Under the pieces are notes generated by a model. That model saw only the letters and a list, made by a program, of their open reading frames with translations. It was not told where the DNA came from and did no database searches. Positions 1-64,000 of a stretch of 64,000 nucleotides of DNA are shown here, in pieces; position 1 is the first letter of the stretch; every line of letters begins with the position of its first letter. The position numbers and the translations under genes were made by a program. The stretch covers positions 1,280,001 through 1,344,000 of the forward strand of contig CBDDCK010000005.1 of NCBI GenBank assembly GCA_965225855.1. The letters are read 5' to 3'. This DNA is from Spirochaetia bacterium. Its GTDB lineage: Bacteria > Spirochaetota > Spirochaetia > SP-2023.

Positions 1-275
1 GTGAAGGTTACGGAGTAACCTTGCCACAGTTAGCCTTGAAATCTTATAAAGATTTGACCGAGGCTAATTTTCAAGAAGCCTTAACTGCAATGCAGGAAAT
101 GAAAACCGATGGCAATCGGCTTATGCACATTAAACCAACATTAATGGTTGTACCACCTTCCCTTGAAGCAAAAGCCCGTACTTTGCTGGAAGCCCAAACA
201 AAGGCCAGTGGGGCATCAAACACCTATTATAAGCGTGTGAATTTGATAGTTTCGAGTTATTTCACGGGAGACTAG
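1..275 (+). CDS. Mu-like major capsid protein (gpT), C-terminal part, runs off window start
   Basis: EGYGVTLPQLA...IKPTLMVVPPSLE.KA...NTYY..VNLIVS typical of the gpT C-terminus; frame open to the window edge. Confidence 0.8.
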   Translation, partial: EGYGVTLPQLALKSYKDLTEANFQEALTAMQEMKTDGNRLMHIKPTLMVVPPSLEAKARTLLEAQTKASGASNTYYKRVNLIVSSYFTGD

Positions 276-284
276 GAGGAAATT

Positions 285-578
285 ATGGCTAAGAAAACAA
301 AGCAAAAAGCCCCAGAAGTTTTAGAGGCTTTGGAGTCTCAAGAACAAGTAGAAGTACAACAAGAATCACCAAGCGATACAGAGGTTAGTATTCCACAGCA
401 AGAAGAAGTCGCAACAGTAAAGGTGCAAGTGCGCACCAAGGTTTGGCAAGGAAAGCGTATTGACCAACGGCGTAGAGCTGGATTAGTAGTGTTTCCCGAA
501 TGGGCAGAGCACGAAGTTTCTAGTGAACAATTTGAGTTACTGGAAGCAGACGATTTTATTGAGGTCGCAGAGGTTTAA
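285..578 (+). CDS. phage hypothetical protein (HI1506-like, after capsid)
   Basis: RRRAG..F...EVS.EQ.ELLEAD..IEV motif; RBS AGGAGG; synteny. Confidence 0.6.
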   Translation: MAKKTKQKAPEVLEALESQEQVEVQQESPSDTEVSIPQQEEVATVKVQVRTKVWQGKRIDQRRRAGLVVFPEWAEHEVSSEQFELLEADDFIEVAEV

Positions 579-1025
579 ATGCGCTTTTTGTCGGTGGCTT
601 ATATGGAACAACGATTCCCCGCCCATATGCCCAAGCAAGGGGGAGCTTACAATGTGTTTGCCCCCAGCAATGGTAATTTTGGCAGTGGGACAGCGCATAG
701 ACCATCGAGCACCACAGACAGCAGCCGCATAGAAACGGCCATAGATTCGGTAGAAACATGGTTTGTAAGGCAAATTCCTATCTTTGGCAGGGCAACCCCT
801 TCATTGTTGCCTTTGGACTTAAAAGAAGCATTGGCAGATATGGTATTTGCTAGGTTGTTCAATATAGAAGGCAAAACCAAAGACGATATGCAGCGTTCTA
901 TACAAGCAAGAGATTTGATTTTAGCTGTAGCACCTAGTTATGACGGGGCTACTGTAGAGGGTGGGCAAATTGTGTTAAGTGAAGACGCCCCGCTTGTCGG
1001 GCTTGCCTTTGGGTGGGATAGCTAA
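579..1025 (+). CDS. Mu gp36-like head-tail adaptor
   Basis: Position, size, RIETAI...P.LL..DLKEALADM..ARL pattern. Confidence 0.55.
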   Translation: MRFLSVAYMEQRFPAHMPKQGGAYNVFAPSNGNFGSGTAHRPSSTTDSSRIETAIDSVETWFVRQIPIFGRATPSLLPLDLKEALADMVFARLFNIEGKTKDDMQRSIQARDLILAVAPSYDGATVEGGQIVLSEDAPLVGLAFGWDS

Positions 1026-1484
1026 ATGGCCGGTAATAGTCGCGGTGCCAGGTTGGAAGTCAATTGGGATATGCTCGATTTAGATGTATCTTTATTGAGT
1101 TTGGGCAATAAATACGACTTGCTAAGCCAATTGAGCCAAAGCGTTGTAGGGCAAACCAAAGAGCGTTTTGAGAGCAAGAGAGCCCCGGACGGCCACGAAT
1201 GGGTAGGACGCTCTCCAGCTTACTTGAAAACCAATCCGCCCGGTTCTACTTTGGTTCGGGGTGGTTTTTTGAAAGATACCATTACCGATCAAATTTACAG
1301 CCCAGAGGTGGCGGTAGTCGGTAGTAAACTCTCTTATGCCAAAGTGCACCAGTACGGCGGCAAAGGCGAGTTTAACGGCCAGCAAATCAATATCCCAGCA
1401 CGGCCGTATTTGGGTGTGAGCAGAGAAAACAAAGCTACCTTGCGCAAAATAGCCGAAGTCTGGATACGAAAGGCGGTAAGCTAA
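1026..1484 (+). CDS. phage virion morphogenesis protein (Mu gpG-like)
   Basis: RF...APDG..W, VGS.LSYAKVHQYGG, IPARPYLGVS. Confidence 0.85.
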   Translation: MAGNSRGARLEVNWDMLDLDVSLLSLGNKYDLLSQLSQSVVGQTKERFESKRAPDGHEWVGRSPAYLKTNPPGSTLVRGGFLKDTITDQIYSPEVAVVGSKLSYAKVHQYGGKGEFNGQQINIPARPYLGVSRENKATLRKIAEVWIRKAVS

Positions 1485-1485
1485 T

Positions 1486-1959
1486 ATGCCACAGTCGAGT
1501 TATCTTAAATTGCGCCAGGCCGTAATTGATTATATCAAGAGCAAAGTATCGATTCAGACGCAGGCGCATAGTGGCAATTTTACCAAGACCGAATTGGACA
1601 GTATTCACTTGCACCAAGGCGACTTGATCTTAGTTGCGCTAAATTCGGTTCGAGATGGCGCAGCGCATTTTAGCTTGTTTTTGAAGCTAGGCCACGATGC
1701 AGAAAATAAAGCAGATGTAAAGGCATTGAATTTATTGCATCAGTTGCAATTCCACTTGGGCAAGTGGAAAGACCAATTACTGGCCAAAAAGATTCGTGCC
1801 AGTTGGCAGACTTTGGTCAGCCACAAGTTGGCCGAACAGAATTGTTATTTATGGCGCATGGATTTAACCGTGCCGATTTACGATGAAGATTATTTAGAGG
1901 AGTATACCCATGAGTATAACATTTACACAGATACCGACCAATTTACGGGTGCCGGGTAG
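1486..1959 (+). CDS. phage tail-completion protein (gp37-like), putative
   Basis: Synteny between gpG and sheath; AHSGNF motif. Confidence 0.45.
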   Translation: MPQSSYLKLRQAVIDYIKSKVSIQTQAHSGNFTKTELDSIHLHQGDLILVALNSVRDGAAHFSLFLKLGHDAENKADVKALNLLHQLQFHLGKWKDQLLAKKIRASWQTLVSHKLAEQNCYLWRMDLTVPIYDEDYLEEYTHEYNIYTDTDQFTGAG

Positions 1960-3052
1960 CTATCACGAAATTAGCAACCGCTTGGCGGGAAATAGTAAGA
2001 CGTTAAAAGTAATGTTGATTTTTGCCGCGCTTAGCAGTGCCAAAGAAGAAGAGAAAAACAACCCGACTCTCTATAAGCCGTTGCGCATCATGACGGCCAA
2101 GGACGCTACGGACAATTTGGGCAATGGTGATGGCCAGAAAATCATCGAGGACTTTCTCGACGTAAACGATACGCTGGAAGTTTATGCTTTGCCCATTCCC
2201 AGCAGTTGGAGTTCAATTGATTTCGATACTTCGGTTTGGCCGAAACTAAAGGATTTTCCTTTTGATTGGCTGGTGTATCCGGGAGAATCGGCCACACAAA
2301 TTGGCTCTATCGAAATCGAGCTAGAAGATCGCTACAAGGCCACACGGCAAATAGGGGCGCGGTGCTTTTACTATAAGGCCGACAGCTCTAGTAATTTAGC
2401 CACTTATGCCGAGAGCCGCAACAATCCGCATATGGTTTTGTTGCCCTTGCTTAATAGCAATTCTAGCCAAAAAGAATGGCTGGCCCGTTTTGCCGGGGCG
2501 CTAACCAAACAGCTAGCGATCGACCCATCTAGCAGTTTGAACCAGATTAAAGTTAAGGGGCTTACCAGCAGCGAGCAGTTTAACTTTACCGAGAGAAATA
2601 CCTTTTTGTACAAGGGTGTATCGACTTGGATAGCAGCTAAAGACGGCAGCGTTTATGTCGAGCGGGTTGTAACTAATTATACCCAAACAGCAGACGGGGT
2701 AGCCGATTCGAGTTATTTAGATGTACAAATTCCCGAAACTTTGGACGCAATCCGTAAATTGCAAAATGCTGAAATTCGCAAACGCTTTAAGGGTGCAAAA
2801 CTGGGCCCCGATACGCTTTCGGTGCAACCAGGGCAAAATGTTTTGACGCCAGCAATTTTGAAAGGCTTTTTGTTGGACTTGTATCGCAGCGTGTTTGTCG
2901 GGCAAAACCTTTGGTGCGTGAATCCAGAGAAATACAAAGAGAGTTTGCGAGTCGAAATAGATTCTAAGGATAAAAACGCAATTCTTTGGTACGACCAGCC
3001 CGAATTGATTGGACGCTTTGATGTGGCCAAGGGTTTGAGTGAATTTAATTAG
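1910..3052 (+). CDS. contractile tail sheath protein (Mu gpL-like)
   Basis: MSITF.QIP.NLRVPG.Y.EISN start; FNFTERN..LYKGVST, ERVVTNY...DGVADSSYLDV. Confidence 0.9.
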   Translation: MSITFTQIPTNLRVPGSYHEISNRLAGNSKTLKVMLIFAALSSAKEEEKNNPTLYKPLRIMTAKDATDNLGNGDGQKIIEDFLDVNDTLEVYALPIPSSWSSIDFDTSVWPKLKDFPFDWLVYPGESATQIGSIEIELEDRYKATRQIGARCFYYKADSSSNLATYAESRNNPHMVLLPLLNSNSSQKEWLARFAGALTKQLAIDPSSSLNQIKVKGLTSSEQFNFTERNTFLYKGVSTWIAAKDGSVYVERVVTNYTQTADGVADSSYLDVQIPETLDAIRKLQNAEIRKRFKGAKLGPDTLSVQPGQNVLTPAILKGFLLDLYRSVFVGQNLWCVNPEKYKESLRVEIDSKDKNAILWYDQPELIGRFDVAKGLSEFN

Positions 3053-3069
3053 GAGTTAAGGATAAAATC

Positions 3070-3441
3070 ATGGCCAATCGCAGATTAAAAGAGATTGAAA
3101 AAATCAATATCGCAGGTTTGGGCTTTGTGCCCTTGAAGCAAGACAGCGCAGAGTTTACCCCAGAATACCAAAAACGAGATGTACAGAAAGGACAATTGCC
3201 AGAGTATGACGGCTATAGAGTGCAGCGCAACAGTGCTGTGCTAAAGTTTGGCTTGAATGACCGGGCGGGTGAGAGCTGGCAGCGCAGGCTAAACACTGTG
3301 GACGAGGCAGAAATCACTATCTACTACAGCGATAACACCAGTACCGTAATGCACGAGGCGTATTGTCAAGATGTGGGTAGCACCAAAGGTGGAGAAATTT
3401 CGGGCTTTGTGTTTGAAGCCTCTACCAGCGATGATGCGTAA
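3070..3441 (+). CDS. tail tube protein
   Basis: 123 aa directly after sheath. Confidence 0.65.
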   Translation: MANRRLKEIEKINIAGLGFVPLKQDSAEFTPEYQKRDVQKGQLPEYDGYRVQRNSAVLKFGLNDRAGESWQRRLNTVDEAEITIYYSDNTSTVMHEAYCQDVGSTKGGEISGFVFEASTSDDA

Positions 3442-3467
3442 GGGATTGATGCCTAAAGGATTGATGT

Positions 3468-4427
3468 ATGGAGAATAGCGGAAGTTTATATCCAAGCAAA
3501 CCGGAATTGGATTTGCACAACGGTAAATTTACCAATGGCGATGCTAGCGCAGGGGTAATGCCCAGCGTTTTAGATGCCAATACTCTAAATTTGATTTTGG
3601 ATAATTTGAGCGAGGCGATAAAGGCTTTTGGCCTAGTGCCAGACAACAAAGCGAGTTCTATAGGGCAGCTCAAAAAGTCTTTATTGTGGGCAGCAGGTCA
3701 TTGGCAGGAAGACATGGACGCTGTGGCAGGCCAAACGATTTTGCATAGCGGAGTTTTGTATCTTTGTAACCAAAATCACAAGACCACCGCAGCCAAAGCT
3801 CCCACTCAAGAGGGCGCACCGTGGGCACTACTGGCCACCGATGAGAGCATTGCCAAAGCCATAAGAATCACAGGAAACAACGCAGAATCATATGGCAGAA
3901 CCTATGCCAAACTCCTCGATAACGATCTGGAAACTAAGCTGAACAACGTCATAAGCAACACCAAAGCCAGCGTAGAATCATATGCCGACACCCAAGACGA
4001 TCAACATGATTGGGCTTTAGAAACTAAGCTGAAGAATTGGGTTAAGGCGTTGTTCCCAGCGGGGACTATTTATATCAACACCTATAGCAACACAAATCCT
4101 GCGGCCCTATTTGGCTTTGGTAGCTGGTCTAAAATCAATGCCAATGCCTTTATAGGGCAAGCTGGTAATAACTTTAGGCTGGGATATTATAGAAATCAAG
4201 CCGCCCCGGATATTACGGGTACTATGTTTGGAGGAATAGCATCAGGAAATGGAGCATTCGAATACACACGTTTCGACAAGAAAATGGGATATACTTCAAG
4301 AAATGGGTATTCTAGAGGTACTATAGTCTTTAGGGCCAGCAACAGCAATAGCACTTACTCAAACGACAGCAGAGGCGGATTATACCCTTACACATTAGGG
4401 GGTAATATCTGGTATAGGATCAAATAG
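3468..4427 (+). CDS. tail fibre protein
   Basis: GKFTNGD...V.PSVLDA..LN...DNL..AI..FGL.PD fibre N-terminus; CBM5/12-like W...GQTILHSG.LYLC...H..P...W; C-terminal FPAGTIY...NPA.LFGFGSW...YIW.RI-type domain. Confidence 0.75.
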   Translation: MENSGSLYPSKPELDLHNGKFTNGDASAGVMPSVLDANTLNLILDNLSEAIKAFGLVPDNKASSIGQLKKSLLWAAGHWQEDMDAVAGQTILHSGVLYLCNQNHKTTAAKAPTQEGAPWALLATDESIAKAIRITGNNAESYGRTYAKLLDNDLETKLNNVISNTKASVESYADTQDDQHDWALETKLKNWVKALFPAGTIYINTYSNTNPAALFGFGSWSKINANAFIGQAGNNFRLGYYRNQAAPDITGTMFGGIASGNGAFEYTRFDKKMGYTSRNGYSRGTIVFRASNSNSTYSNDSRGGLYPYTLGGNIWYRIK

Positions 4428-4438
4428 AAAGGATTTAT

Positions 4439-5056
4439 ATGGAACAACCAAAATTCTACATAGCCATAAAAGATGGCAAGGTAATCGCCAACTGGGGCGG
4501 TTTTGAAGAGTTAACGGCAGACGAAATTAAGGGGATTTGTAATAACGAAACCCCAGACGAAGTACGAGAAATTGATAGAGATCAAGGAGTAACCGATGGT
4601 TTCCCTTTATCTTGTTATAACGATGATTGGAGCTTGAAAACGCCCGAAGAAATCGAAAAGTTAGGCTTTGATGGAAAAGGCAACAAGCTGCCCACCGAGC
4701 AAGAAAAAGCCGAACAAAAGGCCAAAGAGCAAAGGAAAGAGAAACTGCAAGAAAGCCAAAGGCAGTTAAACCGGAAGATAATTCGCAATCAAAACTATAT
4801 AAGGGTGAATTTTGCACCGATAGCCCAAGCCTTGGCAAGGAATAGCTATGACAAAACCAAGACTTTTGCCCAGCAAAGGCTAGATATCGCCCGCATCGAA
4901 AAGCGGGAGCTAGAAAATCTAAAAAGTCAAAACAAAGAGTTTTTGGATAATTTAGAGCAACAAACCCCAAAATACCAAGCCGAGTTAGCCAAAGTATCTA
5001 AAGAATTAGAGACTTTAGAAACCGAGTTACAAGCTCTGGCAGGAGGTAAACAATGA
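4439..5056 (+). CDS. phage hypothetical protein (possible fibre assembly protein, coiled-coil C-terminus)
   Basis: Follows fibre; RBS; coupled to next gene. Confidence 0.5.
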   Translation: MEQPKFYIAIKDGKVIANWGGFEELTADEIKGICNNETPDEVREIDRDQGVTDGFPLSCYNDDWSLKTPEEIEKLGFDGKGNKLPTEQEKAEQKAKEQRKEKLQESQRQLNRKIIRNQNYIRVNFAPIAQALARNSYDKTKTFAQQRLDIARIEKRELENLKSQNKEFLDNLEQQTPKYQAELAKVSKELETLETELQALAGGKQ

Positions 5057-5313
5057 AAACATTTCAATTAAATAGCCCTGTTGAAGTGGCAGGGAAAACA
5101 TACGAAGAGCTGTCTTTGCGCAACATGAAAGCCAAAGACATGCGCTTATTGGCAGAAGAAGAAAACAGTGCGGACAATCAAATAAACTTGGTGGCTACTT
5201 TGGCACAGGTAAGCCCTGACGTTATTGACGAACTAGAAATAGCCGATTATAACCAGTTATGTTTGTTTGTTCTGGGGCAATTAAAGCCAAAAAAGTCTGC
5301 GAAGCGATCCTAG
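5053..5313 (+). CDS. tail assembly chaperone (Mu gp41 / P2 E-like)
   Basis: L..PVEV.GK.Y.EL.LR..KAKD...L..V.PD.IDELE..DY; before tape measure. Confidence 0.85.
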   Translation: MKTFQLNSPVEVAGKTYEELSLRNMKAKDMRLLAEEENSADNQINLVATLAQVSPDVIDELEIADYNQLCLFVLGQLKPKKSAKRS

Positions 5314-5438
5314 CCGACATTCTGTTTATTTTTGGTGGCATGGATTACCAAAGCCTGCTAGAGATGGACTTAGACGAGCTAGAGCGTTGGCACGAGCTAG
5401 CTAAAGAGCGTGCCCCGCTAGTGTTGGGATTCAAATGA
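5289..5438 (+). CDS. -1 frameshift extension of tail chaperone (P2 E'-like)
   Basis: Slippery A AAA AAG at 5289-5295. The -1 frame reads VCEAILADILFIFGGMDYQSLLEMDLDELERWHELAKER...GFK to TGA 5436-5438, overlapping the tape-measure ATG. Confidence 0.8.
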   Translation, partial: KKVCEAILADILFIFGGMDYQSLLEMDLDELERWHELAKERAPLVLGFK

Positions 5439-7886
5439 GCGATGATATAAATGTTGGCTTGCGAATCGACCTAAAGGGCGACCTTCAGCAGCAATTGAGG
5501 GGAGTGCGCAGCCAGTTTAGCCAAATGCAGCAGATGACCAAGGTTATGAGCCTTGCGTCTTTAGGCCAAAGCCTCGGCAGTTTAAGCGGGCAAGCACGGG
5601 GATTGACCGATGAGCTAAAGCGACCCTATATGGAATTTGAGCGCGAAATAACTAGCGTCAAAGCTAGAATGATGGGCACTAGCGCAGCTCAATACAAAGA
5701 ACTAAAACAACAAGCCAAAGAGCTTGGGGCAACTACGATTTTTACTAGCCAGCAGGTTGCGCAAGGCATGAACAAGCTGGCCATGGCCGGCTTTGATGCC
5801 GATGAGATCAAAGCCAGTATAGCCGATGTAACGGCCTTTGTGCAGGCCAACGATATTGATTTTGGCACGGGTGCCGATATTGCCACCGATATAGGCACGG
5901 CCTTTGGCTATCAAGCCGGTGAGCTGGGCGAAGTGATGAATGTGCTTACATTGGCAGCCAATTCCGCCAATACCGATATTGGCATGCTGGGCGAAGCCAT
6001 GAAGTACGCTGCTGCCGATGCCAAAAATCTAGGTCTTTCCCTAGAAGAGACAACGGCTATGATGGGGCTCTTGGCCAATGCGGGTATCAAAGGCAGTATG
6101 GCCGGCACCACACTAAAGGAAACCGTCAAAGCCCTAGCCGTACCCGATGATAACGCACACAAGGCTTTAGAGCGACTTAGCATAAAAGTTTATGACGATA
6201 AAGGTCAAATGCGCAGCATTTCCAGCTTGTTGCGTGAAGTAAACGAGGCTACCGCAGGCTTGACGCAAGAACAACGAGCAGCTGAAATCAACACCATATT
6301 TAAAGGAGCGTGGTTCGCGTGGTATTTTGACCTTGATGAGTCAAGGGCAAGATGCCTTTGAGAAATTCCTTGCGTTGTTAGAAAGCTCTGCTGAAGGCAC
6401 GGTGCGAAAAATGCAAGATACCATGGCTGAAAGTTTGGCTGCGGGTTTGGCCGGTATCAACAGTCGCAAAGAGGCCTTGTTTAGCACTATCACCGAAGCG
6501 GGTCGTGAGCAATTAGTTGGTGTACAGCAATTAAAAATTGGCTTTTTCGATCATCTGAACAATATAGCCAAAGAAAACACAGTGCTTGCCGGGCGCATTA
6601 GTTTGGCCACGCAATTGCTTAGCGATATAGGCGGGGTATTGACCTCTAGCGGTGCAGTGCTTTCTACTGTTTTGTCGGGGTTTACTGCGTTTTCAATGTA
6701 TAAAAATCAACAAGCAATGCAAAGTATGGCTGCCAACCCTAAAGGTTTGTTGGGCGGTGTGTCTGCTAGCCAGCCTTTGCCAGTATGGGTGGTAAACAAT
6801 GGATTAAGTACACAAGCTGCTATGCCTACAGCAATCGCTACAGGTGTGGAACAAGGTTTTAGTAAAGGGGCTGCCAAAAGCGGTTTTTGGCATGGTAGGA
6901 AAGGTAGTGCTTTTAAGGGCGGTTTGGTTGGTTTGGCTTTTGGTGGGTTATCTATGGGCTTGGAAGCCTTGGCTATTCGGCAATCGAAACTAACTGGCGA
7001 AGAACAACAAAAGGCCATGAAAAGTGTCTGGAATCGCAATTCTTGGGGGTTGTTTGGCAGTACCGCAGGTGCGGTAATTGGCAGTATGATCGCACCTGGC
7101 CCTGGTTTGTTTATCGGTGGGGCTTTGGGTCAGTTGGTCGGTGATGGCATTGCTGGCAAAATTGAGCACAACAAAACCGATGAAGCAAAGTATCAAAAGT
7201 TTTTAGAAAACAACGATAAAATTTACGGAAGGCAAAATGATAATTGGCTGCCTTTTTTTAGTAAAAATAGCTTGATGAATAAAATTACTAACAATTCTGG
7301 TACACAAAACCAAAATGTAGATAGCTCTTTAGCAAACATAAAAGAATTATTAACCAAACAACCAAAAGCAGGACTATTCAAAAGTGAACTACAAGAATGG
7401 CTAGGCGAAAACATTACAACCCCAGAAGTCTTAGCTAAAGAATTTATGGGATTAGCGGGGCAAATTAGAACAAATAAAGGTTTGAGAAGTAGCTTTAAGG
7501 CAAGCATTGCCGAATATGTTGGCTTAGACAAAGTCGTTTACGATATACAAGCTCCGTTTTTAGAAATGTTTATTTCTAGTATGCCTGAAAGTTTTAAAAG
7601 TTCGGATGCCTTTGCCAAAAATATAGAATCTATCAACCAAGATATTGGCCGTAAAATACAGAGAGGCCAAAATGTCGATACTATCGAGTATATACCCGAT
7701 TTGGCTAAAGCCCTAAACAAATTTAACTTTGAACAAAGCCAAGAGAAAGAAGAAAAAGTAAAGCAAGGGTTAGATTTACAGAGACAAACTTTTACCGAAA
7801 TCCAGCGGGGCAATGACCTTACCGAAAATATGCTGAAAAAATTGGAAAGCCGTTCTTTTGTTTATAAAATTGGAGCAAGTCGATGA
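5435..7886 (+). pseudogene. tape measure protein (TP901 family), split by a one-base frameshift near 6302
   Basis: AKELGATTIFT..QVA.GM..LA.AGF and LANAGIKGSMAGT motifs. ORFs 5435-6361 and 6327-7886 join if one A is removed (IFKERGSRGILTLMSQ). Confidence 0.8.
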
Positions 7887-9028
7887 AATTGCCCCAATTT
7901 TATAAAGCTAGTTATAACGGGATTGATTTTAGTGTGCCTAGCAGCAGCCGAACAACACAGCATGCTTTGGTGCAGTACCACAGCCCCTATGCATCACATA
8001 GTACAAAAGACGATTTAGGCCTTGCAAGTGAAGCTATTAGCATTCAAGCCTTTGTTTCTGGCAATGATGCTTATGAGAAAGCAGCAGCTTTGCGCAAAGA
8101 ATTAGACAAAAGAGGTGTTGGTAAATTAGTGCACCCCAGTTATGGCGAGTTAGAGGTTTTTGTTCAAAGTGTAGAAGAAAAACAAGACTATGCCGATGGC
8201 TTGTTTTATGTAGGTTTTAGTCTTAGCTTTTTGCGTGCCGATGAGCGCAAAGAATTAAGTAGTATCGCAGCCAGTGCCGATTTAGAACCGCAAGCCTTGG
8301 CCTTACAAAAAGAGTTTGCAGCAGCGAGTGAACGCCGTATGCATTTAATTCCCAACGATAAACAATTCAACCCTGCCCAAATACGCAAAGAGCTTGCTGA
8401 TCTAAACAACGCAATCCAAAGCCTGTATCGTTTGGCAGAAGTGCCTTTTGCGTTCATGGAAGAATTGCTTTTAGCTGTAGATGAATGGCACAATTTCACT
8501 TTAGCCCCATCTGAAATAGCAGCCAATATTATGAACATGAGTGCCAATTTAGCACAGGCTATTTTGAGTGTGCCCAACAAAATGCTTGTCAATCTAAAAC
8601 GAACTATCGCCAATCTAAACAGAGGCCTTAAACGCTTAGAAGCTTTGGGAAACGGGCAAACATTGCAACAATATCAAATGCAATTACAAGCAAGCGCAAG
8701 TCAAATTGTGGCATTGTTTTATCCAGCAGCGCAAGCCATTGATAGCCAAGCCCAAAGCAGAGAGCAAGCCCAACAAATACAGCAAGATTTAGATGCCTTA
8801 CTTTCCAAAATAAAACCGAAAGTCGATTATGCCCAATACGAACAACTTATAAAAATAGAGCAATCTTTTTATGCAGCAATAGCTAGTCGTATGGCTAGCT
8901 TGCCACAACAGAAAACTTTGCATACCGATGAGCCGTTGCCTGTAGCATTGCATCGCGTGCAGGGTAAAAATATTAGCTTAGTTGCTAATCCGTTTTTTCC
9001 TGAAAGCGGGGTGCTGTATGTCTCTTGA
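7883..9028 (+). CDS. Mu gpN-like DNA circularisation / tail protein
   Basis: ASYNGIDF.V...PY....DDLG, GVGKLVHPSYG. Confidence 0.85.
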   Translation: MKLPQFYKASYNGIDFSVPSSSRTTQHALVQYHSPYASHSTKDDLGLASEAISIQAFVSGNDAYEKAAALRKELDKRGVGKLVHPSYGELEVFVQSVEEKQDYADGLFYVGFSLSFLRADERKELSSIAASADLEPQALALQKEFAAASERRMHLIPNDKQFNPAQIRKELADLNNAIQSLYRLAEVPFAFMEELLLAVDEWHNFTLAPSEIAANIMNMSANLAQAILSVPNKMLVNLKRTIANLNRGLKRLEALGNGQTLQQYQMQLQASASQIVALFYPAAQAIDSQAQSREQAQQIQQDLDALLSKIKPKVDYAQYEQLIKIEQSFYAAIASRMASLPQQKTLHTDEPLPVALHRVQGKNISLVANPFFPESGVLYVS

Positions 9029-10124
9029 ATTGCGCTTTACGGTGTATGTCGGTGCACAAGCCCTTACGCATATCGACAATGTACGCATAGAGCGCAGCCT
9101 AGAAAACTTTGCTTACGGGTTTTCGTGTATTTTAATGCCAACTAATGTAGATTTTCAAGCTGGCGATAAAGTCCAAGTCTTTTGGGACGAGCAAAAACTT
9201 GGCAAGCACAAAGACCCTATATTTTGTGGCTATATCGACCATGTGAATTTACAGCTTTCGGGCAGTGGCTACAGTGCTACTTTCAGCGCAAGAAGTTATG
9301 CTTTGGATTTGATAGATTCGGTCGATTCGTTGCAAGGTATTGATGGCGAGATAAGCGATGTTGTCGAAAAAGTTTGCCAAAAATATTCTGTGCCGTTCAG
9401 CAATACCGCAGGCCAAAGTTTGGGCAAGGTGCGCTTTGCTTGTGAGAATGAAAGCCCGTTTCGCATTCTCAACGATTTGGCTAAGGCCAGAGGCGCAATG
9501 CTCATTACCAACGGTTGGGGGTCGCTAGAGTTAGCCAAAGTAAAAAGTGATATTCTCAATAACAACGAAGTTTTTGGCTTGAGTAACATAATAGACTTAG
9601 AATACACACAAGATTTGAGCCAGTGCTATCACAAGTACAAAGGCGTGATAGCCGCCACAGAATACCAAGAAACAGATAATCGCATACGCAAAAGCCGTGT
9701 GTTGCAAATTCCCACCGATGGCGAAAGTATTGGTTTATTGCGTTCTCAATTAAAGAATGAACGCAATCGGCGTTATGGTATGAGCCAAAAAATCAAGCTT
9801 AGTATCCAAGGTTGGCAAATTTCTAATGGTAAAACTCATTGGTACGAAAACAGCAATATCTTGATAGAAATGCCAGAATTGGGAATCCAGAAGCGCAGCT
9901 TTTTTGTGTATGCCGTAGCTTTGAGCTTATCTAAATACGGCGGTTATAGAGCAGAGCTATCGTGTTGCAACAAAGCAGCTTTTGACTTAAAAACACGTCC
10001 CAGCGAAAATTTAGCAGCCAAACCACAAACCAAACAAACTATGGTAACGATGAGTAATCTGGAAAAACAAAAGAATAACAACAAGCCTAAGTTTGATGGC
10101 AAAGGTCAGGTTCGTGGCTTATGA
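9018..10124 (+). CDS. Mu gpP-like baseplate hub protein
   Basis: VRIERSLENFAYGFS, FCGYID, RSYALDLIDS, ESPF..L..LA..RG; start taken at ATG 9018. Confidence 0.8.
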   Translation: MSLELRFTVYVGAQALTHIDNVRIERSLENFAYGFSCILMPTNVDFQAGDKVQVFWDEQKLGKHKDPIFCGYIDHVNLQLSGSGYSATFSARSYALDLIDSVDSLQGIDGEISDVVEKVCQKYSVPFSNTAGQSLGKVRFACENESPFRILNDLAKARGAMLITNGWGSLELAKVKSDILNNNEVFGLSNIIDLEYTQDLSQCYHKYKGVIAATEYQETDNRIRKSRVLQIPTDGESIGLLRSQLKNERNRRYGMSQKIKLSIQGWQISNGKTHWYENSNILIEMPELGIQKRSFFVYAVALSLSKYGGYRAELSCCNKAAFDLKTRPSENLAAKPQTKQTMVTMSNLEKQKNNNKPKFDGKGQVRGL

Positions 10125-10840
10125 AAGTTAGTGTCCACAAGGTCAGTCGCAGTAGTTTAGAAGAAAATTGTATCCAAACTCAAAACGGTAGTTTTAGCTG
10201 CGAGACCCAAGATTTACAGCCCTATGGTTTACAGCGTCATCTACCTACAGAATCTATGGCGGTGGTATTGCAATCTGATAACCAAAGCAGACGCTCTGGT
10301 ATTTTGGGCTATATCGAAAAACTGTATGAATTGAAAGAGGGCGAGGTGTTGTTGTACAGTGAGCACGGCCAAGTATTGTACTACAAAGACGATGGCAGTT
10401 TGCATTTAGAGGCTGCGGGCAAGCTTTCTCTACACAGCGATGAAGAAGACCTTTATAGCCTACTAAAAGACCTGTTAACGGCCATTAAAGGTTTGACCAC
10501 CGCAAAAATTGATACCGAAGTAAACGGGGGTTCAGTAGCTGTTCCGGGAGGCAGTAGTACGGTTGCTAAAGCAGAGGGAACCAACCCGGGAGTTGGGCTT
10601 TCGCAAAATAGCAGCCAAAAGTTAGACGAGATAGCCCAAAGGCTGGACAAATTATTACAAAAAGGCAAGAAGCCCGAAAGTGCCCAAAAGCAACAAGAGC
10701 AACAACAAAAACGAGAACAACAACAACAGAAGGTAGCACAAAATACCGAAGAGCAACAACAAAGCCAAAAAGACAAAGGCAAACAGGACAAAGCAAATAA
10801 AATTGGGGTATTTGAATTAGAGCTAGGAGCGCCTACATGA
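10121..10840 (+). CDS. Mu gp45-like baseplate spike with Q/K-rich C-terminal extension
   Basis: QPYGL...P...AVV, LKEGEV.LYS.HG; extension after LDKLLQ. Confidence 0.75.
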   Translation: MKVSVHKVSRSSLEENCIQTQNGSFSCETQDLQPYGLQRHLPTESMAVVLQSDNQSRRSGILGYIEKLYELKEGEVLLYSEHGQVLYYKDDGSLHLEAAGKLSLHSDEEDLYSLLKDLLTAIKGLTTAKIDTEVNGGSVAVPGGSSTVAKAEGTNPGVGLSQNSSQKLDEIAQRLDKLLQKGKKPESAQKQQEQQQKREQQQQKVAQNTEEQQQSQKDKGKQDKANKIGVFELELGAPT

Positions 10841-11787
10841 ATATACAAACTGGCAAAATACAAACCGATATAACCGATACCAAACTACAGCAATTGGTTA
10901 TGCAAACTTTGTTATCAGAAACAGAAACCAATTTTCGGCCAGAACTAAAAACTTTGCTAGAATCTGGGGCAGTAATACAAGGCATTATTAATGCAGAAGC
11001 GATGTTTTGGGAGCTGAACGATGATATGCCTTCGATTCCCGATGCTTGGGGGCGGGCTTTGTTTGCTATGGCTCTGCCCGTTCGTGGTATTGTGGAAATG
11101 GATAAAGTGGGCTGGATCGCCGCGGCTGGAGCGGCTGGAGTTAGTGCTGGAGTTAGTGCTGGAGTTAGTGCTGTTGCGGCAAAGTTTGGCCTAGCTCTGA
11201 CACTAGGTGTTCCAACAGGCTGGGTTGCATTGGCTTCAGCAGGGATTGGCATACTATTGGTTGAAGGGCTTTATGGTGGAATAGGGGCATTTTCCCCTAA
11301 TTTCAATAGCACAGTAGGACGGGGTCAGATAGGTCAAGCAAATTGGGACGAAGCCATACAAGATTATGGCTCTTATTTCTCTACATATTTAGATAAGGTT
11401 GTGCAGGCCATCGAGCTAAAAAAACAAATGAAGAAACAAATTGAGACATACAAGCTCAATGACCTAAGCGTAAAGTACAATCCAATGGATAAGAAAAACG
11501 TTAAAGTCTTAGAAAACTTTATGATTGGTGCTGTATTGCTAATGAAAACAAAACGGGCAGCCGAGCGCATAGCAGAAGGGCGCAGTGCTGAAGATGCCCT
11601 AAAGTATGGCATTGCGGCTTATCATGGTGTAGATATGAACGATGTAAACAAAAAGTTGGGGCGGGCAGGAGCTTTGACATTTCCAAGCGAAGCCGAATTT
11701 GCCAGCCTAGGAACAAAACGCAAACAGCATTATGACTACATTAATGAGGCGTTTACTTATGCTAAGTCTCGACTAAGCCCACACTAG
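10837..11787 (+). CDS. hypothetical protein, possible lytic transglycosylase (SLT-like) with Gly/Ala hydrophobic insert
   Basis: GIINAE, STVGRGQIG, NFMIGAVLL and IAAYHG in SLT motif order; GCTGGAGTTAGT x3. Confidence 0.45.
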   Translation: MNIQTGKIQTDITDTKLQQLVMQTLLSETETNFRPELKTLLESGAVIQGIINAEAMFWELNDDMPSIPDAWGRALFAMALPVRGIVEMDKVGWIAAAGAAGVSAGVSAGVSAVAAKFGLALTLGVPTGWVALASAGIGILLVEGLYGGIGAFSPNFNSTVGRGQIGQANWDEAIQDYGSYFSTYLDKVVQAIELKKQMKKQIETYKLNDLSVKYNPMDKKNVKVLENFMIGAVLLMKTKRAAERIAEGRSAEDALKYGIAAYHGVDMNDVNKKLGRAGALTFPSEAEFASLGTKRKQHYDYINEAFTYAKSRLSPH

Positions 11788-12011
11788 CCCAACAAGCCGA
11801 AATAGCCATACAAACGCAATTGGGCAATTGGTTTGCCGATGAGAATTTAGGCAGTGAATTACACCAAGCCAACCAATTAAAGAAAACCCGAGAAAACTAC
11901 CTAAAGCTGCGCCAAAGCCTATTAAAGGCCGTAGCGCATTTACCGGTAGAAGTAGAGACTTGGCAGGAAAATAGCGAGTTTCAATATAGAATAACCGAGG
12001 TAAGCCAATGA
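11784..12011 (+). pseudogene. Mu gp46-like baseplate protein lacking its N-terminus
   Basis: LAQQAEIAIQTQLGNWFADENLGSELHQ..LKKT; in-frame stop at 11763, no ATG. Confidence 0.6.
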
Positions 12012-12931
12012 ACTTCCCCACATTAGAGACTTTAGAACAGCGCAACCTAGCGCAAATAAAAACCCAATTCCCCGATTTAGAGAGTGAAGGCAAAGGCATT
12101 TTGGAAGTGATGGCACGAATGCACGCCAGCGCAATGCACTTGGACTTATGGTATGATCGACTACCATGCGCAGCAATTGTTTCCACAAACGGCCACGGGC
12201 AAGTTTTTGGACAATTTACTCACATGGCGGCCTTTGCTGCGCATGGTAGCTAAAAAGGCCAAAGGCACGGCTACTGTGGCGGGCAGTTTGGGCTCTGTTA
12301 TTCCAAAGGATAGCGTAATTAGCGCTGACAACGGCCAGCGATATAGTATCTTACAAGAAACTACTTTGAGTGCCCCAAATCAAATAATACAGGTGCAGGC
12401 CAAAGAGCCCGGAGCGGCCGGCAATGCAACCAATGAAAAAGCCAAATGGGAATCATCAATTAGCGGTATGTCGACCAAAGTTTTGGTTAGCGCCACAGGT
12501 GGCAGCAATAGCGAAAGCGATATTAGACCAAGTTACAAAGCAATATAATAACAATAGGTAACACGACATTATACCAATTGGTAAAGCAATATTAAACCAA
12601 GTTAGAAATTGATGTTAGAGCAAGGCGGATTAAGTCCATTATCCAGTTTAGAAAGGTATATGTTACCAAGGCGGAACACGGCCTTACACCAATGTGGAAA
12701 GATATATTGTAGCAAGCTAAAAGAAGCCTTTATTCCAGTATGGAAAGATATATTGTAACAAGTTGGATCAATAGATTGATCCAATGCGGAAAGCTGTATT
12801 ATAGCAAGGCTGATCAATAGATTGATCCAATGCGGAAAGCTATATTATAGCAATTGACATTACAAGCCACAGCTAGTAAAAGCAGCACCCAGCGCGAAAT
12901 CTTAACATTAGGAGCAATAACATGGGCTTAG
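12008..12931 (+). pseudogene. baseplate J / Mu gp47, frameshifted with middle replaced by a repeat array
   Basis: MNFPTLETL..., frameshift near 12145, QQLFPQTATGKFLD...EPGAAGN...GGSNSESD, then the array, then C-terminal EILTLGAITWA*. Confidence 0.8.
12505..12859. repeat. 23-bp phased degenerate tandem array (14 full units, 12528-12849)
   Basis: Units such as CCAATGCGGAAAGCTATATTATA and GCAAGGCTGATCAATAGATTGAT in exact 23-bp register. Confidence 0.85.
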
Positions 12932-13569
12932 ATGTGGCCAAACTTTTGGGTAGACATAGTGTAGCACAATACCGTGCTGCATTGCTAGCGTTATTGCCAC
13001 AAGGTAATCTTTGGCAAGATGAAAAGCAAGATAGCAACGGCCAGATATACCGCCTTTGCGAAGTTTGGGCACAAGAATACGCTAAGCTAGAGGATATTCT
13101 GTATAGTTTGCATGCCCAAACATCGCCACTAACAGCCAAAGAAATACAGCCTTGGGCACTAGCTACCGGTATCAGTTTGCTAGAAAGCAGGCAATTAGCG
13201 CAGCGAATAAAAATCTTAGTAACGTTGATAGGCAGCCAAGCTAGTACACAAGAGGGAATCACAGGTATAGGGAAAATGTTGGGTTATACACTCAAATTAG
13301 AGCGCAACAACAATACCAAAGCACAACAAAGAATCAAATTGCATTCGGCAAGTATGGGGTTTAAAGCGTTAAGCAGCGAAATTGCCACAGAAAAAGTAGC
13401 TAACTTAGGCCGTGTGCGTTGTGGCAAAAGGCTTTGGCCAAATCAATCGGCCATACATACCACAATAGCCGAAATGCCAAAGCACCAAAATATAAGAGCA
13501 GAAGTAAAACTACTAGAGGACTTGCTGCCAGCGCAGTGGAATATAGATACTCGTTATGAATCGTTATGA
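12922..13569 (+). CDS. Mu gp48 / YmfQ-like baseplate protein
   Basis: QYRAALLALLPQGNLW, P.TAKEI..W; true start may be GTG 12934. Confidence 0.75.
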   Translation: MGLDVAKLLGRHSVAQYRAALLALLPQGNLWQDEKQDSNGQIYRLCEVWAQEYAKLEDILYSLHAQTSPLTAKEIQPWALATGISLLESRQLAQRIKILVTLIGSQASTQEGITGIGKMLGYTLKLERNNNTKAQQRIKLHSASMGFKALSSEIATEKVANLGRVRCGKRLWPNQSAIHTTIAEMPKHQNIRAEVKLLEDLLPAQWNIDTRYESL

Positions 13570-13766
13570 ATCGGTTGATTCAAAAGGGCAACCAGTTGCC
13601 CTTTTGAAATGTTGTACCGGCACAACATTTGGTGGCAAGATAACAACAATTGCAAATTGTGTCAAGTGGTACTTCAAGTAGCTATTGGGTAAAATACCCA
13701 TTCTGGAAAGTAGAAAAAAATCGAGTTATCACGTCCGATGGCACAAAGTTATCGCGTCCTGCATCA
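13418..13766 (+). repeat. prophage right-end segment, duplicated inverted at 20912-21228
   Basis: Near-identical alignment read directly; both copies end at CATCA/TGATG. Confidence 0.9.
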
Positions 13767-13989
13767 GATTGGTAAGGGCTTTAATGTTGATGCAAGCTGG
13801 AAAAATACGCCGCATTCTGTGGGCGATATAAAGCTCAATTAGATTAATTTTTGATGGGGCTACAGTAGCGGCGTAGTCTTTACAACAAGCACCACTGCAG
13901 GGTGTTATCAAAATATGGGCTACTTGAAGCCATTACTCGCCATTCACCCCTTACCCCCGCATTATTTTTTATATTTAATGAAGGTACCT

Positions 13990-14333
13990 GGTGGATAGAT
14001 GGCAGGTGGAGCGTAACTCCTAAAACTGCGAAAAACTTTTAGTTGCCAAAAAAGAAGAAGAGTTTGAACTCAGTGCTCCTGAGTTCGAAGAATTGGCATT
14101 GGCTGCGTAGCAGTCACGGGCTTTGGGAACTTTGCTTCAAGTTCTCGGTAGCTTGTTAGATTATGAAGCTTGCTGTTGTGTATCGCATTGTGACACACCG
14201 GGACTCTTAGCAATGCTGGTAGTAATGAAGCACGTTGGCTTGCCTTTATTGCTATGAGATTTGACAGCTGACTAAACCTGTAGAAGTTTATCTGTCTCCC
14301 TTTGGGACGCGGGTTCGATTCCCGCCACCTCCA
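13990..14333 (+). ncRNA. ssrA: tmRNA, apparently 5'-truncated
   Basis: 3' GACGCGGGTTCGATTCCCGCCACCTCCA; tag AKKEEEFELSAPEFEELALAA* at 14045-14110; no GGGGGTG...TTCGAC 5' strand found. Confidence 0.85.
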
Positions 14334-14436
14334 TAATATAGAGGTTTCGGTTGTTCTACCGAGCCTATCCAGCCCATCTTTTGTTTATTCTTCCCATCTT
14401 GTGCTTCATCTTAGATTCCTCCGTCAAAGGAAATGT

Positions 14437-15180
14437 ATGCATGGGATTTTTATTACAGCAACCAACACAAATAGAGGAAAGACTCTAATTACAGCCGCCC
14501 TACGATTATGGTTGCAACAGCAAGGCCAAAACTGCCTAGCCATGAAGCCGGTACAAACCGGCATGGAACAACACCAAGTAAGTCCTGATCTATATAGCAT
14601 TTATGCTTTGGACTACCCAAACCCAAATCAACAACAAGTATATCAAGACTTGAAACCACTATTACCATTATTGCAACCATACTGCTATAGTCAACCTTGC
14701 TCACCTCACCTAGCAGCAGAAATTGACCATTTACCCAGCCCGGATATTGGCCATATACAAGATTGTGCGCAATCTTTAGTACAACAGAAACATTGTGATA
14801 TATTGCTAATAGAAGGTGCTGGAGGTTTATATGTTCCTCTCGATCGCAAAGCAAAAACAAATATGGCCAATCTAGCGAAAAGATTGGGCTTGCCCATATT
14901 GCTCGTGGCCCAAAGTGGCTTAGGTGCCATTAACGATACTTGTTTGAGTTTGACGGCTCTTAAACAAGTAGGGTTGCCTATTATTGGTTTTCTATTAAAC
15001 GATTTATCTTCAGAAGCGGGCCCGGAATATATCCGTGCCGATAACCCTAAAATTATTGAACAACTCACTGGCATAACCTACTTGGGTACCTTACCATACC
15101 TAGCAAACCCTAAAGACAAAAGCCAAATGCTAAACGCATTCCAAAACCTTAGCGGTTTAGAACAATTTTTGATCGGTTAG
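14437..15180 (+). CDS. bioD: dethiobiotin synthase
   Basis: IFITATNTNRGKT, MKPVQTG, SPHLAA, IEGAGG, GLGAIND; start moved to ATG 14437 (the called ORF overlaps tmRNA). Confidence 0.92.
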   Translation: MHGIFITATNTNRGKTLITAALRLWLQQQGQNCLAMKPVQTGMEQHQVSPDLYSIYALDYPNPNQQQVYQDLKPLLPLLQPYCYSQPCSPHLAAEIDHLPSPDIGHIQDCAQSLVQQKHCDILLIEGAGGLYVPLDRKAKTNMANLAKRLGLPILLVAQSGLGAINDTCLSLTALKQVGLPIIGFLLNDLSSEAGPEYIRADNPKIIEQLTGITYLGTLPYLANPKDKSQMLNAFQNLSGLEQFLIG

Positions 15181-15360
15181 CTCGATTGCTAGCGAGGGTA
15201 ATCTGCTGATATTTCTTTTAACCCCAAGCACCACCCCACCCCCCAAACCAACAAACCCAAAGCAACCACCCCAAAGCAACCACCCCAAAGCAACAAGCCG
15301 AAATAGCCATACAAACGCAATTGGGCAATTGGTTTGCCGATGAGAATCTACAAGTCATCG

Positions 15361-15597
15361 CCTGTCTTGCTACAATATAGCTTTCCGCATTGGTATAAAG
15401 TATTGTTCCGCCTTGGATCAAGGTCTTGTTCCGCATTGGTGCAATATAGCTTTCCGCATTGGTATAAAGTATTGTTCCGCATTGGAGTAATGCCTTACTC
15501 CGCATTGGTGCAATATAACTTTCCCACTTCGATCAAGGCCTTGATCCGCATTGGAGTAAGGTATTGATCGAAGGCGGAGAGATGTATCATAGCAAGG
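15361..15597. repeat. 23-bp phased array, same family as 12505-12859, mostly inverted
   Basis: 8 units mostly ending TCCGCATTGG (15371-15554), then the orientation flips; palindromic linkers such as ATCAAGGCCTTGAT. Confidence 0.85.
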
Positions 15598-15614
15598 CAC
15601 TAAAAACCATAAAA

Positions 15615-15755
15615 ATAAGCAGGCCATAGACTTGCTAAAACCCAACAACATCGTAGAAAGCCAAAACTGGGACGACCTCAAATAGGGCCAGTATGCCGAT
15701 GCTTTGACCTTAGCCCACAGCGTCAATGCTGGCATTTTAGACGACTTGCACAATA
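15615..15755 (+). pseudogene. fragment of Mu gpF-like head morphogenesis gene
   Basis: KQAIDLLK...SQNWDDLK*GQYADALTLAHSVNAGILDDL resembles the gpF N-terminus (W.D....HA.AFTVA). Confidence 0.6.
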
Positions 15756-15876
15756 TCTGGCTATATATTGCGGGCCGATGACCCCAACTGCGATATATTG
15801 ATACCGCCCAATGGTTGGCATGGTTGGGTTGGCACGGTTGGCATGGTTGGCGTTGTGCTTGCTATCGCATAGCCTT

Positions 15877-16065
15877 AAGCCTTTTGATTGGCATGGATTT
15901 TGAACCACCTTACAACACTAACACACAAAAAAAGTGCCCAAACATAAAAAAACTTACAAAAAGCTTGTATAGGCCTTGACGCAACACCCCCCCTAGCAAA
16001 ATGGGGATTTACAGACTAGCCCGTATGGGTTGGTTAATCTTTATCCATTGTTGGAGGTATTGCTT
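15877..16065 (+). promoter_or_regulatory. conserved lipoprotein leader/promoter (copy 1)
   Basis: Shared with 23326-23550, 42173-42375 and 57358-57572; TTGACG-caaca-C7-tagCAAAAT; RBS GGAGGT. Confidence 0.7.
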
Positions 16066-18813
16066 ATGTATAAGCTCAAACTACTTTTATTGCCAGTAGC
16101 CTGGCTACTGGCCTTTATGGCCTTGGCCTGCGCCCCACCCGATGACGATGATCGATCTTCTGGGCCGTCTAAGCCGACTATCAATAACGCCATCTACGAC
16201 TTTGCTACGGCGCTGTTAACCGTACAAGGTACTGACTTAAGTCCTACAGAAGCCCAAATCCAAACCATCGTAGTAGATGGCGTAGCCTTAAGTTCCTATA
16301 CTGCAGATGCCAAACCCACTGGGCCAGATAATAGCAATCTGGCAAAAGGTAAGTACCGTATGAAAAGCGATGGCACAGCGATTTGGCTTAGACTTACCGA
16401 TCCACATAAAGCTGCTCTTCAGACCAAGGTGGGTATGAATACCAATGGTCTAAAAAAAGGGTTGCTTACTAGCTCTGGTGCTTGGGCGGGTTTAAATACA
16501 GCCAAAGACTTAACCGTTAGGAATGTACCCGATAAGCAGTCTAAAGTATCCGATGACAATCAGCCATCTAAGCAAACTGAAGACGAACAAGCTGAACAAG
16601 TCGAACAAGCTGAAGAGCAGTCGCCTGAAGCTGCAATTACCCGTGCAAGCTACCATGTTGGCACGGCGCTGCTAACTGTACAAGGTTCTAACTTAAGTCC
16701 TACAACTGCGACCCAAGCCCAAATCCAAACCATCAAAGTATATGACCTAGTCTTAAATTCTTATACTGCAGATGGCACAGCCACTGGGGCAGATAGTAGC
16801 AGTCTTGCAAAAGGTAAGTACCGTATTAAAAGCGATGGCACAGCGCTTTGGCTTTACCTTACCGATCGACATAAAACTACTCTGAATGGCAAGACAGGTA
16901 TGGATACCAATGGTCTAAAAGATGGGTTGCTTACTAGCACTGGTAGTTGGGCGGGTTTAAATACAGCCAAAGACTTAACCGTTAGTGGAAACCCCGAAAT
17001 TACCGGTGCAAGCTACCATGTTGGCACGGCTATCTTAACTGTACAAGGTTCTAACTTAAGTCCTACAGAAGCGCAAATCCAAACTATCGTGGTAGATGGC
17101 GTAGCTTTAGATTCCTATACTGCAGATGCCACAGCCACTGGGGCAGATAGTAGCAGTCTTGCAAAAGGTAAGTACCGTATTAAAAGCGATGGCACAGCCA
17201 TTTGGCTTTACCTTACCGATCGACATAAAACTACTCTGAATGGCAAGACAGGTATGGATACCAATGGTAGAAAAGTCGGGTTGCTTAGCGTTGGCACTGG
17301 TAGTTGGGCGGGTTTAAATACAGCCAAAGACTTAACCGTTAGTGGACACCCCGAAATTACCGGTGCAAGCTACCATGTTGGCACGGCTATCTTAACTGTA
17401 CAAGGTTCTAACTTAAGTCCTACAGAAGCGCAAATCCAAACCATCGTGGTAGATGGCGTAGCTTTAGATTCCTATACTGCAGATACCACAGCCACTGGGG
17501 CAGATAGTAGCAGTCTTGCAAAAGGTAAGTACCGTATTAAAAGCGATGGCACAAAGATTTGGCTTTACCTTACCGATCGACATAAAACTACTCTGAATGG
17601 CAAGACAGGTATGGATAGCAATGGTCTAAAAGATGGGTTGCTTACTAGCACTGGTACTTGGGCGGGTTTAAATACAGCCAAAGGCTTGGCCGTTAGTGGT
17701 AACCCCGCAATTACCGGTGCAAGCTACAATGTTGACACGGCGCTGTTAACTTTACAAGGTTCTAACTTAAGTCCTACCAGTGCGACCCAAGCCCAAATCC
17801 AAACCATCGTGGTAGCTGGCCTAGCCTTAGATTCCTATACTGCAGATTATGCCAAACCCACTGGTGAAAATATTCATTATTTATTAGAAAAAGGTAAGTA
17901 CCGCCTGCATAGCGCTGGCACAGCGCTTTGGCTGAAACTTACCGATCGACATAAAGCTACTCTGAATGGCAAGGACGGTATGGATAGCAATGGTCTAAAA
18001 GATGGGTTGCTTACTAGCACTGGCACTTGGGCGGGTTTAGATACAGCCAAAGCCTTGGCCGTTAGTGGTAACCCTGAAACTGCAATTACCCGTGCAAGCT
18101 ACAATGTTGGCACGGCGCTGTTAACTTTACAAGGTACTCTCTTAGCTAGTGCGACCCAACTGCAAATCCAAACTATCACGGTAGCTGGGGTAGCTTTAGA
18201 TTCCTATACTGCAGATGGTACAGCCACTGGGGCAGATAGTAGCAGTCTTGCAAAAGGTAAGTACCGCCTGCATAGCGCTGGCACAGCGCTTTGGCTTTAC
18301 CTTACCGATGACGATAAAGATGCTCTGAATGGCAAGACAGGTATGGATAGCAATGGTCTAAAAGATGGGTTGCTTAGCGTTGGCACTGGTACTTGGGCGG
18401 GTTTAAATACAGCCAAAGACTTGGCCGTTAGTGGTAACCCCGCCGCAATAGGCGATAGAAGTGAATACACACCTGCCTTGGGTTATTTAGAATTACAAGG
18501 TTCTAACTTATATGGTACTACCCAAGCCCAAATCCAAACCATCACGGTAGCTGGCGTACCCTTAGATTCCTATACTGCAGATGGCACAGCCACTGGTGAA
18601 AATGGTTATAATTTAATCAGTGGTAAGTACCGCATTAAAAACGATGGCACAAAGATTTGGATTCAACTTACCGGTGCCGATACAAATGCTATTAACGCCA
18701 AGCCTGATATGAATACGCCTGGTAAACAAGACGATAAGCTTAGCGTTGGCACTGGTGCTTGGGCGGGTTTAGATACACCGAAAGACTTGACCATCGATGA
18801 TTTTAGCCCATAA
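16066..18813 (+). CDS. repeat surface lipoprotein, paralog 1 (7 type-A ~118-aa repeats)
   Basis: Signal MYKLKLLLLPVAWLLAFMALA-C; tandem repeats; acidic linker. Confidence 0.85.
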   Translation: MYKLKLLLLPVAWLLAFMALACAPPDDDDRSSGPSKPTINNAIYDFATALLTVQGTDLSPTEAQIQTIVVDGVALSSYTADAKPTGPDNSNLAKGKYRMKSDGTAIWLRLTDPHKAALQTKVGMNTNGLKKGLLTSSGAWAGLNTAKDLTVRNVPDKQSKVSDDNQPSKQTEDEQAEQVEQAEEQSPEAAITRASYHVGTALLTVQGSNLSPTTATQAQIQTIKVYDLVLNSYTADGTATGADSSSLAKGKYRIKSDGTALWLYLTDRHKTTLNGKTGMDTNGLKDGLLTSTGSWAGLNTAKDLTVSGNPEITGASYHVGTAILTVQGSNLSPTEAQIQTIVVDGVALDSYTADATATGADSSSLAKGKYRIKSDGTAIWLYLTDRHKTTLNGKTGMDTNGRKVGLLSVGTGSWAGLNTAKDLTVSGHPEITGASYHVGTAILTVQGSNLSPTEAQIQTIVVDGVALDSYTADTTATGADSSSLAKGKYRIKSDGTKIWLYLTDRHKTTLNGKTGMDSNGLKDGLLTSTGTWAGLNTAKGLAVSGNPAITGASYNVDTALLTLQGSNLSPTSATQAQIQTIVVAGLALDSYTADYAKPTGENIHYLLEKGKYRLHSAGTALWLKLTDRHKATLNGKDGMDSNGLKDGLLTSTGTWAGLDTAKALAVSGNPETAITRASYNVGTALLTLQGTLLASATQLQIQTITVAGVALDSYTADGTATGADSSSLAKGKYRLHSAGTALWLYLTDDDKDALNGKTGMDSNGLKDGLLSVGTGTWAGLNTAKDLAVSGNPAAIGDRSEYTPALGYLELQGSNLYGTTQAQIQTITVAGVPLDSYTADGTATGENGYNLISGKYRIKNDGTKIWIQLTGADTNAINAKPDMNTPGKQDDKLSVGTGAWAGLDTPKDLTIDDFSP

Positions 18814-18825
18814 GTACATGCGGTA

Positions 18826-18960
18826 AGCAATGCTTGGTTGTTGCAGCCTTGGTAAGTTTTTTAGCAAGGTTGCTTTTACCAATTGTATCCTTGGTATGGA
18901 GAAAATACCAAGGCTATAAAAAATTTATTAAGGCTGTAAACTTTTTTTAGTAATAGCTTT
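18826..18960. repeat. palindromic CCAAGGCT/AGCCTTGG satellite downstream of lipoprotein gene
   Basis: Related to 21405-21490, 39683-39965 and 55335-55445. Confidence 0.7.
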
Positions 18961-19020
18961 GCACAAAAGCTTTGAACAAACCCCTTACAATAATTATTAC
19001 CAGAACGTTGCCATAACAAT

Positions 19021-19110
19021 TAAGAGAGTCTCTTAATGCCCAACAAGAGAGCCTCTTAATGCCTAATAAGAGATTCTCTTAATAAGAGACCTTCTTAATA
19101 ACTAACAAGA
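19021..19110. repeat. 23-bp period palindromic repeat (AAGAGAGTCTCTT family)
   Basis: TAAGAGAGTCTCTTAATGCCCAA CAAGAGAGCCTCTTAATGCCTAA TAAGAGATTCTCTTA... Confidence 0.75.
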
Positions 19111-19328
19111 ATTTTTTGTAACAAGATAAACTTTGGCCAAGTCTTGCTTGCCTTTTGGGTGGGGCAAAAACTTGGCTTTATTTTAAATTACCATTAATGA
19201 ACTAATCCAATGGACAATTTAAGATGAGGTAAAAGAGATTCTAAGACAGTTGAGCCTATCTCAAGCCGAGACTCAAAAAAGGTTATGATAAGAGCTTTTG
19301 CTATTAAAAATGGCATTAGCAGTAATCT

Positions 19329-20591
19329 TTATTCATGAAAACGAGAAAATATTATTATAGCGTTCTGGCCACCAAAACCAAAATTATTGGACATAATATT
19401 TTCGATAGCAATATCTTGGCGTGTTTCTTTTATAATATTTAAACCAATTTCTGGGTCTTGCTGCTCACAGTTGATACTCGGATGAACAATGTTTTCTTCA
19501 AAAGCGAGCAATGTAGCAATGGCTTCAATAGCTCCCGATGCACCAATCGTATGGCCAGTCATTGATTTTGTACTGTGCACAGGTATCGTTTGGGCTATCG
19601 GGCCAAAGACTTGATGAATTGCTTTTGCTTCTGCTATATCTCCCAATTGGGTAGACGTACCGTGAGCATTAATTAAATGAATGTCTGCTGGGTTTAGTTG
19701 AGCTTGTTGCAAAGCTTGCTTCATTGCATAGGAAGTACTGCGCCCTTCTGGGTGAGGGGCAACCAAATCATAGGCATCGGCCGAAAAACCGTAGCCAGCA
19801 ACTTCAGCATAAATTTTGGCTTTGCGTTGTTTCGCATGCTCTAGCTCTTCCAAACATAAAGCACCGGCACCATTGCTAATAACAAAACCACTACGCTGCA
19901 AATCAAACGGCCTACTGGCTAATTTAGGCTGTTCGTTGTAATGCGTTGTCAAAGCCCCAAGATTGCCAAAAGCCCCTACACCCGATGAACTTAAACTCGC
20001 TTCTGTTCCTCCTGCAAACATCACATCAGCTAGGCCAGACTCTATCATCATGCAGCAAAGCCCAATACTATGGCTTGAGCTGGCGCAAGCCGAAACGGGG
20101 GCAAAATTGGGCCCACACAAACCATAACTCTGAGCAAAAAAACCGGTTGCGGTATTCGGAATTACATTCAAAACATATAGTGGCGAAATACTAGCTACCC
20201 CTTGCTTTTGGAAGTACGATTGATTGCGCTCATGGCTATTTAAGCCACCTTCGCCCGAACCTAAAAGCGCACCCACACGGAATGGGTCTTCCTTGGACAT
20301 CTCAAGCCCCGAATCCATCATAGCTTGGCTTGCGGCAATTTGCATATATATCGTAAACTCGTCTAACCGTTTAAGCCATTTTCTATAGAGGCCAAAACTC
20401 TCACAAGCATTTTCCGGTACGGGGAAATAGCCCCCAATCCTAACACTATAATCTTCTAAAGCAGGAAATATGGTAGAAAGGTCGATAATACCACTTTCCC
20501 CTTGAGCAAGGTTCTGCCAAAAGCTGGGCACATCATTGCCAAGAGGATTGATTGTACCGATTCCTGTTACAACGATTGTTCTATTTTTCAT
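19329..20591 (-). CDS. fabF: 3-oxoacyl-ACP synthase II
   Basis: VVTGIG, SACASS, SRPFD, INAHGTST, STKSMTGH, NNFGFGG. Confidence 0.95.
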   Translation of the reverse strand: MKNRTIVVTGIGTINPLGNDVPSFWQNLAQGESGIIDLSTIFPALEDYSVRIGGYFPVPENACESFGLYRKWLKRLDEFTIYMQIAASQAMMDSGLEMSKEDPFRVGALLGSGEGGLNSHERNQSYFQKQGVASISPLYVLNVIPNTATGFFAQSYGLCGPNFAPVSACASSSHSIGLCCMMIESGLADVMFAGGTEASLSSSGVGAFGNLGALTTHYNEQPKLASRPFDLQRSGFVISNGAGALCLEELEHAKQRKAKIYAEVAGYGFSADAYDLVAPHPEGRSTSYAMKQALQQAQLNPADIHLINAHGTSTQLGDIAEAKAIHQVFGPIAQTIPVHSTKSMTGHTIGASGAIEAIATLLAFEENIVHPSINCEQQDPEIGLNIIKETRQDIAIENIMSNNFGFGGQNAIIIFSRFHE

Positions 20592-21266
20592 ATATCATCT
20601 TCTATTTTGCAATTACTGTTGCGTGCGATTACTATCCTAGGAGTTGTATTTTTACCACAAAATTATCATTATTTCTAACTTTTTAATTCGCAATATTGAT
20701 AGAATCTAAACGAATACGAATATTTTGTAAATCAAAATTGATTTCGACACCAATATTCGGATGAAAAGTTAATATATTCAAAATAAAGTTTGCCTCTTCC
20801 CCCAAGGGCAAAGTAAATGGCGTATACTTTACTATATCTGGATGAGTATTAAATACATCAAGACACCGCCAACCTTTAAGTAACAAAAGAAGCCTATATG
20901 GCACCATAAATTGATGCAGGACCTGATAACTCGATTTTTTTCTACTTTCCAGAATGGGTATTTTGCCCAATAGCTACTTGAAGTACCACTTGACACAATT
21001 TGCAATTGTTGTTCTCTTTGCCACCAAATGTTGTGCCGGTACAACATTTCAAAAGGGCAACCAGTTCCCCTTTTGAATCAACCAATTCATAACGAGTATC
21101 TATATTCCACTGCGCTGGCAGCAAGTCCTCTAGTATTTTTACTTCTGCTCTTGTATTTTGGTATGTTGTTCTTTCGGCTATTGTGGTATGTATAGCCGAT
21201 TCATTTGGCCAAAGCCTTTTGCCACAACTGTAACAATAAAACGACTTGCGTGCAAATTTACTTACT

Positions 21267-21311
21267 TTTTAGATAGTTACCCAGACTATCAAATCTGGGT
21301 AACTATCTAAA
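21267..21311. terminator. long hairpin, possible terminator
   Basis: TTTAGATAGTTACCCAGA-ctatcaaa-TCTGGGTAACTATCTAAA. Confidence 0.55.
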
Positions 21312-21504
21312 CTCTAGCAGCGTTGCTGTACTGCACTCATAACCACCTTACAGCACCGCTGCTAGCCGTCTAAAGCCTGTAATTCGGCTTCCAAACTTTT
21401 TGTTCTTTTTAGCTTGGTTGTTCCAGCCTTTGGCTATATTGGCTTCCCGTATTTACCAAGGCTGAAACAACCAAGCATTGCTTACAGCAATAACAAAACC
21501 CTAC

Positions 21505-23325
21505 TTAATAATTTACAACTTGAATAGCATTGGTTGGGTATGCTAAACCACCCATTACAAATCCTGCTGCTACTTCAAGGTTGTATGCACCATTATTATC
21601 ACGAAGACCAACCTTAACCAGTATCTTCTCGGCTTCCGCTCTTACACTACCGCTTAAAGTAATAAATAATCTGCGTCTATTTACCCCCATAGAACCTGTG
21701 GCTGTGTTTTCACCTGCAGTTGCGTGCTGGGGTAATGTGTATCTCTTATTACCATCACCGGATACAAGCGTCAATTTGCTAAAGTCCCACTCTGCAACTA
21801 CTCTCGGTAAATTGGCACCCTCAATCGATAATATGCCTTCAATAATAGAGTAGAGTACGGTGTTGATTTTGACTACATACCCACTAACGGTAATAGGGTT
21901 ATTGCTTGTGTCTTCAGCGCTACCACCTGCAAATCCTGCTGCTGCTTCCAGGTTGTATGCACCATTATCATCACTTTCACCATTCTTAACCAGTATAGCA
22001 TCGGCGTTCCTTTTTTCACCACCCTTTAAAGTAATCGTTAAGCTTGTTGCACTTGCTGCAGAACCTTTGGCAAAGTGTGTAGTTGAAGCTGGGCTGTGTG
22101 CTCTTAATGGGACACTCTTACGACCATTACCTGCAACAAACCTCAATTTGGTGAAGTCCCAGCCCCACACTGTTGACGGTAAATTGACACCTGTAATCAC
22201 TAACACACTTGTAGCAACATTGTAGGTTGCACGGGTAATTGCGGGGTTACCACTAACGGCCAAGGCTTTGGCTGTATCTAAACCCGCCCAAGCACCAGTG
22301 CCAACGCTAAGTAACCCATCTTTTAGACCATTGCTATCCATACCGTCCTTGCCATTCAGAGTAGCTTTATCGTCATCGGTAAGTTTCAGCCAAAGCGCTG
22401 TGCCATCTCTTTTGAGGCGGTACTTACCTTTTACAAGACCGCGATTATCTGGCCCAGTGTCATCGTCATCTGTAGTATAGGAACTTAAGGCTAAGCCATC
22501 TACCACGATGGTTTGGATTTGGGCTTGGGTCGCACTACCTAAGTCAGTACCTTGTACGGTTAACAGCGCCGTGCCAACATGGTAGCTTGCACCGGTAATT
22601 GCGGCTTCAGGCGAATCCTCTTCGACTTGTTCGACTTGTTCGGCTTTAGGTTGCTTAGGCGACTCTTCTTCAGCTTGTTCGACTTGTTCGACTTGTTCGG
22701 CTTTAGGTTGCTTAGGCAACTGCTTATCTTCGGTTTGCTTAAGCGACTGCTCTTCGGTTTCGGTCTTAGACTGCTGATCTTCGACTTCTTCGGTTTGTTC
22801 AGCTTCTTCAGTTTGCTTAGATGGCTGATTGTCATCGGATACTTTAGACTGCTTATTTTCGGGTACATTACTAACTTCCAAGTCTTTGGCTGTATTTAAA
22901 CCCGCCCAAGCACCAGAGCTAGTAAGCAACCCTTTTTTTAGACCATTGCTACCCACCTTGCCATTCAGAGCAGCTTTATGTGGATCGGTAAGTCTAAGCC
23001 AAAGCGCTGTGCCATCATTTGCAATACGGTACTTACCTTTTTCAAGACCACGACTATCTGGCCCAGTGGCTGGGTCATCTGCAGTATAGGAACTGAAGGC
23101 TACACCATTTGTTCGGCTTCCTACCACGATGGTTTGGATTTGGGCTTCTGTAGGACTTAAGTTAGTGCCTTGTATGGTTAACAGAGCCTTGCCAACATCG
23201 TAGATGGCGTTATTGATAGTCGGCCCAGAAGACGGCGCATCATCGTCATCGGGTGGGGCGCAGGCCAAGGCCATAAAGGCCAGTAGCCAGGCTACAGGCA
23301 ATAAAAGTAGTTTGAGCTTATACAT
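21505..23325 (-). CDS. repeat surface lipoprotein, paralog 2 (A-linker-A-B-B)
   Basis: Same signal and lipobox; type-B repeats WDF.KL...YNLEAAAGF. Confidence 0.85.
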   Translation of the reverse strand: MYKLKLLLLPVAWLLAFMALACAPPDDDDAPSSGPTINNAIYDVGKALLTIQGTNLSPTEAQIQTIVVGSRTNGVAFSSYTADDPATGPDSRGLEKGKYRIANDGTALWLRLTDPHKAALNGKVGSNGLKKGLLTSSGAWAGLNTAKDLEVSNVPENKQSKVSDDNQPSKQTEEAEQTEEVEDQQSKTETEEQSLKQTEDKQLPKQPKAEQVEQVEQAEEESPKQPKAEQVEQVEEDSPEAAITGASYHVGTALLTVQGTDLGSATQAQIQTIVVDGLALSSYTTDDDDTGPDNRGLVKGKYRLKRDGTALWLKLTDDDKATLNGKDGMDSNGLKDGLLSVGTGAWAGLDTAKALAVSGNPAITRATYNVATSVLVITGVNLPSTVWGWDFTKLRFVAGNGRKSVPLRAHSPASTTHFAKGSAASATSLTITLKGGEKRNADAILVKNGESDDNGAYNLEAAAGFAGGSAEDTSNNPITVSGYVVKINTVLYSIIEGILSIEGANLPRVVAEWDFSKLTLVSGDGNKRYTLPQHATAGENTATGSMGVNRRRLFITLSGSVRAEAEKILVKVGLRDNNGAYNLEVAAGFVMGGLAYPTNAIQVVNY

Positions 23326-23704
23326 AAGCAATACCTCCAAAAATGGATAAAGATTAACCAACCCATACGGGCTAGTGTGTAAATCCCTATTTTGTTAGGG
23401 GGGGTGTTGCGTCAAGGCCCATACAAGCTTTTTGTAAGCTTTTTATAAGTTTTTTTGTGCTTTTTTTATGTGTTGGCACTTTTTTTGTGTCTTAGTGTTG
23501 TGTGTTAGTGTTGTAAGGTGGTTCAAAATCCATGCCAATCAAAAGGCTTGAGATACCTTGGGTAAAAATTTGTAATACGCTAGACGCAGTCCGGGTGTTG
23601 CGTTTCGTATGATCGTACGAAACATCATGGCACAAAGTATAAGAATTTGGTATAAGAATTTGAGTTTTTTGTATCGCAGTACAGCCCAGTTTTTAGCAAA
23701 CATA

Positions 23705-24148
23705 TTATGATTTTTTTAGAGACTGCCACAGTCTCATTGGAAAATCCCTAGGTTGCCAATCAAAAAAGCTAGTAAGGTTTTCAGTCAAAACCTTACTAGC
23801 TTTTTTCAGAAATCTTACTAGCTTTTTGAGACCGTGGCCCGTTACCATGATATTTTGAAAGCATATTGTTGCCGACAATGACCCATATGCCGAAAAACAA
23901 AAATTTTTTACTTTTTCCATTTGTGGATTCAGCCGAAAGGCACAAAAAAGCGGTGCATGGTTTGGTTATCCTAGCACCGCTTTGGCTTTTTGAAGTTTTG
24001 AGCGTTTTTGCTCTGGTTTGGTGTTAAAAATGGATTCTGGCTTTTTCTCGTGCAATGAAAATTTTTTTACTTTTAATACTGTAGGAAGGAAAAATAAGAA
24101 AATTATTAATAGAAAAGAAAAACGAAGACTCGGCTGCAATTTAATCAT
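23705..24148 (-). pseudogene. degraded hypothetical gene with signal-like N-terminus
   Basis: Two same-frame ORFs separated by a stop; inverted repeat at 23762-23806. Confidence 0.3.
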
Positions 24149-24186
24149 TTTGGTAAGCAGTATGCCATAATCATACTGCCAAATTT

Positions 24187-24759
24187 TTAATCAACAAAAT
24201 AAACTTCTAGCGCACAAACCATCGCAACTTGATCACCTACCAATAGTTGGCCAAGTACTTTCGCAAAAATTCCATCGCTTTCACCCAATTGGCAAGCCTG
24301 TAATATTGCAGTTTTGCCGGGCATTACTGGAAGTAAATAATGGGCTCCTAATATTTTACTAGCTCGAATATTGAGATATTGCATTTCTTGAGGCGCAAAG
24401 ATCGGCTGATTGGTTTTATGCAACTTCTGAAAGTAAGCTAAACATAAAGCTAATTGCCCCAGCATTTCAACCTGTAAAACTCCGGGGTAAACAGGGTTGC
24501 CAGGAAAGTGCCCGGCAAAAACCCAATCATCTGGGCTTAAATAGCTTTGCCCCAATAACAACCCTGGAGGACTTTCATCTAAACCAACAGGAGCAAAACG
24601 CCGCAATTCTTGACACAACAAAAATGGACTGCGGTGTGGTAACAATTTAGATAGCTCTAACTCACCCCAATTAAATTCTTGATATTCCAACTCATCGGAT
24701 ACCAAAGACCAAAGAGACTTTTTACGCCACCGGCGCAACAAATTTTCAATTGTATCCAT
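24187..24759 (-). CDS. 3-hydroxyacyl-ACP dehydratase FabZ/FabA family
   Basis: LLPHRSPFLL, FAGHFPGNPVYPGVLQVE. Confidence 0.85.
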   Translation of the reverse strand: MDTIENLLRRWRKKSLWSLVSDELEYQEFNWGELELSKLLPHRSPFLLCQELRRFAPVGLDESPPGLLLGQSYLSPDDWVFAGHFPGNPVYPGVLQVEMLGQLALCLAYFQKLHKTNQPIFAPQEMQYLNIRASKILGAHYLLPVMPGKTAILQACQLGESDGIFAKVLGQLLVGDQVAMVCALEVYFVD

Positions 24760-24760
24760 T

Positions 24761-25795
24761 TCAGATAATCTGATATTCTCGCGCTGTATCTCGAATATTC
24801 TGAACAAAACATTGTTTTCTCTCTTCTGCCATAAAACTCATCATCACATTGTTTTCCATAATGCGCAGCAACTCAACTACTTCAAAACCACAATCCTCAA
24901 CCAGGACATGATATTCATGGCAAAGCTCTGAATAAAACAACATAGGATCATCGGAATTAATTGTCAGTGGTATTCCTTCATCATAAAACAGACGAACAGG
25001 ATGATCAGCAGCTTTAGAAACAAAACGTTTGGTAAACAGATTACTGGTTAAGCAAATCTCCAAAGGAATTTGCCGTTGCCGCAGCTCATTACGCAATTTA
25101 GGGTCTTCCATTGCACTAAGACCATGGCCAATACGCTCCGCATTCAACAAATCAATACTATCCCAAATGGATTGCGAACCAACATCTTCTCCTGCATGAG
25201 CAACGCAGTGAAGATTATGTTTCTTCGCCTTGGCAAAAACTTCTTGATATTTTGAAGCAGGACCTACTTTTTCTGCCCCGCCCAAACCAATGCCAATAAT
25301 GGCTGAACGCGGATGGGACAAAACATGATCTAAATTCCTCATCGCATTTTGAGGGCCAAAGCTTCTCGACACATCGATCAAAAATTGACAGTTATAACCT
25401 TGGGCAGCTAACTCTGTTGCTCCTTCGTCCAAAATATCGGCAATATCTGCATAATTAGCACCATCTAATAACAATCGAGAAGGAGAAAAAAACAATTCAG
25501 CATAGCGTACATTATTTCTTTCTAAATAATCTTTCAGATCAACAAAATAATATTTTAGGTCTTCTACTTTACAAACGCATTTTTGTAAAACATTTAGAAA
25601 AAAAGAAATAAACTCATCTAAACTCTCGATATAATAAAGCTTTGATAAATCCTCTTTAGAGGAAACCCCTTCAATTTCCACATTATTTTTCTGATATAGT
25701 TTCCACAAAGTATCTAATTGAATGCAGCCTTCTATATGTAGGTGTATTTCTGCTTTAATAACTCTTTCTATAAACTTTTCTAGTTTTTCCTGCAT
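24761..25795 (-). CDS. add: adenosine/adenine deaminase
   Basis: KAEIHLHIEG, HAGE, AERIGHG, EICLTSN, INSDDP. Confidence 0.9.
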   Translation of the reverse strand: MQEKLEKFIERVIKAEIHLHIEGCIQLDTLWKLYQKNNVEIEGVSSKEDLSKLYYIESLDEFISFFLNVLQKCVCKVEDLKYYFVDLKDYLERNNVRYAELFFSPSRLLLDGANYADIADILDEGATELAAQGYNCQFLIDVSRSFGPQNAMRNLDHVLSHPRSAIIGIGLGGAEKVGPASKYQEVFAKAKKHNLHCVAHAGEDVGSQSIWDSIDLLNAERIGHGLSAMEDPKLRNELRQRQIPLEICLTSNLFTKRFVSKAADHPVRLFYDEGIPLTINSDDPMLFYSELCHEYHVLVEDCGFEVVELLRIMENNVMMSFMAEERKQCFVQNIRDTAREYQII

Positions 25796-25833
25796 TACCT
25801 ATTCATTCCTTTACTAAAATTTCAAAAAGAACA

Positions 25834-26475
25834 TTATTTATCAAGCATTTTTTCAACAATATCGCTAATGGTTTTCTGAACTGCTAAGCGCTCTGTATAC
25901 TGAACTAAATATGAAGAATTTTGGCTTGGAACACTAATCAATATTGTGGGCACTCCCGTAACCATTGGGTAATTTACAAGCAATTCTTTCATTTCTTTCA
26001 ACTTGTCTTCAACCAATGAAGAATCAAACATGTTCACAAAACCTTGCTCCTCAATACCATAACGCTGCTGAAACCATTGAGCCACAGCGTTTATATCAGA
26101 AACATATTTCGCACTATCTTCCCCTTGACGAGCTTCGTAATAATTGGCCAGCAACCCATCATTGGCAATGCCTAATTGTTCCATGGTTAAATAAACGCGC
26201 GCATCAAAAATCCAATTTTCAAATGTAGCTGGGATACTCCTAAATTCAATTCTATTAGCAAATTGTCTTTTTAGATCTACCCAATTCTTATGGAAATATC
26301 GGCAATGATTACAACCCAACCAAAAAAACTCTAGCACTTCAATTTTATCGGTTTTTATCAATCGATGTTTGGTCTGGATTTTTTTCACTCCACGCGGGAG
26401 TTTTTCTTCGGCACGATTGCAAGATGACAACAAACTAAATAATAAAATGCACAAAATTAGCATTTTTTTTTGCAT
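25834..26475 (-). CDS. DsbA-like thiol:disulfide oxidoreductase lipoprotein
   Basis: LSSC lipobox, EFFWLGCNHC, GVPT. Confidence 0.8.
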   Translation of the reverse strand: MQKKMLILCILLFSLLSSCNRAEEKLPRGVKKIQTKHRLIKTDKIEVLEFFWLGCNHCRYFHKNWVDLKRQFANRIEFRSIPATFENWIFDARVYLTMEQLGIANDGLLANYYEARQGEDSAKYVSDINAVAQWFQQRYGIEEQGFVNMFDSSLVEDKLKEMKELLVNYPMVTGVPTILISVPSQNSSYLVQYTERLAVQKTISDIVEKMLDK

Positions 26476-26696
26476 CTAATTACTCCTATTAAATAGTAAA
26501 TTTATTGCCATACATTACTAGCTATTGCCAATATCCATAAAGCTCGGCAACAATTATCGCATATTAATGATGAACATACAAGCCTTTAAAATCTAATTTT
26601 CTCGAAAGCCCCTGCAGGCTATAATTCCTGAAAAACCGAGTTGCCATTGATTTATAAGTTTGCATACGAATTGATATAATTTGACTTATTGGCTAT

Positions 26697-27698
26697 TTAG
26701 CGTGGAAATTTTTCCACATATTCTGGGATTTCCAGCATAGGGGGGCGTTCATCTTCTAAAATAGCTTTGGCCAATAACTGGAATTGTTGTTCGTGAACTT
26801 GAACTCGGCGGAATATTGTGAGCAATTCTTCATTGGTTTGTAAAATGTCAAAACGGTTTAAACGCGAAAAAAAAGTTTGCAAAATGCCAAATGACATACG
26901 ACTAAGTGCTGTAATGGGCTGGTTTCGGTGTATCCGTTGATCTAAATCTGTTTGAGCAAAAGCATTAATACTATACATATTGAGCACATCTAGCAAATGG
27001 GCGGTCTCCACGCCATAGCCAATAGGAAAAGAAATACTTTCTAATACTTCACGCCGCACTGCATATTCACCGGATAAAGGTTGAATCATCGCACTCAATT
27101 CAGGAAAAAATAATGAAAACAGCGGCCGTATTAAAATTTCTGTAACACGGCCTCCACCGGAAGCCCGAATACCACCAGAATAGGTAATGGGCCTATCGTA
27201 AAAAGCTTTTACATATTTCACTTCATCACGTTCAATTAAAGGTCCCACCAAACCATAGACAAAACGCGGATGAATATTTTCAATATCCGCATCGACATAA
27301 ACAATAATATCGCCTTTGAGTTGGTAAATCGCTTTCCATAGATTTTCCCCCTTACCCTTCTTTTGCTCTAAATTCGTCAAAATATCGCTGGAAAGGTAAG
27401 TGTCTGCGCCAAACGAACGGGCCATTTCTAACGTGCGATCTTCTGAGCCTGAATCAATTACAGCAAATTCATCAATTAACGGATAACGCCGCATCAATTC
27501 GGAAACAAAAATAACCACTTCTTTGCCAATCGTTTTTTCTTCATTTAAAGTTGGGATACAAAGAGAAATAGTTAAACCTTTCTGTTCTTTAATTTTAATC
27601 AAACGTCGAATATCGGCAAATGCGGTATGGTGATAGGTATTTTCTTCTAACCATTTTTCGCTTTTATCTGAATTATTTACTAGAAATTCATCACTCAT
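26697..27698 (-). CDS. gpgS: glucosyl-3-phosphoglycerate synthase
   Basis: IPTLNEE, DSGSED, GKGENLW, GGGRVTE, QPLSGEYA, GYGVE, HRNQ. Confidence 0.85.
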   Translation of the reverse strand: MSDEFLVNNSDKSEKWLEENTYHHTAFADIRRLIKIKEQKGLTISLCIPTLNEEKTIGKEVVIFVSELMRRYPLIDEFAVIDSGSEDRTLEMARSFGADTYLSSDILTNLEQKKGKGENLWKAIYQLKGDIIVYVDADIENIHPRFVYGLVGPLIERDEVKYVKAFYDRPITYSGGIRASGGGRVTEILIRPLFSLFFPELSAMIQPLSGEYAVRREVLESISFPIGYGVETAHLLDVLNMYSINAFAQTDLDQRIHRNQPITALSRMSFGILQTFFSRLNRFDILQTNEELLTIFRRVQVHEQQFQLLAKAILEDERPPMLEIPEYVEKFPR

Positions 27699-27719
27699 AA
27701 TAGAGTCCTTTCGCCATTC

Positions 27720-28871
27720 TTAACTACAATAATCATCGGCTTTTAACAACAGTAGCAACAGTTGACAAATACCTTTAGGCAGCATATTTATATGAACCGC
27801 TTCATCACTACTATCCATATTATTGCCAAGGGTTAGCCCTACTGTAACGGCTGGAATATTGCGCACAATAAAAGCTGCTAATTCTGAACGACTGGGATAA
27901 ATTTGTGGCTGGACATCTAACCATTCCAAAATATTGCGGGTACTACGAACCAACGGCGAACGATAAGGGATACCCCCAGGAAGGCGAAGCGAAAGGCGTT
28001 GAAAGGTAATTTCCGCATCGGTTTTGGAACTGTACTCATCCGCCAAATCACTGATAAAATCCGATAGGTTTTGGATAATTGCACTGTCTTCCCCACGGAT
28101 TTCCAAATTAAGATTGCCTTCTGTCGCTATGCGATTAAAAGCATGCCCTGCCCGAATGGAAGTTAGCGAAATTACCGTTTTGGGCCTCGATGGCAGAGGA
28201 TAGGCAAGTAAAGCATTGATCATTTCCGTTAAGTAATAAATAGCTCCTGTGGCTTCATTGCTATTTCGTTCTGGCCGGCTCTTGTAAGTAATATTTCCAC
28301 GCAAAACCCCATGACTGGTGTGACTGATCCGTCCTAAATCTAAGCCTTCCAAACAAATGCCATAATCAATTTTCCGTTTGCCTTGATCAAAAAAGAATTG
28401 CAAACCAGCCAAATCTCCAGAGCCTAAACTGCGTGTTGAACCCATAAATATAATATTTGCATTGGGCTGGTAATCCAACTTTTCAAAAAATACGGGTAGT
28501 GCTGCATTGACCGCACAACCCAAGCCATTATCAGCAACACCAATGCCACTTACCAATTGCGGTTGGATGCTAACTTTATGATCGTAGGTTTCTGTAAAAT
28601 GGGTATCCAGATGGGAAACCACTAAGATATTTTTGTCAGGATTTTTTCCCGGTAAAATTCCTACGCCATTATCCATTTCATCGCGCCCGCATTGGATTAA
28701 ATTATTAGCAGCATTCACACGTTCACAAAAAATTTGACTTCGGCTGGCTTCTTTAAATGAGGGCGCAGGTTGTTCATTGATCATCACCAAATTAGTCAAT
28801 ATCAATTCTTGCAACTCTTTGTATACATTTTCAATACGTGGTAACCATAAGTTAAAAAAATCGCGATTCAT
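27720..28871 (-). CDS. M20/M25/M40 family peptidase-like protein
   Basis: SHLDT, GIGVADNGLG, IPAVTVGL. Confidence 0.7.
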   Translation of the reverse strand: MNRDFFNLWLPRIENVYKELQELILTNLVMINEQPAPSFKEASRSQIFCERVNAANNLIQCGRDEMDNGVGILPGKNPDKNILVVSHLDTHFTETYDHKVSIQPQLVSGIGVADNGLGCAVNAALPVFFEKLDYQPNANIIFMGSTRSLGSGDLAGLQFFFDQGKRKIDYGICLEGLDLGRISHTSHGVLRGNITYKSRPERNSNEATGAIYYLTEMINALLAYPLPSRPKTVISLTSIRAGHAFNRIATEGNLNLEIRGEDSAIIQNLSDFISDLADEYSSKTDAEITFQRLSLRLPGGIPYRSPLVRSTRNILEWLDVQPQIYPSRSELAAFIVRNIPAVTVGLTLGNNMDSSDEAVHINMLPKGICQLLLLLLKADDYCS

Positions 28872-28879
28872 AATAAAAA

Positions 28880-29612
28880 TCCCTTTGCTTGAATAATTGC
28901 TTGGCTAGATGCAAAGCTTGCAAAATTTTCGGTTTGTTACGAGCATAATGAAAAGCAGACCAACCAACACTATCGGCAATGGTTGATTTAGCCTACCGTT
29001 TGAGCAGCAACTTTGCTACCTCTAATTGCCCTGCAGCAACAGCAACAATCAGCGGTGTTTGCCCATTGTCATCTCGGCTATTAATTTTTGCTCCATTATC
29101 CAGTAATAAAGCAACACTGCGCTTTCTGCCACTTTCTGCAGCCAAATGTAATGCCGTTCTCCCTTGAATATTTTGCAACCCCAACTTAGCACCATTATCC
29201 AACAAATATTGTGCAACATAATAAAATCCATTCGAGGAGGCAGCCATCAAAGCACTAAAACCAAAAGAATCTTGGGCGTTAGGGCTTGCACCATGCTGCT
29301 GGAGCAAATCGACCAAAATTTGTTTGCCCGTAAAAGCTGCAGCCATAATTGGCTGATAACCAAAATGATCACCATCGTTTACAAGGGCCCCATTTTCCAA
29401 TAAAAATTGAGCTGTTTCAAAATAGCCAGCAAAAGATGCCATTATCGAGCAGTTTTTTTACAACAGTTAAATGCCCTTGCCCCGCTGCCGAAACCTAAAG
29501 CTGCTCCCTTTTCCCTAGGGCATTCACTTATACGATTTATTTGGCTATAGAGGGGTCTAACCCAGATGAATGGCGAGGATAAAAGACAAATAAAAAATAG
29601 TGTATGTTTCAA
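28880..29612 (-). pseudogene. ankyrin-repeat protein, disrupted
   Basis: Ankyrin repeats 28993-29442; upstream SAAGQGHLTVVKKLLDNG is in another frame; an in-frame TAG is followed by AKSTIADSVGWSAFHYA. Confidence 0.7.
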
Positions 29613-29706
29613 AGGAAAGCTCTTTTAAACCTTTCAACAAAGTGTTCCATTTTACAATTTTTACCACATAAACGGGAGCCGCACGGCACTAGCCTGAATG
29701 GATAAA

Positions 29707-30894
29707 TTATCTCTGCGCCCTATAGTTACCTTTTTTATCGCGAAGCTCCCAACTTAGCTGAAAGTATTGTTCATCACCTTCTTGAAGATATAGTTCTCGC
29801 TGCCAAGTATTTCCTTCATATTGTATCAACAAATGATGCTTGCCCGCTGGTACCGTAACACTATATTCCAAACGGGATTGTTCATAATTATGGTTGTTTT
29901 GTTTTTCTATCACAACATTTTCCCAAGCAGGGGTCCATCGCTGTTTACTCTGTCTCTTCAATGGAATACCGTCAAGTAATAACATGGCTTTTTCTGGCAC
30001 CAGTAATACCAGCTTGCTTTCTCTTTCTTGTAACTGTAAATCTACCAGTTTGGTTTTTCCAACTTCAATTGTAAATTGAGCGCGCGCATAATAATTCTGA
30101 CTGCTTACTTGTATACTGTGCGACCCCAAACCTACAATTTGGTAAGCTTTGCTATAAAAAGCCGTATCAGCCCTACCGCTAGAGTTTTTATGATTTCGAT
30201 CAAAAACCCAATTGTAATGGCGATTGTCAATTTCCATACTGAAATGAAGGTTTGGATTTTCAAAATAATTTGATTTATTCGCTTTTTGGGGCCTCAATAA
30301 GCGGAAACGAACCATGCCAAAATTTTTTTTAACAAAGCGCACTCTATATTGATAATTAGAAACATTTTCTGCATTACTTTGAAACGGGTAAAGCACAATG
30401 TAAATAGGGAAATCTTTGACTTCAAGCAAGATATTTTGCCCTAAGTTATTCACATTAGAATCCGAAGACAGTGCTTTATTCGCAGGGCTAATAAGGTCAA
30501 AGCGAAACTGCGATTTACCGGCCAAGCCTCGGGTTAGTAAACGCCGCCCCTGAAATTGAACATTTTCTGTTTTCTTAGTAACCAATTCTGCTTGATTATA
30601 TATCATCAAACTAACAGGCTGCCCGTTTTGTTCAAGATAGGCTAACTCTAATTCAACGGCCTGATATAGTTGGGCATCTTTTAACTTCAAAGACAATATT
30701 TGATAAATTCCAAACTGTCCATTGGGCTGAGCATCATTGGATTGCAGCTCTCTAATCAATCTACCCAGAATAGGCTCTTGATTTTGAGCTGGCAAAATTT
30801 GCAATATAAAATAAAAAGCAAGCAAAACTAACATCTGCTTTTGCATAAATTTAAGGAAAGCAATTTTTATCATTATAAATAAACCATTATTCAT
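29707..30894 (-). CDS. secreted PEGA-domain-like protein
   Basis: Signal-like N-terminus; beta-rich G.H.I.V repeats. Confidence 0.55.
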   Translation of the reverse strand: MNNGLFIMIKIAFLKFMQKQMLVLLAFYFILQILPAQNQEPILGRLIRELQSNDAQPNGQFGIYQILSLKLKDAQLYQAVELELAYLEQNGQPVSLMIYNQAELVTKKTENVQFQGRRLLTRGLAGKSQFRFDLISPANKALSSDSNVNNLGQNILLEVKDFPIYIVLYPFQSNAENVSNYQYRVRFVKKNFGMVRFRLLRPQKANKSNYFENPNLHFSMEIDNRHYNWVFDRNHKNSSGRADTAFYSKAYQIVGLGSHSIQVSSQNYYARAQFTIEVGKTKLVDLQLQERESKLVLLVPEKAMLLLDGIPLKRQSKQRWTPAWENVVIEKQNNHNYEQSRLEYSVTVPAGKHHLLIQYEGNTWQRELYLQEGDEQYFQLSWELRDKKGNYRAQR

Positions 30895-31174
30895 GTCTAA
30901 CCACCAGCAAATATCTTAACAAACTGGCAAGTATATCAAAAATACTGATTTTATAATTTCTACACAATATTAGAAGATTTCACCAAGTATTCCACGTTAT
31001 TGACGTTTTCTATTTCAATAAAAGTTCAGCAAATAAAATTTTGAAAAAATAATTTACCAAAATACCGCAAATGAAGTAACACAACTGTAGAAAATAAAAA
31101 CACCAAATTGACTCTGGTACTCTTATTTTCTAACTTTTCTCAAAAAATAAATCCCGCCAGCTAATATGACAAAG

Positions 31175-31726
31175 CTATTCAGCTGATCGAGTAGTCTCTT
31201 CTCCAGAATTACTTTGCACAATTTCATCTTGAGTATCATTCGGTTCTAAAGCTTTTCTTTCTTCGGCTTTTTGCTTTTCAAGGCTGCGAACAACAATCTT
31301 CATATTTGCAATTTGTTCATCGTAAAGACGAATTTTCACCGTGTAATTTCCGACCATTTTAATGGTGCGTCCAGGGACATCGATGCGCTTCCGTTCAATA
31401 TTAAACCCTTGGTGGGCTAATTGTTCGGCTATGGTTGCATTCGTTACCGAACCAAAAAGACGCCCCCCATCAGCCGATGGCATGATAATTTCAATTGTAA
31501 TTTCTTTTTCCAGCCGTTCTTTGTGTCCTAATGCTTGTTTGCGTTTTTGCTCTTTACGAGCAGCAATCGACTTAGCTTTGACTTCAAAGTTATTGATGTT
31601 CAAACGGTTATACGGTAAAGCGATACGCTGGGGTAACAAAAAATTGCGCGCATATCCATCTTTGACAATACACACATCACCTTCTTCACCCAGGTTCTTC
31701 ACATCTTGGTTCAAAATAATTTTCAT
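31175..31726 (-). CDS. rplI: 50S ribosomal protein L9
   Basis: MKIILNQDVKNLGEEGD...GYARNFLLP, GRLFGSVT. Confidence 0.97.
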   Translation of the reverse strand: MKIILNQDVKNLGEEGDVCIVKDGYARNFLLPQRIALPYNRLNINNFEVKAKSIAARKEQKRKQALGHKERLEKEITIEIIMPSADGGRLFGSVTNATIAEQLAHQGFNIERKRIDVPGRTIKMVGNYTVKIRLYDEQIANMKIVVRSLEKQKAEERKALEPNDTQDEIVQSNSGEETTRSAE

Positions 31727-31748
31727 ACTCAATCTCCGTAAACAAAAC

Positions 31749-32090
31749 CTATTTCCCAACAAATGGCAACAAAGCCAACATGCGAGAATGTTTAACTGTC
31801 AGGGCCAATCGCCGTTGGTGCTTCGCACAGGTTCCGGTAATACGGCGTGGCAAAATCTTTCCAAGCTCTGTAATAAAACGCTTTAAACTATCGGGGCTCC
31901 GATAATTCATGGTAACAGTATTTTTGCAAAACCGACAAACTTTACGGCGCGACTGAAAATATCGGCGATGACCACTGTACTGGCGATCTGGCCGATTGCC
32001 CTCGCTACGGGCACCTTCACTGCGAACACTTTCGCTACTTTGATTTTGCTCTGTTTTCTTTTCCTTAACAACTTCTGTTTCGGTACTCAT
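31749..32090 (-). CDS. rpsR: 30S ribosomal protein S18
   Basis: [25 protein letters not shown]. Confidence 0.97.
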
Positions 32091-32144
32091 AGATTAACCT
32101 CAATTTTTTGCATGATATTGATCGTCTTCCAAAAGCAAATTAAC

Positions 32145-32639
32145 TTAAAAAGGAATATCATCTTCAAATTCACTATCCACAATGGGAGCTACTGGCGGTG
32201 GCGCCGGGGAATAAGCGCGAGTATTCCCTGTATTGCTACCTGAATGGCTAAAAGAAGGCGGATTTCCGTAAGCAGGTGTAGCACCACTATACGATGATGA
32301 ATCACCACCCACACGGGAACCGACCAATTGAATATTACTAAGTTCAATCATCACTTTACTGCGCTTTTGTCCGTCTTGTTCCCAACGATCCTGTCTTAGC
32401 TGGCCTTGAATCACCACTTGGGACCCTTTCAGCAAATAACGCTGTAACGCCTCTGCCCGTTTGCCCCAAAGATTTAAATCAAAAAAATTGACCTCATCTT
32501 CCCAATGCTCACCATTTTTCCGTCTTCGATTGACAGCAAGAGAAAGTTTACCGACAGGATAACCATTGACTGTATGCGATAATTCCATATCACGCGTTAA
32601 CCGCCCAACAAGAAAAACATTATTTAAATCTTCAGCCAT
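32145..32639 (-). CDS. ssb: single-stranded DNA-binding protein
   Basis: LNNVFLVGRLTRD; C-terminal DDIPF. Confidence 0.97.
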   Translation of the reverse strand: MAEDLNNVFLVGRLTRDMELSHTVNGYPVGKLSLAVNRRRKNGEHWEDEVNFFDLNLWGKRAEALQRYLLKGSQVVIQGQLRQDRWEQDGQKRSKVMIELSNIQLVGSRVGGDSSSYSGATPAYGNPPSFSHSGSNTGNTRAYSPAPPPVAPIVDSEFEDDIPF

Positions 32640-32644
32640 AATTT

Positions 32645-32920
32645 CTACTTTTTCAACAGCAAGAATCGAAGCACAGGAAGCTCTTTTTGCAGGGCATTTT
32701 TTAAAGATTCCACTTCGCCACTGTGAAGCTCTATATTCCAGAAAAGATAGTGCCCATACTCTTCCTTCCGAATAAGATATGCTAGCGGGCGTTCCCCCAT
32801 ATCTTCCTCTTTGGAAATTTTCCCGTTCATCTTCTGTAATATTTCGCGCGCTGAATCACTACCTTTTTTATAGTTGTCTTCCTTCACACTAAACAGCAGA
32901 GTAAGTTCATACTGTTCCAC
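32645..32920 (-). CDS. rpsF: 30S ribosomal protein S6
   Basis: YEL, MGERPLAYLIRK..GHY; GTG start after GGAGGT. Confidence 0.93.
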   Translation of the reverse strand: MEQYELTLLFSVKEDNYKKGSDSAREILQKMNGKISKEEDMGERPLAYLIRKEEYGHYLFWNIELHSGEVESLKNALQKELPVLRFLLLKK

Positions 32921-33225
32921 TAAATACCTCCTTATGGTCTTTGATTTATCTTGAGCAAGTAATACGATACACAACCCTGATAAATAAAAAGGAACAAAAA
33001 ATGATCGATAGCACTATAGTGAGAACCCGGAGCTTTGTCAATTAAATAAACAATACTCAACTTTTATACCTTTATATCTTGGTTAAAAATGGAACAAAAA
33101 TATCTACATAAATATTTGCTTTACAAAGTAAAAAACCTATGCCAAAATGGCCAACCTAATTTTATAACGACATTTACGATACAATTGTAAGAAATTACAC
33201 AAACTTAATTTTTTGGAGAAAAAAC

Positions 33226-34743
33226 ATGACCATTGCAGAAGAGTTCTCTCAAGCAAATATTGATGCAAAATTGAGTCAACAAATTTTAACAACGTTAAAA
33301 AACAACAAACTAAATACAAATAACAACTCGAAAAATTGTGATAATTTTGACATTCCAGATATTGATGGCCATGATATTGTTGATTTTTCAGCAAAACTTA
33401 GTTACCAGATTCCAGTAAAGCATATAGAAAAGTTAATCGAAAAATATCCAGAACTTCAAGTGAGCTCTTTTGCCACAGACCCTTCAATAAAACAGGCAAC
33501 AAATAAAAGCGAGTCAATAGAGCTTAACGAACAACAAGTAGATGAAATCGGCTTGTTGCTTAGCCCCTATTTTGCTTTTGGGGTACTCAATGGTGGTTCA
33601 GCATCATCTTATTTTGACACTAAAAAAAACCAGAACTTTTCTCCAGAATTGTATGAATTATTCCAAGCTGAATTTACAAATTTGGCCTGTAATTTCTCTG
33701 CCCAGCCCAAAGCTCTCTGCCCAGCTTTCCTCAATCCAGACGGCAGTTATGGCCCAAGCTTTATGGATTTAAAATTGTGTTCATTGCTCCAGACCATAAA
33801 GAAACAAAAGCTATTGCGTAGCAAATATGGTTTAGCCCAAGCTTCTGTGCAATCGCGATTTTTCCAAATGACCAGCGAGCTTACGGATAAACCTTTGCAA
33901 GAATATATTTTTCAAATTAGAAATAATCCGTTTGTGCAAAAATTAATAACAGACTTAAACTGGGAACCAAACACACAGATTTCTTCTGATAAACAAGCTC
34001 TTATTTCTACTTTTGATTATCGTTGTAATGAATGGGAATTTTTCCGCGATAAAAATGGCAAATTTTTGCCGATGCCTGGCGGACATGGTCAATGCTTTTT
34101 CACCTTACGAGAGCGTTTGCAGACAATACATAACCAAGGCATACGCTATATCTCGTTAGGTAACATCGACAACGTGGCTTATAATCCTCAATCTCGTTTT
34201 ATCGGCTTACTTGCTTTGAGCGGGCGCAAGAGTTTTTTTGTCTGTTCTTATCGCAGTTTTGTAGATATTAAAGGCGGGGTGTTGTTGCGCGAAAAGTTTA
34301 ATGGTAAACTAAATTGCTTTGATATTGGTGCTGGAGTCGATAAAGAGATTTTCAATATAGCTCAACAAAAAGGTAAAGAATTACTCTTTAACTGCGCCAT
34401 CAGTTATTTTGACTTGGAAGCATTATTGGCTAAACTTGATTATATTATTGCTCACTTACCTTTGCGTATTTCAGAGCAAAACAAAGACAAAGGCCACTAC
34501 TGGCAAGTAGAACAAATCACTTGGGAAGTAATAGGCTTGCTAGATTCTGTACTAATTGCTGCGGTGCGTAAAGAAGAACATTTTTTAGCAACAAAGTTAC
34601 AGTTAGAAGCTTTTGTCAATACGGGCTACCGCTTAGCACAATACAAAGATGATGCATTGCAAGAATTAAGGCAATTGGCCAAACATTTTGCCACAGGCTA
34701 TAACCGGGTATTACAGCGGGACTGTGATTTTCAGATGCCTTGA
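33226..34743 (+). CDS. UTP--glucose-1-phosphate uridylyltransferase (UDPGP family)
   Basis: LNGGSASSY, PGGHG, GNIDN, DIKGG, FLATKL. Confidence 0.75.
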   Translation: MTIAEEFSQANIDAKLSQQILTTLKNNKLNTNNNSKNCDNFDIPDIDGHDIVDFSAKLSYQIPVKHIEKLIEKYPELQVSSFATDPSIKQATNKSESIELNEQQVDEIGLLLSPYFAFGVLNGGSASSYFDTKKNQNFSPELYELFQAEFTNLACNFSAQPKALCPAFLNPDGSYGPSFMDLKLCSLLQTIKKQKLLRSKYGLAQASVQSRFFQMTSELTDKPLQEYIFQIRNNPFVQKLITDLNWEPNTQISSDKQALISTFDYRCNEWEFFRDKNGKFLPMPGGHGQCFFTLRERLQTIHNQGIRYISLGNIDNVAYNPQSRFIGLLALSGRKSFFVCSYRSFVDIKGGVLLREKFNGKLNCFDIGAGVDKEIFNIAQQKGKELLFNCAISYFDLEALLAKLDYIIAHLPLRISEQNKDKGHYWQVEQITWEVIGLLDSVLIAAVRKEEHFLATKLQLEAFVNTGYRLAQYKDDALQELRQLAKHFATGYNRVLQRDCDFQMP

Positions 34744-34840
34744 ATTGATCTTACCCGATATTCCAGTTATAGTGGCTTTTTTTGTTGTATTTGAGCTATC
34801 AAAAATCTCAAGCAATATTCCTTTAAGGTAGTAATAAACC

Positions 34841-35419
34841 ATGAATGAACGTACCTATCGAGACTCACAAAAAAGTCGCTATCGCCAGTTTAAATTGGGC
34901 CAACGGTCGGCTGCGCAACAAAATTATCGTGGGGAAATATTTTCTCGGCGTTTGAAGTATACGGCAGAAAAGAGTTATTTTTTTAACCTAAAAGAAAATC
35001 GTGAAGCGGAAATTTACTTGAATATCGTGGAAAGTCGACAAGCTACAGATGAAGGGTATGGTTTCCAACGGCATTCTATTTTAATTTTTGTCGAACAACG
35101 TCAAAGTTTCGTCAGTCAGTGCTTAGAAGCTCTTGAAGCTCTCGCTCAAGGTAAAAATTTTCAAGGTGAAGTTAAAAGTAAACAACGTCAATTCAATTTC
35201 CAAATGCAGCAAAAACGTGGTAAAGCCCATAATATGTACCTCGCCATACGCGAATCAAGCCAGCATTACGGCAAACCCTTACAACAGCAAATTAAAATTT
35301 CACAAAATTATGCGACTATATTTAGCCAAGCTCTGATTGAAACCGTAGAAATATGGTTACAGCAAAAGGCATCAACAAACAAAAGAGATAATGTTCTATA
35401 CAATAAAAATAGGCAATGA
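34841..35419 (+). CDS. DUF3276 / PUR-like nucleic-acid-binding protein
   Basis: GEIFS...KSYFFNLKENR...YLNIVES...FQRHSI. Confidence 0.75.
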   Translation: MNERTYRDSQKSRYRQFKLGQRSAAQQNYRGEIFSRRLKYTAEKSYFFNLKENREAEIYLNIVESRQATDEGYGFQRHSILIFVEQRQSFVSQCLEALEALAQGKNFQGEVKSKQRQFNFQMQQKRGKAHNMYLAIRESSQHYGKPLQQQIKISQNYATIFSQALIETVEIWLQQKASTNKRDNVLYNKNRQ

Positions 35420-37038
35420 CTTTAATCGACCGCTTTTTATCCGAGCACCCATTCTTTTGTGCATTATTGGAACATGAACGTCGCATTCTATCCCACTATA
35501 TAGAATTATATCGATGTGATAAAGGCTCTTATCTTGTTCTTCCCAACGAATTACAGGAAGTTTTATGGATTGTCGTACGAGGGCAGCTGGCCGAATATAA
35601 AACATATAAAACCGAAACGGTCGCCGCTACTTTGTCTACCGAAAATCAAAAAATTGAGTATCAAGAAACAGAAAACGCCGGCGAACCTGCCATAGCAAAG
35701 CAATTGCTGCGCTATTTTTATCCTGGTGATTTAATCAACATTCACGCTTTAACACAGGAATTCGTAGCCCCAAACGAAATAGTTTCCCTAGAAGATAATA
35801 CTCAAGTTATCTGTATGACGACTTTCCATTTAGCAAAACTAGCTCAACAACAGCCCCGTATCCATAAAGCATTACGTCCTGTGTACGATCCTGATGGGTT
35901 TCTTATATCAGGCTTGCCAAAACCAGTATGGCAACAAATGAATGAAATACCTCCTCCCCATACACGCGACTTAGGCAAACAATGGTTGCAGCTTAAACCG
36001 CTGCTACGCAGCCATAATAGCTGGGCCAATACTATTATTGCTGCTTTGATGTTCAGTGCAGCCAATATATGGCAGATGCACAAACTACATGTGCAAACAA
36101 TACCCTTTTTCAATATAGCCTTAATTATTATTTCATTACTCATATTTATTTTTATTGCATTACAGCGATACCGCAATGAATACACACTCAAACGCAGTCT
36201 CCTTCATATTACAGAACGCGGGATACTTGGCCTAAGTAGTAAAATAAAAAGCTATCCCTTGCTTAGTATATCTCAAGTAGACTTACTGCCGATACCAATA
36301 CTGCCTATTTTAACTCGGTTGTTCCACGTTGGGGGGTTGCGCATACATACATATCACAAGGAAATAATTCAGATTTTCTCTATCGATCATGTCTATAAAT
36401 GGCAAGAGATATTGACCAATAGCCTCAATGAAGCCCGCCAACTACAAGAGCAAATCCATCAGAGCCAAACTGTTAAACAATTCCAAAAATGGCACAAGTT
36501 ACAACCAGAGCTGATTAAAGAAATCAATTATCGCAATGCCGAGTTAGAAGGAAAACTGCAATGCAGCTTACGGGCTCTTTTACTCCAAACGGGCCCAATA
36601 GTAGCTCTAGTCCTAACGGGGCTGTATTACAGTTTCCAGTCTGAATTAATCAAGATTTACCTAACTGTTCCTCTATATAGCCTAGTCGTTATTCTCGTCT
36701 TTCAGATTTTACGTTGGTTGCGTTATACTTGGAGAATCAGTGAAGAATTTTTATTCCGCCACGATAATTTTTTGGGAGGACGACATAACCACAAAATACC
36801 GATTAAAGACATTCAAGATGTTCACCTAGAATACTTACATATTTTGGGATTTGGCAATATTTCTTTCCGAGTAAATAACCAGATTATTCGTTTGCAAAAC
36901 TTAAAAAGCCCACAAAATATCTTAGATGAAATTGAATCACTACGCTACAACCATAAAGATTTTGATTCTTCAAACTTTCTAACACACCAACAGCTGGAGA
37001 TGTATCACGATTTTAGTCGTAACCACAGCCACAAATAA
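35416..37038 (+). CDS. cyclic-nucleotide-binding / PH-domain membrane protein
   Basis: N-terminal cNMP-like region; TM pairs followed by bPH_2-like segments. Confidence 0.55.
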   Translation: MTLIDRFLSEHPFFCALLEHERRILSHYIELYRCDKGSYLVLPNELQEVLWIVVRGQLAEYKTYKTETVAATLSTENQKIEYQETENAGEPAIAKQLLRYFYPGDLINIHALTQEFVAPNEIVSLEDNTQVICMTTFHLAKLAQQQPRIHKALRPVYDPDGFLISGLPKPVWQQMNEIPPPHTRDLGKQWLQLKPLLRSHNSWANTIIAALMFSAANIWQMHKLHVQTIPFFNIALIIISLLIFIFIALQRYRNEYTLKRSLLHITERGILGLSSKIKSYPLLSISQVDLLPIPILPILTRLFHVGGLRIHTYHKEIIQIFSIDHVYKWQEILTNSLNEARQLQEQIHQSQTVKQFQKWHKLQPELIKEINYRNAELEGKLQCSLRALLLQTGPIVALVLTGLYYSFQSELIKIYLTVPLYSLVVILVFQILRWLRYTWRISEEFLFRHDNFLGGRHNHKIPIKDIQDVHLEYLHILGFGNISFRVNNQIIRLQNLKSPQNILDEIESLRYNHKDFDSSNFLTHQQLEMYHDFSRNHSHK

Positions 37039-37165
37039 TACCTTTTTTATAAATATATTGACATAATATCTTTGTGCATTAGAATCTTTTTCCGCCCGTT
37101 ACACACAATTCAATTAGCAAATTACTTTAGCCATAATTTATGGCCCGTAATCAATTAGGAGAGAT

Positions 37166-37597
37166 ATGAAAACACTTTATGTCAAACCGCGCGAGAATCA
37201 AAAAAAATGGTTCATCATTGATGCAGAAAATCAACCTCTTGGTCGAGTTGCAATGAAAGCCGCCTATATTCTCCGTGGCAAGCACAAAGCTCATTATGTG
37301 CCATACCATGACCTAGGTGATCAGGTTATTATTATCAATGCAGCAAAAGCAGCACTAAGCGGTAATAAGTTTAATGACAAATTTTATTACGAGCATTCTG
37401 GATTTCCCGGGGGCTTAAAAGTTATGAACTACAAAAAATTAGTGGCTCGCAGACCATTGGCTCCAATCGAAAAAGCTGTAAAAGGTATGTTGCCCAAAGG
37501 CCCTTTAGGGCGCGATCTTTTTCGCAACCTCCGTGTTTATGCCGATTCAAAACATAAACATGAGGGGCAACAGCCAATCTCTATCGAAATAAAATAA
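37166..37597 (+). CDS. rplM: 50S ribosomal protein L13
   Basis: WFIIDA..QPLGRVA, LRGKHK, VKGMLPK. Confidence 0.97.
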   Translation: MKTLYVKPRENQKKWFIIDAENQPLGRVAMKAAYILRGKHKAHYVPYHDLGDQVIIINAAKAALSGNKFNDKFYYEHSGFPGGLKVMNYKKLVARRPLAPIEKAVKGMLPKGPLGRDLFRNLRVYADSKHKHEGQQPISIEIK

Positions 37598-37622
37598 ATT
37601 ATCAGTAAGGAATAAAATCTTT

Positions 37623-38018
37623 ATGGCAACGCACAACTTAGCTCAGGCCGTAGGCCGCCGTAAAACCGCCATAGCGAGAGTTTATCTACGCAAGGGTAGT
37701 GGAAAAATTCAAATCAATAAGCAAGAGCTTTCCAATTATTTCCCTATCGAAAGCCAACGCACAAAACTGCAAATCCCTTTGCGTACCTGTGATGCAGATG
37801 GTTCTTTTGACCTGTATATCAATGTTTCGGGGGGTGGGAAAAGTGGTCAGGTTGGGGCCTGTATTCACGGCATCGCCCGCGCTTTAGTTTCCTTCAGTGA
37901 AGAAAATCGAAAAGCATTACATTCCAGCGGTTTCTTAACTCGCGATGCCCGTATGGTCGAACGTAAGAAATATGGCCAGCGTGGTGCGCGCCGTAGCTTC
38001 CAATTCTCCAAACGTTAA
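37623..38018 (+). CDS. rpsI: 30S ribosomal protein S9
   Basis: GRRKTAIARV, GGGKSGQ, ERKKYG..GARRSFQFSKR. Confidence 0.97.
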   Translation: MATHNLAQAVGRRKTAIARVYLRKGSGKIQINKQELSNYFPIESQRTKLQIPLRTCDADGSFDLYINVSGGGKSGQVGACIHGIARALVSFSEENRKALHSSGFLTRDARMVERKKYGQRGARRSFQFSKR

Positions 38019-38021
38019 ACA

Positions 38022-38067
38022 AAAAACTTCGCCAAAAAGCGAAAAAGCAAAATTTGGCGAAGTTTTT
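38022..38067 (+). terminator. rho-independent terminator
   Basis: AAAAACTTCGCCAAA...TTTGGCGAAGTTTTT. Confidence 0.7.
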
Positions 38068-38118
38068 ATTCATAACATTATTTACTAGCTAAATAGCTTT
38101 CTAAAAGAGATCATAAAT

Positions 38119-39018
38119 ATGGATAAAATAAGCAAAATCAAAAAAGGTATTAAAGTTCTGCTAGGTTGTCCTTTTTATGTATATAAAAGTTATCAATTAC
38201 AAAAAAATTCTATGGCTATTATCCAAAAAGAATTAGTATCATGTAGAGTCTTACTAGAAAGCCTTTATTTACAATCTAATGGAAAAGCCTATATTCTTCC
38301 AAAGATTTTTGAACCAATCCACCCGCAGGGGTTAAAAAGAGTTGGCAATAATAATCGCGATGGCGATTATCTGCTTCCGGAATCTCTTTTAGAGGCAACA
38401 GATGTATTAGTAAGCTATGGCATTGATAACAATTATAGTTTTGAGGAGTGCTTTTATAAAGATTCTGGGGCAAAAGTATTTGCCTATGATGAAAGTACCC
38501 AAAAATATATAGATTCTGATAGTAATTTTAAAAGAAAATTTCAAAAGTTTTTTGATGGGTGTAAGGCTAAGTTTATCCCTATGTTTGTTGGCAAAGGCCC
38601 TGGTCAAATATCTATAACGGAAACTCTCCTAGTACATTGTGAATTGAATGTCTGTTTAAAATTTGATATTGAAGGCGCAGAGTATGATTGCTGGGACGAG
38701 CTTAAACATTTACCACCTAATGTAATCGGTATTGTTTGCGAATTACATGATGTAATGACACACTTGCCAAAAATTACTGCATGGATTAAAAACTCTGAGT
38801 TTGATCTAGTCCATACTCATATCAATAATATTTCTTTGGTATATAAAGAACATCTTGCAATTGAGCTTACGCTGGTAAAACCTCAGTTTTATTCTCCTTC
38901 AGGATTAAAGCCAAATTACCCAATCAGAAATTTAGATATGCCAAATATTCCATTTAATCCAGATTATCTAAGGGTTGAATTTGATGACCTAAGAGACTTT
39001 AGCCTAAATGGTAGCTAA
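38119..39018 (+). CDS. FkbM-like methyltransferase
   Basis: RVG..RDGDY, SYGI...SFE, LKFDIEGAEY, CELH, HTHINN. Confidence 0.7.
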   Translation: MDKISKIKKGIKVLLGCPFYVYKSYQLQKNSMAIIQKELVSCRVLLESLYLQSNGKAYILPKIFEPIHPQGLKRVGNNNRDGDYLLPESLLEATDVLVSYGIDNNYSFEECFYKDSGAKVFAYDESTQKYIDSDSNFKRKFQKFFDGCKAKFIPMFVGKGPGQISITETLLVHCELNVCLKFDIEGAEYDCWDELKHLPPNVIGIVCELHDVMTHLPKITAWIKNSEFDLVHTHINNISLVYKEHLAIELTLVKPQFYSPSGLKPNYPIRNLDMPNIPFNPDYLRVEFDDLRDFSLNGS

Positions 39019-39600
39019 TTATTAAGAAGGTTTTAAACCACTTAGGGTATAAAATTATCAGGAATAATTCTCAAGTATATAATTGTTCCGTTATTACAGA
39101 AATAGCTATCCTCCTAACAGAATACCAGAAAAACATGAAGCTGCATTGACTTTAAGCGGGAATATCCCGATATTTTATTCTCACCGTAATGAAACCATTA
39201 CAAATGCTGATGCAGGGTTTTTCAACAGTGCAGAAGCATATCAAAAAGTTTTTGAGGCTTTGAATGAACGTACTTTTGAATATTATGGTCAGGAAATTTT
39301 AGCTTTTTATGATGCTTTGGAACAATATCCATTAAACGGTAAGAGTGTTTTAGTCTGGGGATTGACAGGCTGTAATTGTAAAGCTATTACAATTTGAGCA
39401 AGAGCTAAAAGTTTACGTTGTGGACTACAATGAGCCCGTCTGTGAATATAAAAATATCCAAATGCTGACGCTATTCTGCGTTACAACAAAACCGATTACA
39501 AACTGATATAGCATTTTCGTATTCTTCGTTTGAACATGATGGACTCGGCCGTTACGGCGATCCTATCGATCGAAACGGAGATATTCGCGCTATGAAAGAG
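39008..39600 (+). pseudogene. DUF268-like methyltransferase, frameshifted and truncated
   Basis: GKSVLVWGL then, in another frame, DIAFSYSSFEHDGLGRYGDPIDRNGDIRAMKE, ending near the cassette boundary. Confidence 0.7.
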
Positions 39601-39682
39601 CCTGATTCCGCTCCGCCGGAAGGGAGGGCTTTTGTAACGGCGCACGCAAAATAAAACGACTTGCGTGCAAATTTACTTGCCT

Positions 39683-39965
39683 TTTAGCTTGGTTGTTTCA
39701 GCCTTTGGCTATATTGGCTTCCCGTATTTACCCAGGCTATAATTGGTAAAAGCAACCACGATAAAAAAACTTACCAAGGCTGCAATTGATAAAAGCAGCC
39801 TTAATAAAAAAATTTACAGCCTTGACAAAAAAATTTGTAGCCTTAATAAAAAAATTTACAGCCTTGGTATTTTCTCCATACCAAGGCTATAATTGGCAAA
39901 AGCAACCACGATAAGAAAACTTACCAAGGCTGTAATTGGCCAATGCAAGCGTTGCAACAACCAAA
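39683..39965. repeat. 21-bp period satellite downstream of lipoprotein 3
   Basis: GCCTTAATAAAAAAATTTACA / GCCTTGACAAAAAAATTTGTA units plus CCAAGGCT hairpins. Confidence 0.8.
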
Positions 39966-39967
39966 AC

Positions 39968-42172
39968 CTACTTACCAAAATTCAAAACTTGAATAGCATT
40001 GGTTGGGTCTGCTGTGCTACCAATTCCAAATCCTGCTGCTGCTTCCAGGTTGTATGCACCATTACCATCACGAACACCAGCCTGAACCAGTATCTTATTG
40101 GCTTTGGCTTTTACACTACCGCTTAAAGTAATTATTAAGTAGGCTGTATTTGCATTAGAACCTGTGGCTGTGTTTTCACCTGCGGTTGCGTGCCGGGGTA
40201 ATGTGTATTTCTTACTACCATTACCGGATACAAGCGTCAATTTGCTAAAGTCCCAGTCTGCAACTGCTGTCGGTAAACCACTACCGAAAATCCGTAACTG
40301 GCCACTATTACGATAGTAGTATACGTTGTTGATCTGGCTTGCGTAGCCACTAACGGTAATAGGGTTGCTTGTGTCTTCTGCGCTACCATCTGCAAATCCT
40401 GCTGCTGCTTCCAGGTTGTATGCACCAGCATTATCACTATCACCATCCTGAACCAGTATCTTATTGGCTTTGGCTTTTACACTACCGCTTAAAGTAATAT
40501 TTAAGCTTATTGCACTTGCTTTAGAACCTGTGGCTGTGTTTTCACCTGCGGTTGCGTGCTGGGGTAATGTGAATCTATTACTACCATCACCGGATACAAG
40601 TGTCAATTTGGTGAAGTCCCAGTCTGCAACTGTTTTCGGTAAAATGCTACCACTAATATATAACAAGCCTGTAATAGCATCGTAGATTGCACTGGTGATG
40701 CTGGCTGTATACCCACTAACGGTAATAGGATTGGTTGTGTCTGCTGCGCTACCACCTGCAAATCCTGCTGCTGCTTCCAGGTTGTATGCACCAGCATCAT
40801 CACTTTTACCATCCTTAACCAATATCTTCTCGGCTTTGGTTTTTTGACTACCCCTGAAAGTAATCGTTAAGCTTGTTGCACTTGCTTTAGAACCTCCGAC
40901 GAAGTTTGTAGGTGAATATGAGCCTCTCTGAGGTAATGTGAATCTATTAGTACCATCACCGGATACAAGTGTCAATTTGGTGAAGTCCCAGCTATCCACT
41001 TTTCTATAGTCCCGGTCATACACTAACAATGCTTTTGGTAAATTAGTACCTGTAATCACTAACACGCCTGTAATAGCATTGTAGGTTGCACGGGTAATTG
41101 CGGGTGGGTGTCCACTAACGCCCAAGGCTTTGGCTGTATTTAAACCCGCCCAAGTACCAGTGCTAGTAAGCAACCCTTTTTTTAGACCATTGCTATCCAT
41201 ACCGTCCTTGCCATTCAGAGTAGCTTTATGTTGATCGGTAAGTCTAAGCCAAATGGCTGTGCCATCTCTTTTAATGCGGTACTTACCTTTTGCAAGACTG
41301 CGACTATCTTCACCAGTGGCTGTGGCATCTGCAGTATAGGAACTTAAGGCTAAGCCATCTACCGTGATAGTTTGGATTTGTGCTTGTTGCGCACTAGCTA
41401 AGTTAGAACCTTGTAAAGTTAGCAGCGCCGTGCCAACATGGTAGGTTGCACCGGTAATTGCGGCTTCAGGCGACTGCTCTTCGGTTTCGGTCTTAGACTG
41501 CTTATCTTCGACTTGTTCGGTTTGTTCGGCTTCGGGTAGTTCAGGCGACTGCTCTTCGGTTTCGGTATTAGACTGCTTATCTTCGACTTCTTCAGTTTGT
41601 TCGGCTTCGGGTAGCTTAGGCGACTGCTCTTCGGTTTCGGTATTAGACTGCTTATCTTCGACTTCTTCAGTTTGTTCGGCTTCGGGTAGCTTAGGCGACT
41701 GCTTATCGGGTATATTCCTAACGGTTAAGTCTTTGGCTGTATTTAAACCCGCCCAAGTACCAGTGCTAGTAAGCAACCCTTTTTTTAGACCATCGCTATC
41801 CATACCGGGCTTGCCATTCAGAGTAGCTTTATGCTTGTCGGTAAGTTTCAGCCAAAGTGCTGTGCCATCGTTTGCAATACGGTACTTACCTTTTGTAAGA
41901 CCGCGACTATCTGGCCCAGTGGCTGGGTCATCTGCAGTATAGGAACTTAAGGCTAGGCCATCTACCGTGATAGTTTGGATTTGCGCTTCTGTAGGACTTA
42001 AGTTAGTACCTTGTACGGTTAACAGCGCCGTGCCAACATCGTAGCTTGCACTGGTGATTGCAGGCCCAGACGGCCCAGAAGATCGATCATCGTCATCGGG
42101 TGGTGCGCAGGCAAAGGCCATAAAGGCCAGTAGCAAGGCTAATGGCAATAAAAATAGTTTGAGCTTATACAT
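39968..42172 (-). CDS. repeat surface lipoprotein, paralog 3 (A-linker-A-B-B-B)
   Basis: MAFAC lipobox; 25-aa linker repeat x3. Confidence 0.85.
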   Translation of the reverse strand: MYKLKLFLLPLALLLAFMAFACAPPDDDDRSSGPSGPAITSASYDVGTALLTVQGTNLSPTEAQIQTITVDGLALSSYTADDPATGPDSRGLTKGKYRIANDGTALWLKLTDKHKATLNGKPGMDSDGLKKGLLTSTGTWAGLNTAKDLTVRNIPDKQSPKLPEAEQTEEVEDKQSNTETEEQSPKLPEAEQTEEVEDKQSNTETEEQSPELPEAEQTEQVEDKQSKTETEEQSPEAAITGATYHVGTALLTLQGSNLASAQQAQIQTITVDGLALSSYTADATATGEDSRSLAKGKYRIKRDGTAIWLRLTDQHKATLNGKDGMDSNGLKKGLLTSTGTWAGLNTAKALGVSGHPPAITRATYNAITGVLVITGTNLPKALLVYDRDYRKVDSWDFTKLTLVSGDGTNRFTLPQRGSYSPTNFVGGSKASATSLTITFRGSQKTKAEKILVKDGKSDDAGAYNLEAAAGFAGGSAADTTNPITVSGYTASITSAIYDAITGLLYISGSILPKTVADWDFTKLTLVSGDGSNRFTLPQHATAGENTATGSKASAISLNITLSGSVKAKANKILVQDGDSDNAGAYNLEAAAGFADGSAEDTSNPITVSGYASQINNVYYYRNSGQLRIFGSGLPTAVADWDFSKLTLVSGNGSKKYTLPRHATAGENTATGSNANTAYLIITLSGSVKAKANKILVQAGVRDGNGAYNLEAAAGFGIGSTADPTNAIQVLNFGK

Positions 42173-42421
42173 AAGCAATACCTCCAAGAATGGATAAAGA
42201 TTAGCCAACCCATACGGGCTAGTGCATAGAGCCCTATTGTGTTAGGGGGGGAATTGAGTCAAGGCCTATATAAGCTTTTTGTAAGTTTTTTTACAAGTTT
42301 TTTTGTGTTAGGGTACTTTTTTTGTATTAGTGTTGTTTTTTAGTGTTGGTTGGGAGTTCAAAATCCATGCCAATCCATTTGCATTCCATATTATCGTAAT
42401 CTATAAACCATCAAAACAACC

Positions 42422-42480
42422 AGTCCATAGTTATAGACGAGGCAAGTCGATAACTATGGACCGACCTAGTCCATAATTGT
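42422..42480. repeat. 23-bp period palindromic repeat (GTCCATAGTTATAGAC family)
   Basis: AGTCCATAGTTATAGACGAGGCA AGTCGATAACTATGGACCGACCT AGTCCATAATTGT. Confidence 0.65.
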
Positions 42481-42547
42481 TACTTTTCAAAAGTACATAA
42501 TTAGGGCATGGTTTGGTTTTTATTGTGAAGGCTTGGGGGGTGGGGTG

Positions 42548-42718
42548 GATTATCAAGCCCCGCATTTAATCATAAAGCCCAAATTGCAGAAGGATTTACA
42601 AAAGCTAGCGGGCGTAGTAACCACCCTAACCAGTGGAGGCCTGAAGATACCCCAAAATTGGATATACGAAGAGTTTGGCATACCCGGAGCCCAAACAAGG
42701 CGAAGAAGTTTAAAGTAG
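42548..42718 (+). pseudogene. fragment of Mu gp29-like portal (DUF935) C-terminus
   Basis: DLQKLAGVVTTL..GGLKIPQNWIYEEFGIP. Confidence 0.6.
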
Positions 42719-42823
42719 GGGTGTGTTTTGCAGCGTTACCGCAACAGACACGGGCCCTGTTATACTCCCTACTTTAATTCTCTTATTCTAGTATTGGTTA
42801 GAGAATTTGGCAAGAGTATCTAA

Positions 42824-43603
42824 CTAAGATTTTTTGGTTAAAATGCGTCTGCCGTCTTGTTCGATAGCTACCCAGCCATGATTTTCCCAGTAATTTACAT
42901 AAGTGTTTTCAAAATTACTATGGAATGGCCTAGGGCTAATAACCATTCCCTCCAAATTGATTTGGTAACCTCCAGGAAATTCAAAGTTATCTTTAAGAAA
43001 CAAATCAAATATTTTATTTACAACTTTATCTTGGTGAGTGGTGTTCCTTACACTAATCTCACGGAGATATTCAAAAACACTATCCAGAATTTTTAACTGT
43101 AATTCATCTTTAAATCCTTGATGATATCCAGGCAATATTTTAGCTAATCCAGTATTAATGGTTTTTACTTGAGCTGTCAATTTTTCAATTATACTCTGTG
43201 GAGTAAGCTCTTTGTAAGTATTATATAATTCCCGTACACCTAATAATTGCAAGTCTTCTTTGTCCGTAGTGTAAAGGTTTCGTAAAGCCTCTTCATAGCG
43301 TTGTGTTAATTTGTCTTCTCTTCGTAATTGTTCTTGTTTTTTGTTGTATGCGTCTTGCTTCTCGTTATATTTTTCTGCTCTATGGATACGGATTGAAGAA
43401 TAAAAGAATCCGATAATTGCCGTCCAAAGACCTGCTATACCAAATAATAAATCATGCCAATCAAATAAAGCCTTATCGTTAGACTTTATGTTTATGACTT
43501 TTTGATAATAAAATACGGCTATAAAAATAATTCCGATAACATATATGCTTATCAATAGCCATGGCCAAATATCTTTAAATTTTGAGCTTTCTTCTTTGTC
43601 CAT
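42824..43603 (-). CDS. AT-rich two-TM hypothetical membrane protein (moron-like)
   Basis: Two hydrophobic helices then RYEEALRNLY...LLGVRELY; start moved to ATG 43603. Confidence 0.6.
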   Translation of the reverse strand: MDKEESSKFKDIWPWLLISIYVIGIIFIAVFYYQKVINIKSNDKALFDWHDLLFGIAGLWTAIIGFFYSSIRIHRAEKYNEKQDAYNKKQEQLRREDKLTQRYEEALRNLYTTDKEDLQLLGVRELYNTYKELTPQSIIEKLTAQVKTINTGLAKILPGYHQGFKDELQLKILDSVFEYLREISVRNTTHQDKVVNKIFDLFLKDNFEFPGGYQINLEGMVISPRPFHSNFENTYVNYWENHGWVAIEQDGRRILTKKS

Positions 43604-43629
43604 TCTTGCTTGCAACTCTGTATATATAC

Positions 43630-43850
43630 TTATTGCTTGCGAAAATCCCACGGGGCTATAGGCTTGCTTTGTTGCCAAAGGCCAGTTTTTTGTTCTCTTG
43701 CTTTAGTTTCAGCTTTTTGGTAGAGCTCTTGTAAGTCCGTTGATTTTGGGGCGTATTGAGTATAATACCATGCAAGCCCTTCTTTAACTAATTCATAATT
43801 TAGGCTGCTACCTTTACCTACTTTGCTTGGTGGGTAAAAGTGAATGGCAG
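43630..43850 (-). pseudogene. thermonuclease (SNase-like) C-terminal fragment
   Basis: SLNYELVKEGLAWYY.QYAP...YQKAETKAREQKTGLWQQSKPIAPWDFRKQ*; not in the ORF track. Confidence 0.8.
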
Positions 43851-43872
43851 GAAAGCTATAAAATATCTTATT

Positions 43873-44349
43873 CTACTTCACATGTCCTGCTACACGAACA
43901 ACCAAATCGGAGCTGTATTTTTGCCCGTCAATGGTTAATTTTACTGGGCCACCCAAAGTATTATGCTCAATTGCAGAAACCTGACCAGAGATCAAAATAG
44001 GGTTATCTTCGCGATCTAAACCAGAATTAATCGTAACTTTACGACCGAGAAGCTCTAAAGCTTGCCCTTGGCCAAAACGCTGATTCAATTCTGTAAATCC
44101 AGTATTTAATTGAATCATTTGCTCCAGACTGTTAAATTGGGCCATTTGAGCGATAAATTCTTTATCATCTTGAGGTTTCATCGGGTCTTGATTCTTTAAC
44201 TGCTCGGTGAGAATGCGCAGAAAAGAATCTTTGCCCAGCGTTTGCTGTAACCCTTTGCCTTGGTTTAAACTACGATTAAAGTTTTTAATACTAATATCAT
44301 GCTGCTGTTTTTGAAGAGCAGTCATTTTTGTTGGAGTTATTTCAGCCAT
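43873..44349 (-). CDS. flgD: flagellar hook capping protein
   Basis: LGKDSFLRILTEQLKNQDPMKP.DDKEFIAQMAQF. Confidence 0.95.
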   Translation of the reverse strand: MAEITPTKMTALQKQQHDISIKNFNRSLNQGKGLQQTLGKDSFLRILTEQLKNQDPMKPQDDKEFIAQMAQFNSLEQMIQLNTGFTELNQRFGQGQALELLGRKVTINSGLDREDNPILISGQVSAIEHNTLGGPVKLTIDGQKYSSDLVVRVAGHVK

Positions 44350-44439
44350 AAAATACCTTCTTGTAATTTCTCCATATATCGAAATATTCCCTTTAAGACT
44401 TTAACAGAACAAATTATTAAAAAAGAATTTACTGATTTT

Positions 44440-46380
44440 TTATACACTATAATCAACTTGGTTTTGTTCCTGAAACAAAATAGCTTCAGCACTTGGGCCT
44501 ATATTTTCCCAATTTTCTTCATTGGCTGCCAATATTCGATTACCTGAATTTTGATTGCCATTGTAAGAATTTTCAGAATCCGTATTTCCAGATTGACCAC
44601 CGCCAACAGAAACATTTAGCCCTTGGTTTTCAAAACCACCTTCACGCAAACTGGCCTCTAGTTGCTGCATATTATCCTGTAAAATTCGTGCAGCTTCTGC
44701 GTTGTCCGCGACAATGCGGCCACTAATTTGGCCACCGTCAATATTTAAATGAATGCGCAATTGCCCCAGATTTTCCGGGCTCAAACGCAAACGAATTTCT
44801 CCGCGATTTTGATCGAGCAAACGAAATTGAAGCTGGCGCAAATTCTGTGCCATAGGCCCTTCTTGCAAACGCTGCGCCATTTGCTGAATTAAGCTACGCA
44901 AAGGGTTATTAGAATTGACATGAAAATTACCTTGCGAACTGGTATTCCCTGTTTCAGTTAGTATAGAGCTATCGCTACGTTTATCCAAATTTTGGCTAAA
45001 ATCAAAACCAGACTGTTCTTTGTTTTGTTGATGATTGCCTAATTGAGAGTTTTGCTTGTCCGTGGAAACAGCATATTGCATACCCTCACTTTGCTGGCGC
45101 CGCAATGCTGCAACCTTGCCTAAATTTTTAGCATCATTATTGCTTGGTGTATCTTTTGCGATTGCGGTAAGAATTTCATTTGATGATTCTTGATTTTTAA
45201 AATTGCCTCGGGCTCCTGGAATTGGATATCCATAGTCCTCTCCATGAACATGCTTTTTTTCCAGCTCTTGTGGGCCTTTCGTATCTGGTACAATTTTGGC
45301 CCCTGCATTTTGTTGATTCCCATGGGATTTTGATTGGGATTTGGGCTTAACCAAAATATCAAGGCTAGCTTGGACTTCTTTGTTTTGATTTTGCGGTTGG
45401 CCTACAAGAATTTTGCGTTCACTGCCAAGCTCTGATTGGGCTAATTGCTTAGTAGATTCCCCAAAATGATCCGTCTGTTTGGTATTTTTTAGCAAGCTAT
45501 CGTTAGAGTTTTCTTTTTCTATATTCCTGTTAGATTCTAACCATTTAGCTTTCTGTTCTTGCTCTGGTTTTGCTGCCAATCGTTCATCAATAACTTGCAC
45601 TGTCAACTTTGTTTTTTCAGAATTGTTTGAATTTTCTTTATTTTGTAACTGTAATGAAGCTTCTTTTTGGCGAGTGTTTGTCTCAACCATTTGCAAGTTT
45701 TGCTTTCCTTTGTTTTCTATCAACTCATTGACTGCTGCAATTTGTGTCTGCTCTACATTTTGACCAAAAATTTTCTTTGCTAATTTTCCAGAATCAATAG
45801 GTAAGGCTTTGATGTTTTTTTGTTCATCAGTTTTATTCTCTAGCGAAATTTTCTCAAGCTGCTTTTTTTCTGCATTTTCCGGAAGAATTTTTCTTTTTTG
45901 AGCAAACTGCTCCAGCTCCGATACTGATTTATGGTTAGAAAAAACATTCACTTCCTTGGTTTCCTTTGCGCCCAAAGTTTCTTTCGCCTGTTCTTGTTCA
46001 CCCTGCTGTCGCTTTTGCATTTCTTCATTGCGATCGGGAACAGAATAATATTCGGTTTGTTGAGAATACAATGCTTTTTCGGTGTTTTGGTAATTCTGCT
46101 CCAAATTCTGCCTTAAAGCTTCTAACGGCTGCAGGCTATATTGATCTGTTTCCATTGAAGCAATCGAAATATCCGTAGTATTCTGCATAGAATTTTGTTG
46201 CAAAGGATTATAATTAGCTTCAAAACTTTGCTGGGGTTGATATGTTAACTGTTGCTCAAGTTGTTGATAAAAATTTTGAAATGATACTTCATTGAATTTG
46301 CCATTTACGCTGTTATTGCGGGCAGTAAAACGGTCTGGTTGAACTATTTCTCGCGCCAAAAAAGCAAGTGGGTCATTCAT
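44440..46380 (-). CDS. fliK: flagellar hook-length control protein
   Basis: Low-complexity N-terminus; C-terminal GEIRLRLSPENLGQLRI; upstream of flgD. Confidence 0.85.
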   Translation of the reverse strand: MNDPLAFLAREIVQPDRFTARNNSVNGKFNEVSFQNFYQQLEQQLTYQPQQSFEANYNPLQQNSMQNTTDISIASMETDQYSLQPLEALRQNLEQNYQNTEKALYSQQTEYYSVPDRNEEMQKRQQGEQEQAKETLGAKETKEVNVFSNHKSVSELEQFAQKRKILPENAEKKQLEKISLENKTDEQKNIKALPIDSGKLAKKIFGQNVEQTQIAAVNELIENKGKQNLQMVETNTRQKEASLQLQNKENSNNSEKTKLTVQVIDERLAAKPEQEQKAKWLESNRNIEKENSNDSLLKNTKQTDHFGESTKQLAQSELGSERKILVGQPQNQNKEVQASLDILVKPKSQSKSHGNQQNAGAKIVPDTKGPQELEKKHVHGEDYGYPIPGARGNFKNQESSNEILTAIAKDTPSNNDAKNLGKVAALRRQQSEGMQYAVSTDKQNSQLGNHQQNKEQSGFDFSQNLDKRSDSSILTETGNTSSQGNFHVNSNNPLRSLIQQMAQRLQEGPMAQNLRQLQFRLLDQNRGEIRLRLSPENLGQLRIHLNIDGGQISGRIVADNAEAARILQDNMQQLEASLREGGFENQGLNVSVGGGQSGNTDSENSYNGNQNSGNRILAANEENWENIGPSAEAILFQEQNQVDYSV

Positions 46381-46473
46381 GAATTTCTCCTAAAATATTT
46401 TACTTACTATCGTATAAAAAAGTAATTTGCTTGAGCTAATATCAATTTTACAAAAATATTTAGATGGTAATTT

Positions 46474-48504
46474 TTAGCTCTTCATAAAGCGTCTGTATTG
46501 ATTTACCAGCGGTTTAAGCAATGGATAAATTTTAAGCTTTTTACTAAGCACTTTGGCTATTACCCAAACTTTGCGCTTTAAAACTTTAGCGACTATCCCA
46601 ACCTTGCGCTTGTTGGATAATTGGCCAAAACGATACCAACGATCGTTTTTCATGGTACTTATGGTGAACCAATCTTGTAACAAACCAGACAGAATAGATA
46701 CATCATAGGTATACAATTCTGTGCATAATAAATTCAATCTGTCCAGCAATTCTTGCTCTTTTTGTTCCTTGGGAATGCTAGCTAAGCCGTATGATAAAAC
46801 ATGATGATAAAACCAGTCAAATATTTCCTGATATGCAGAAACTAATATTCTGTGAGAACCAAGTTCTTTATATAAAATACCAGATGCTTGAGCAAAGTCT
46901 TTAACACTTTTTTCTGAATATTGATTAGTTAAACTACCACTACGCATATAATAGTAATACATACTTTGCGGAATATATAACAGCTTTTCCAGCTTGTAGA
47001 GCAATTGCGGTGTTACGGCCATATCTTCAGCACTAATACCCTCCGGAAAATATATATTATTTTCTATGAATAATCTGCGCTGCCATAGTTTTGCCCAGGC
47101 ACAGTTATAGATATTGACCCTGTGTTCACCACCTGTACAGTAAACCTCAAATGGATTTTCAATTATCGTATCACTATTTACAGAATTTATATGATGAGAA
47201 TCATTAAAGCTGCCAGCCTCATGTACTATTGTATGCTGACATGTAAAAAGCCTTATATCTGGATATTGCAATACTTTATTGAGAAATATTTCTACCATAT
47301 TCGGAGCGATATAATCATCACTATCTACAAATAACAACCATTCTGCTGTAGCTGCCTTAATGCCGGTATTGCGGGCACCGCCTAAATGTTTGTTTTGCTC
47401 ATGGCGGATAGCAACAATCCGTTGATCTTTGGCCGCATATTGTTCAATCAACTCCCAACTATTATCCGGAGAGGCATCATCAACAATGATAATTTCTATA
47501 TTTTCTTCGGTCTGGTTATAAACTGATTCTAAACAACGAATTAAATATTCTTCCGTATTATAAACGGGAATGATTACGGAAACCTTGGGGTCTACTTTGG
47601 GCTCTGGTTTTCGTTCATACCGGGAATAGACTACTTGCCAATCCAACGGTAAAAATTGATGAGGTTTAGTATTTGTGGGGAATAACCAAATCTGCGGCAT
47701 AATAACTACAGAATCTTTCTGTTGGCCTAGTAAAGCTCCCAGCAAACTATAGCTGCTATTGGCAATGATAAAATGTTTGCAATGCGCTATTAAACTAAAA
47801 TCTTCTAGCGTGTTTCCTGCAGGATAATCATAGGCCAATTCTAAATTTTTCAATAATGGCTCAATGGCTTGCTTACAATAAGCTAAATCATCGCTAAAAA
47901 CTAGGATATAAGGCTGTCTCTCTTGGGAAGTTTTACCAATTTGGCAACAAATACTTTCTAACGCACTGCGATAATATCCCACCGAAATACAGGGGTGACG
48001 AGACATATTCTCTTTAATAAGATAATCTCCCCTGCGCACATGCAGGGCAACCAGTTGATATTTTTGTTGTAATTGCTGGTACTTTGCCGCTATAGGCAGT
48101 AATTGAATATTCAAATATGGTTTAGCTAGTTCAAAATAACGGTAATGCTGAAAATATCCTTCTAATACTATTTCTGTCGGTAAATTGAGAAAATCATCAT
48201 CAAACTGAAACTGGTTCGGTTCTTGGTATGGTAGTAAACCTTTAGGAGTTTTTTGACAAATTCTCAAATTGGCAAACAATTTATCTAGTTCAAATGGACG
48301 ATTTCCTGTTTGGTGCAACCATATCTCTGGCTCTTCTGCTATACCGGTATGTCGGCTATATAACGCCAGAGCCGCTATATATTGCCAAATTTGATTGCCC
48401 AGTCCTCCTAGAAGTTTTACAACAATTCTTTTGGACAATATCTCTATATCCTTTCTCTCTTCAGTAGTCTTTTGAGAAGGCGTAAAAAAGGATAAATTCT
48501 CCAT
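46474..48504 (-). CDS. alpha-1,2-fucosyltransferase (GT11) fused to GT2 glycosyltransferase
   Basis: GGLGNQ, GYFQ, HVRRGDY, FSDD, IANSSYS; then VSVIIPVYN...DDASPD...DSDD. Confidence 0.85.
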   Translation of the reverse strand: MENLSFFTPSQKTTEERKDIEILSKRIVVKLLGGLGNQIWQYIAALALYSRHTGIAEEPEIWLHQTGNRPFELDKLFANLRICQKTPKGLLPYQEPNQFQFDDDFLNLPTEIVLEGYFQHYRYFELAKPYLNIQLLPIAAKYQQLQQKYQLVALHVRRGDYLIKENMSRHPCISVGYYRSALESICCQIGKTSQERQPYILVFSDDLAYCKQAIEPLLKNLELAYDYPAGNTLEDFSLIAHCKHFIIANSSYSLLGALLGQQKDSVVIMPQIWLFPTNTKPHQFLPLDWQVVYSRYERKPEPKVDPKVSVIIPVYNTEEYLIRCLESVYNQTEENIEIIIVDDASPDNSWELIEQYAAKDQRIVAIRHEQNKHLGGARNTGIKAATAEWLLFVDSDDYIAPNMVEIFLNKVLQYPDIRLFTCQHTIVHEAGSFNDSHHINSVNSDTIIENPFEVYCTGGEHRVNIYNCAWAKLWQRRLFIENNIYFPEGISAEDMAVTPQLLYKLEKLLYIPQSMYYYYMRSGSLTNQYSEKSVKDFAQASGILYKELGSHRILVSAYQEIFDWFYHHVLSYGLASIPKEQKEQELLDRLNLLCTELYTYDVSILSGLLQDWFTISTMKNDRWYRFGQLSNKRKVGIVAKVLKRKVWVIAKVLSKKLKIYPLLKPLVNQYRRFMKS

Positions 48505-50240
48505 TGCTTTATAATTTCTTTTAATAAGCCAATAGAGCTAACACTCTTAATAATTTCGCGGCGAATATCCTGATAATCATAATCTCCTAGAAGTTTTACT
48601 TGTTCATCAAAACGAAGAGAATGCTCTAATAAATGATTTTTATCCTGCCACCAATATTTCACATCCGTTCCATGTTTTTGATTATAATAATCCACATCTC
48701 TTTTTAGGTAAAACTCTACCGGTGAACCGGAGAATTTCTCATCTCCCGTTTTCTTATGAACCGTCCGTGTACCACCTTTTCCATAGTGAAACACAAAACT
48801 CTTACGGCTAATATAGCCAATAGCCCCCTTAGCCACAGCATCATTTACATATTCCTGACTAAAGAACAATGAAAAATACTGGTCGTCTAAAAAGCCAAAA
48901 CGCTCTACATAATTTCTAGTAAAAACAGTGGTTTCAAAAGAAACCGAAGGAACAAAACGAATTGTACGGTAACCCTGACAATCATTAGCAATTTCCGTGA
49001 CTTCTTCTATGGTAATTCCTGTATGAATCCCATTTAACATTCCCGTTTGCTGATTGATATTCGATTGCCAATGTTCTCTCATTTTAAGCGGAATTAAAAG
49101 ATTTTTATGAGTTACAAAACTTGTAGAAGGCATAATAAAATCGGCATCACCATATGTTGCAAACTCTGATAAAACTCTGTTAAACCAATAATAAGGCACA
49201 ATATAATCATCTGCAAATACAGAAATATAATCCGCCTTGGTCTGATTATACAAATGCTTTAACAAAATATTATAACCCTTAGCATTCATACTATCTTTAT
49301 AATCTAATAATATAGAAGAAACAAAGGCATATTCTTTTTCTAAAGACTCAATAAAATTTTTCGTTTTAGCTCCTATACCTTTAGAACCATTTATAGGGTT
49401 TTCAGAAATATTAATTCCAATAACCAGCTCCACTTGTGTAACACAGGATTCAGCGGCTAAACATAAACTTTTTAAACAGTTTTGGATTTGTTCTAAATGT
49501 ATTGGGTCATCTTCAGGATTAAAAACCAAAATTCCAAGCGCAAAAGTCTTCCCTACAGTAGAAGCCCCAATGGTAGAGTCGGAATGTTTACAATGGTATA
49601 CATATTCATTTGGAATGTAGCGAGGATTGCAATCAGGGCCTTTTTGCTTCGTTAAAGAAATAGCATAAACCTCTTTTTGATAATTTTCTTTGTGAACAGG
49701 AATTTGCCATTTTTTACCATACCAAATTTCTAAATACTGTGTATAATTTGAAGGTATATTAAAACTAACTCCCCGGAAAGGCTTTCTACTTATCTCGGCA
49801 ATGTCTTTAGGAAAAAAAAGGCCAAGTATTGCATGCTGTTGTGGATGCGTTGGCGAAATTCCTTTCGGAAGCTCTCTGGGACTTATATATACAAGTGAAT
49901 CATCTATTTTTTGTAAGAATTGAATATCAATACCTACAAAAAATTTTTCAGCTCGAATCAAGACTTTACGATGGTTTGAATTATAAAAATAATACCAGAT
50001 GTGAAAGCCATTTTGTTCTAATATATTGTAAACAAATTCAGGATCATCTGTAACTACATCTAAGTCTAAATCCGTATCATCTTGAACGGGTTTCTCATCG
50101 CGAATAATTCCTAAAAGAGAACTAGATGCAAGCCAATAGCGAATATTGTTTGCAGTAAATACACGATCTACTGCCTCAATCGCTTTATGTATATTTTTCT
50201 GTAGAAATTTTGCACGGCTGCTTTCTAATACATTAATCAT
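48444..50240 (-). CDS. LicD-like nucleotidyltransferase fused to glycosyltransferase-like domain
   Basis: YWL..SLLGIIRD...DTDLDL, YL..WYG..W.IP; C-terminal ADDY and FVFHYG. Confidence 0.6.
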   Translation of the reverse strand: MINVLESSRAKFLQKNIHKAIEAVDRVFTANNIRYWLASSSLLGIIRDEKPVQDDTDLDLDVVTDDPEFVYNILEQNGFHIWYYFYNSNHRKVLIRAEKFFVGIDIQFLQKIDDSLVYISPRELPKGISPTHPQQHAILGLFFPKDIAEISRKPFRGVSFNIPSNYTQYLEIWYGKKWQIPVHKENYQKEVYAISLTKQKGPDCNPRYIPNEYVYHCKHSDSTIGASTVGKTFALGILVFNPEDDPIHLEQIQNCLKSLCLAAESCVTQVELVIGINISENPINGSKGIGAKTKNFIESLEKEYAFVSSILLDYKDSMNAKGYNILLKHLYNQTKADYISVFADDYIVPYYWFNRVLSEFATYGDADFIMPSTSFVTHKNLLIPLKMREHWQSNINQQTGMLNGIHTGITIEEVTEIANDCQGYRTIRFVPSVSFETTVFTRNYVERFGFLDDQYFSLFFSQEYVNDAVAKGAIGYISRKSFVFHYGKGGTRTVHKKTGDEKFSGSPVEFYLKRDVDYYNQKHGTDVKYWWQDKNHLLEHSLRFDEQVKLLGDYDYQDIRREIIKSVSSIGLLKEIIKQWRIYPFLRLLKRLLKRERI

Positions 50241-50356
50241 AAGTTATACTCTGTTTTAAATTCAGAACGCCCATCATATAAAAAATCTTATTTTGGAATA
50301 GGTACGAAAAAAATTATTAGAGTAAAATCATACAAAAAATATTGAAGGAGCAAAAA

Positions 50357-50624
50357 ATGGCATCAATATCTATGTTCTGGGGCATTATTATCAGAATGTA
50401 TTTTAACGAGCATAATCCACTACATCTTCACGCTGCATATGGAGAATTTGAAGGGACATTTAATATTACAACAAGCGAATTTAGAATTTATCAAAGGTAA
50501 TTTACCTAAAAGGCAAATTAAGCAAATAGAAGTCTGGGCTGATTTGTACCAAAAAGAACTTATGGCAAATTGGACTTTAGCCAAGTCTGGAGAAAGTTTG
50601 TTTAAGATTGAAGGATTAAAATAA
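50357..50624 (+). pseudogene. DUF4160 protein, frameshifted
   Basis: ISMFWGIIIRMYFNEHNPLHLHA.YG, frameshift near 50475, then GNLPKRQ...WADLYQKELMANW. Confidence 0.75.
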
Positions 50625-50905
50625 TGAATTGTGCCCCATATGAAAAAATTATAGAGGTTATACCTTCGCCGGAATACAAATTAAAACTGCGATTTGCAAC
50701 TTAAGAGGTGAAGATTTATGATGTAGTGCCCCTGCTAACAAAAGTGGTTTTTCGGGCTTTGCAAGATCAATCGGTTTTTCATAAAGTGCGTGTATGTGGC
50801 TATTCCGTAATTTGGCCGGGCGAAATAGATATAGCCCCTGAAAGCTTATATCAAGAAAGTATCTCGATTGAGGATTGGGAGAAGAGCATTGTTCAAGATG
50901 GCTAA
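50624..50905 (+). pseudogene. DUF2442 protein with premature TAA (50702)
   Basis: EVIP.PEYKLKLRF..*EVKIYD...VIWPGEIDIAPESLY. Confidence 0.75.
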
Positions 50906-51138
50906 AAAAACAACTATTGATTATAAATGCCGTAAAAATTGTAGGGTAAGGGCAGCCTAATTAACGAACAATTGCTGACAATCGTTATTGCAAGGTTCAT
51001 GCAATAAGTGTTGTATTCGATTATAACAAGCGTTGCATTTAGATTGCAACAAGTATTAGAAACATCTTATAATAACTGTTGCACTTAAATTGGCCTCTTG
51101 CATAATTTGCCGACCGTAAAAATCATAAGAAGGTTATA

Positions 51139-52218
51139 ATGCAAGATAAAATTAGTGTAATTGTTCCCGTTTATAATACAGAAAAATACCTAGAAGAATG
51201 TTTAGAAAGTATTGTCAATCAATCATTTGCTAACCTTGAGATTATTATTGTCAATGATGCTTCGCCCGATGGTAGCCATAAAATTATCCAAAAGTTTGCA
51301 CAACATGACGCCCGTATTAAAGTAATTGACCATAAACAAAATTTAGGCCAGAGTGCTGCCAGAAATTCAGCATTAGATATGGCTTGTGGCGATTATATAT
51401 TTTTTATCGACAGTGATGACACTATAGAGCAGTCAACACTAGAAATTATGCTAGCAACAGCTATCAAAAATAATGCCGATATTGTCGGTTGCCCTTTGCG
51501 TAGAACGGACGAGCAAAACCAAAACACAATACAAATTGATTATGGTAGTACCAAGCCATATTTAATATTCCTTGGTGCAGAAGAGATATACAGAGCATAT
51601 TTTTTTCGAGGTAGTATATCGGTTACTGTAGCCGCAAAACTATATAAAAAACAACTTTGGTCCAATATCAGAATGCCCGTTGGTAGAATCCAAGAAGATA
51701 ATACTGTTTTTTATGATATAACATTAAATTGTAAAAAGTTTATACAAATCAATAAGCCACATTATAGCCACCGGTTGCATACAGAATCATCAACTGGAAA
51801 ACAAATTGATGAAAAATTTATTTTAGATTTCTTAGTATTTCTGAATAAACTAAAATACTTTTTTACTAGCAGCGATTGGTCACCAGATATTATTGCGGGT
51901 GCAAGGCAAACCATTCGCAATAGTTTAAAACATCAATGTATCTTACCCAATAATATTGCAATATTTAATCCAGATGCTCTAAAAATATTATTGCAAAATG
52001 CCCAACAATACGATTTAGAAACAGAAGTAATAGAAGAAATTGCCAATTGTTTTGATATTGTAGTAACCAAAATGCAACGCCAACAACAAGCTGATTGGTG
52101 GTACCAATTTGGTCAACGCTCAAACAAACAAAGAGTTTTGGCTATTGCTAAAATCATTAGCCAAAAGCTGGGGTTCTATGAATTACTGCAACTTTTGGCT
52201 GCTAAGTTAAAACGCTAA
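51139..52218 (+). CDS. GT2 glycosyltransferase
   Basis: ISVIVPVYN, NDASPD, FIDSDD, QED. Confidence 0.9.
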   Translation: MQDKISVIVPVYNTEKYLEECLESIVNQSFANLEIIIVNDASPDGSHKIIQKFAQHDARIKVIDHKQNLGQSAARNSALDMACGDYIFFIDSDDTIEQSTLEIMLATAIKNNADIVGCPLRRTDEQNQNTIQIDYGSTKPYLIFLGAEEIYRAYFFRGSISVTVAAKLYKKQLWSNIRMPVGRIQEDNTVFYDITLNCKKFIQINKPHYSHRLHTESSTGKQIDEKFILDFLVFLNKLKYFFTSSDWSPDIIAGARQTIRNSLKHQCILPNNIAIFNPDALKILLQNAQQYDLETEVIEEIANCFDIVVTKMQRQQQADWWYQFGQRSNKQRVLAIAKIISQKLGFYELLQLLAAKLKR

Positions 52219-52248
52219 ATTAAAATATTCGTTAGAAAAACAACCCCA

Positions 52249-53370
52249 ATGGAAAAACCAATACCTAAACCCAAAATCAGTATTATTGTGCCAGTTTACA
52301 ATACCCAACAATATTTGCGCCAGTGTTTGCAAAGTATTGTAAACCAAACTCTACAGGAAATTGAAATTATCGTAGTCAACGATGCCTCGCCCGATAATAG
52401 CCAAGCCATCATTGATGAATTTGCTGCCAAAGATGCTAGAATTATTTCAATTATTCATAGCGAAAATAAAAGGCAGGGTGCCGCTCGAAATACCGGCATG
52501 CAACATGCCAAAGCCGATGTTATCGGCTTTATTGACAGTGATGACTACATTGAAAACTCTATGTATGAAGATATGTACAACATGCTCATTGCCCATAATC
52601 TGGATATGGTTCAATGTTCAATCGCCAGAATTGGCCCCAATGGTTCTAATAGTATCTATTTCCAAGCCACAAGAAAAAACGGCATCATTTTGAGAGAATC
52701 TCTTATAGATGCCTTGTTTGAAATTAGCGAAATTGATTTCCCAATAAGGTGGAGCGCATGTAACAAAATCTTTGTGAAAGATATTATCATCCATAACAAA
52801 ATAGAATTTCCTGTAGGTATTATTGCAGAAGATATTCCTTTTACAATTAAGTATTTATCCAGCATCAATTCTGTGGGAAATCTGCCTGGTGATTATTATA
52901 AATACCGGTTAAATCTATCATCAACAATGAATAAAGATACAAACATTGCATACATAGATAGCTTTAATTTTATATATATGAATTTCCAAGATTTTTTTAT
53001 AGATAAAAAAAAATTCAAAAGTGATTATTTATTCGCTTTTTTTCATGAATATTGCAATGCACTATATCATATTTGGAATCGGTTTCCTGATGATAAAAAA
53101 ATAGAGCACAGTCAATTATTTATTGATTCCGTATACCAAAAAATTCCACAATTACTAGCCCATAATCAATTAGACCCTAATGCCATGAAGTTTATTTTAC
53201 AACCAATCGAATTTTTAAATAATCGCTGGTGCCGTTTTGGCTTGTTATCGCGCAAACGTAAAATTTGGGCGATTGCCAAATTCTTTAGCAAAAAACTGGG
53301 CTTATATAAATTGCTAAGGTCCATAGCAACGCCCATAGCCACTAAGTTTAAACACTATCTGGAAAAATAA
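52249..53370 (+). CDS. GT2 glycosyltransferase
   Basis: ISIIVPVYN, FIDSDD, AED. Confidence 0.9.
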   Translation: MEKPIPKPKISIIVPVYNTQQYLRQCLQSIVNQTLQEIEIIVVNDASPDNSQAIIDEFAAKDARIISIIHSENKRQGAARNTGMQHAKADVIGFIDSDDYIENSMYEDMYNMLIAHNLDMVQCSIARIGPNGSNSIYFQATRKNGIILRESLIDALFEISEIDFPIRWSACNKIFVKDIIIHNKIEFPVGIIAEDIPFTIKYLSSINSVGNLPGDYYKYRLNLSSTMNKDTNIAYIDSFNFIYMNFQDFFIDKKKFKSDYLFAFFHEYCNALYHIWNRFPDDKKIEHSQLFIDSVYQKIPQLLAHNQLDPNAMKFILQPIEFLNNRWCRFGLLSRKRKIWAIAKFFSKKLGLYKLLRSIATPIATKFKHYLEK

Positions 53371-53613
53371 TTATATAGGATATAGACAAGAATAAATGAT
53401 AAAATAATCATCTATTATCTCGTGTCTACCTTATCTGTAAATCCCAAACTGGGGTAAATATAATAAATTTCTATAGCTTTTTTTGACTGGTTATTTTATT
53501 GCTGAATCGTTATGGTTATGGCCCCTTGCTTTTTTAAAATCTAATATGATAATACTTTCAAGGGTTTAAGTTAGAAATTTCAGACGGAAAACTATATAAA
53601 AAGGATTAGTGCT

Positions 53614-54888
53614 TTGAACAAGGAAGATACAATCGACATTCTTAACAAATGTTATGGAGATGGTGGTTACTTTGGTGAATACCGAAAAAACGATCGATTG
53701 GAAACTGTGCGTCCGGTTTTGGATAGTATTCCAGGCCCAGAAATGAACTATAAAGGCACAGACTACATTATGTGGTCTGTCAATAACTACCTTGGGTTGG
53801 CAGGAGAGCCAAGTATTCAAAATGCAGCTCGTGAGGCTTTAGAAACCTATAGCGTCAGTGCGCCCATGGGCTCTCGCATGATGAGTGGCAATACTTCTGA
53901 ACATATTGCATTGGAACATTCCCTGGCTAAATGGCAGAATAAAGAGGCTGCCATTCTTTTCAATTATGGTTATATGGGCGTCATGGGCACTATTTCCGCA
54001 TTAGCTGGCCCAGGCGATACCATTATTATTGACAAGCTAGCCCATGCCTGTATTCTCGATGCTGCATTTCTTTCTAGGGCAAAGTTGCGCTTCTTTCGCC
54101 ATAACGATTGTAATGATCTGGAATCTGTTCTAAAAAGTGTCAATAAAAATAGAACGGGGGGCGTATTAATCGCCATTGAAGGCGTTTATGGTATGACAGG
54201 CGACATAGCCAAATTAAAAGAAATTTGCACATTAAAAGAGCAGTACAATGCTCGATTGTTTATTGATGATGCTCATGGTGTTGGCATACTAGGCCAAAAT
54301 GGACGCGGTGCGGCGTATTACTATGGTGTGCAAGATCAAGTAGATATTATGCTAGGTGCTTTTGCCAAAGCCTTTGCTGCCATAGGCGGTTTTGCCGCAA
54401 CACAGCAAGAAGTATGCGACTGGATTGCCTTTAATGCCCGTACCCAAGTTTTTGCCAAATCATTGCCCATGATCTATGTAAAATCCCTACAACGAACCCT
54501 AGAATTATTGCAGCAAGCCGAAACTCGGCGAGAACTTATGTGGAAACGTTCTAAGGCTTTAAAAGAAGGATTGCAGAACATGGGCTATACTATTGGTTTT
54601 GGTCAATCCCCATTGTGTGCTGTGTATGCCTCAACGGTTAGGGGGCATGAAGTTGGTACACGTATATTTAGTTACTTGCGCCAGAAAGGTATTTTTGTTA
54701 CTGGTGTTGTATACCCCGTAATCCCCCCGGGTTTGGTAATGTTTCGCATGATTCCGACTGCAGCCCATACAGAGCAACATGTTGCCCGTACTCTGGAAGC
54801 TTTTGCCGATATGAAGAAAGAATTGTCTATCGAGCCGATCCAAGATGATGAATTAGAAAAAATTAAGAAGTTATATTGTATTCAATAA
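53614..54888 (+). CDS. PLP-dependent alpha-oxoamine synthase (BioF/Kbl/SPT family)
   Basis: NNYLGL, GSRMMSGN, HACILD, FRHND, DDAHG, FAKAF. Confidence 0.85.
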   Translation: MNKEDTIDILNKCYGDGGYFGEYRKNDRLETVRPVLDSIPGPEMNYKGTDYIMWSVNNYLGLAGEPSIQNAAREALETYSVSAPMGSRMMSGNTSEHIALEHSLAKWQNKEAAILFNYGYMGVMGTISALAGPGDTIIIDKLAHACILDAAFLSRAKLRFFRHNDCNDLESVLKSVNKNRTGGVLIAIEGVYGMTGDIAKLKEICTLKEQYNARLFIDDAHGVGILGQNGRGAAYYYGVQDQVDIMLGAFAKAFAAIGGFAATQQEVCDWIAFNARTQVFAKSLPMIYVKSLQRTLELLQQAETRRELMWKRSKALKEGLQNMGYTIGFGQSPLCAVYASTVRGHEVGTRIFSYLRQKGIFVTGVVYPVIPPGLVMFRMIPTAAHTEQHVARTLEAFADMKKELSIEPIQDDELEKIKKLYCIQ

Positions 54889-54914
54889 TCATAAATTCTA
54901 CAGCAGAGTTGTAA

Positions 54915-55259
54915 ATGAAAGCTCTCTCATTTTTATGCAATAATTGTGGCAAAGAATCTTTACCGAATATCGATTCTTGTCCACACTGTGGTTCGGCTTT
55001 TAGCAATGTTGTGTATTGTTTGCAGTGTGAGTATGAAGCAGATGAAAAATATTTTCATGATGGTTGCCCTAAATGTGGCTATATGTCTAAAAATAAAAAC
55101 TCTAAAAACCGAAGCCAAGCCAATCAAGCCAATATTAAAGCCAAAGCAAAAAAGTTGCATAATAATAATTTTAGCTTTAAAGCTATAAGTATAGCCATTT
55201 TGGTATTGCTACTGATATTCTTTTTAATATGGTTTTACGACATTATCATATCTGGCTAA
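54915..55259 (+). CDS. double zinc-ribbon membrane protein
   Basis: Four CxxC pairs; C-terminal TM. Confidence 0.7.
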   Translation: MKALSFLCNNCGKESLPNIDSCPHCGSAFSNVVYCLQCEYEADEKYFHDGCPKCGYMSKNKNSKNRSQANQANIKAKAKKLHNNNFSFKAISIAILVLLLIFFLIWFYDIIISG

Positions 55260-55512
55260 AAGAACACGCTAGTCCATGTTTTCAAAAACTTAAAGCTCTT
55301 CGATATGTTCCCATTTTTCTTATTTCCCAAGTAAGTCAAAGATAAAAAACTTACCAAGGCTATAATTGGCCAATGCAAGCGTTGCAACAACAAGATACAG
55401 CCTAATAACCCAACAATAAGCCAACCAAGCATTGCTTGCAGCATTTACTTGGTTGGCCGCCCACTAGCTTTCATTTAGCTGCTCTAAGAGCTATTGGGCA
55501 AGCGCAGTCAAA

Positions 55513-57357
55513 CTAAGATAATATAATATTTTTTGTGTCTGCTGGACTACCCATTACAAATCCTGCTGCTGCTTCAAGGTTGTGAAGACCAACCTTAACC
55601 AGTATCTTATCGGCTTCCGCTTTTACACTACCGCTTAAAGTAATCGTTAAGCTTGTTGTACTTGCCGAACCTGTGGCTGTGTTTTCACCTATTGCGTGCC
55701 GGGGTAATGTGTATTTCTTCTTACCATCACTGGATACAAGCGTCAATTTGCTAAAGTCCCAGTCTGCAACTGCTGTCGGTAACTTTCTACCATTAATTAC
55801 TAACACGCCTGTACGAGGATTGTAGGTTGAGTGTTTGATCTGGCTTACATACCCACTAACGGTAATAGGATTGGTTGTGTCTTCTGCCCTACCACCTGCA
55901 AATCCTGCTGCTGCTTCCAGATTGTATGCACCAGCATCATCACTATCACCATTAGTAACCAGTATATCATAGGCTTTCGTGTATTCAGTACCCTTTAAAG
56001 TAATCGTTAAGCTTGTTGCACTTGCTGCAGAACCTTTGGCTCTGTTTCTATCGGTTGGGTTGTGCGGTGATAATCGGGCACTCTTACGACCATTACCTGC
56101 GACAAGCCTCAATTTGCTAAAGTCCCAGCCCCGCACTGATGACGGTAAATTGACACCTGTAATCACTAATCTACCTGTAATAGCATCGTAGGTTGCACTG
56201 GTAATTGTGGGTGCGGGGTTTCCACTAACGGCCAAGCCTTTGGCTGTATCTAAACCCGCCCAAGTACCAGTGCTAGTAAGCAACCCATCTTTTAGACCAT
56301 TGCTATCCATACCTGTTTTGCCATTCAGAGTAGCTTTATCGGTATCGGTAAGGTAAAGCCAAAGCGCTGTGCCAGCGCTATGCAGGCGGTACTTACCTTT
56401 TGCAAGACCGCGACTATCTGACCCAGTGGCTGTGGCATCTGCAGTATAGTAATTTAAGGCTAAGCCATCTACTACGATGGTTTGGATTTGCGCTTGGGTC
56501 GCACTAGCTAAGTGAGTACCTTGTACAGTTAACAGCGCCGTGCCAACATTGTAGGTTGCACGGGTAATTGCGGCTTTAGGCGACTCTTCTTCAGCTTGTT
56601 CGACTTGTTCGTCTTTAGGTTGCTTAGGCGACTCTTCTTCAGCTTGTTCGACTTGTTCGTCTTCAGTTTGCTTAGGCGACTCTTCTTCAGCTTGTTCGAC
56701 TTGTTTGTCTTTAGGTTGCTTAGGCGACTCTTCTTCAGCTTGTTCGACTTGTTCGTCTTCAGTTTGCTTAGGCGACTCTTCTTCAGCTTGTTCGACTTGT
56801 TTGTCTTTAGGTTGCTTAGGCGACTCTTCTTCAGCTTGTTCGACTTGTTCGTCTTCAGTTTGCTTAGGCGACTCTTCTTCGGTTTCGGTCTGCTTATCGG
56901 GTATATTGCTAACGGTTAAGTCTTTGGCTGTATCTAAACCCGCCCAAGCACCAGAGCTAGTAAGCAACCCTTTTTTTAGACCATTGCTACCCACCTTGGC
57001 CTCAAGAGCAGCTTTATGTTGCTCGGTAAGTTTCAGCCAAAGCTTTGTGCCATCAGTTGCAATACGGTACTTACCTTTTGCAAGATCGCGACTATCTGGC
57101 CCAGTGGCTGGGTCATCTGCAGTATAGGAACTGAAGGCTACGCCATCTACTACGATGGTTTGGATTTGGGCTTGGGTCGCACTGGTAGGACTTAAGTCAG
57201 TACCTTGTACGGTTAACAGCGCCGTAGCAAAGTCGTAGCTTGCACTGGTGATTGCAGGCGCAGAAGACGGCGCATCGTCATCGGGTGGTGCGCAGGCAAA
57301 GGCCATAAAGGTCAGTAGCCAGGCTACTGGCAATAAAAATAGTTTGTGCTTATACAT
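55513..57357 (-). CDS. repeat surface lipoprotein, paralog 4 (A-linker-A-B-B')
   Basis: MAFAC lipobox; 16-aa linker repeat x6. Confidence 0.85.
   Translation of the reverse strand: MYKHKLFLLPVAWLLTFMAFACAPPDDDAPSSAPAITSASYDFATALLTVQGTDLSPTSATQAQIQTIVVDGVAFSSYTADDPATGPDSRDLAKGKYRIATDGTKLWLKLTEQHKAALEAKVGSNGLKKGLLTSSGAWAGLDTAKDLTVSNIPDKQTETEEESPKQTEDEQVEQAEEESPKQPKDKQVEQAEEESPKQTEDEQVEQAEEESPKQPKDKQVEQAEEESPKQTEDEQVEQAEEESPKQPKDEQVEQAEEESPKAAITRATYNVGTALLTVQGTHLASATQAQIQTIVVDGLALNYYTADATATGSDSRGLAKGKYRLHSAGTALWLYLTDTDKATLNGKTGMDSNGLKDGLLTSTGTWAGLDTAKGLAVSGNPAPTITSATYDAITGRLVITGVNLPSSVRGWDFSKLRLVAGNGRKSARLSPHNPTDRNRAKGSAASATSLTITLKGTEYTKAYDILVTNGDSDDAGAYNLEAAAGFAGGRAEDTTNPITVSGYVSQIKHSTYNPRTGVLVINGRKLPTAVADWDFSKLTLVSSDGKKKYTLPRHAIGENTATGSASTTSLTITLSGSVKAEADKILVKVGLHNLEAAAGFVMGSPADTKNIILS
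56575..56880 (-). repeat. 48-bp coding tandem repeat x6
   Basis: EEESPKQTEDEQVEQA alternating with EEESPKQPKDKQVEQA. Confidence 0.9.
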
Positions 57358-58038
57358 AAGCAATACCTCCAACAAATGGATAAAGATTAGCCAACCCATA
57401 CGGGCTAGTGTGTAAATCCCCATTTTGCTAGGGGGGGTGTTGCGTCAAGGCCTATACAAGCTTTTTATAAGTTTTTTTATGTTTAGTGTTGTTTTGTGTT
57501 GGCACTTTTTTTGTGTCTTAGTGTTGTTTTGTGTTGTAAGGTGGTTCAAAATCCATGCCAATCAAAAGGCTTGAGGGTGTTGGCCTTTGTTTGTATTTGG
57601 GCCTTTGGCTGTTTCAGCCTTTGGTTGTTTCCATGCAATGATCAATAGTTTGGCTATATTGGCTTCTCGGTATTTAGTTGGGGCTCTTCTGGGTATATAC
57701 CGAAAGCGCTTTGCGCAAACAACTTTGGCCATACAGTGTTTTTTGGCTTGTTGCTTTGGTTTTGGTGGCCTTTGGGGTGTTAGTTGGGGGTGGGCATTAC
57801 CATTTTTGGCGTTATCGAAGACCCCACCAGTTTTATTGAGGCCTTACTTCCAGACACAGATATATCAACTTTTTCCACACCTGAGAATTATATTAACTAT
57901 AAACGAAACAGAAAAAATAACCTGGACTTTTCAGATTGAACAATATATTTTAGTAAATTTTGGTATAGTTTAAAATATATTCTCCATAATAAGCCCAGGC
58001 GCATTAAGGATTCTTTACATAAAAGAACCTTCAATTTA

Positions 58039-59124
58039 TCACGGTTTTAAAATAATCTTTAGAGCCCCTCCCGATGCCCCTCCTCTCTCTGCTAAAGCAA
58101 AAGCCTCTTCCCATTTTTCTAATGGGAATTCATGAGTTACAACTCCTTTCGTCATGAGCTTACCTTCATTAATCCAACGAATTACAGGCTCATAACAATA
58201 CGGACTTAGATGTGCACCAAGAAGATCAAGTTCCTTCTCATCACTTATAATACTCCAATCAACAGTACATTGATCACCAAAAACACTAAATTCAACAAAT
58301 GTTCCTAACCTACGTATTGCATCAAGCCCTTGTTGTATACCCTCAACATGGCCAGTGGCTTCTATATAAATATCACAACCATAGCCATCCGTCATATCAG
58401 TAATTTTCTGAACGACATTCTCTTTAGCCGGATTCATAATAATATCTGCACCATACTCTTTAGCTAGGGCTAAGCGTTCATCTTGCATGTCCAAAACAAC
58501 AATAGTCTTGGGATTTTTCATACGCAGATACGTGACCATACCCAAGCCAAGCGTTCCCGCTCCTGCAAGAACAACAAAATCTTCATTGGACACACCAGCT
58601 CGATCTACAGCATGTTTTGAACAAGCAAAAGGTTCAATCAAAACAGCATTCCATGTTGGTAATTCATCGGGGACCTTGTATACCAAAGAACCTTTAGGAA
58701 AGCGCATATATTCTGCCATGCCGCCATTCAAATGCTTTTTGAAGCCATAAACATCATGGACTTCACACATCCAGTATTGCCCACGTTTACAAAAAATGCA
58801 TTCCCAACAGGGGACAATCTGCTCTGAAATCACACGATCACCAATTTTGAAATCACCTGAAACATTATCACCAAGCTCAACAATATGACCTAGAAATTCA
58901 TGACCTGGAGTAAATGGTGTTACACAATAAGACGGTCGCACTTCGTCGCCCCAAAATCTTGCGGCTCCATGCTTTGCTTTAATATCACTAGCACAAATCC
59001 CGCAGGCCTCAACTTTTACAATTATATCCCCATCACTAGCATAAGGACGCGGAACAGTTTCCAAACGATAGTCATCTGGCGTATAAGAAACAATCGCCTT
59101 CATTTTATCTGGTAGATTACTCAT
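58039..59124 (-). CDS. Zn-dependent polyol dehydrogenase (erythritol/threitol dehydrogenase-like)
   Basis: CGICASD, GHE, CWECIFC...C, GAGTLG; start at MSNLPDK. Confidence 0.8.
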   Translation of the reverse strand: MSNLPDKMKAIVSYTPDDYRLETVPRPYASDGDIIVKVEACGICASDIKAKHGAARFWGDEVRPSYCVTPFTPGHEFLGHIVELGDNVSGDFKIGDRVISEQIVPCWECIFCKRGQYWMCEVHDVYGFKKHLNGGMAEYMRFPKGSLVYKVPDELPTWNAVLIEPFACSKHAVDRAGVSNEDFVVLAGAGTLGLGMVTYLRMKNPKTIVVLDMQDERLALAKEYGADIIMNPAKENVVQKITDMTDGYGCDIYIEATGHVEGIQQGLDAIRRLGTFVEFSVFGDQCTVDWSIISDEKELDLLGAHLSPYCYEPVIRWINEGKLMTKGVVTHEFPLEKWEEAFALAERGGASGGALKIILKP

Positions 59125-59143
59125 AGGTAAACCTCCTGAATAT

Positions 59144-60202
59144 TTATTCATAAAATATATGAATTTTATCTTTAACAAACTCTATACAAACATTATCTCC
59201 AGATTTAAGATAAATATTTTCCAAAGTAGAAATCATAAGTATATTCTTCTCGTCTAACTTAATAGTAAGTCTTTTTTCTTCTCCTAAATTCTCAAAAATG
59301 GAAATCGGTACTGAAGTCCCCTGCTTTGAGAATATAATATTATCGGGTCTAATCCCTAATTTAATTTGTTTATTAATAGCAACTTGCTCTATTAGATGAT
59401 GGGGCACTGGAAACCGAAAAAAATCAAAAGAAAAATACAGCTGATTATCTGATTTGACAACAGTCGGCTCAAGAATATTCATAGGCGGGTCCCCAATGAA
59501 TTCTGCAACAAAACGATTATTTGGATTGTTATACACTTCAGAAGGAGAAGCAAATTGTTGTAATACCCCAAAATTCATAATAACCAAACGATCCGCCAAT
59601 GACATCGCTTCTAGTTGATCATGTGTTACAAGAATTGTGGTACAACCAATTTTCTGATGTAATTTACGTATTTCGTATCGTAAAATCTGCCTCAGCTTAC
59701 CGTCTAAATGCGACATTGGTTCATCTAATAGTAAAATCTTCGGCTTGCGGACAATGGCTCTAGCGATATTAACTCGCTGCATTTGTCCACCACTAAGCTC
59801 TTTAGGCCGTTTGTCCAGAATATTATTCACATGTAATAATTCTGATATCTCATAAACGCGCTCTTTAACTACAGATTCAGACACACGATGAGCCCTTAAA
59901 TTAAAAGCAATATTGTCAAATATATTCAGCGGGGGATATAGAGCATAATCCTCAAATGCTAAACCAATACCTCTATCTTTAGGTAAAATATGATTGACAA
60001 CAATATCATCAAACCAAATATTTCCCTTAGAAACAGATTCTAATCCTGCAATCATACGCAGGGTTGTCGTTTTTCCACATCCAGAAGGGCCAAGTATTGC
60101 AATAAACTCACCTTCTTTACAAGAAAAATTCAGACCATTAACAGCATATTCTTGTACATGGGCATATTGTTTATACAAATTATCAATTTTCAATATAGCC
60201 AT
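59144..60202 (-). CDS. sugar ABC transporter ATP-binding protein
   Basis: GPSGCGKT, LSGGQ, LLDEP. Confidence 0.92.
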   Translation of the reverse strand: MAILKIDNLYKQYAHVQEYAVNGLNFSCKEGEFIAILGPSGCGKTTTLRMIAGLESVSKGNIWFDDIVVNHILPKDRGIGLAFEDYALYPPLNIFDNIAFNLRAHRVSESVVKERVYEISELLHVNNILDKRPKELSGGQMQRVNIARAIVRKPKILLLDEPMSHLDGKLRQILRYEIRKLHQKIGCTTILVTHDQLEAMSLADRLVIMNFGVLQQFASPSEVYNNPNNRFVAEFIGDPPMNILEPTVVKSDNQLYFSFDFFRFPVPHHLIEQVAINKQIKLGIRPDNIIFSKQGTSVPISIFENLGEEKRLTIKLDEKNILMISTLENIYLKSGDNVCIEFVKDKIHIFYE

Positions 60203-60212
60203 GATATTAATC

Positions 60213-61310
60213 CTAGTTATTTACAGTTAATAGATTGTGATTTTTAGCATCAAATAGCAAAAGAGCTTTCTCATTTATAGAACAATATAAATCCATATCA
60301 ACCTTTAATTCCCAACTACCTGGCACCAAAGTATTAAACTGCAGACCATCATTTTCAATTTGCACCACAAATCTATTACCAATTGAATAAAAATCAATAA
60401 CAACTCCTCTACGAAATCCCGGAGCCTCTTGTTCAGTAACTGCAATGTCACTAGCACGAATACCAATGAGAAAGTTATCACTAGAAACAGTAGATAATCT
60501 TTCTTTCACATTTTCAGCTATCTGCCAACAGAATCGACCAGAATCTACTATTAATTGATTCTCTTCTAATTTACATTGAAATAAATTGATCTCTGGCTCC
60601 CCTACTAATTTTGCAACAAAGATATTATATGGCTGATAATAAATTTGATCTGGAGTTCCTATTTGAACAATCTCTCCTTGATCAATAATGACCACCCTAT
60701 CCCCTAAGCTCAATGCTTCTAAATAATCATGAGTAACATAAATAGTTGTAGTATTTAGCTCTTGTCCAATAGCTTTCAGTTCGGTACGCATGGCATTTTT
60801 TAACTTTGCATCTAAATGAGCTAATGGTTCATCCATTAAAAAGATATTCGGTTTACGAACCAGCGCTCTTCCCAACGCCACTCTTTGCCTCTGACCATTA
60901 CTAAGCTGTGCAGGAAAACGATCATATAAGTGGTGAATATGCATTTTTTTTGTAACTTTATCTATTATTCTTGTAATCGTATCTTCATGTTCTTTATAAC
61001 GAGGGCTACGTAATGGAAACGCTATATTGTCATATACAGTCAAATGAGGGTATAAAGCATAATTTTCAAACACCATAGCCACATTTCTTTCATCTGGCCG
61101 GAGCTCATTAACGACTTTACCATCAAAATGTAACATGCCTTCGTCTGGCTTCAATATTCCAGAAATAATTGATAATAAAGTAGTTTTTCCTGCTCCTGCC
61201 GGGCCAAATAACACAATAAATTCTTTAGAGTGAATATCAATAGATACATTTGATAAAGCTTTTACTTTTCCATAACTTTTTGAAATTTTCTCTAAAGTAA
61301 TATTAGCCAT
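60213..61310 (-). CDS. sugar ABC transporter ATP-binding protein
   Basis: GPAGAGKT, LSNGQ, MDEP. Confidence 0.92.
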   Translation of the reverse strand: MANITLEKISKSYGKVKALSNVSIDIHSKEFIVLFGPAGAGKTTLLSIISGILKPDEGMLHFDGKVVNELRPDERNVAMVFENYALYPHLTVYDNIAFPLRSPRYKEHEDTITRIIDKVTKKMHIHHLYDRFPAQLSNGQRQRVALGRALVRKPNIFLMDEPLAHLDAKLKNAMRTELKAIGQELNTTTIYVTHDYLEALSLGDRVVIIDQGEIVQIGTPDQIYYQPYNIFVAKLVGEPEINLFQCKLEENQLIVDSGRFCWQIAENVKERLSTVSSDNFLIGIRASDIAVTEQEAPGFRRGVVIDFYSIGNRFVVQIENDGLQFNTLVPGSWELKVDMDLYCSINEKALLLFDAKNHNLLTVNN

Positions 61311-61314
61311 ATAA

Positions 61315-62169
61315 TCAACCTTTTACTGCACCGAAGCTTAAACCACGAACTAAATGCTTTTGTATAACGATAGCTAAAATAATCTCAGGTATAACAGCAA
61401 TTAAAGATGCCGCTGCCATTTGACCATAATGTACAGTATCAGATGCTAAATACTTGATAGATGAAACAGTAATTGTTTGAACCGAATAACCACTTAAAAG
61501 AAGTCCAAATGTGAAATTATTCCATGCAAATATAAAAGCCAATAAGGCTGAAGCAACTAACCCAGGTCGAATTAATGGAAGCAAGATCTTATAGATAATG
61601 TGATATCTTCTATAACCATCAATTTGCGCAGCATATTCAACTTCAATAGAAATATCTTCAAAATAACCTCGTAAAACCCAAATCATTAAAGGCAAGGTAA
61701 TTAACTGATAAACCCAAATTAAACCCATATGTGTGTCATATAAACCAAGCTTCTGGTATATCAAAAACAAAGGCAAAATAACTAATAATTCTGGGGCAAA
61801 GCGAAATGATAATATGGTAAAAGCAAAGTTATCTTTACCTTTAAAATCATATCTTGCCAATGCATACGCAGCAGGCGTGCCAACAAGAATGGAAAATAGT
61901 ACGGCCCCAACACTAATAATAATGTTATCAAAGAATGCTTTTAAATAATTAGTTCCAATCAATACTTTTTCATAATTCTCTATTGTTGGCCGAAACAAAA
62001 ATATTGTACGGAATATATCTGCATCATTTTTTAGCGAAATTAAAATCATCCACAAAATCGGGAATAGCGAAAATATAACCCATACAAGTAGCAATATTAT
62101 CAACAATACATTAACTATTTTCGCATTAGCCGAAATCTTACTATCTGCTTTATTCATAATTGTTTTCAT
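61315..62169 (-). CDS. carbohydrate ABC permease
   Basis: TM helices; EYAAQIDG (EAA) motif. Confidence 0.9.
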   Translation of the reverse strand: MKTIMNKADSKISANAKIVNVLLIILLLVWVIFSLFPILWMILISLKNDADIFRTIFLFRPTIENYEKVLIGTNYLKAFFDNIIISVGAVLFSILVGTPAAYALARYDFKGKDNFAFTILSFRFAPELLVILPLFLIYQKLGLYDTHMGLIWVYQLITLPLMIWVLRGYFEDISIEVEYAAQIDGYRRYHIIYKILLPLIRPGLVASALLAFIFAWNNFTFGLLLSGYSVQTITVSSIKYLASDTVHYGQMAAASLIAVIPEIILAIVIQKHLVRGLSFGAVKG

Positions 62170-62187
62170 AAAATTATAGGGCCAAAT

Positions 62188-63060
62188 TTATTTATTTTTT
62201 AAAGCAAACATCATTTTCTTTACCAGAACATTACTAATAAAGTATATAATCGCCCATAAGACTAATAGATAAGGCAATGCTCCACCAAGCCGAGAAAAAA
62301 CGAATCCTATGCTATAACCTTGCAAGGATAAAGTCATAGTAGCATCTCCTGGCCCACCTTTCGTCAACGCAAAAATAATTGCAAATTCCTGTAAAGAAGC
62401 CATTAACCGAAATATCAAGGCGATATAAATAAAAGGCTTTAATAATGGCAATAATAATTTACGGAAAATGAATATTAAATTTCCACCATCAATAGAAGCA
62501 GCTTCAAACGGAGACTTAGGCAAAGTATTTAAACCTGCTAAAGCTAGCAGTATAACAAATGGGGTATAAACCCAAACATCAATAAGGGCAACTGTAAGTA
62601 AAGCATAACTAGGATCTGCTGCCCAAGGGAAGTCATAAATATTCATAAGATTCAAAAATTTTTCTACAATTCCCACAGATGTATTTAACATCAATTGCCA
62701 AACCAATGTTGCAACTACAGGAGCAATCATCAGTGGAATTACAAGTGCAACTTTCAAAATATCAATTAATGTACTTGAAAAATAGTACAATAATAGGGCA
62801 ATACTTATTCCCAATAACAATTCGATAGTTGTAGTTAATATTGCATAAAGAATGGTGATCAATAAGGAGTGCCAAAAATCAATCGATGTAAACATGACAA
62901 CCCAATTTTTTAGACCTATAAAATTAGTAACTGGAGCACGAAAAGAATAACCGGTAAAGGAAAGAAATATGGAATAAATAAACGGTATTAAGATACCCAC
63001 GGTTGCTAGTAATGCTGGCATAAATAAAACATATGGTTCCCAATACTGCTTCAACCTCAT
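62188..63060 (-). CDS. carbohydrate ABC permease
   Basis: TM helices; EAASIDG. Confidence 0.9.
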   Translation of the reverse strand: MRLKQYWEPYVLFMPALLATVGILIPFIYSIFLSFTGYSFRAPVTNFIGLKNWVVMFTSIDFWHSLLITILYAILTTTIELLLGISIALLLYYFSSTLIDILKVALVIPLMIAPVVATLVWQLMLNTSVGIVEKFLNLMNIYDFPWAADPSYALLTVALIDVWVYTPFVILLALAGLNTLPKSPFEAASIDGGNLIFIFRKLLLPLLKPFIYIALIFRLMASLQEFAIIFALTKGGPGDATMTLSLQGYSIGFVFSRLGGALPYLLVLWAIIYFISNVLVKKMMFALKNK

Positions 63061-63136
63061 CTGTATAAACCCCTATAAAAGTAGCTAGGCATTATTCTAA
63101 ATCAAAATTTAAACACATACATAAAACTAAATTAAA

Positions 63137-63178
63137 GAAGCCTCACATTAAGAAAAAAATTCTTATTATGAGGCTTCT
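63137..63178 (-). terminator. stem-loop after substrate-binding gene
   Basis: GAAGCCTCA...TGAGGCTTC. Confidence 0.55.
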
Positions 63179-63191
63179 GTCTCAATAGTTA

Positions 63192-64000
63192 TTAAAGCTC
63201 TGAGAGCACCTCATCCATTTTTTCCTTCAGACTATTCATACCCTCTTCAACAGTAGCATAATCGCCTGCTACAATACTTTGTAAAGTAGCTGCCCATTCT
63301 GTAGTCAATTCAAAGAAATGTGGTTGCGGAGTAAATAGTATAGAAGTCCCATTTATAGTCTTTTCAAAAGATTCCAAATAACCTTCGGCCTTACTCGCAA
63401 TTTCCTGAAATTTTGGATCGTTAAACACAGATTTACGAGGGGGATCAACCGCCTTATCTTCTGTTACAGACCATAACTGATACTCTCGATTAGTAAAATA
63501 TTGCAGAAACAACCATGCTGCTCCTTTGTTTTTTGATGACGCATTCATCGCCATTGACCATATCCATAAATTTGACTTTCTCTGATTTTCTGCAGTACCT
63601 TCTGGCAATGGCGCTGGTACCCACGCAATATTCCCGGATTCTTGAGACGAACCGGGAAAGTTTTGAAAATACATTGTGTTATCTGCTGCAAAGGCCATAG
63701 CCGCTTTCTTTGCCCCCATGTCAGTACCGACTTGATACCACGTATAGGTCGACCAAGTAGGAGCACCACCGTTACGGATAAGTTTTATCCAGTCTTTTGT
63801 CATGCGAATAGCTTCTGGTGAATTAACAACTGAGATCAATTTACCATCTTTTTTGACAATATCCTTAGCCCCATAATTTGCATAAGTTGTAATATATTCG
63901 GGATGGATCGTTGCCCAGCTTCTTGTACCACGCAAGGAAATGCCATAGGTACCTGGACCGTCAAATTCCTGCAAAGATGCGGCGGTATCAATCATCTCAC
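63192..64000 (-). CDS. sugar ABC substrate-binding protein, N-terminus outside window
   Basis: YGISLRG, NSPEA, WSMAMNASSKNK.AAW.F; operon context. Confidence 0.85.
   Translation of the reverse strand, partial: EMIDTAASLQEFDGPGTYGISLRGTRSWATIHPEYITTYANYGAKDIVKKDGKLISVVNSPEAIRMTKDWIKLIRNGGAPTWSTYTWYQVGTDMGAKKAAMAFAADNTMYFQNFPGSSQESGNIAWVPAPLPEGTAENQRKSNLWIWSMAMNASSKNKGAAWLFLQYFTNREYQLWSVTEDKAVDPPRKSVFNDPKFQEIASKAEGYLESFEKTINGTSILFTPQPHFFELTTEWAATLQSIVAGDYATVEEGMNSLKEKMDEVLSEL

Follow-up and report, generated by a model that had tools for sequence, protein, structure and literature searches.

Large families of variable surface proteins are usually put down to tandem duplication, plasmids or arrays of silent cassettes, and the way they first spread can seldom be traced. 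In Borrelia (the cp32 prophage erp and mlp genes), phytoplasmas (the PMU/SVM islands) and Orientia (the RAGE), host-interaction genes have multiplied on mobile or phage-derived DNA, in each case on large elements with many genes of their own. Sequence variation is initiated at a G-quadruplex in pilE, and the spirochaete surface protein VlsE of Borrelia acquires patchwork variants by segmental gene conversion. The tprK gene of Treponema pallidum is likewise described, in the part of the account drawn on here, as forming patchwork variants from short common tracts (PMC10063172). T. pallidum tp0126 and Neisseria porA carry a homopolymer between the −35 and −10 elements, with 17 bp reported in the relevant excerpt as the optimal spacing (PMC7864442), and the vlp lipoprotein family of Mycoplasma hyorhinis is summarized as switching through a homopolymer in the promoter spacer (PMC2268961). 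Engineered mini-Mu and mini-D3112 elements, which lack a transposase of their own, and phages of the B3/Tn552 type have TG...CA ends with repeated binding-site motifs, and the accessible text reports 6-bp target duplications for B3 (PMC8705779).

We analyzed a 64,000-nucleotide stretch of a spirochaete chromosome (the window), whose four lipoprotein genes are a small sample (4/110) of a family of 110 dispersed paralogs. Judged from their ends and content, the cassettes carrying these genes are natural mini-Mu elements, each with a predicted promoter and a surface-type gene. We consider it probable that they constitute a 110-copy mini-Mu family, likely spread in trans by a B3-like transposase, and that they would provide a switchable surface repertoire. 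The cassettes resemble the engineered elements in their TG...CA ends, their repeated binding-site motifs and the absence of a transposase; they differ in being natural, amplified about 110-fold and loaded with a bacterial surface lipoprotein gene that has its own promoter, and most of them have lost their ends while retaining the gene. In contrast to the large Borrelia, phytoplasma and Orientia elements, a cassette measures 2.4-3.7 kb from end to end and holds a single cargo gene. No natural cargo-carrying mini-Mu family was found in the literature searched, most subscription journals lying outside its reach.

As in tp0126, porA and vlp, the homopolymer lies in the −35/−10 spacer of a surface-protein gene. 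In contrast to the one or few switches of those systems, 108 are predicted here, from sequence, with short runs (C5-C9), in genes that were probably dispersed by a phage transposase and are not clustered. The patchwork sequences recall tprK and VlsE, yet the cassettes include neither promoterless donors nor a unique expression site, and whole genes are dispersed as transposons. The original prediction had called the family analogous to, but not homologous with, vls and tpr. No sequence relation to tprK or vlsE was found and the mosaicism is common to both, but the architecture is not vls- or tprK-like, since almost all copies come with a promoter, ribosome-binding site and signal peptide of their own. 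The Treponema phagedenis genes prrA, vpsA and vpsB also encode spirochaete lipoproteins, and their putative promoter includes a variable simple repeat; the consulted portion of that report describes a cluster of three genes, with (TA)n repeats and no mini-Mu architecture (PMC13474147). Identity with PrrA/Vps was rejected, as the architecture differs.

Lipoprotein copies in the window and their flanks

The four paralogs, starting at 16066 on the plus strand and at 23325, 42172 and 57357 on the minus strand, share a signal peptide and leader, as had been proposed, and also a ribosome-binding site; the repeat content given for them (7A, 2A+2B, 2A+3B and 2A+2B) was exact. Copy 1 (V072; 16066..18813, plus strand) encodes 915 aa arranged as signal peptide, A repeat, acidic linker and six further A repeats. 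Copy 2 (V073; 21505..23325, minus) encodes 606 aa with the order AABB, copy 3 (V074; 39968..42172, minus) 734 aa with AABBB, and copy 4 (V075; 55513..57357, minus) 614 aa with AABB. The shared 5′ flank of copy 1 (15222..15975, plus) comprises a gp46-like scrap, a gpF-like scrap and an A-rich leader, with a 23-bp satellite at 15367-15573, and its shared 3′ flank (18814..19163, plus) consists of 3′ satellite modules; both lack a phage terminus. On the 5′ side of copy 2 lies a subterminal piece of the phage left end (23920..24074, minus; 96% identity to prophage positions C5:1257792-1257947) that has lost the terminal TG. The phage right end follows on the 3′ side (20912..21228, minus; 91% identity over 320 nt), with its terminus at 20912; it ends ...CTGCATCA and includes one variant binding site (predicted). 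The 5′ flank of copy 3 is shared to about 42609 and has a Mu-type portal scrap at its outer edge (42470..42715, plus; Portal_Mu, E=1.2e-4), whereas the shared 5′ flank of copy 4 extends to about 57795. The shared 3′ flank of copy 3 (39632..39967, minus) adjoins the frame-broken remnant of a DUF268-like gene, as expected from the original prediction, and the DUF268 match (E=7e-8) stops at the copy 3 boundary.

Most of the phage scraps reported beside copies 1 to 3 proved genuine, namely the portal, SNase (E=3.8e-11, 43633-43872) and gp46-like pieces and the right end, the gp46-like scrap being 98% identical over 60 nt to a prophage stretch that matches phrog_180. The gpF label was unconfirmed, with no relevant Pfam or PHROG match; this scrap is a repeated module, and all 19 of its 19 loci adjoin paralogs. 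The SNase and DUF268 genes, the first of which had been listed among the phage scraps, are unique neighbors outside the element, and copy 4, which had been set apart from the scraps, also has element-internal flank modules. The cassettes are not embedded in phage debris; the scraps are instead passengers within a mini-element. A search for split genes gave no reunited halves, and the remainder of the DUF268 gene was not found.

Phage ends and target duplications

Genome-wide, 30 left and 30 right phage termini were located, all matching the ends of a resident prophage, with TG...CA termini and repeated transposase-binding-like motifs in common with it. A family gene in the orientation of the element adjoins 55 of the 60, and three of the remaining five are prophage ends; the left end lies upstream of 29 copies and the right end downstream of 26. 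Five of the 16 two-ended cassettes are flanked by an exact 6-bp target duplication (0.023 expected; none of 20,000 shuffles reached five). Two observations count against the preferred explanation: 11 of these 16 lack a matching duplication, and both termini are absent in 71 of the 110 copies under strict patterns. Element-internal flank sequence is common to 68 of the 71 terminus-free copies. The other ends show a target-site bias: 16 of 46 have TA at the center, against a background of 8-9% (P about 1e-6). Matches of 6-mers between cassettes, as end swapping would give, showed no significant excess (3 against 1.27 expected, P=0.13). The copies in the window stand outside the duplication count, with ends missing in all four. 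In this genome the end motif has 118 matches, compared with 2-5 in three other genomes (G001-G003), where no end expansion was found with the patterns used; in G002, both ends of a related prophage show this motif.

The resident B3-like transposable prophage (C5:1257689-1293766, about 36 kb) encodes an rve transposase, an AAA ATPase, GemA, Mor and a Mu-type portal by Pfam, and shares with the B3/Tn552-type phages, as far as the text drawn on describes them, the 6-bp duplication. Its right part, with tail and baseplate genes, occupies positions 1..13766 of the window (plus strand; right terminus 13748-13766) and likely belongs to the helper. The transposase gene (C5:1273165-1274925) is found 5-7 kb beyond the left edge of the window as an open frame of 586 aa with DDE-like motifs. 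It is the only one in the assembly, and the prophage around it has had its left end shortened and its virion genes broken, which counts against mobility today. The tmRNA gene (13979-14336) was rejected as an attachment site, since it lies about 210 bp beyond the prophage end.

The common ends and target duplications that had been anticipated were thus found, and the proposed Mu-type transposition is supported by the fixed orientation of the termini and the 6-bp duplications, although the phage is B3/Tn552-like and not Mu proper. The phage transposase likely built the repertoire, because many copies are bracketed by both ends and five carry the 6-base scar. In the mechanism that we favor, the ancestral gene, encoding an adhesin-like lipoprotein of the V044/V052 type, would have been captured between the prophage's own termini, with the phage scraps as passengers. 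The vehicle of spread is here still legible in the phage ends and duplications, and transposable phages may accordingly serve as amplifiers of gene families, a host-type gene now making up 8.1% of this spirochaete genome. Ends, 6-bp duplication and cargo provide a search signature for other genomes, and the natural ends with the transposase are a candidate genetic tool for spirochaetes.

Comparison with G003 (65% median identity) was limited by that genome being too distant and rearranged: synteny breaks at 98 of 99 cassette intervals, but also at 105 of 114 long cassette-free intervals, flank pairing showed no excess (2 observed, 2.0 expected), and no empty site was identified.

The promoter C-run

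In 108 copies, a run of C residues, absent from the original prediction, lies between the predicted −35 and −10 elements. The putative sigma70 promoter of copy 1 (15976..16002, plus) has TTGACG and CAAAAT hexamers with C7 at 15987-15993. Those of copies 2 (23389..23415, minus; C7 at 23398-23404), 3 (42236..42262, minus; TTGACT/CACAAT type, C7 at 42245-42251) and 4 (57422..57448, minus; C7 at 57431-57437) likewise have a 15-bp spacer. An indel, +C at 15963, was rejected as a C-run change, as it falls outside the copy 1 run. Across the family, C7 predominates (85 copies), followed by C6 (20), with one copy each of C5, C8 and C9; the spacer is 13-15 bp in 106 of the 108 and 16-17 bp in the C8 and C9 copies. 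The other promoters of this genome peak at spacers of 16 bp (26) and 17 bp (25), and a −10-like hexamer at 16-17 bp is present in only five of the 108 C-run promoters. Among the 24 multi-member haplotypes with identical flanks, 13 include runs of more than one length, and the haplotypes of the C9 and C8 copies also include C7 and C6 copies. A C6 form occurs in X1/X2 contigs, in which copies are not separable and which are non-independent data, probably from the source sample itself; no C8 or C9 variant was present among the indels listed.

The C-run is likely an ON/OFF switch of the porA/tp0126/vlp type. The 13-15 bp spacers of the C5-C7 runs would leave almost all copies weak or silent, and a slip of one or two bases, to 16-17 bp, would switch a copy on. 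Since such slips would activate single copies, one or a few variants would be displayed per cell. If the switch is real, C7 is off and C8 and C9 are on, a prediction for 108 promoters. Slippage may be slow, because the runs are short and the genome has both mutS and mutL; the presence of these two genes also ruled out loss of mismatch repair.

An unlikely reading is that many or all copies are expressed together at a low level as a panel of adhesins, the 15-bp spacer being tolerated or compensated by an activator. The dominance of C7 would fit, as would the lack of C-run indels among those listed for runs X4 and X5 of another study, the homology of the B domain to repeats of giant surface proteins, and the fact that in G003 a 15-bp spacer is no rarity (12, compared with 28 of 17 bp). 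In this genome, however, the 15-bp class among other promoters is at shuffle level (5 against about 7, no enrichment), 87 of the 139 C/G runs of at least 7 are promoter runs of this family, and run length has changed on many independent haplotypes, all of which counts against this reading.

Protein domains, mosaicism and retained reading frames

The signal peptide, present together with the leader in all 110 copies, has, as read from the sequence, a basic N-region, a hydrophobic core and an ALA/AFA-C lipobox cysteine; these features mark the product as a bacterial lipoprotein, putatively surface-located, with 4-8 repeats on a lipid anchor. Through P0093, the B-type repeat is homologous to repeats of the DUF4347/beta-strand-repeat giant surface proteins (33-41% identity, E down to 4e-86), from which the family differs in its few repeats, its lipid anchor and the absence of a DUF4347 or RTX domain. 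The B repeat is predicted to fold as an Ig-like sandwich; no fold match reached E<=0.001 (best Z 7.7), and comparison of A and B profiles gave a weak match (probability 29%).

The paralogs, with a median best-paralog identity of 76%, are fine-grained mosaics in which linkage disappears over about 25 bp. Module distances are hardly correlated (−0.04 to 0.21), and in A1 linkage r2 falls from 0.23 to 0.03 within 25-50 bp. This decay was significant in A1, the last A and the first B (permutation P<0.001), but not in the last B domain (P=0.25). The pN/pS ratio, a pairwise measure on recombining sequences, was 0.86-0.87 in A, 1.2 in the first B and 1.71 in the last B. The three peptide blocks noted as shared between window copies are present, but they are common genome-wide (in 21, 13 and 11 of 110 paralogs). 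Of the proposed segmental gene conversion, segmental exchange is supported by the linkage loss and module incongruence, patterns in which one-way and reciprocal transfer are not distinguishable. G-quadruplex initiation of the pilE type was rejected, with only 13 canonical motifs genome-wide, four of them near copies. Homologous exchange would shuffle tracts of 30-200 bp, alter A and B repeat numbers and erode or swap the ends, while selection would favor change in the membrane-distal B domain.

It is distinctly improbable that the family is a selfish mini-Mu, a mostly silent passenger with no role in surface variation, whose weak C7 promoter makes copies cheap and whose frames recombination keeps open and mosaic. 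High copy number and intergenic placement (among 140 flanks that match G003, only three have a gene cut at the cassette boundary) fit a tolerated parasite. A pure parasite, however, is expected to retain its ends and lose its frame; here 104 of the 110 copies encode at least 500 aa and the lipobox cysteine survives in 109, though most copies have lost their ends, and pN/pS exceeds 1 in the distal domains only.

A vls/tprK-like arrangement, in which about 100 silent donors would pass segments by one-way conversion to a single fixed expression site such as V103, V044, V052 or the intact C9 copy V058, is very improbable. The patchwork sequences and the five promoters with a −10-like hexamer at 16-17 bp would suit it. 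Against it, every supposed donor is a complete gene equipped with promoter, ribosome-binding site and signal peptide, mosaicism extends to the four window copies, each of which has C7, and the haplotypes that C9 and C8 copies share with C7 and C6 copies point to switching in place. As for the preferred reading in its fullest form, the chances seem evenly balanced that a domesticated transposable phage serves as an antigenic-variation system, in which the transposase would have carried the gene to about 110 sites, recombination would diversify it and a one-base promoter slip would select it, without either a donor array or a fixed expression site; no description of such a system was found in the literature searched.

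With the queries used here, the family was not found in 40 relatives, GTDB contigs, JGI metagenomes or PDB sequences, nor with V052 as query in five sequence sets. That the copies or their mosaicism arose from mis-assembled repeats, as contig breaks at cassettes and prophage copies might suggest, is scarcely credible given the distinct unique flanks, the 6-bp duplications, the modest identity between paralogs, the summed leader depth far above that of unique DNA in runs of a second study (Logan contigs) and the occurrence of family proteins in an ENA assembly whose contigs differ in length.

Size and composition of the paralog family

Reading the sequence bore out the four window ORFs, their common leader and signal peptide, and their repeat formulas (7A; 2A+2B; 2A+3B; 2A+2B, where A and B are protein repeat domain types). 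The genome-wide leader search proposed for counting cassettes gave 112 leader-anchored ORFs in the source genome (G000; 2.71 Mb, 40% GC, five contigs, C1 to C5, with the window at C5:1280001-1344000), after exclusion of four leader matches without a usable ATG; 110 of these ORFs form the family (individual paralogs carry V-numbers), and the other two are unrelated ORFs with the same leader. A whole-genome tblastn with family proteins returned 118 loci. The 110 paralogs occupy 8.1% of the genome, at about one per 24 kb and on both strands; 104 are at least 500 aa long and 109 retain the lipobox cysteine. The proteins are usually built as a signal peptide, one A, an acidic low-complexity linker, A(n), and B(m). 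A single pair exceeds 90% identity, and the median identity to the best paralog is 76%.

That the copies are assembly artefacts is very unlikely, because five family members were found among ENA proteins outside this assembly (best G000 identities no more than 76-86%), and because the summed depth of the leader, which is not a copy number, was far above that of unique DNA in the X4/X5 contigs of a second study. Two of the ENA proteins were tiled against G000, and both proved to be patchworks of G000 segments.

FlaA is typical of spirochaetes, and the presence of three FlaA genes, with none in 14 control genomes, identifies G000 as a spirochaete. Three same-genus genomes were available, and one of them, G003, showed a median protein identity of 65% to G000. 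Between these two genomes, 525 of 1099 neighbouring ortholog pairs were broken, and GC skew along C5 was weak, uneven, and gave no clear sign of an origin/terminus switch, which is consistent with heavy rearrangement.

The nearest G000 copies to P0093, a family-related protein from another assembly, were V052 (40%; C5:571748) and V044 (37%; C5:353763). Both are longer, carry additional N-terminal repeats, mix the order of A and B, have neither a C-run promoter match nor the common upstream flank, and likely represent the ancestral type. The lipoprotein V067 (217 aa) contains tandem repeats of 17 residues and has the family leader and a TATAAT promoter with 16-bp spacing; the 10 kb that hold it (C5:1103723-1113900) contain eight 3' satellite matches and may be a tandem lipoprotein cluster with a relationship to the cassette regulatory parts.

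Cassette termini and the resident prophage

The cassettes are very probably of mini-Mu origin. As originally predicted, phage scraps are enriched near paralogs: 83 of the 99 prophage-matching loci, which are not mutually independent, have a paralog within 1 kb, and such zones make up 8.7% of the other DNA. The phage left end is found 290-980 bp upstream of paralogs and the right end mostly 80-350 bp downstream, both in gene orientation. The search for common ends revealed sharp termini: the left reads TG-N5 followed by two GGAC(A/G)(T/C)GATAACT-type sites spaced 23 bp, and the right is its mirror, ending in CTGCATCA. Thirty left and 30 right termini were counted; 55 border a paralog in the orientation expected of the element, and three of those that do not are prophage ends. 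Among 16 two-ended cassettes (2.4-3.7 kb), exact 6-bp duplications were present at V030, V058, V081, V097, and V099, with 0.023 expected by chance, in agreement with the proposed Mu-type transposition. Unmatched ends keep a target bias (central TA in 16/46, P about 1e-6), and so they too are likely transposase-made and later re-paired by exchange or replicative rearrangement; the three cross-cassette 6-bp matches were no excess over chance. Strict patterns detected at least one terminus in 39/110 copies, a lower bound given the variant right end of window copy 2, and 68 of the 71 terminus-less copies share element-internal flank sequence. Comparison with the rearranged G003 genome and with read contigs revealed no empty site.

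Of the scraps named in the original prediction, portal, SNase, and DUF268 gave profile matches and the gp46-like one matches resident prophage sequence at 98% identity over 60 nt, while the gpF label drew no supporting profile match. The gp46-like (17/19), gpF-like (19/19), and portal (4/5) scraps and a 23-bp satellite (43/51 loci) are cassette passengers, because they repeatedly lie next to paralogs, in most cases on a constant side; SNase and DUF268 are indeed present near the copies but are one-off neighbours.

Judged from its sequence, the resident transposable prophage (C5:1257689-1293766) is B3/Tn552-like, a type described in PMC8705779 as generating 6-bp duplications. It carries an rve transposase (586 aa, DDE-like motifs), AAA ATPase, GemA, Mor, a central repressor, Mu-type protease, portal, gpF, terminase, and a contractile tail. 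Its left end is without the outer 12 bases that cassettes have, and splits or truncations affect several of its virion genes. Additional copies probably exist, since partial ones occur at the C3 and C4 contig ends and long tail-region contigs have 3-5x the depth of unique contigs. A related prophage in comparison genome G002 has the same end motif at both its ends, and no end expansion was seen in that genome with the end patterns applied.

Several further features were observed. An intact 680-bp left end near a contig end (C5:2030137-2030826), pointing away from V112, represents the full left terminus, which the main prophage is without. V088 (C5:1594979-1598895) is a cassette between two right ends, one inverted with extra baseplate-region DNA. 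The internally palindromic satellite units (51 loci genome-wide; window 12514-12853 and 15367-15573) interrupt the prophage baseplate region, occur in cassette flanks, and also form stand-alone arrays (e.g. C5:1184627, 1187631, 1049668); their period equals the end-motif spacing. Cassette ends that lack a terminus frequently break off in C-rich runs on the 5' side or G/T-rich runs on the 3' side, and of 247 triple G/C-run motifs, 101 are no more than 1.3 kb from a copy. ARAGORN missed a tmRNA (window 13979-14336) that matches Rfam RF00023 with 91 bits and lies ~210 bp past the prophage right end. A G/C-rich short repeat, possibly a REP-like family, adjoins the G002 prophage end (L035:17550-17680), with several more copies in another 60-kb G002 stretch.

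Mosaicism and domain structure

Mosaic exchange among the paralogs, as originally proposed, is close to certain. For the 83 copies that have two or more A and two or more B domains, inter-module distances were nearly uncorrelated (Spearman -0.04 to 0.21), and only 2-21 copies had the same nearest neighbour in two modules. Linkage fell off over roughly 25 bp; by permutation the decay was significant in A1, last A, and first B (P<0.001 each) but not in last B (P=0.25). Each window copy breaks down into 19-27 exact tracts of at least 30 bp shared with 13-21 other paralogs; among these tracts is one of 802 bp. The analogy to vls/tpr held for this mosaicism, which resembles that of tprK/vlsE, but the G000 copies are no promoterless donor cassettes, as all 110 have a leader and signal peptide and 108 a predicted promoter with a C-run.

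Pairwise pN/pS values, calculated on recombining genes, were 0.61 for the signal, 0.86-0.87 for A, 1.2 for first B, and 1.71 for last B. Variable B residues alternate along predicted strands and would form one sheet face in the B model, an Ig-like sandwich plus one helix (pLDDT 83). Fold matches were weak, the best being S-layer SbsC (Z 7.7, rmsd 2.8 over 93 aligned residues), and B is related via P0093 to repeats of DUF4347/beta-strand-repeat giant proteins. The family may have an adhesin-like role.

Promoter C-runs

Predicted promoters of 108 copies follow a TTGAC(G/T/C)-N5-C(n)-N3-CA(A/C/T)AAT-type pattern, with run lengths of C5 (1), C6 (20), C7 (85), C8 (1), and C9 (1), which set the spacers at 13-17 bp. 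In 778 other upstream regions of G000, the commonest spacings of promoter-like pairs are 16 bp (26 cases) and 17 bp (25), and 15-bp spacers number 5 versus about 7 in shuffles; a second tally was similar. In G003 the peak is at 17 bp, with 12 pairs at 15 bp. A -10-like hexamer at 16-17 bp occurs in only 5/108 copies: V058 (C9, an intact cassette), V084 (C8), V103 (a duplication of 3 bp), and two weaker cases, V014 and V054. Run length varies in 13 of 24 multi-member identical-flank haplotypes, C6 is present on 19 haplotypes, and these promoter runs account for 87 of the 139 genomic C/G runs of at least 7. C6 is not merely an assembly error, since it is also found in the X1/X2 contigs, probably from the source sample; no C8 or C9 variant appears among the read-contig indels listed.

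The pattern makes a promoter ON/OFF switch a fairly probable function of the C-run, though the short runs, the intact mutS and mutL, and the lack of C8 or C9 among the listed indels count against it. PMC7864442 describes homopolymer runs setting a 17-bp spacer optimum in tp0126 and porA, and PMC2268961 describes comparable promoter-run switching in vlp; the predicted switching resembles all three. All four window copies have C7 and are predicted to be off. The cassette spread resembles that of engineered mini-Mu, and a literature search found no natural mini-Mu family with surface-gene cargo; mini-Mu spread, a promoter run, and mosaicism are each known, and their combination was not found described in the literature searched.

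Beside copies 3 and 4, window 38119-39650 and 46474-53370 are rich in glycosyltransferases (GT2, GT11, LicD), with a frame-broken DUF268-like gene, and possibly constitute a surface-glycan locus.
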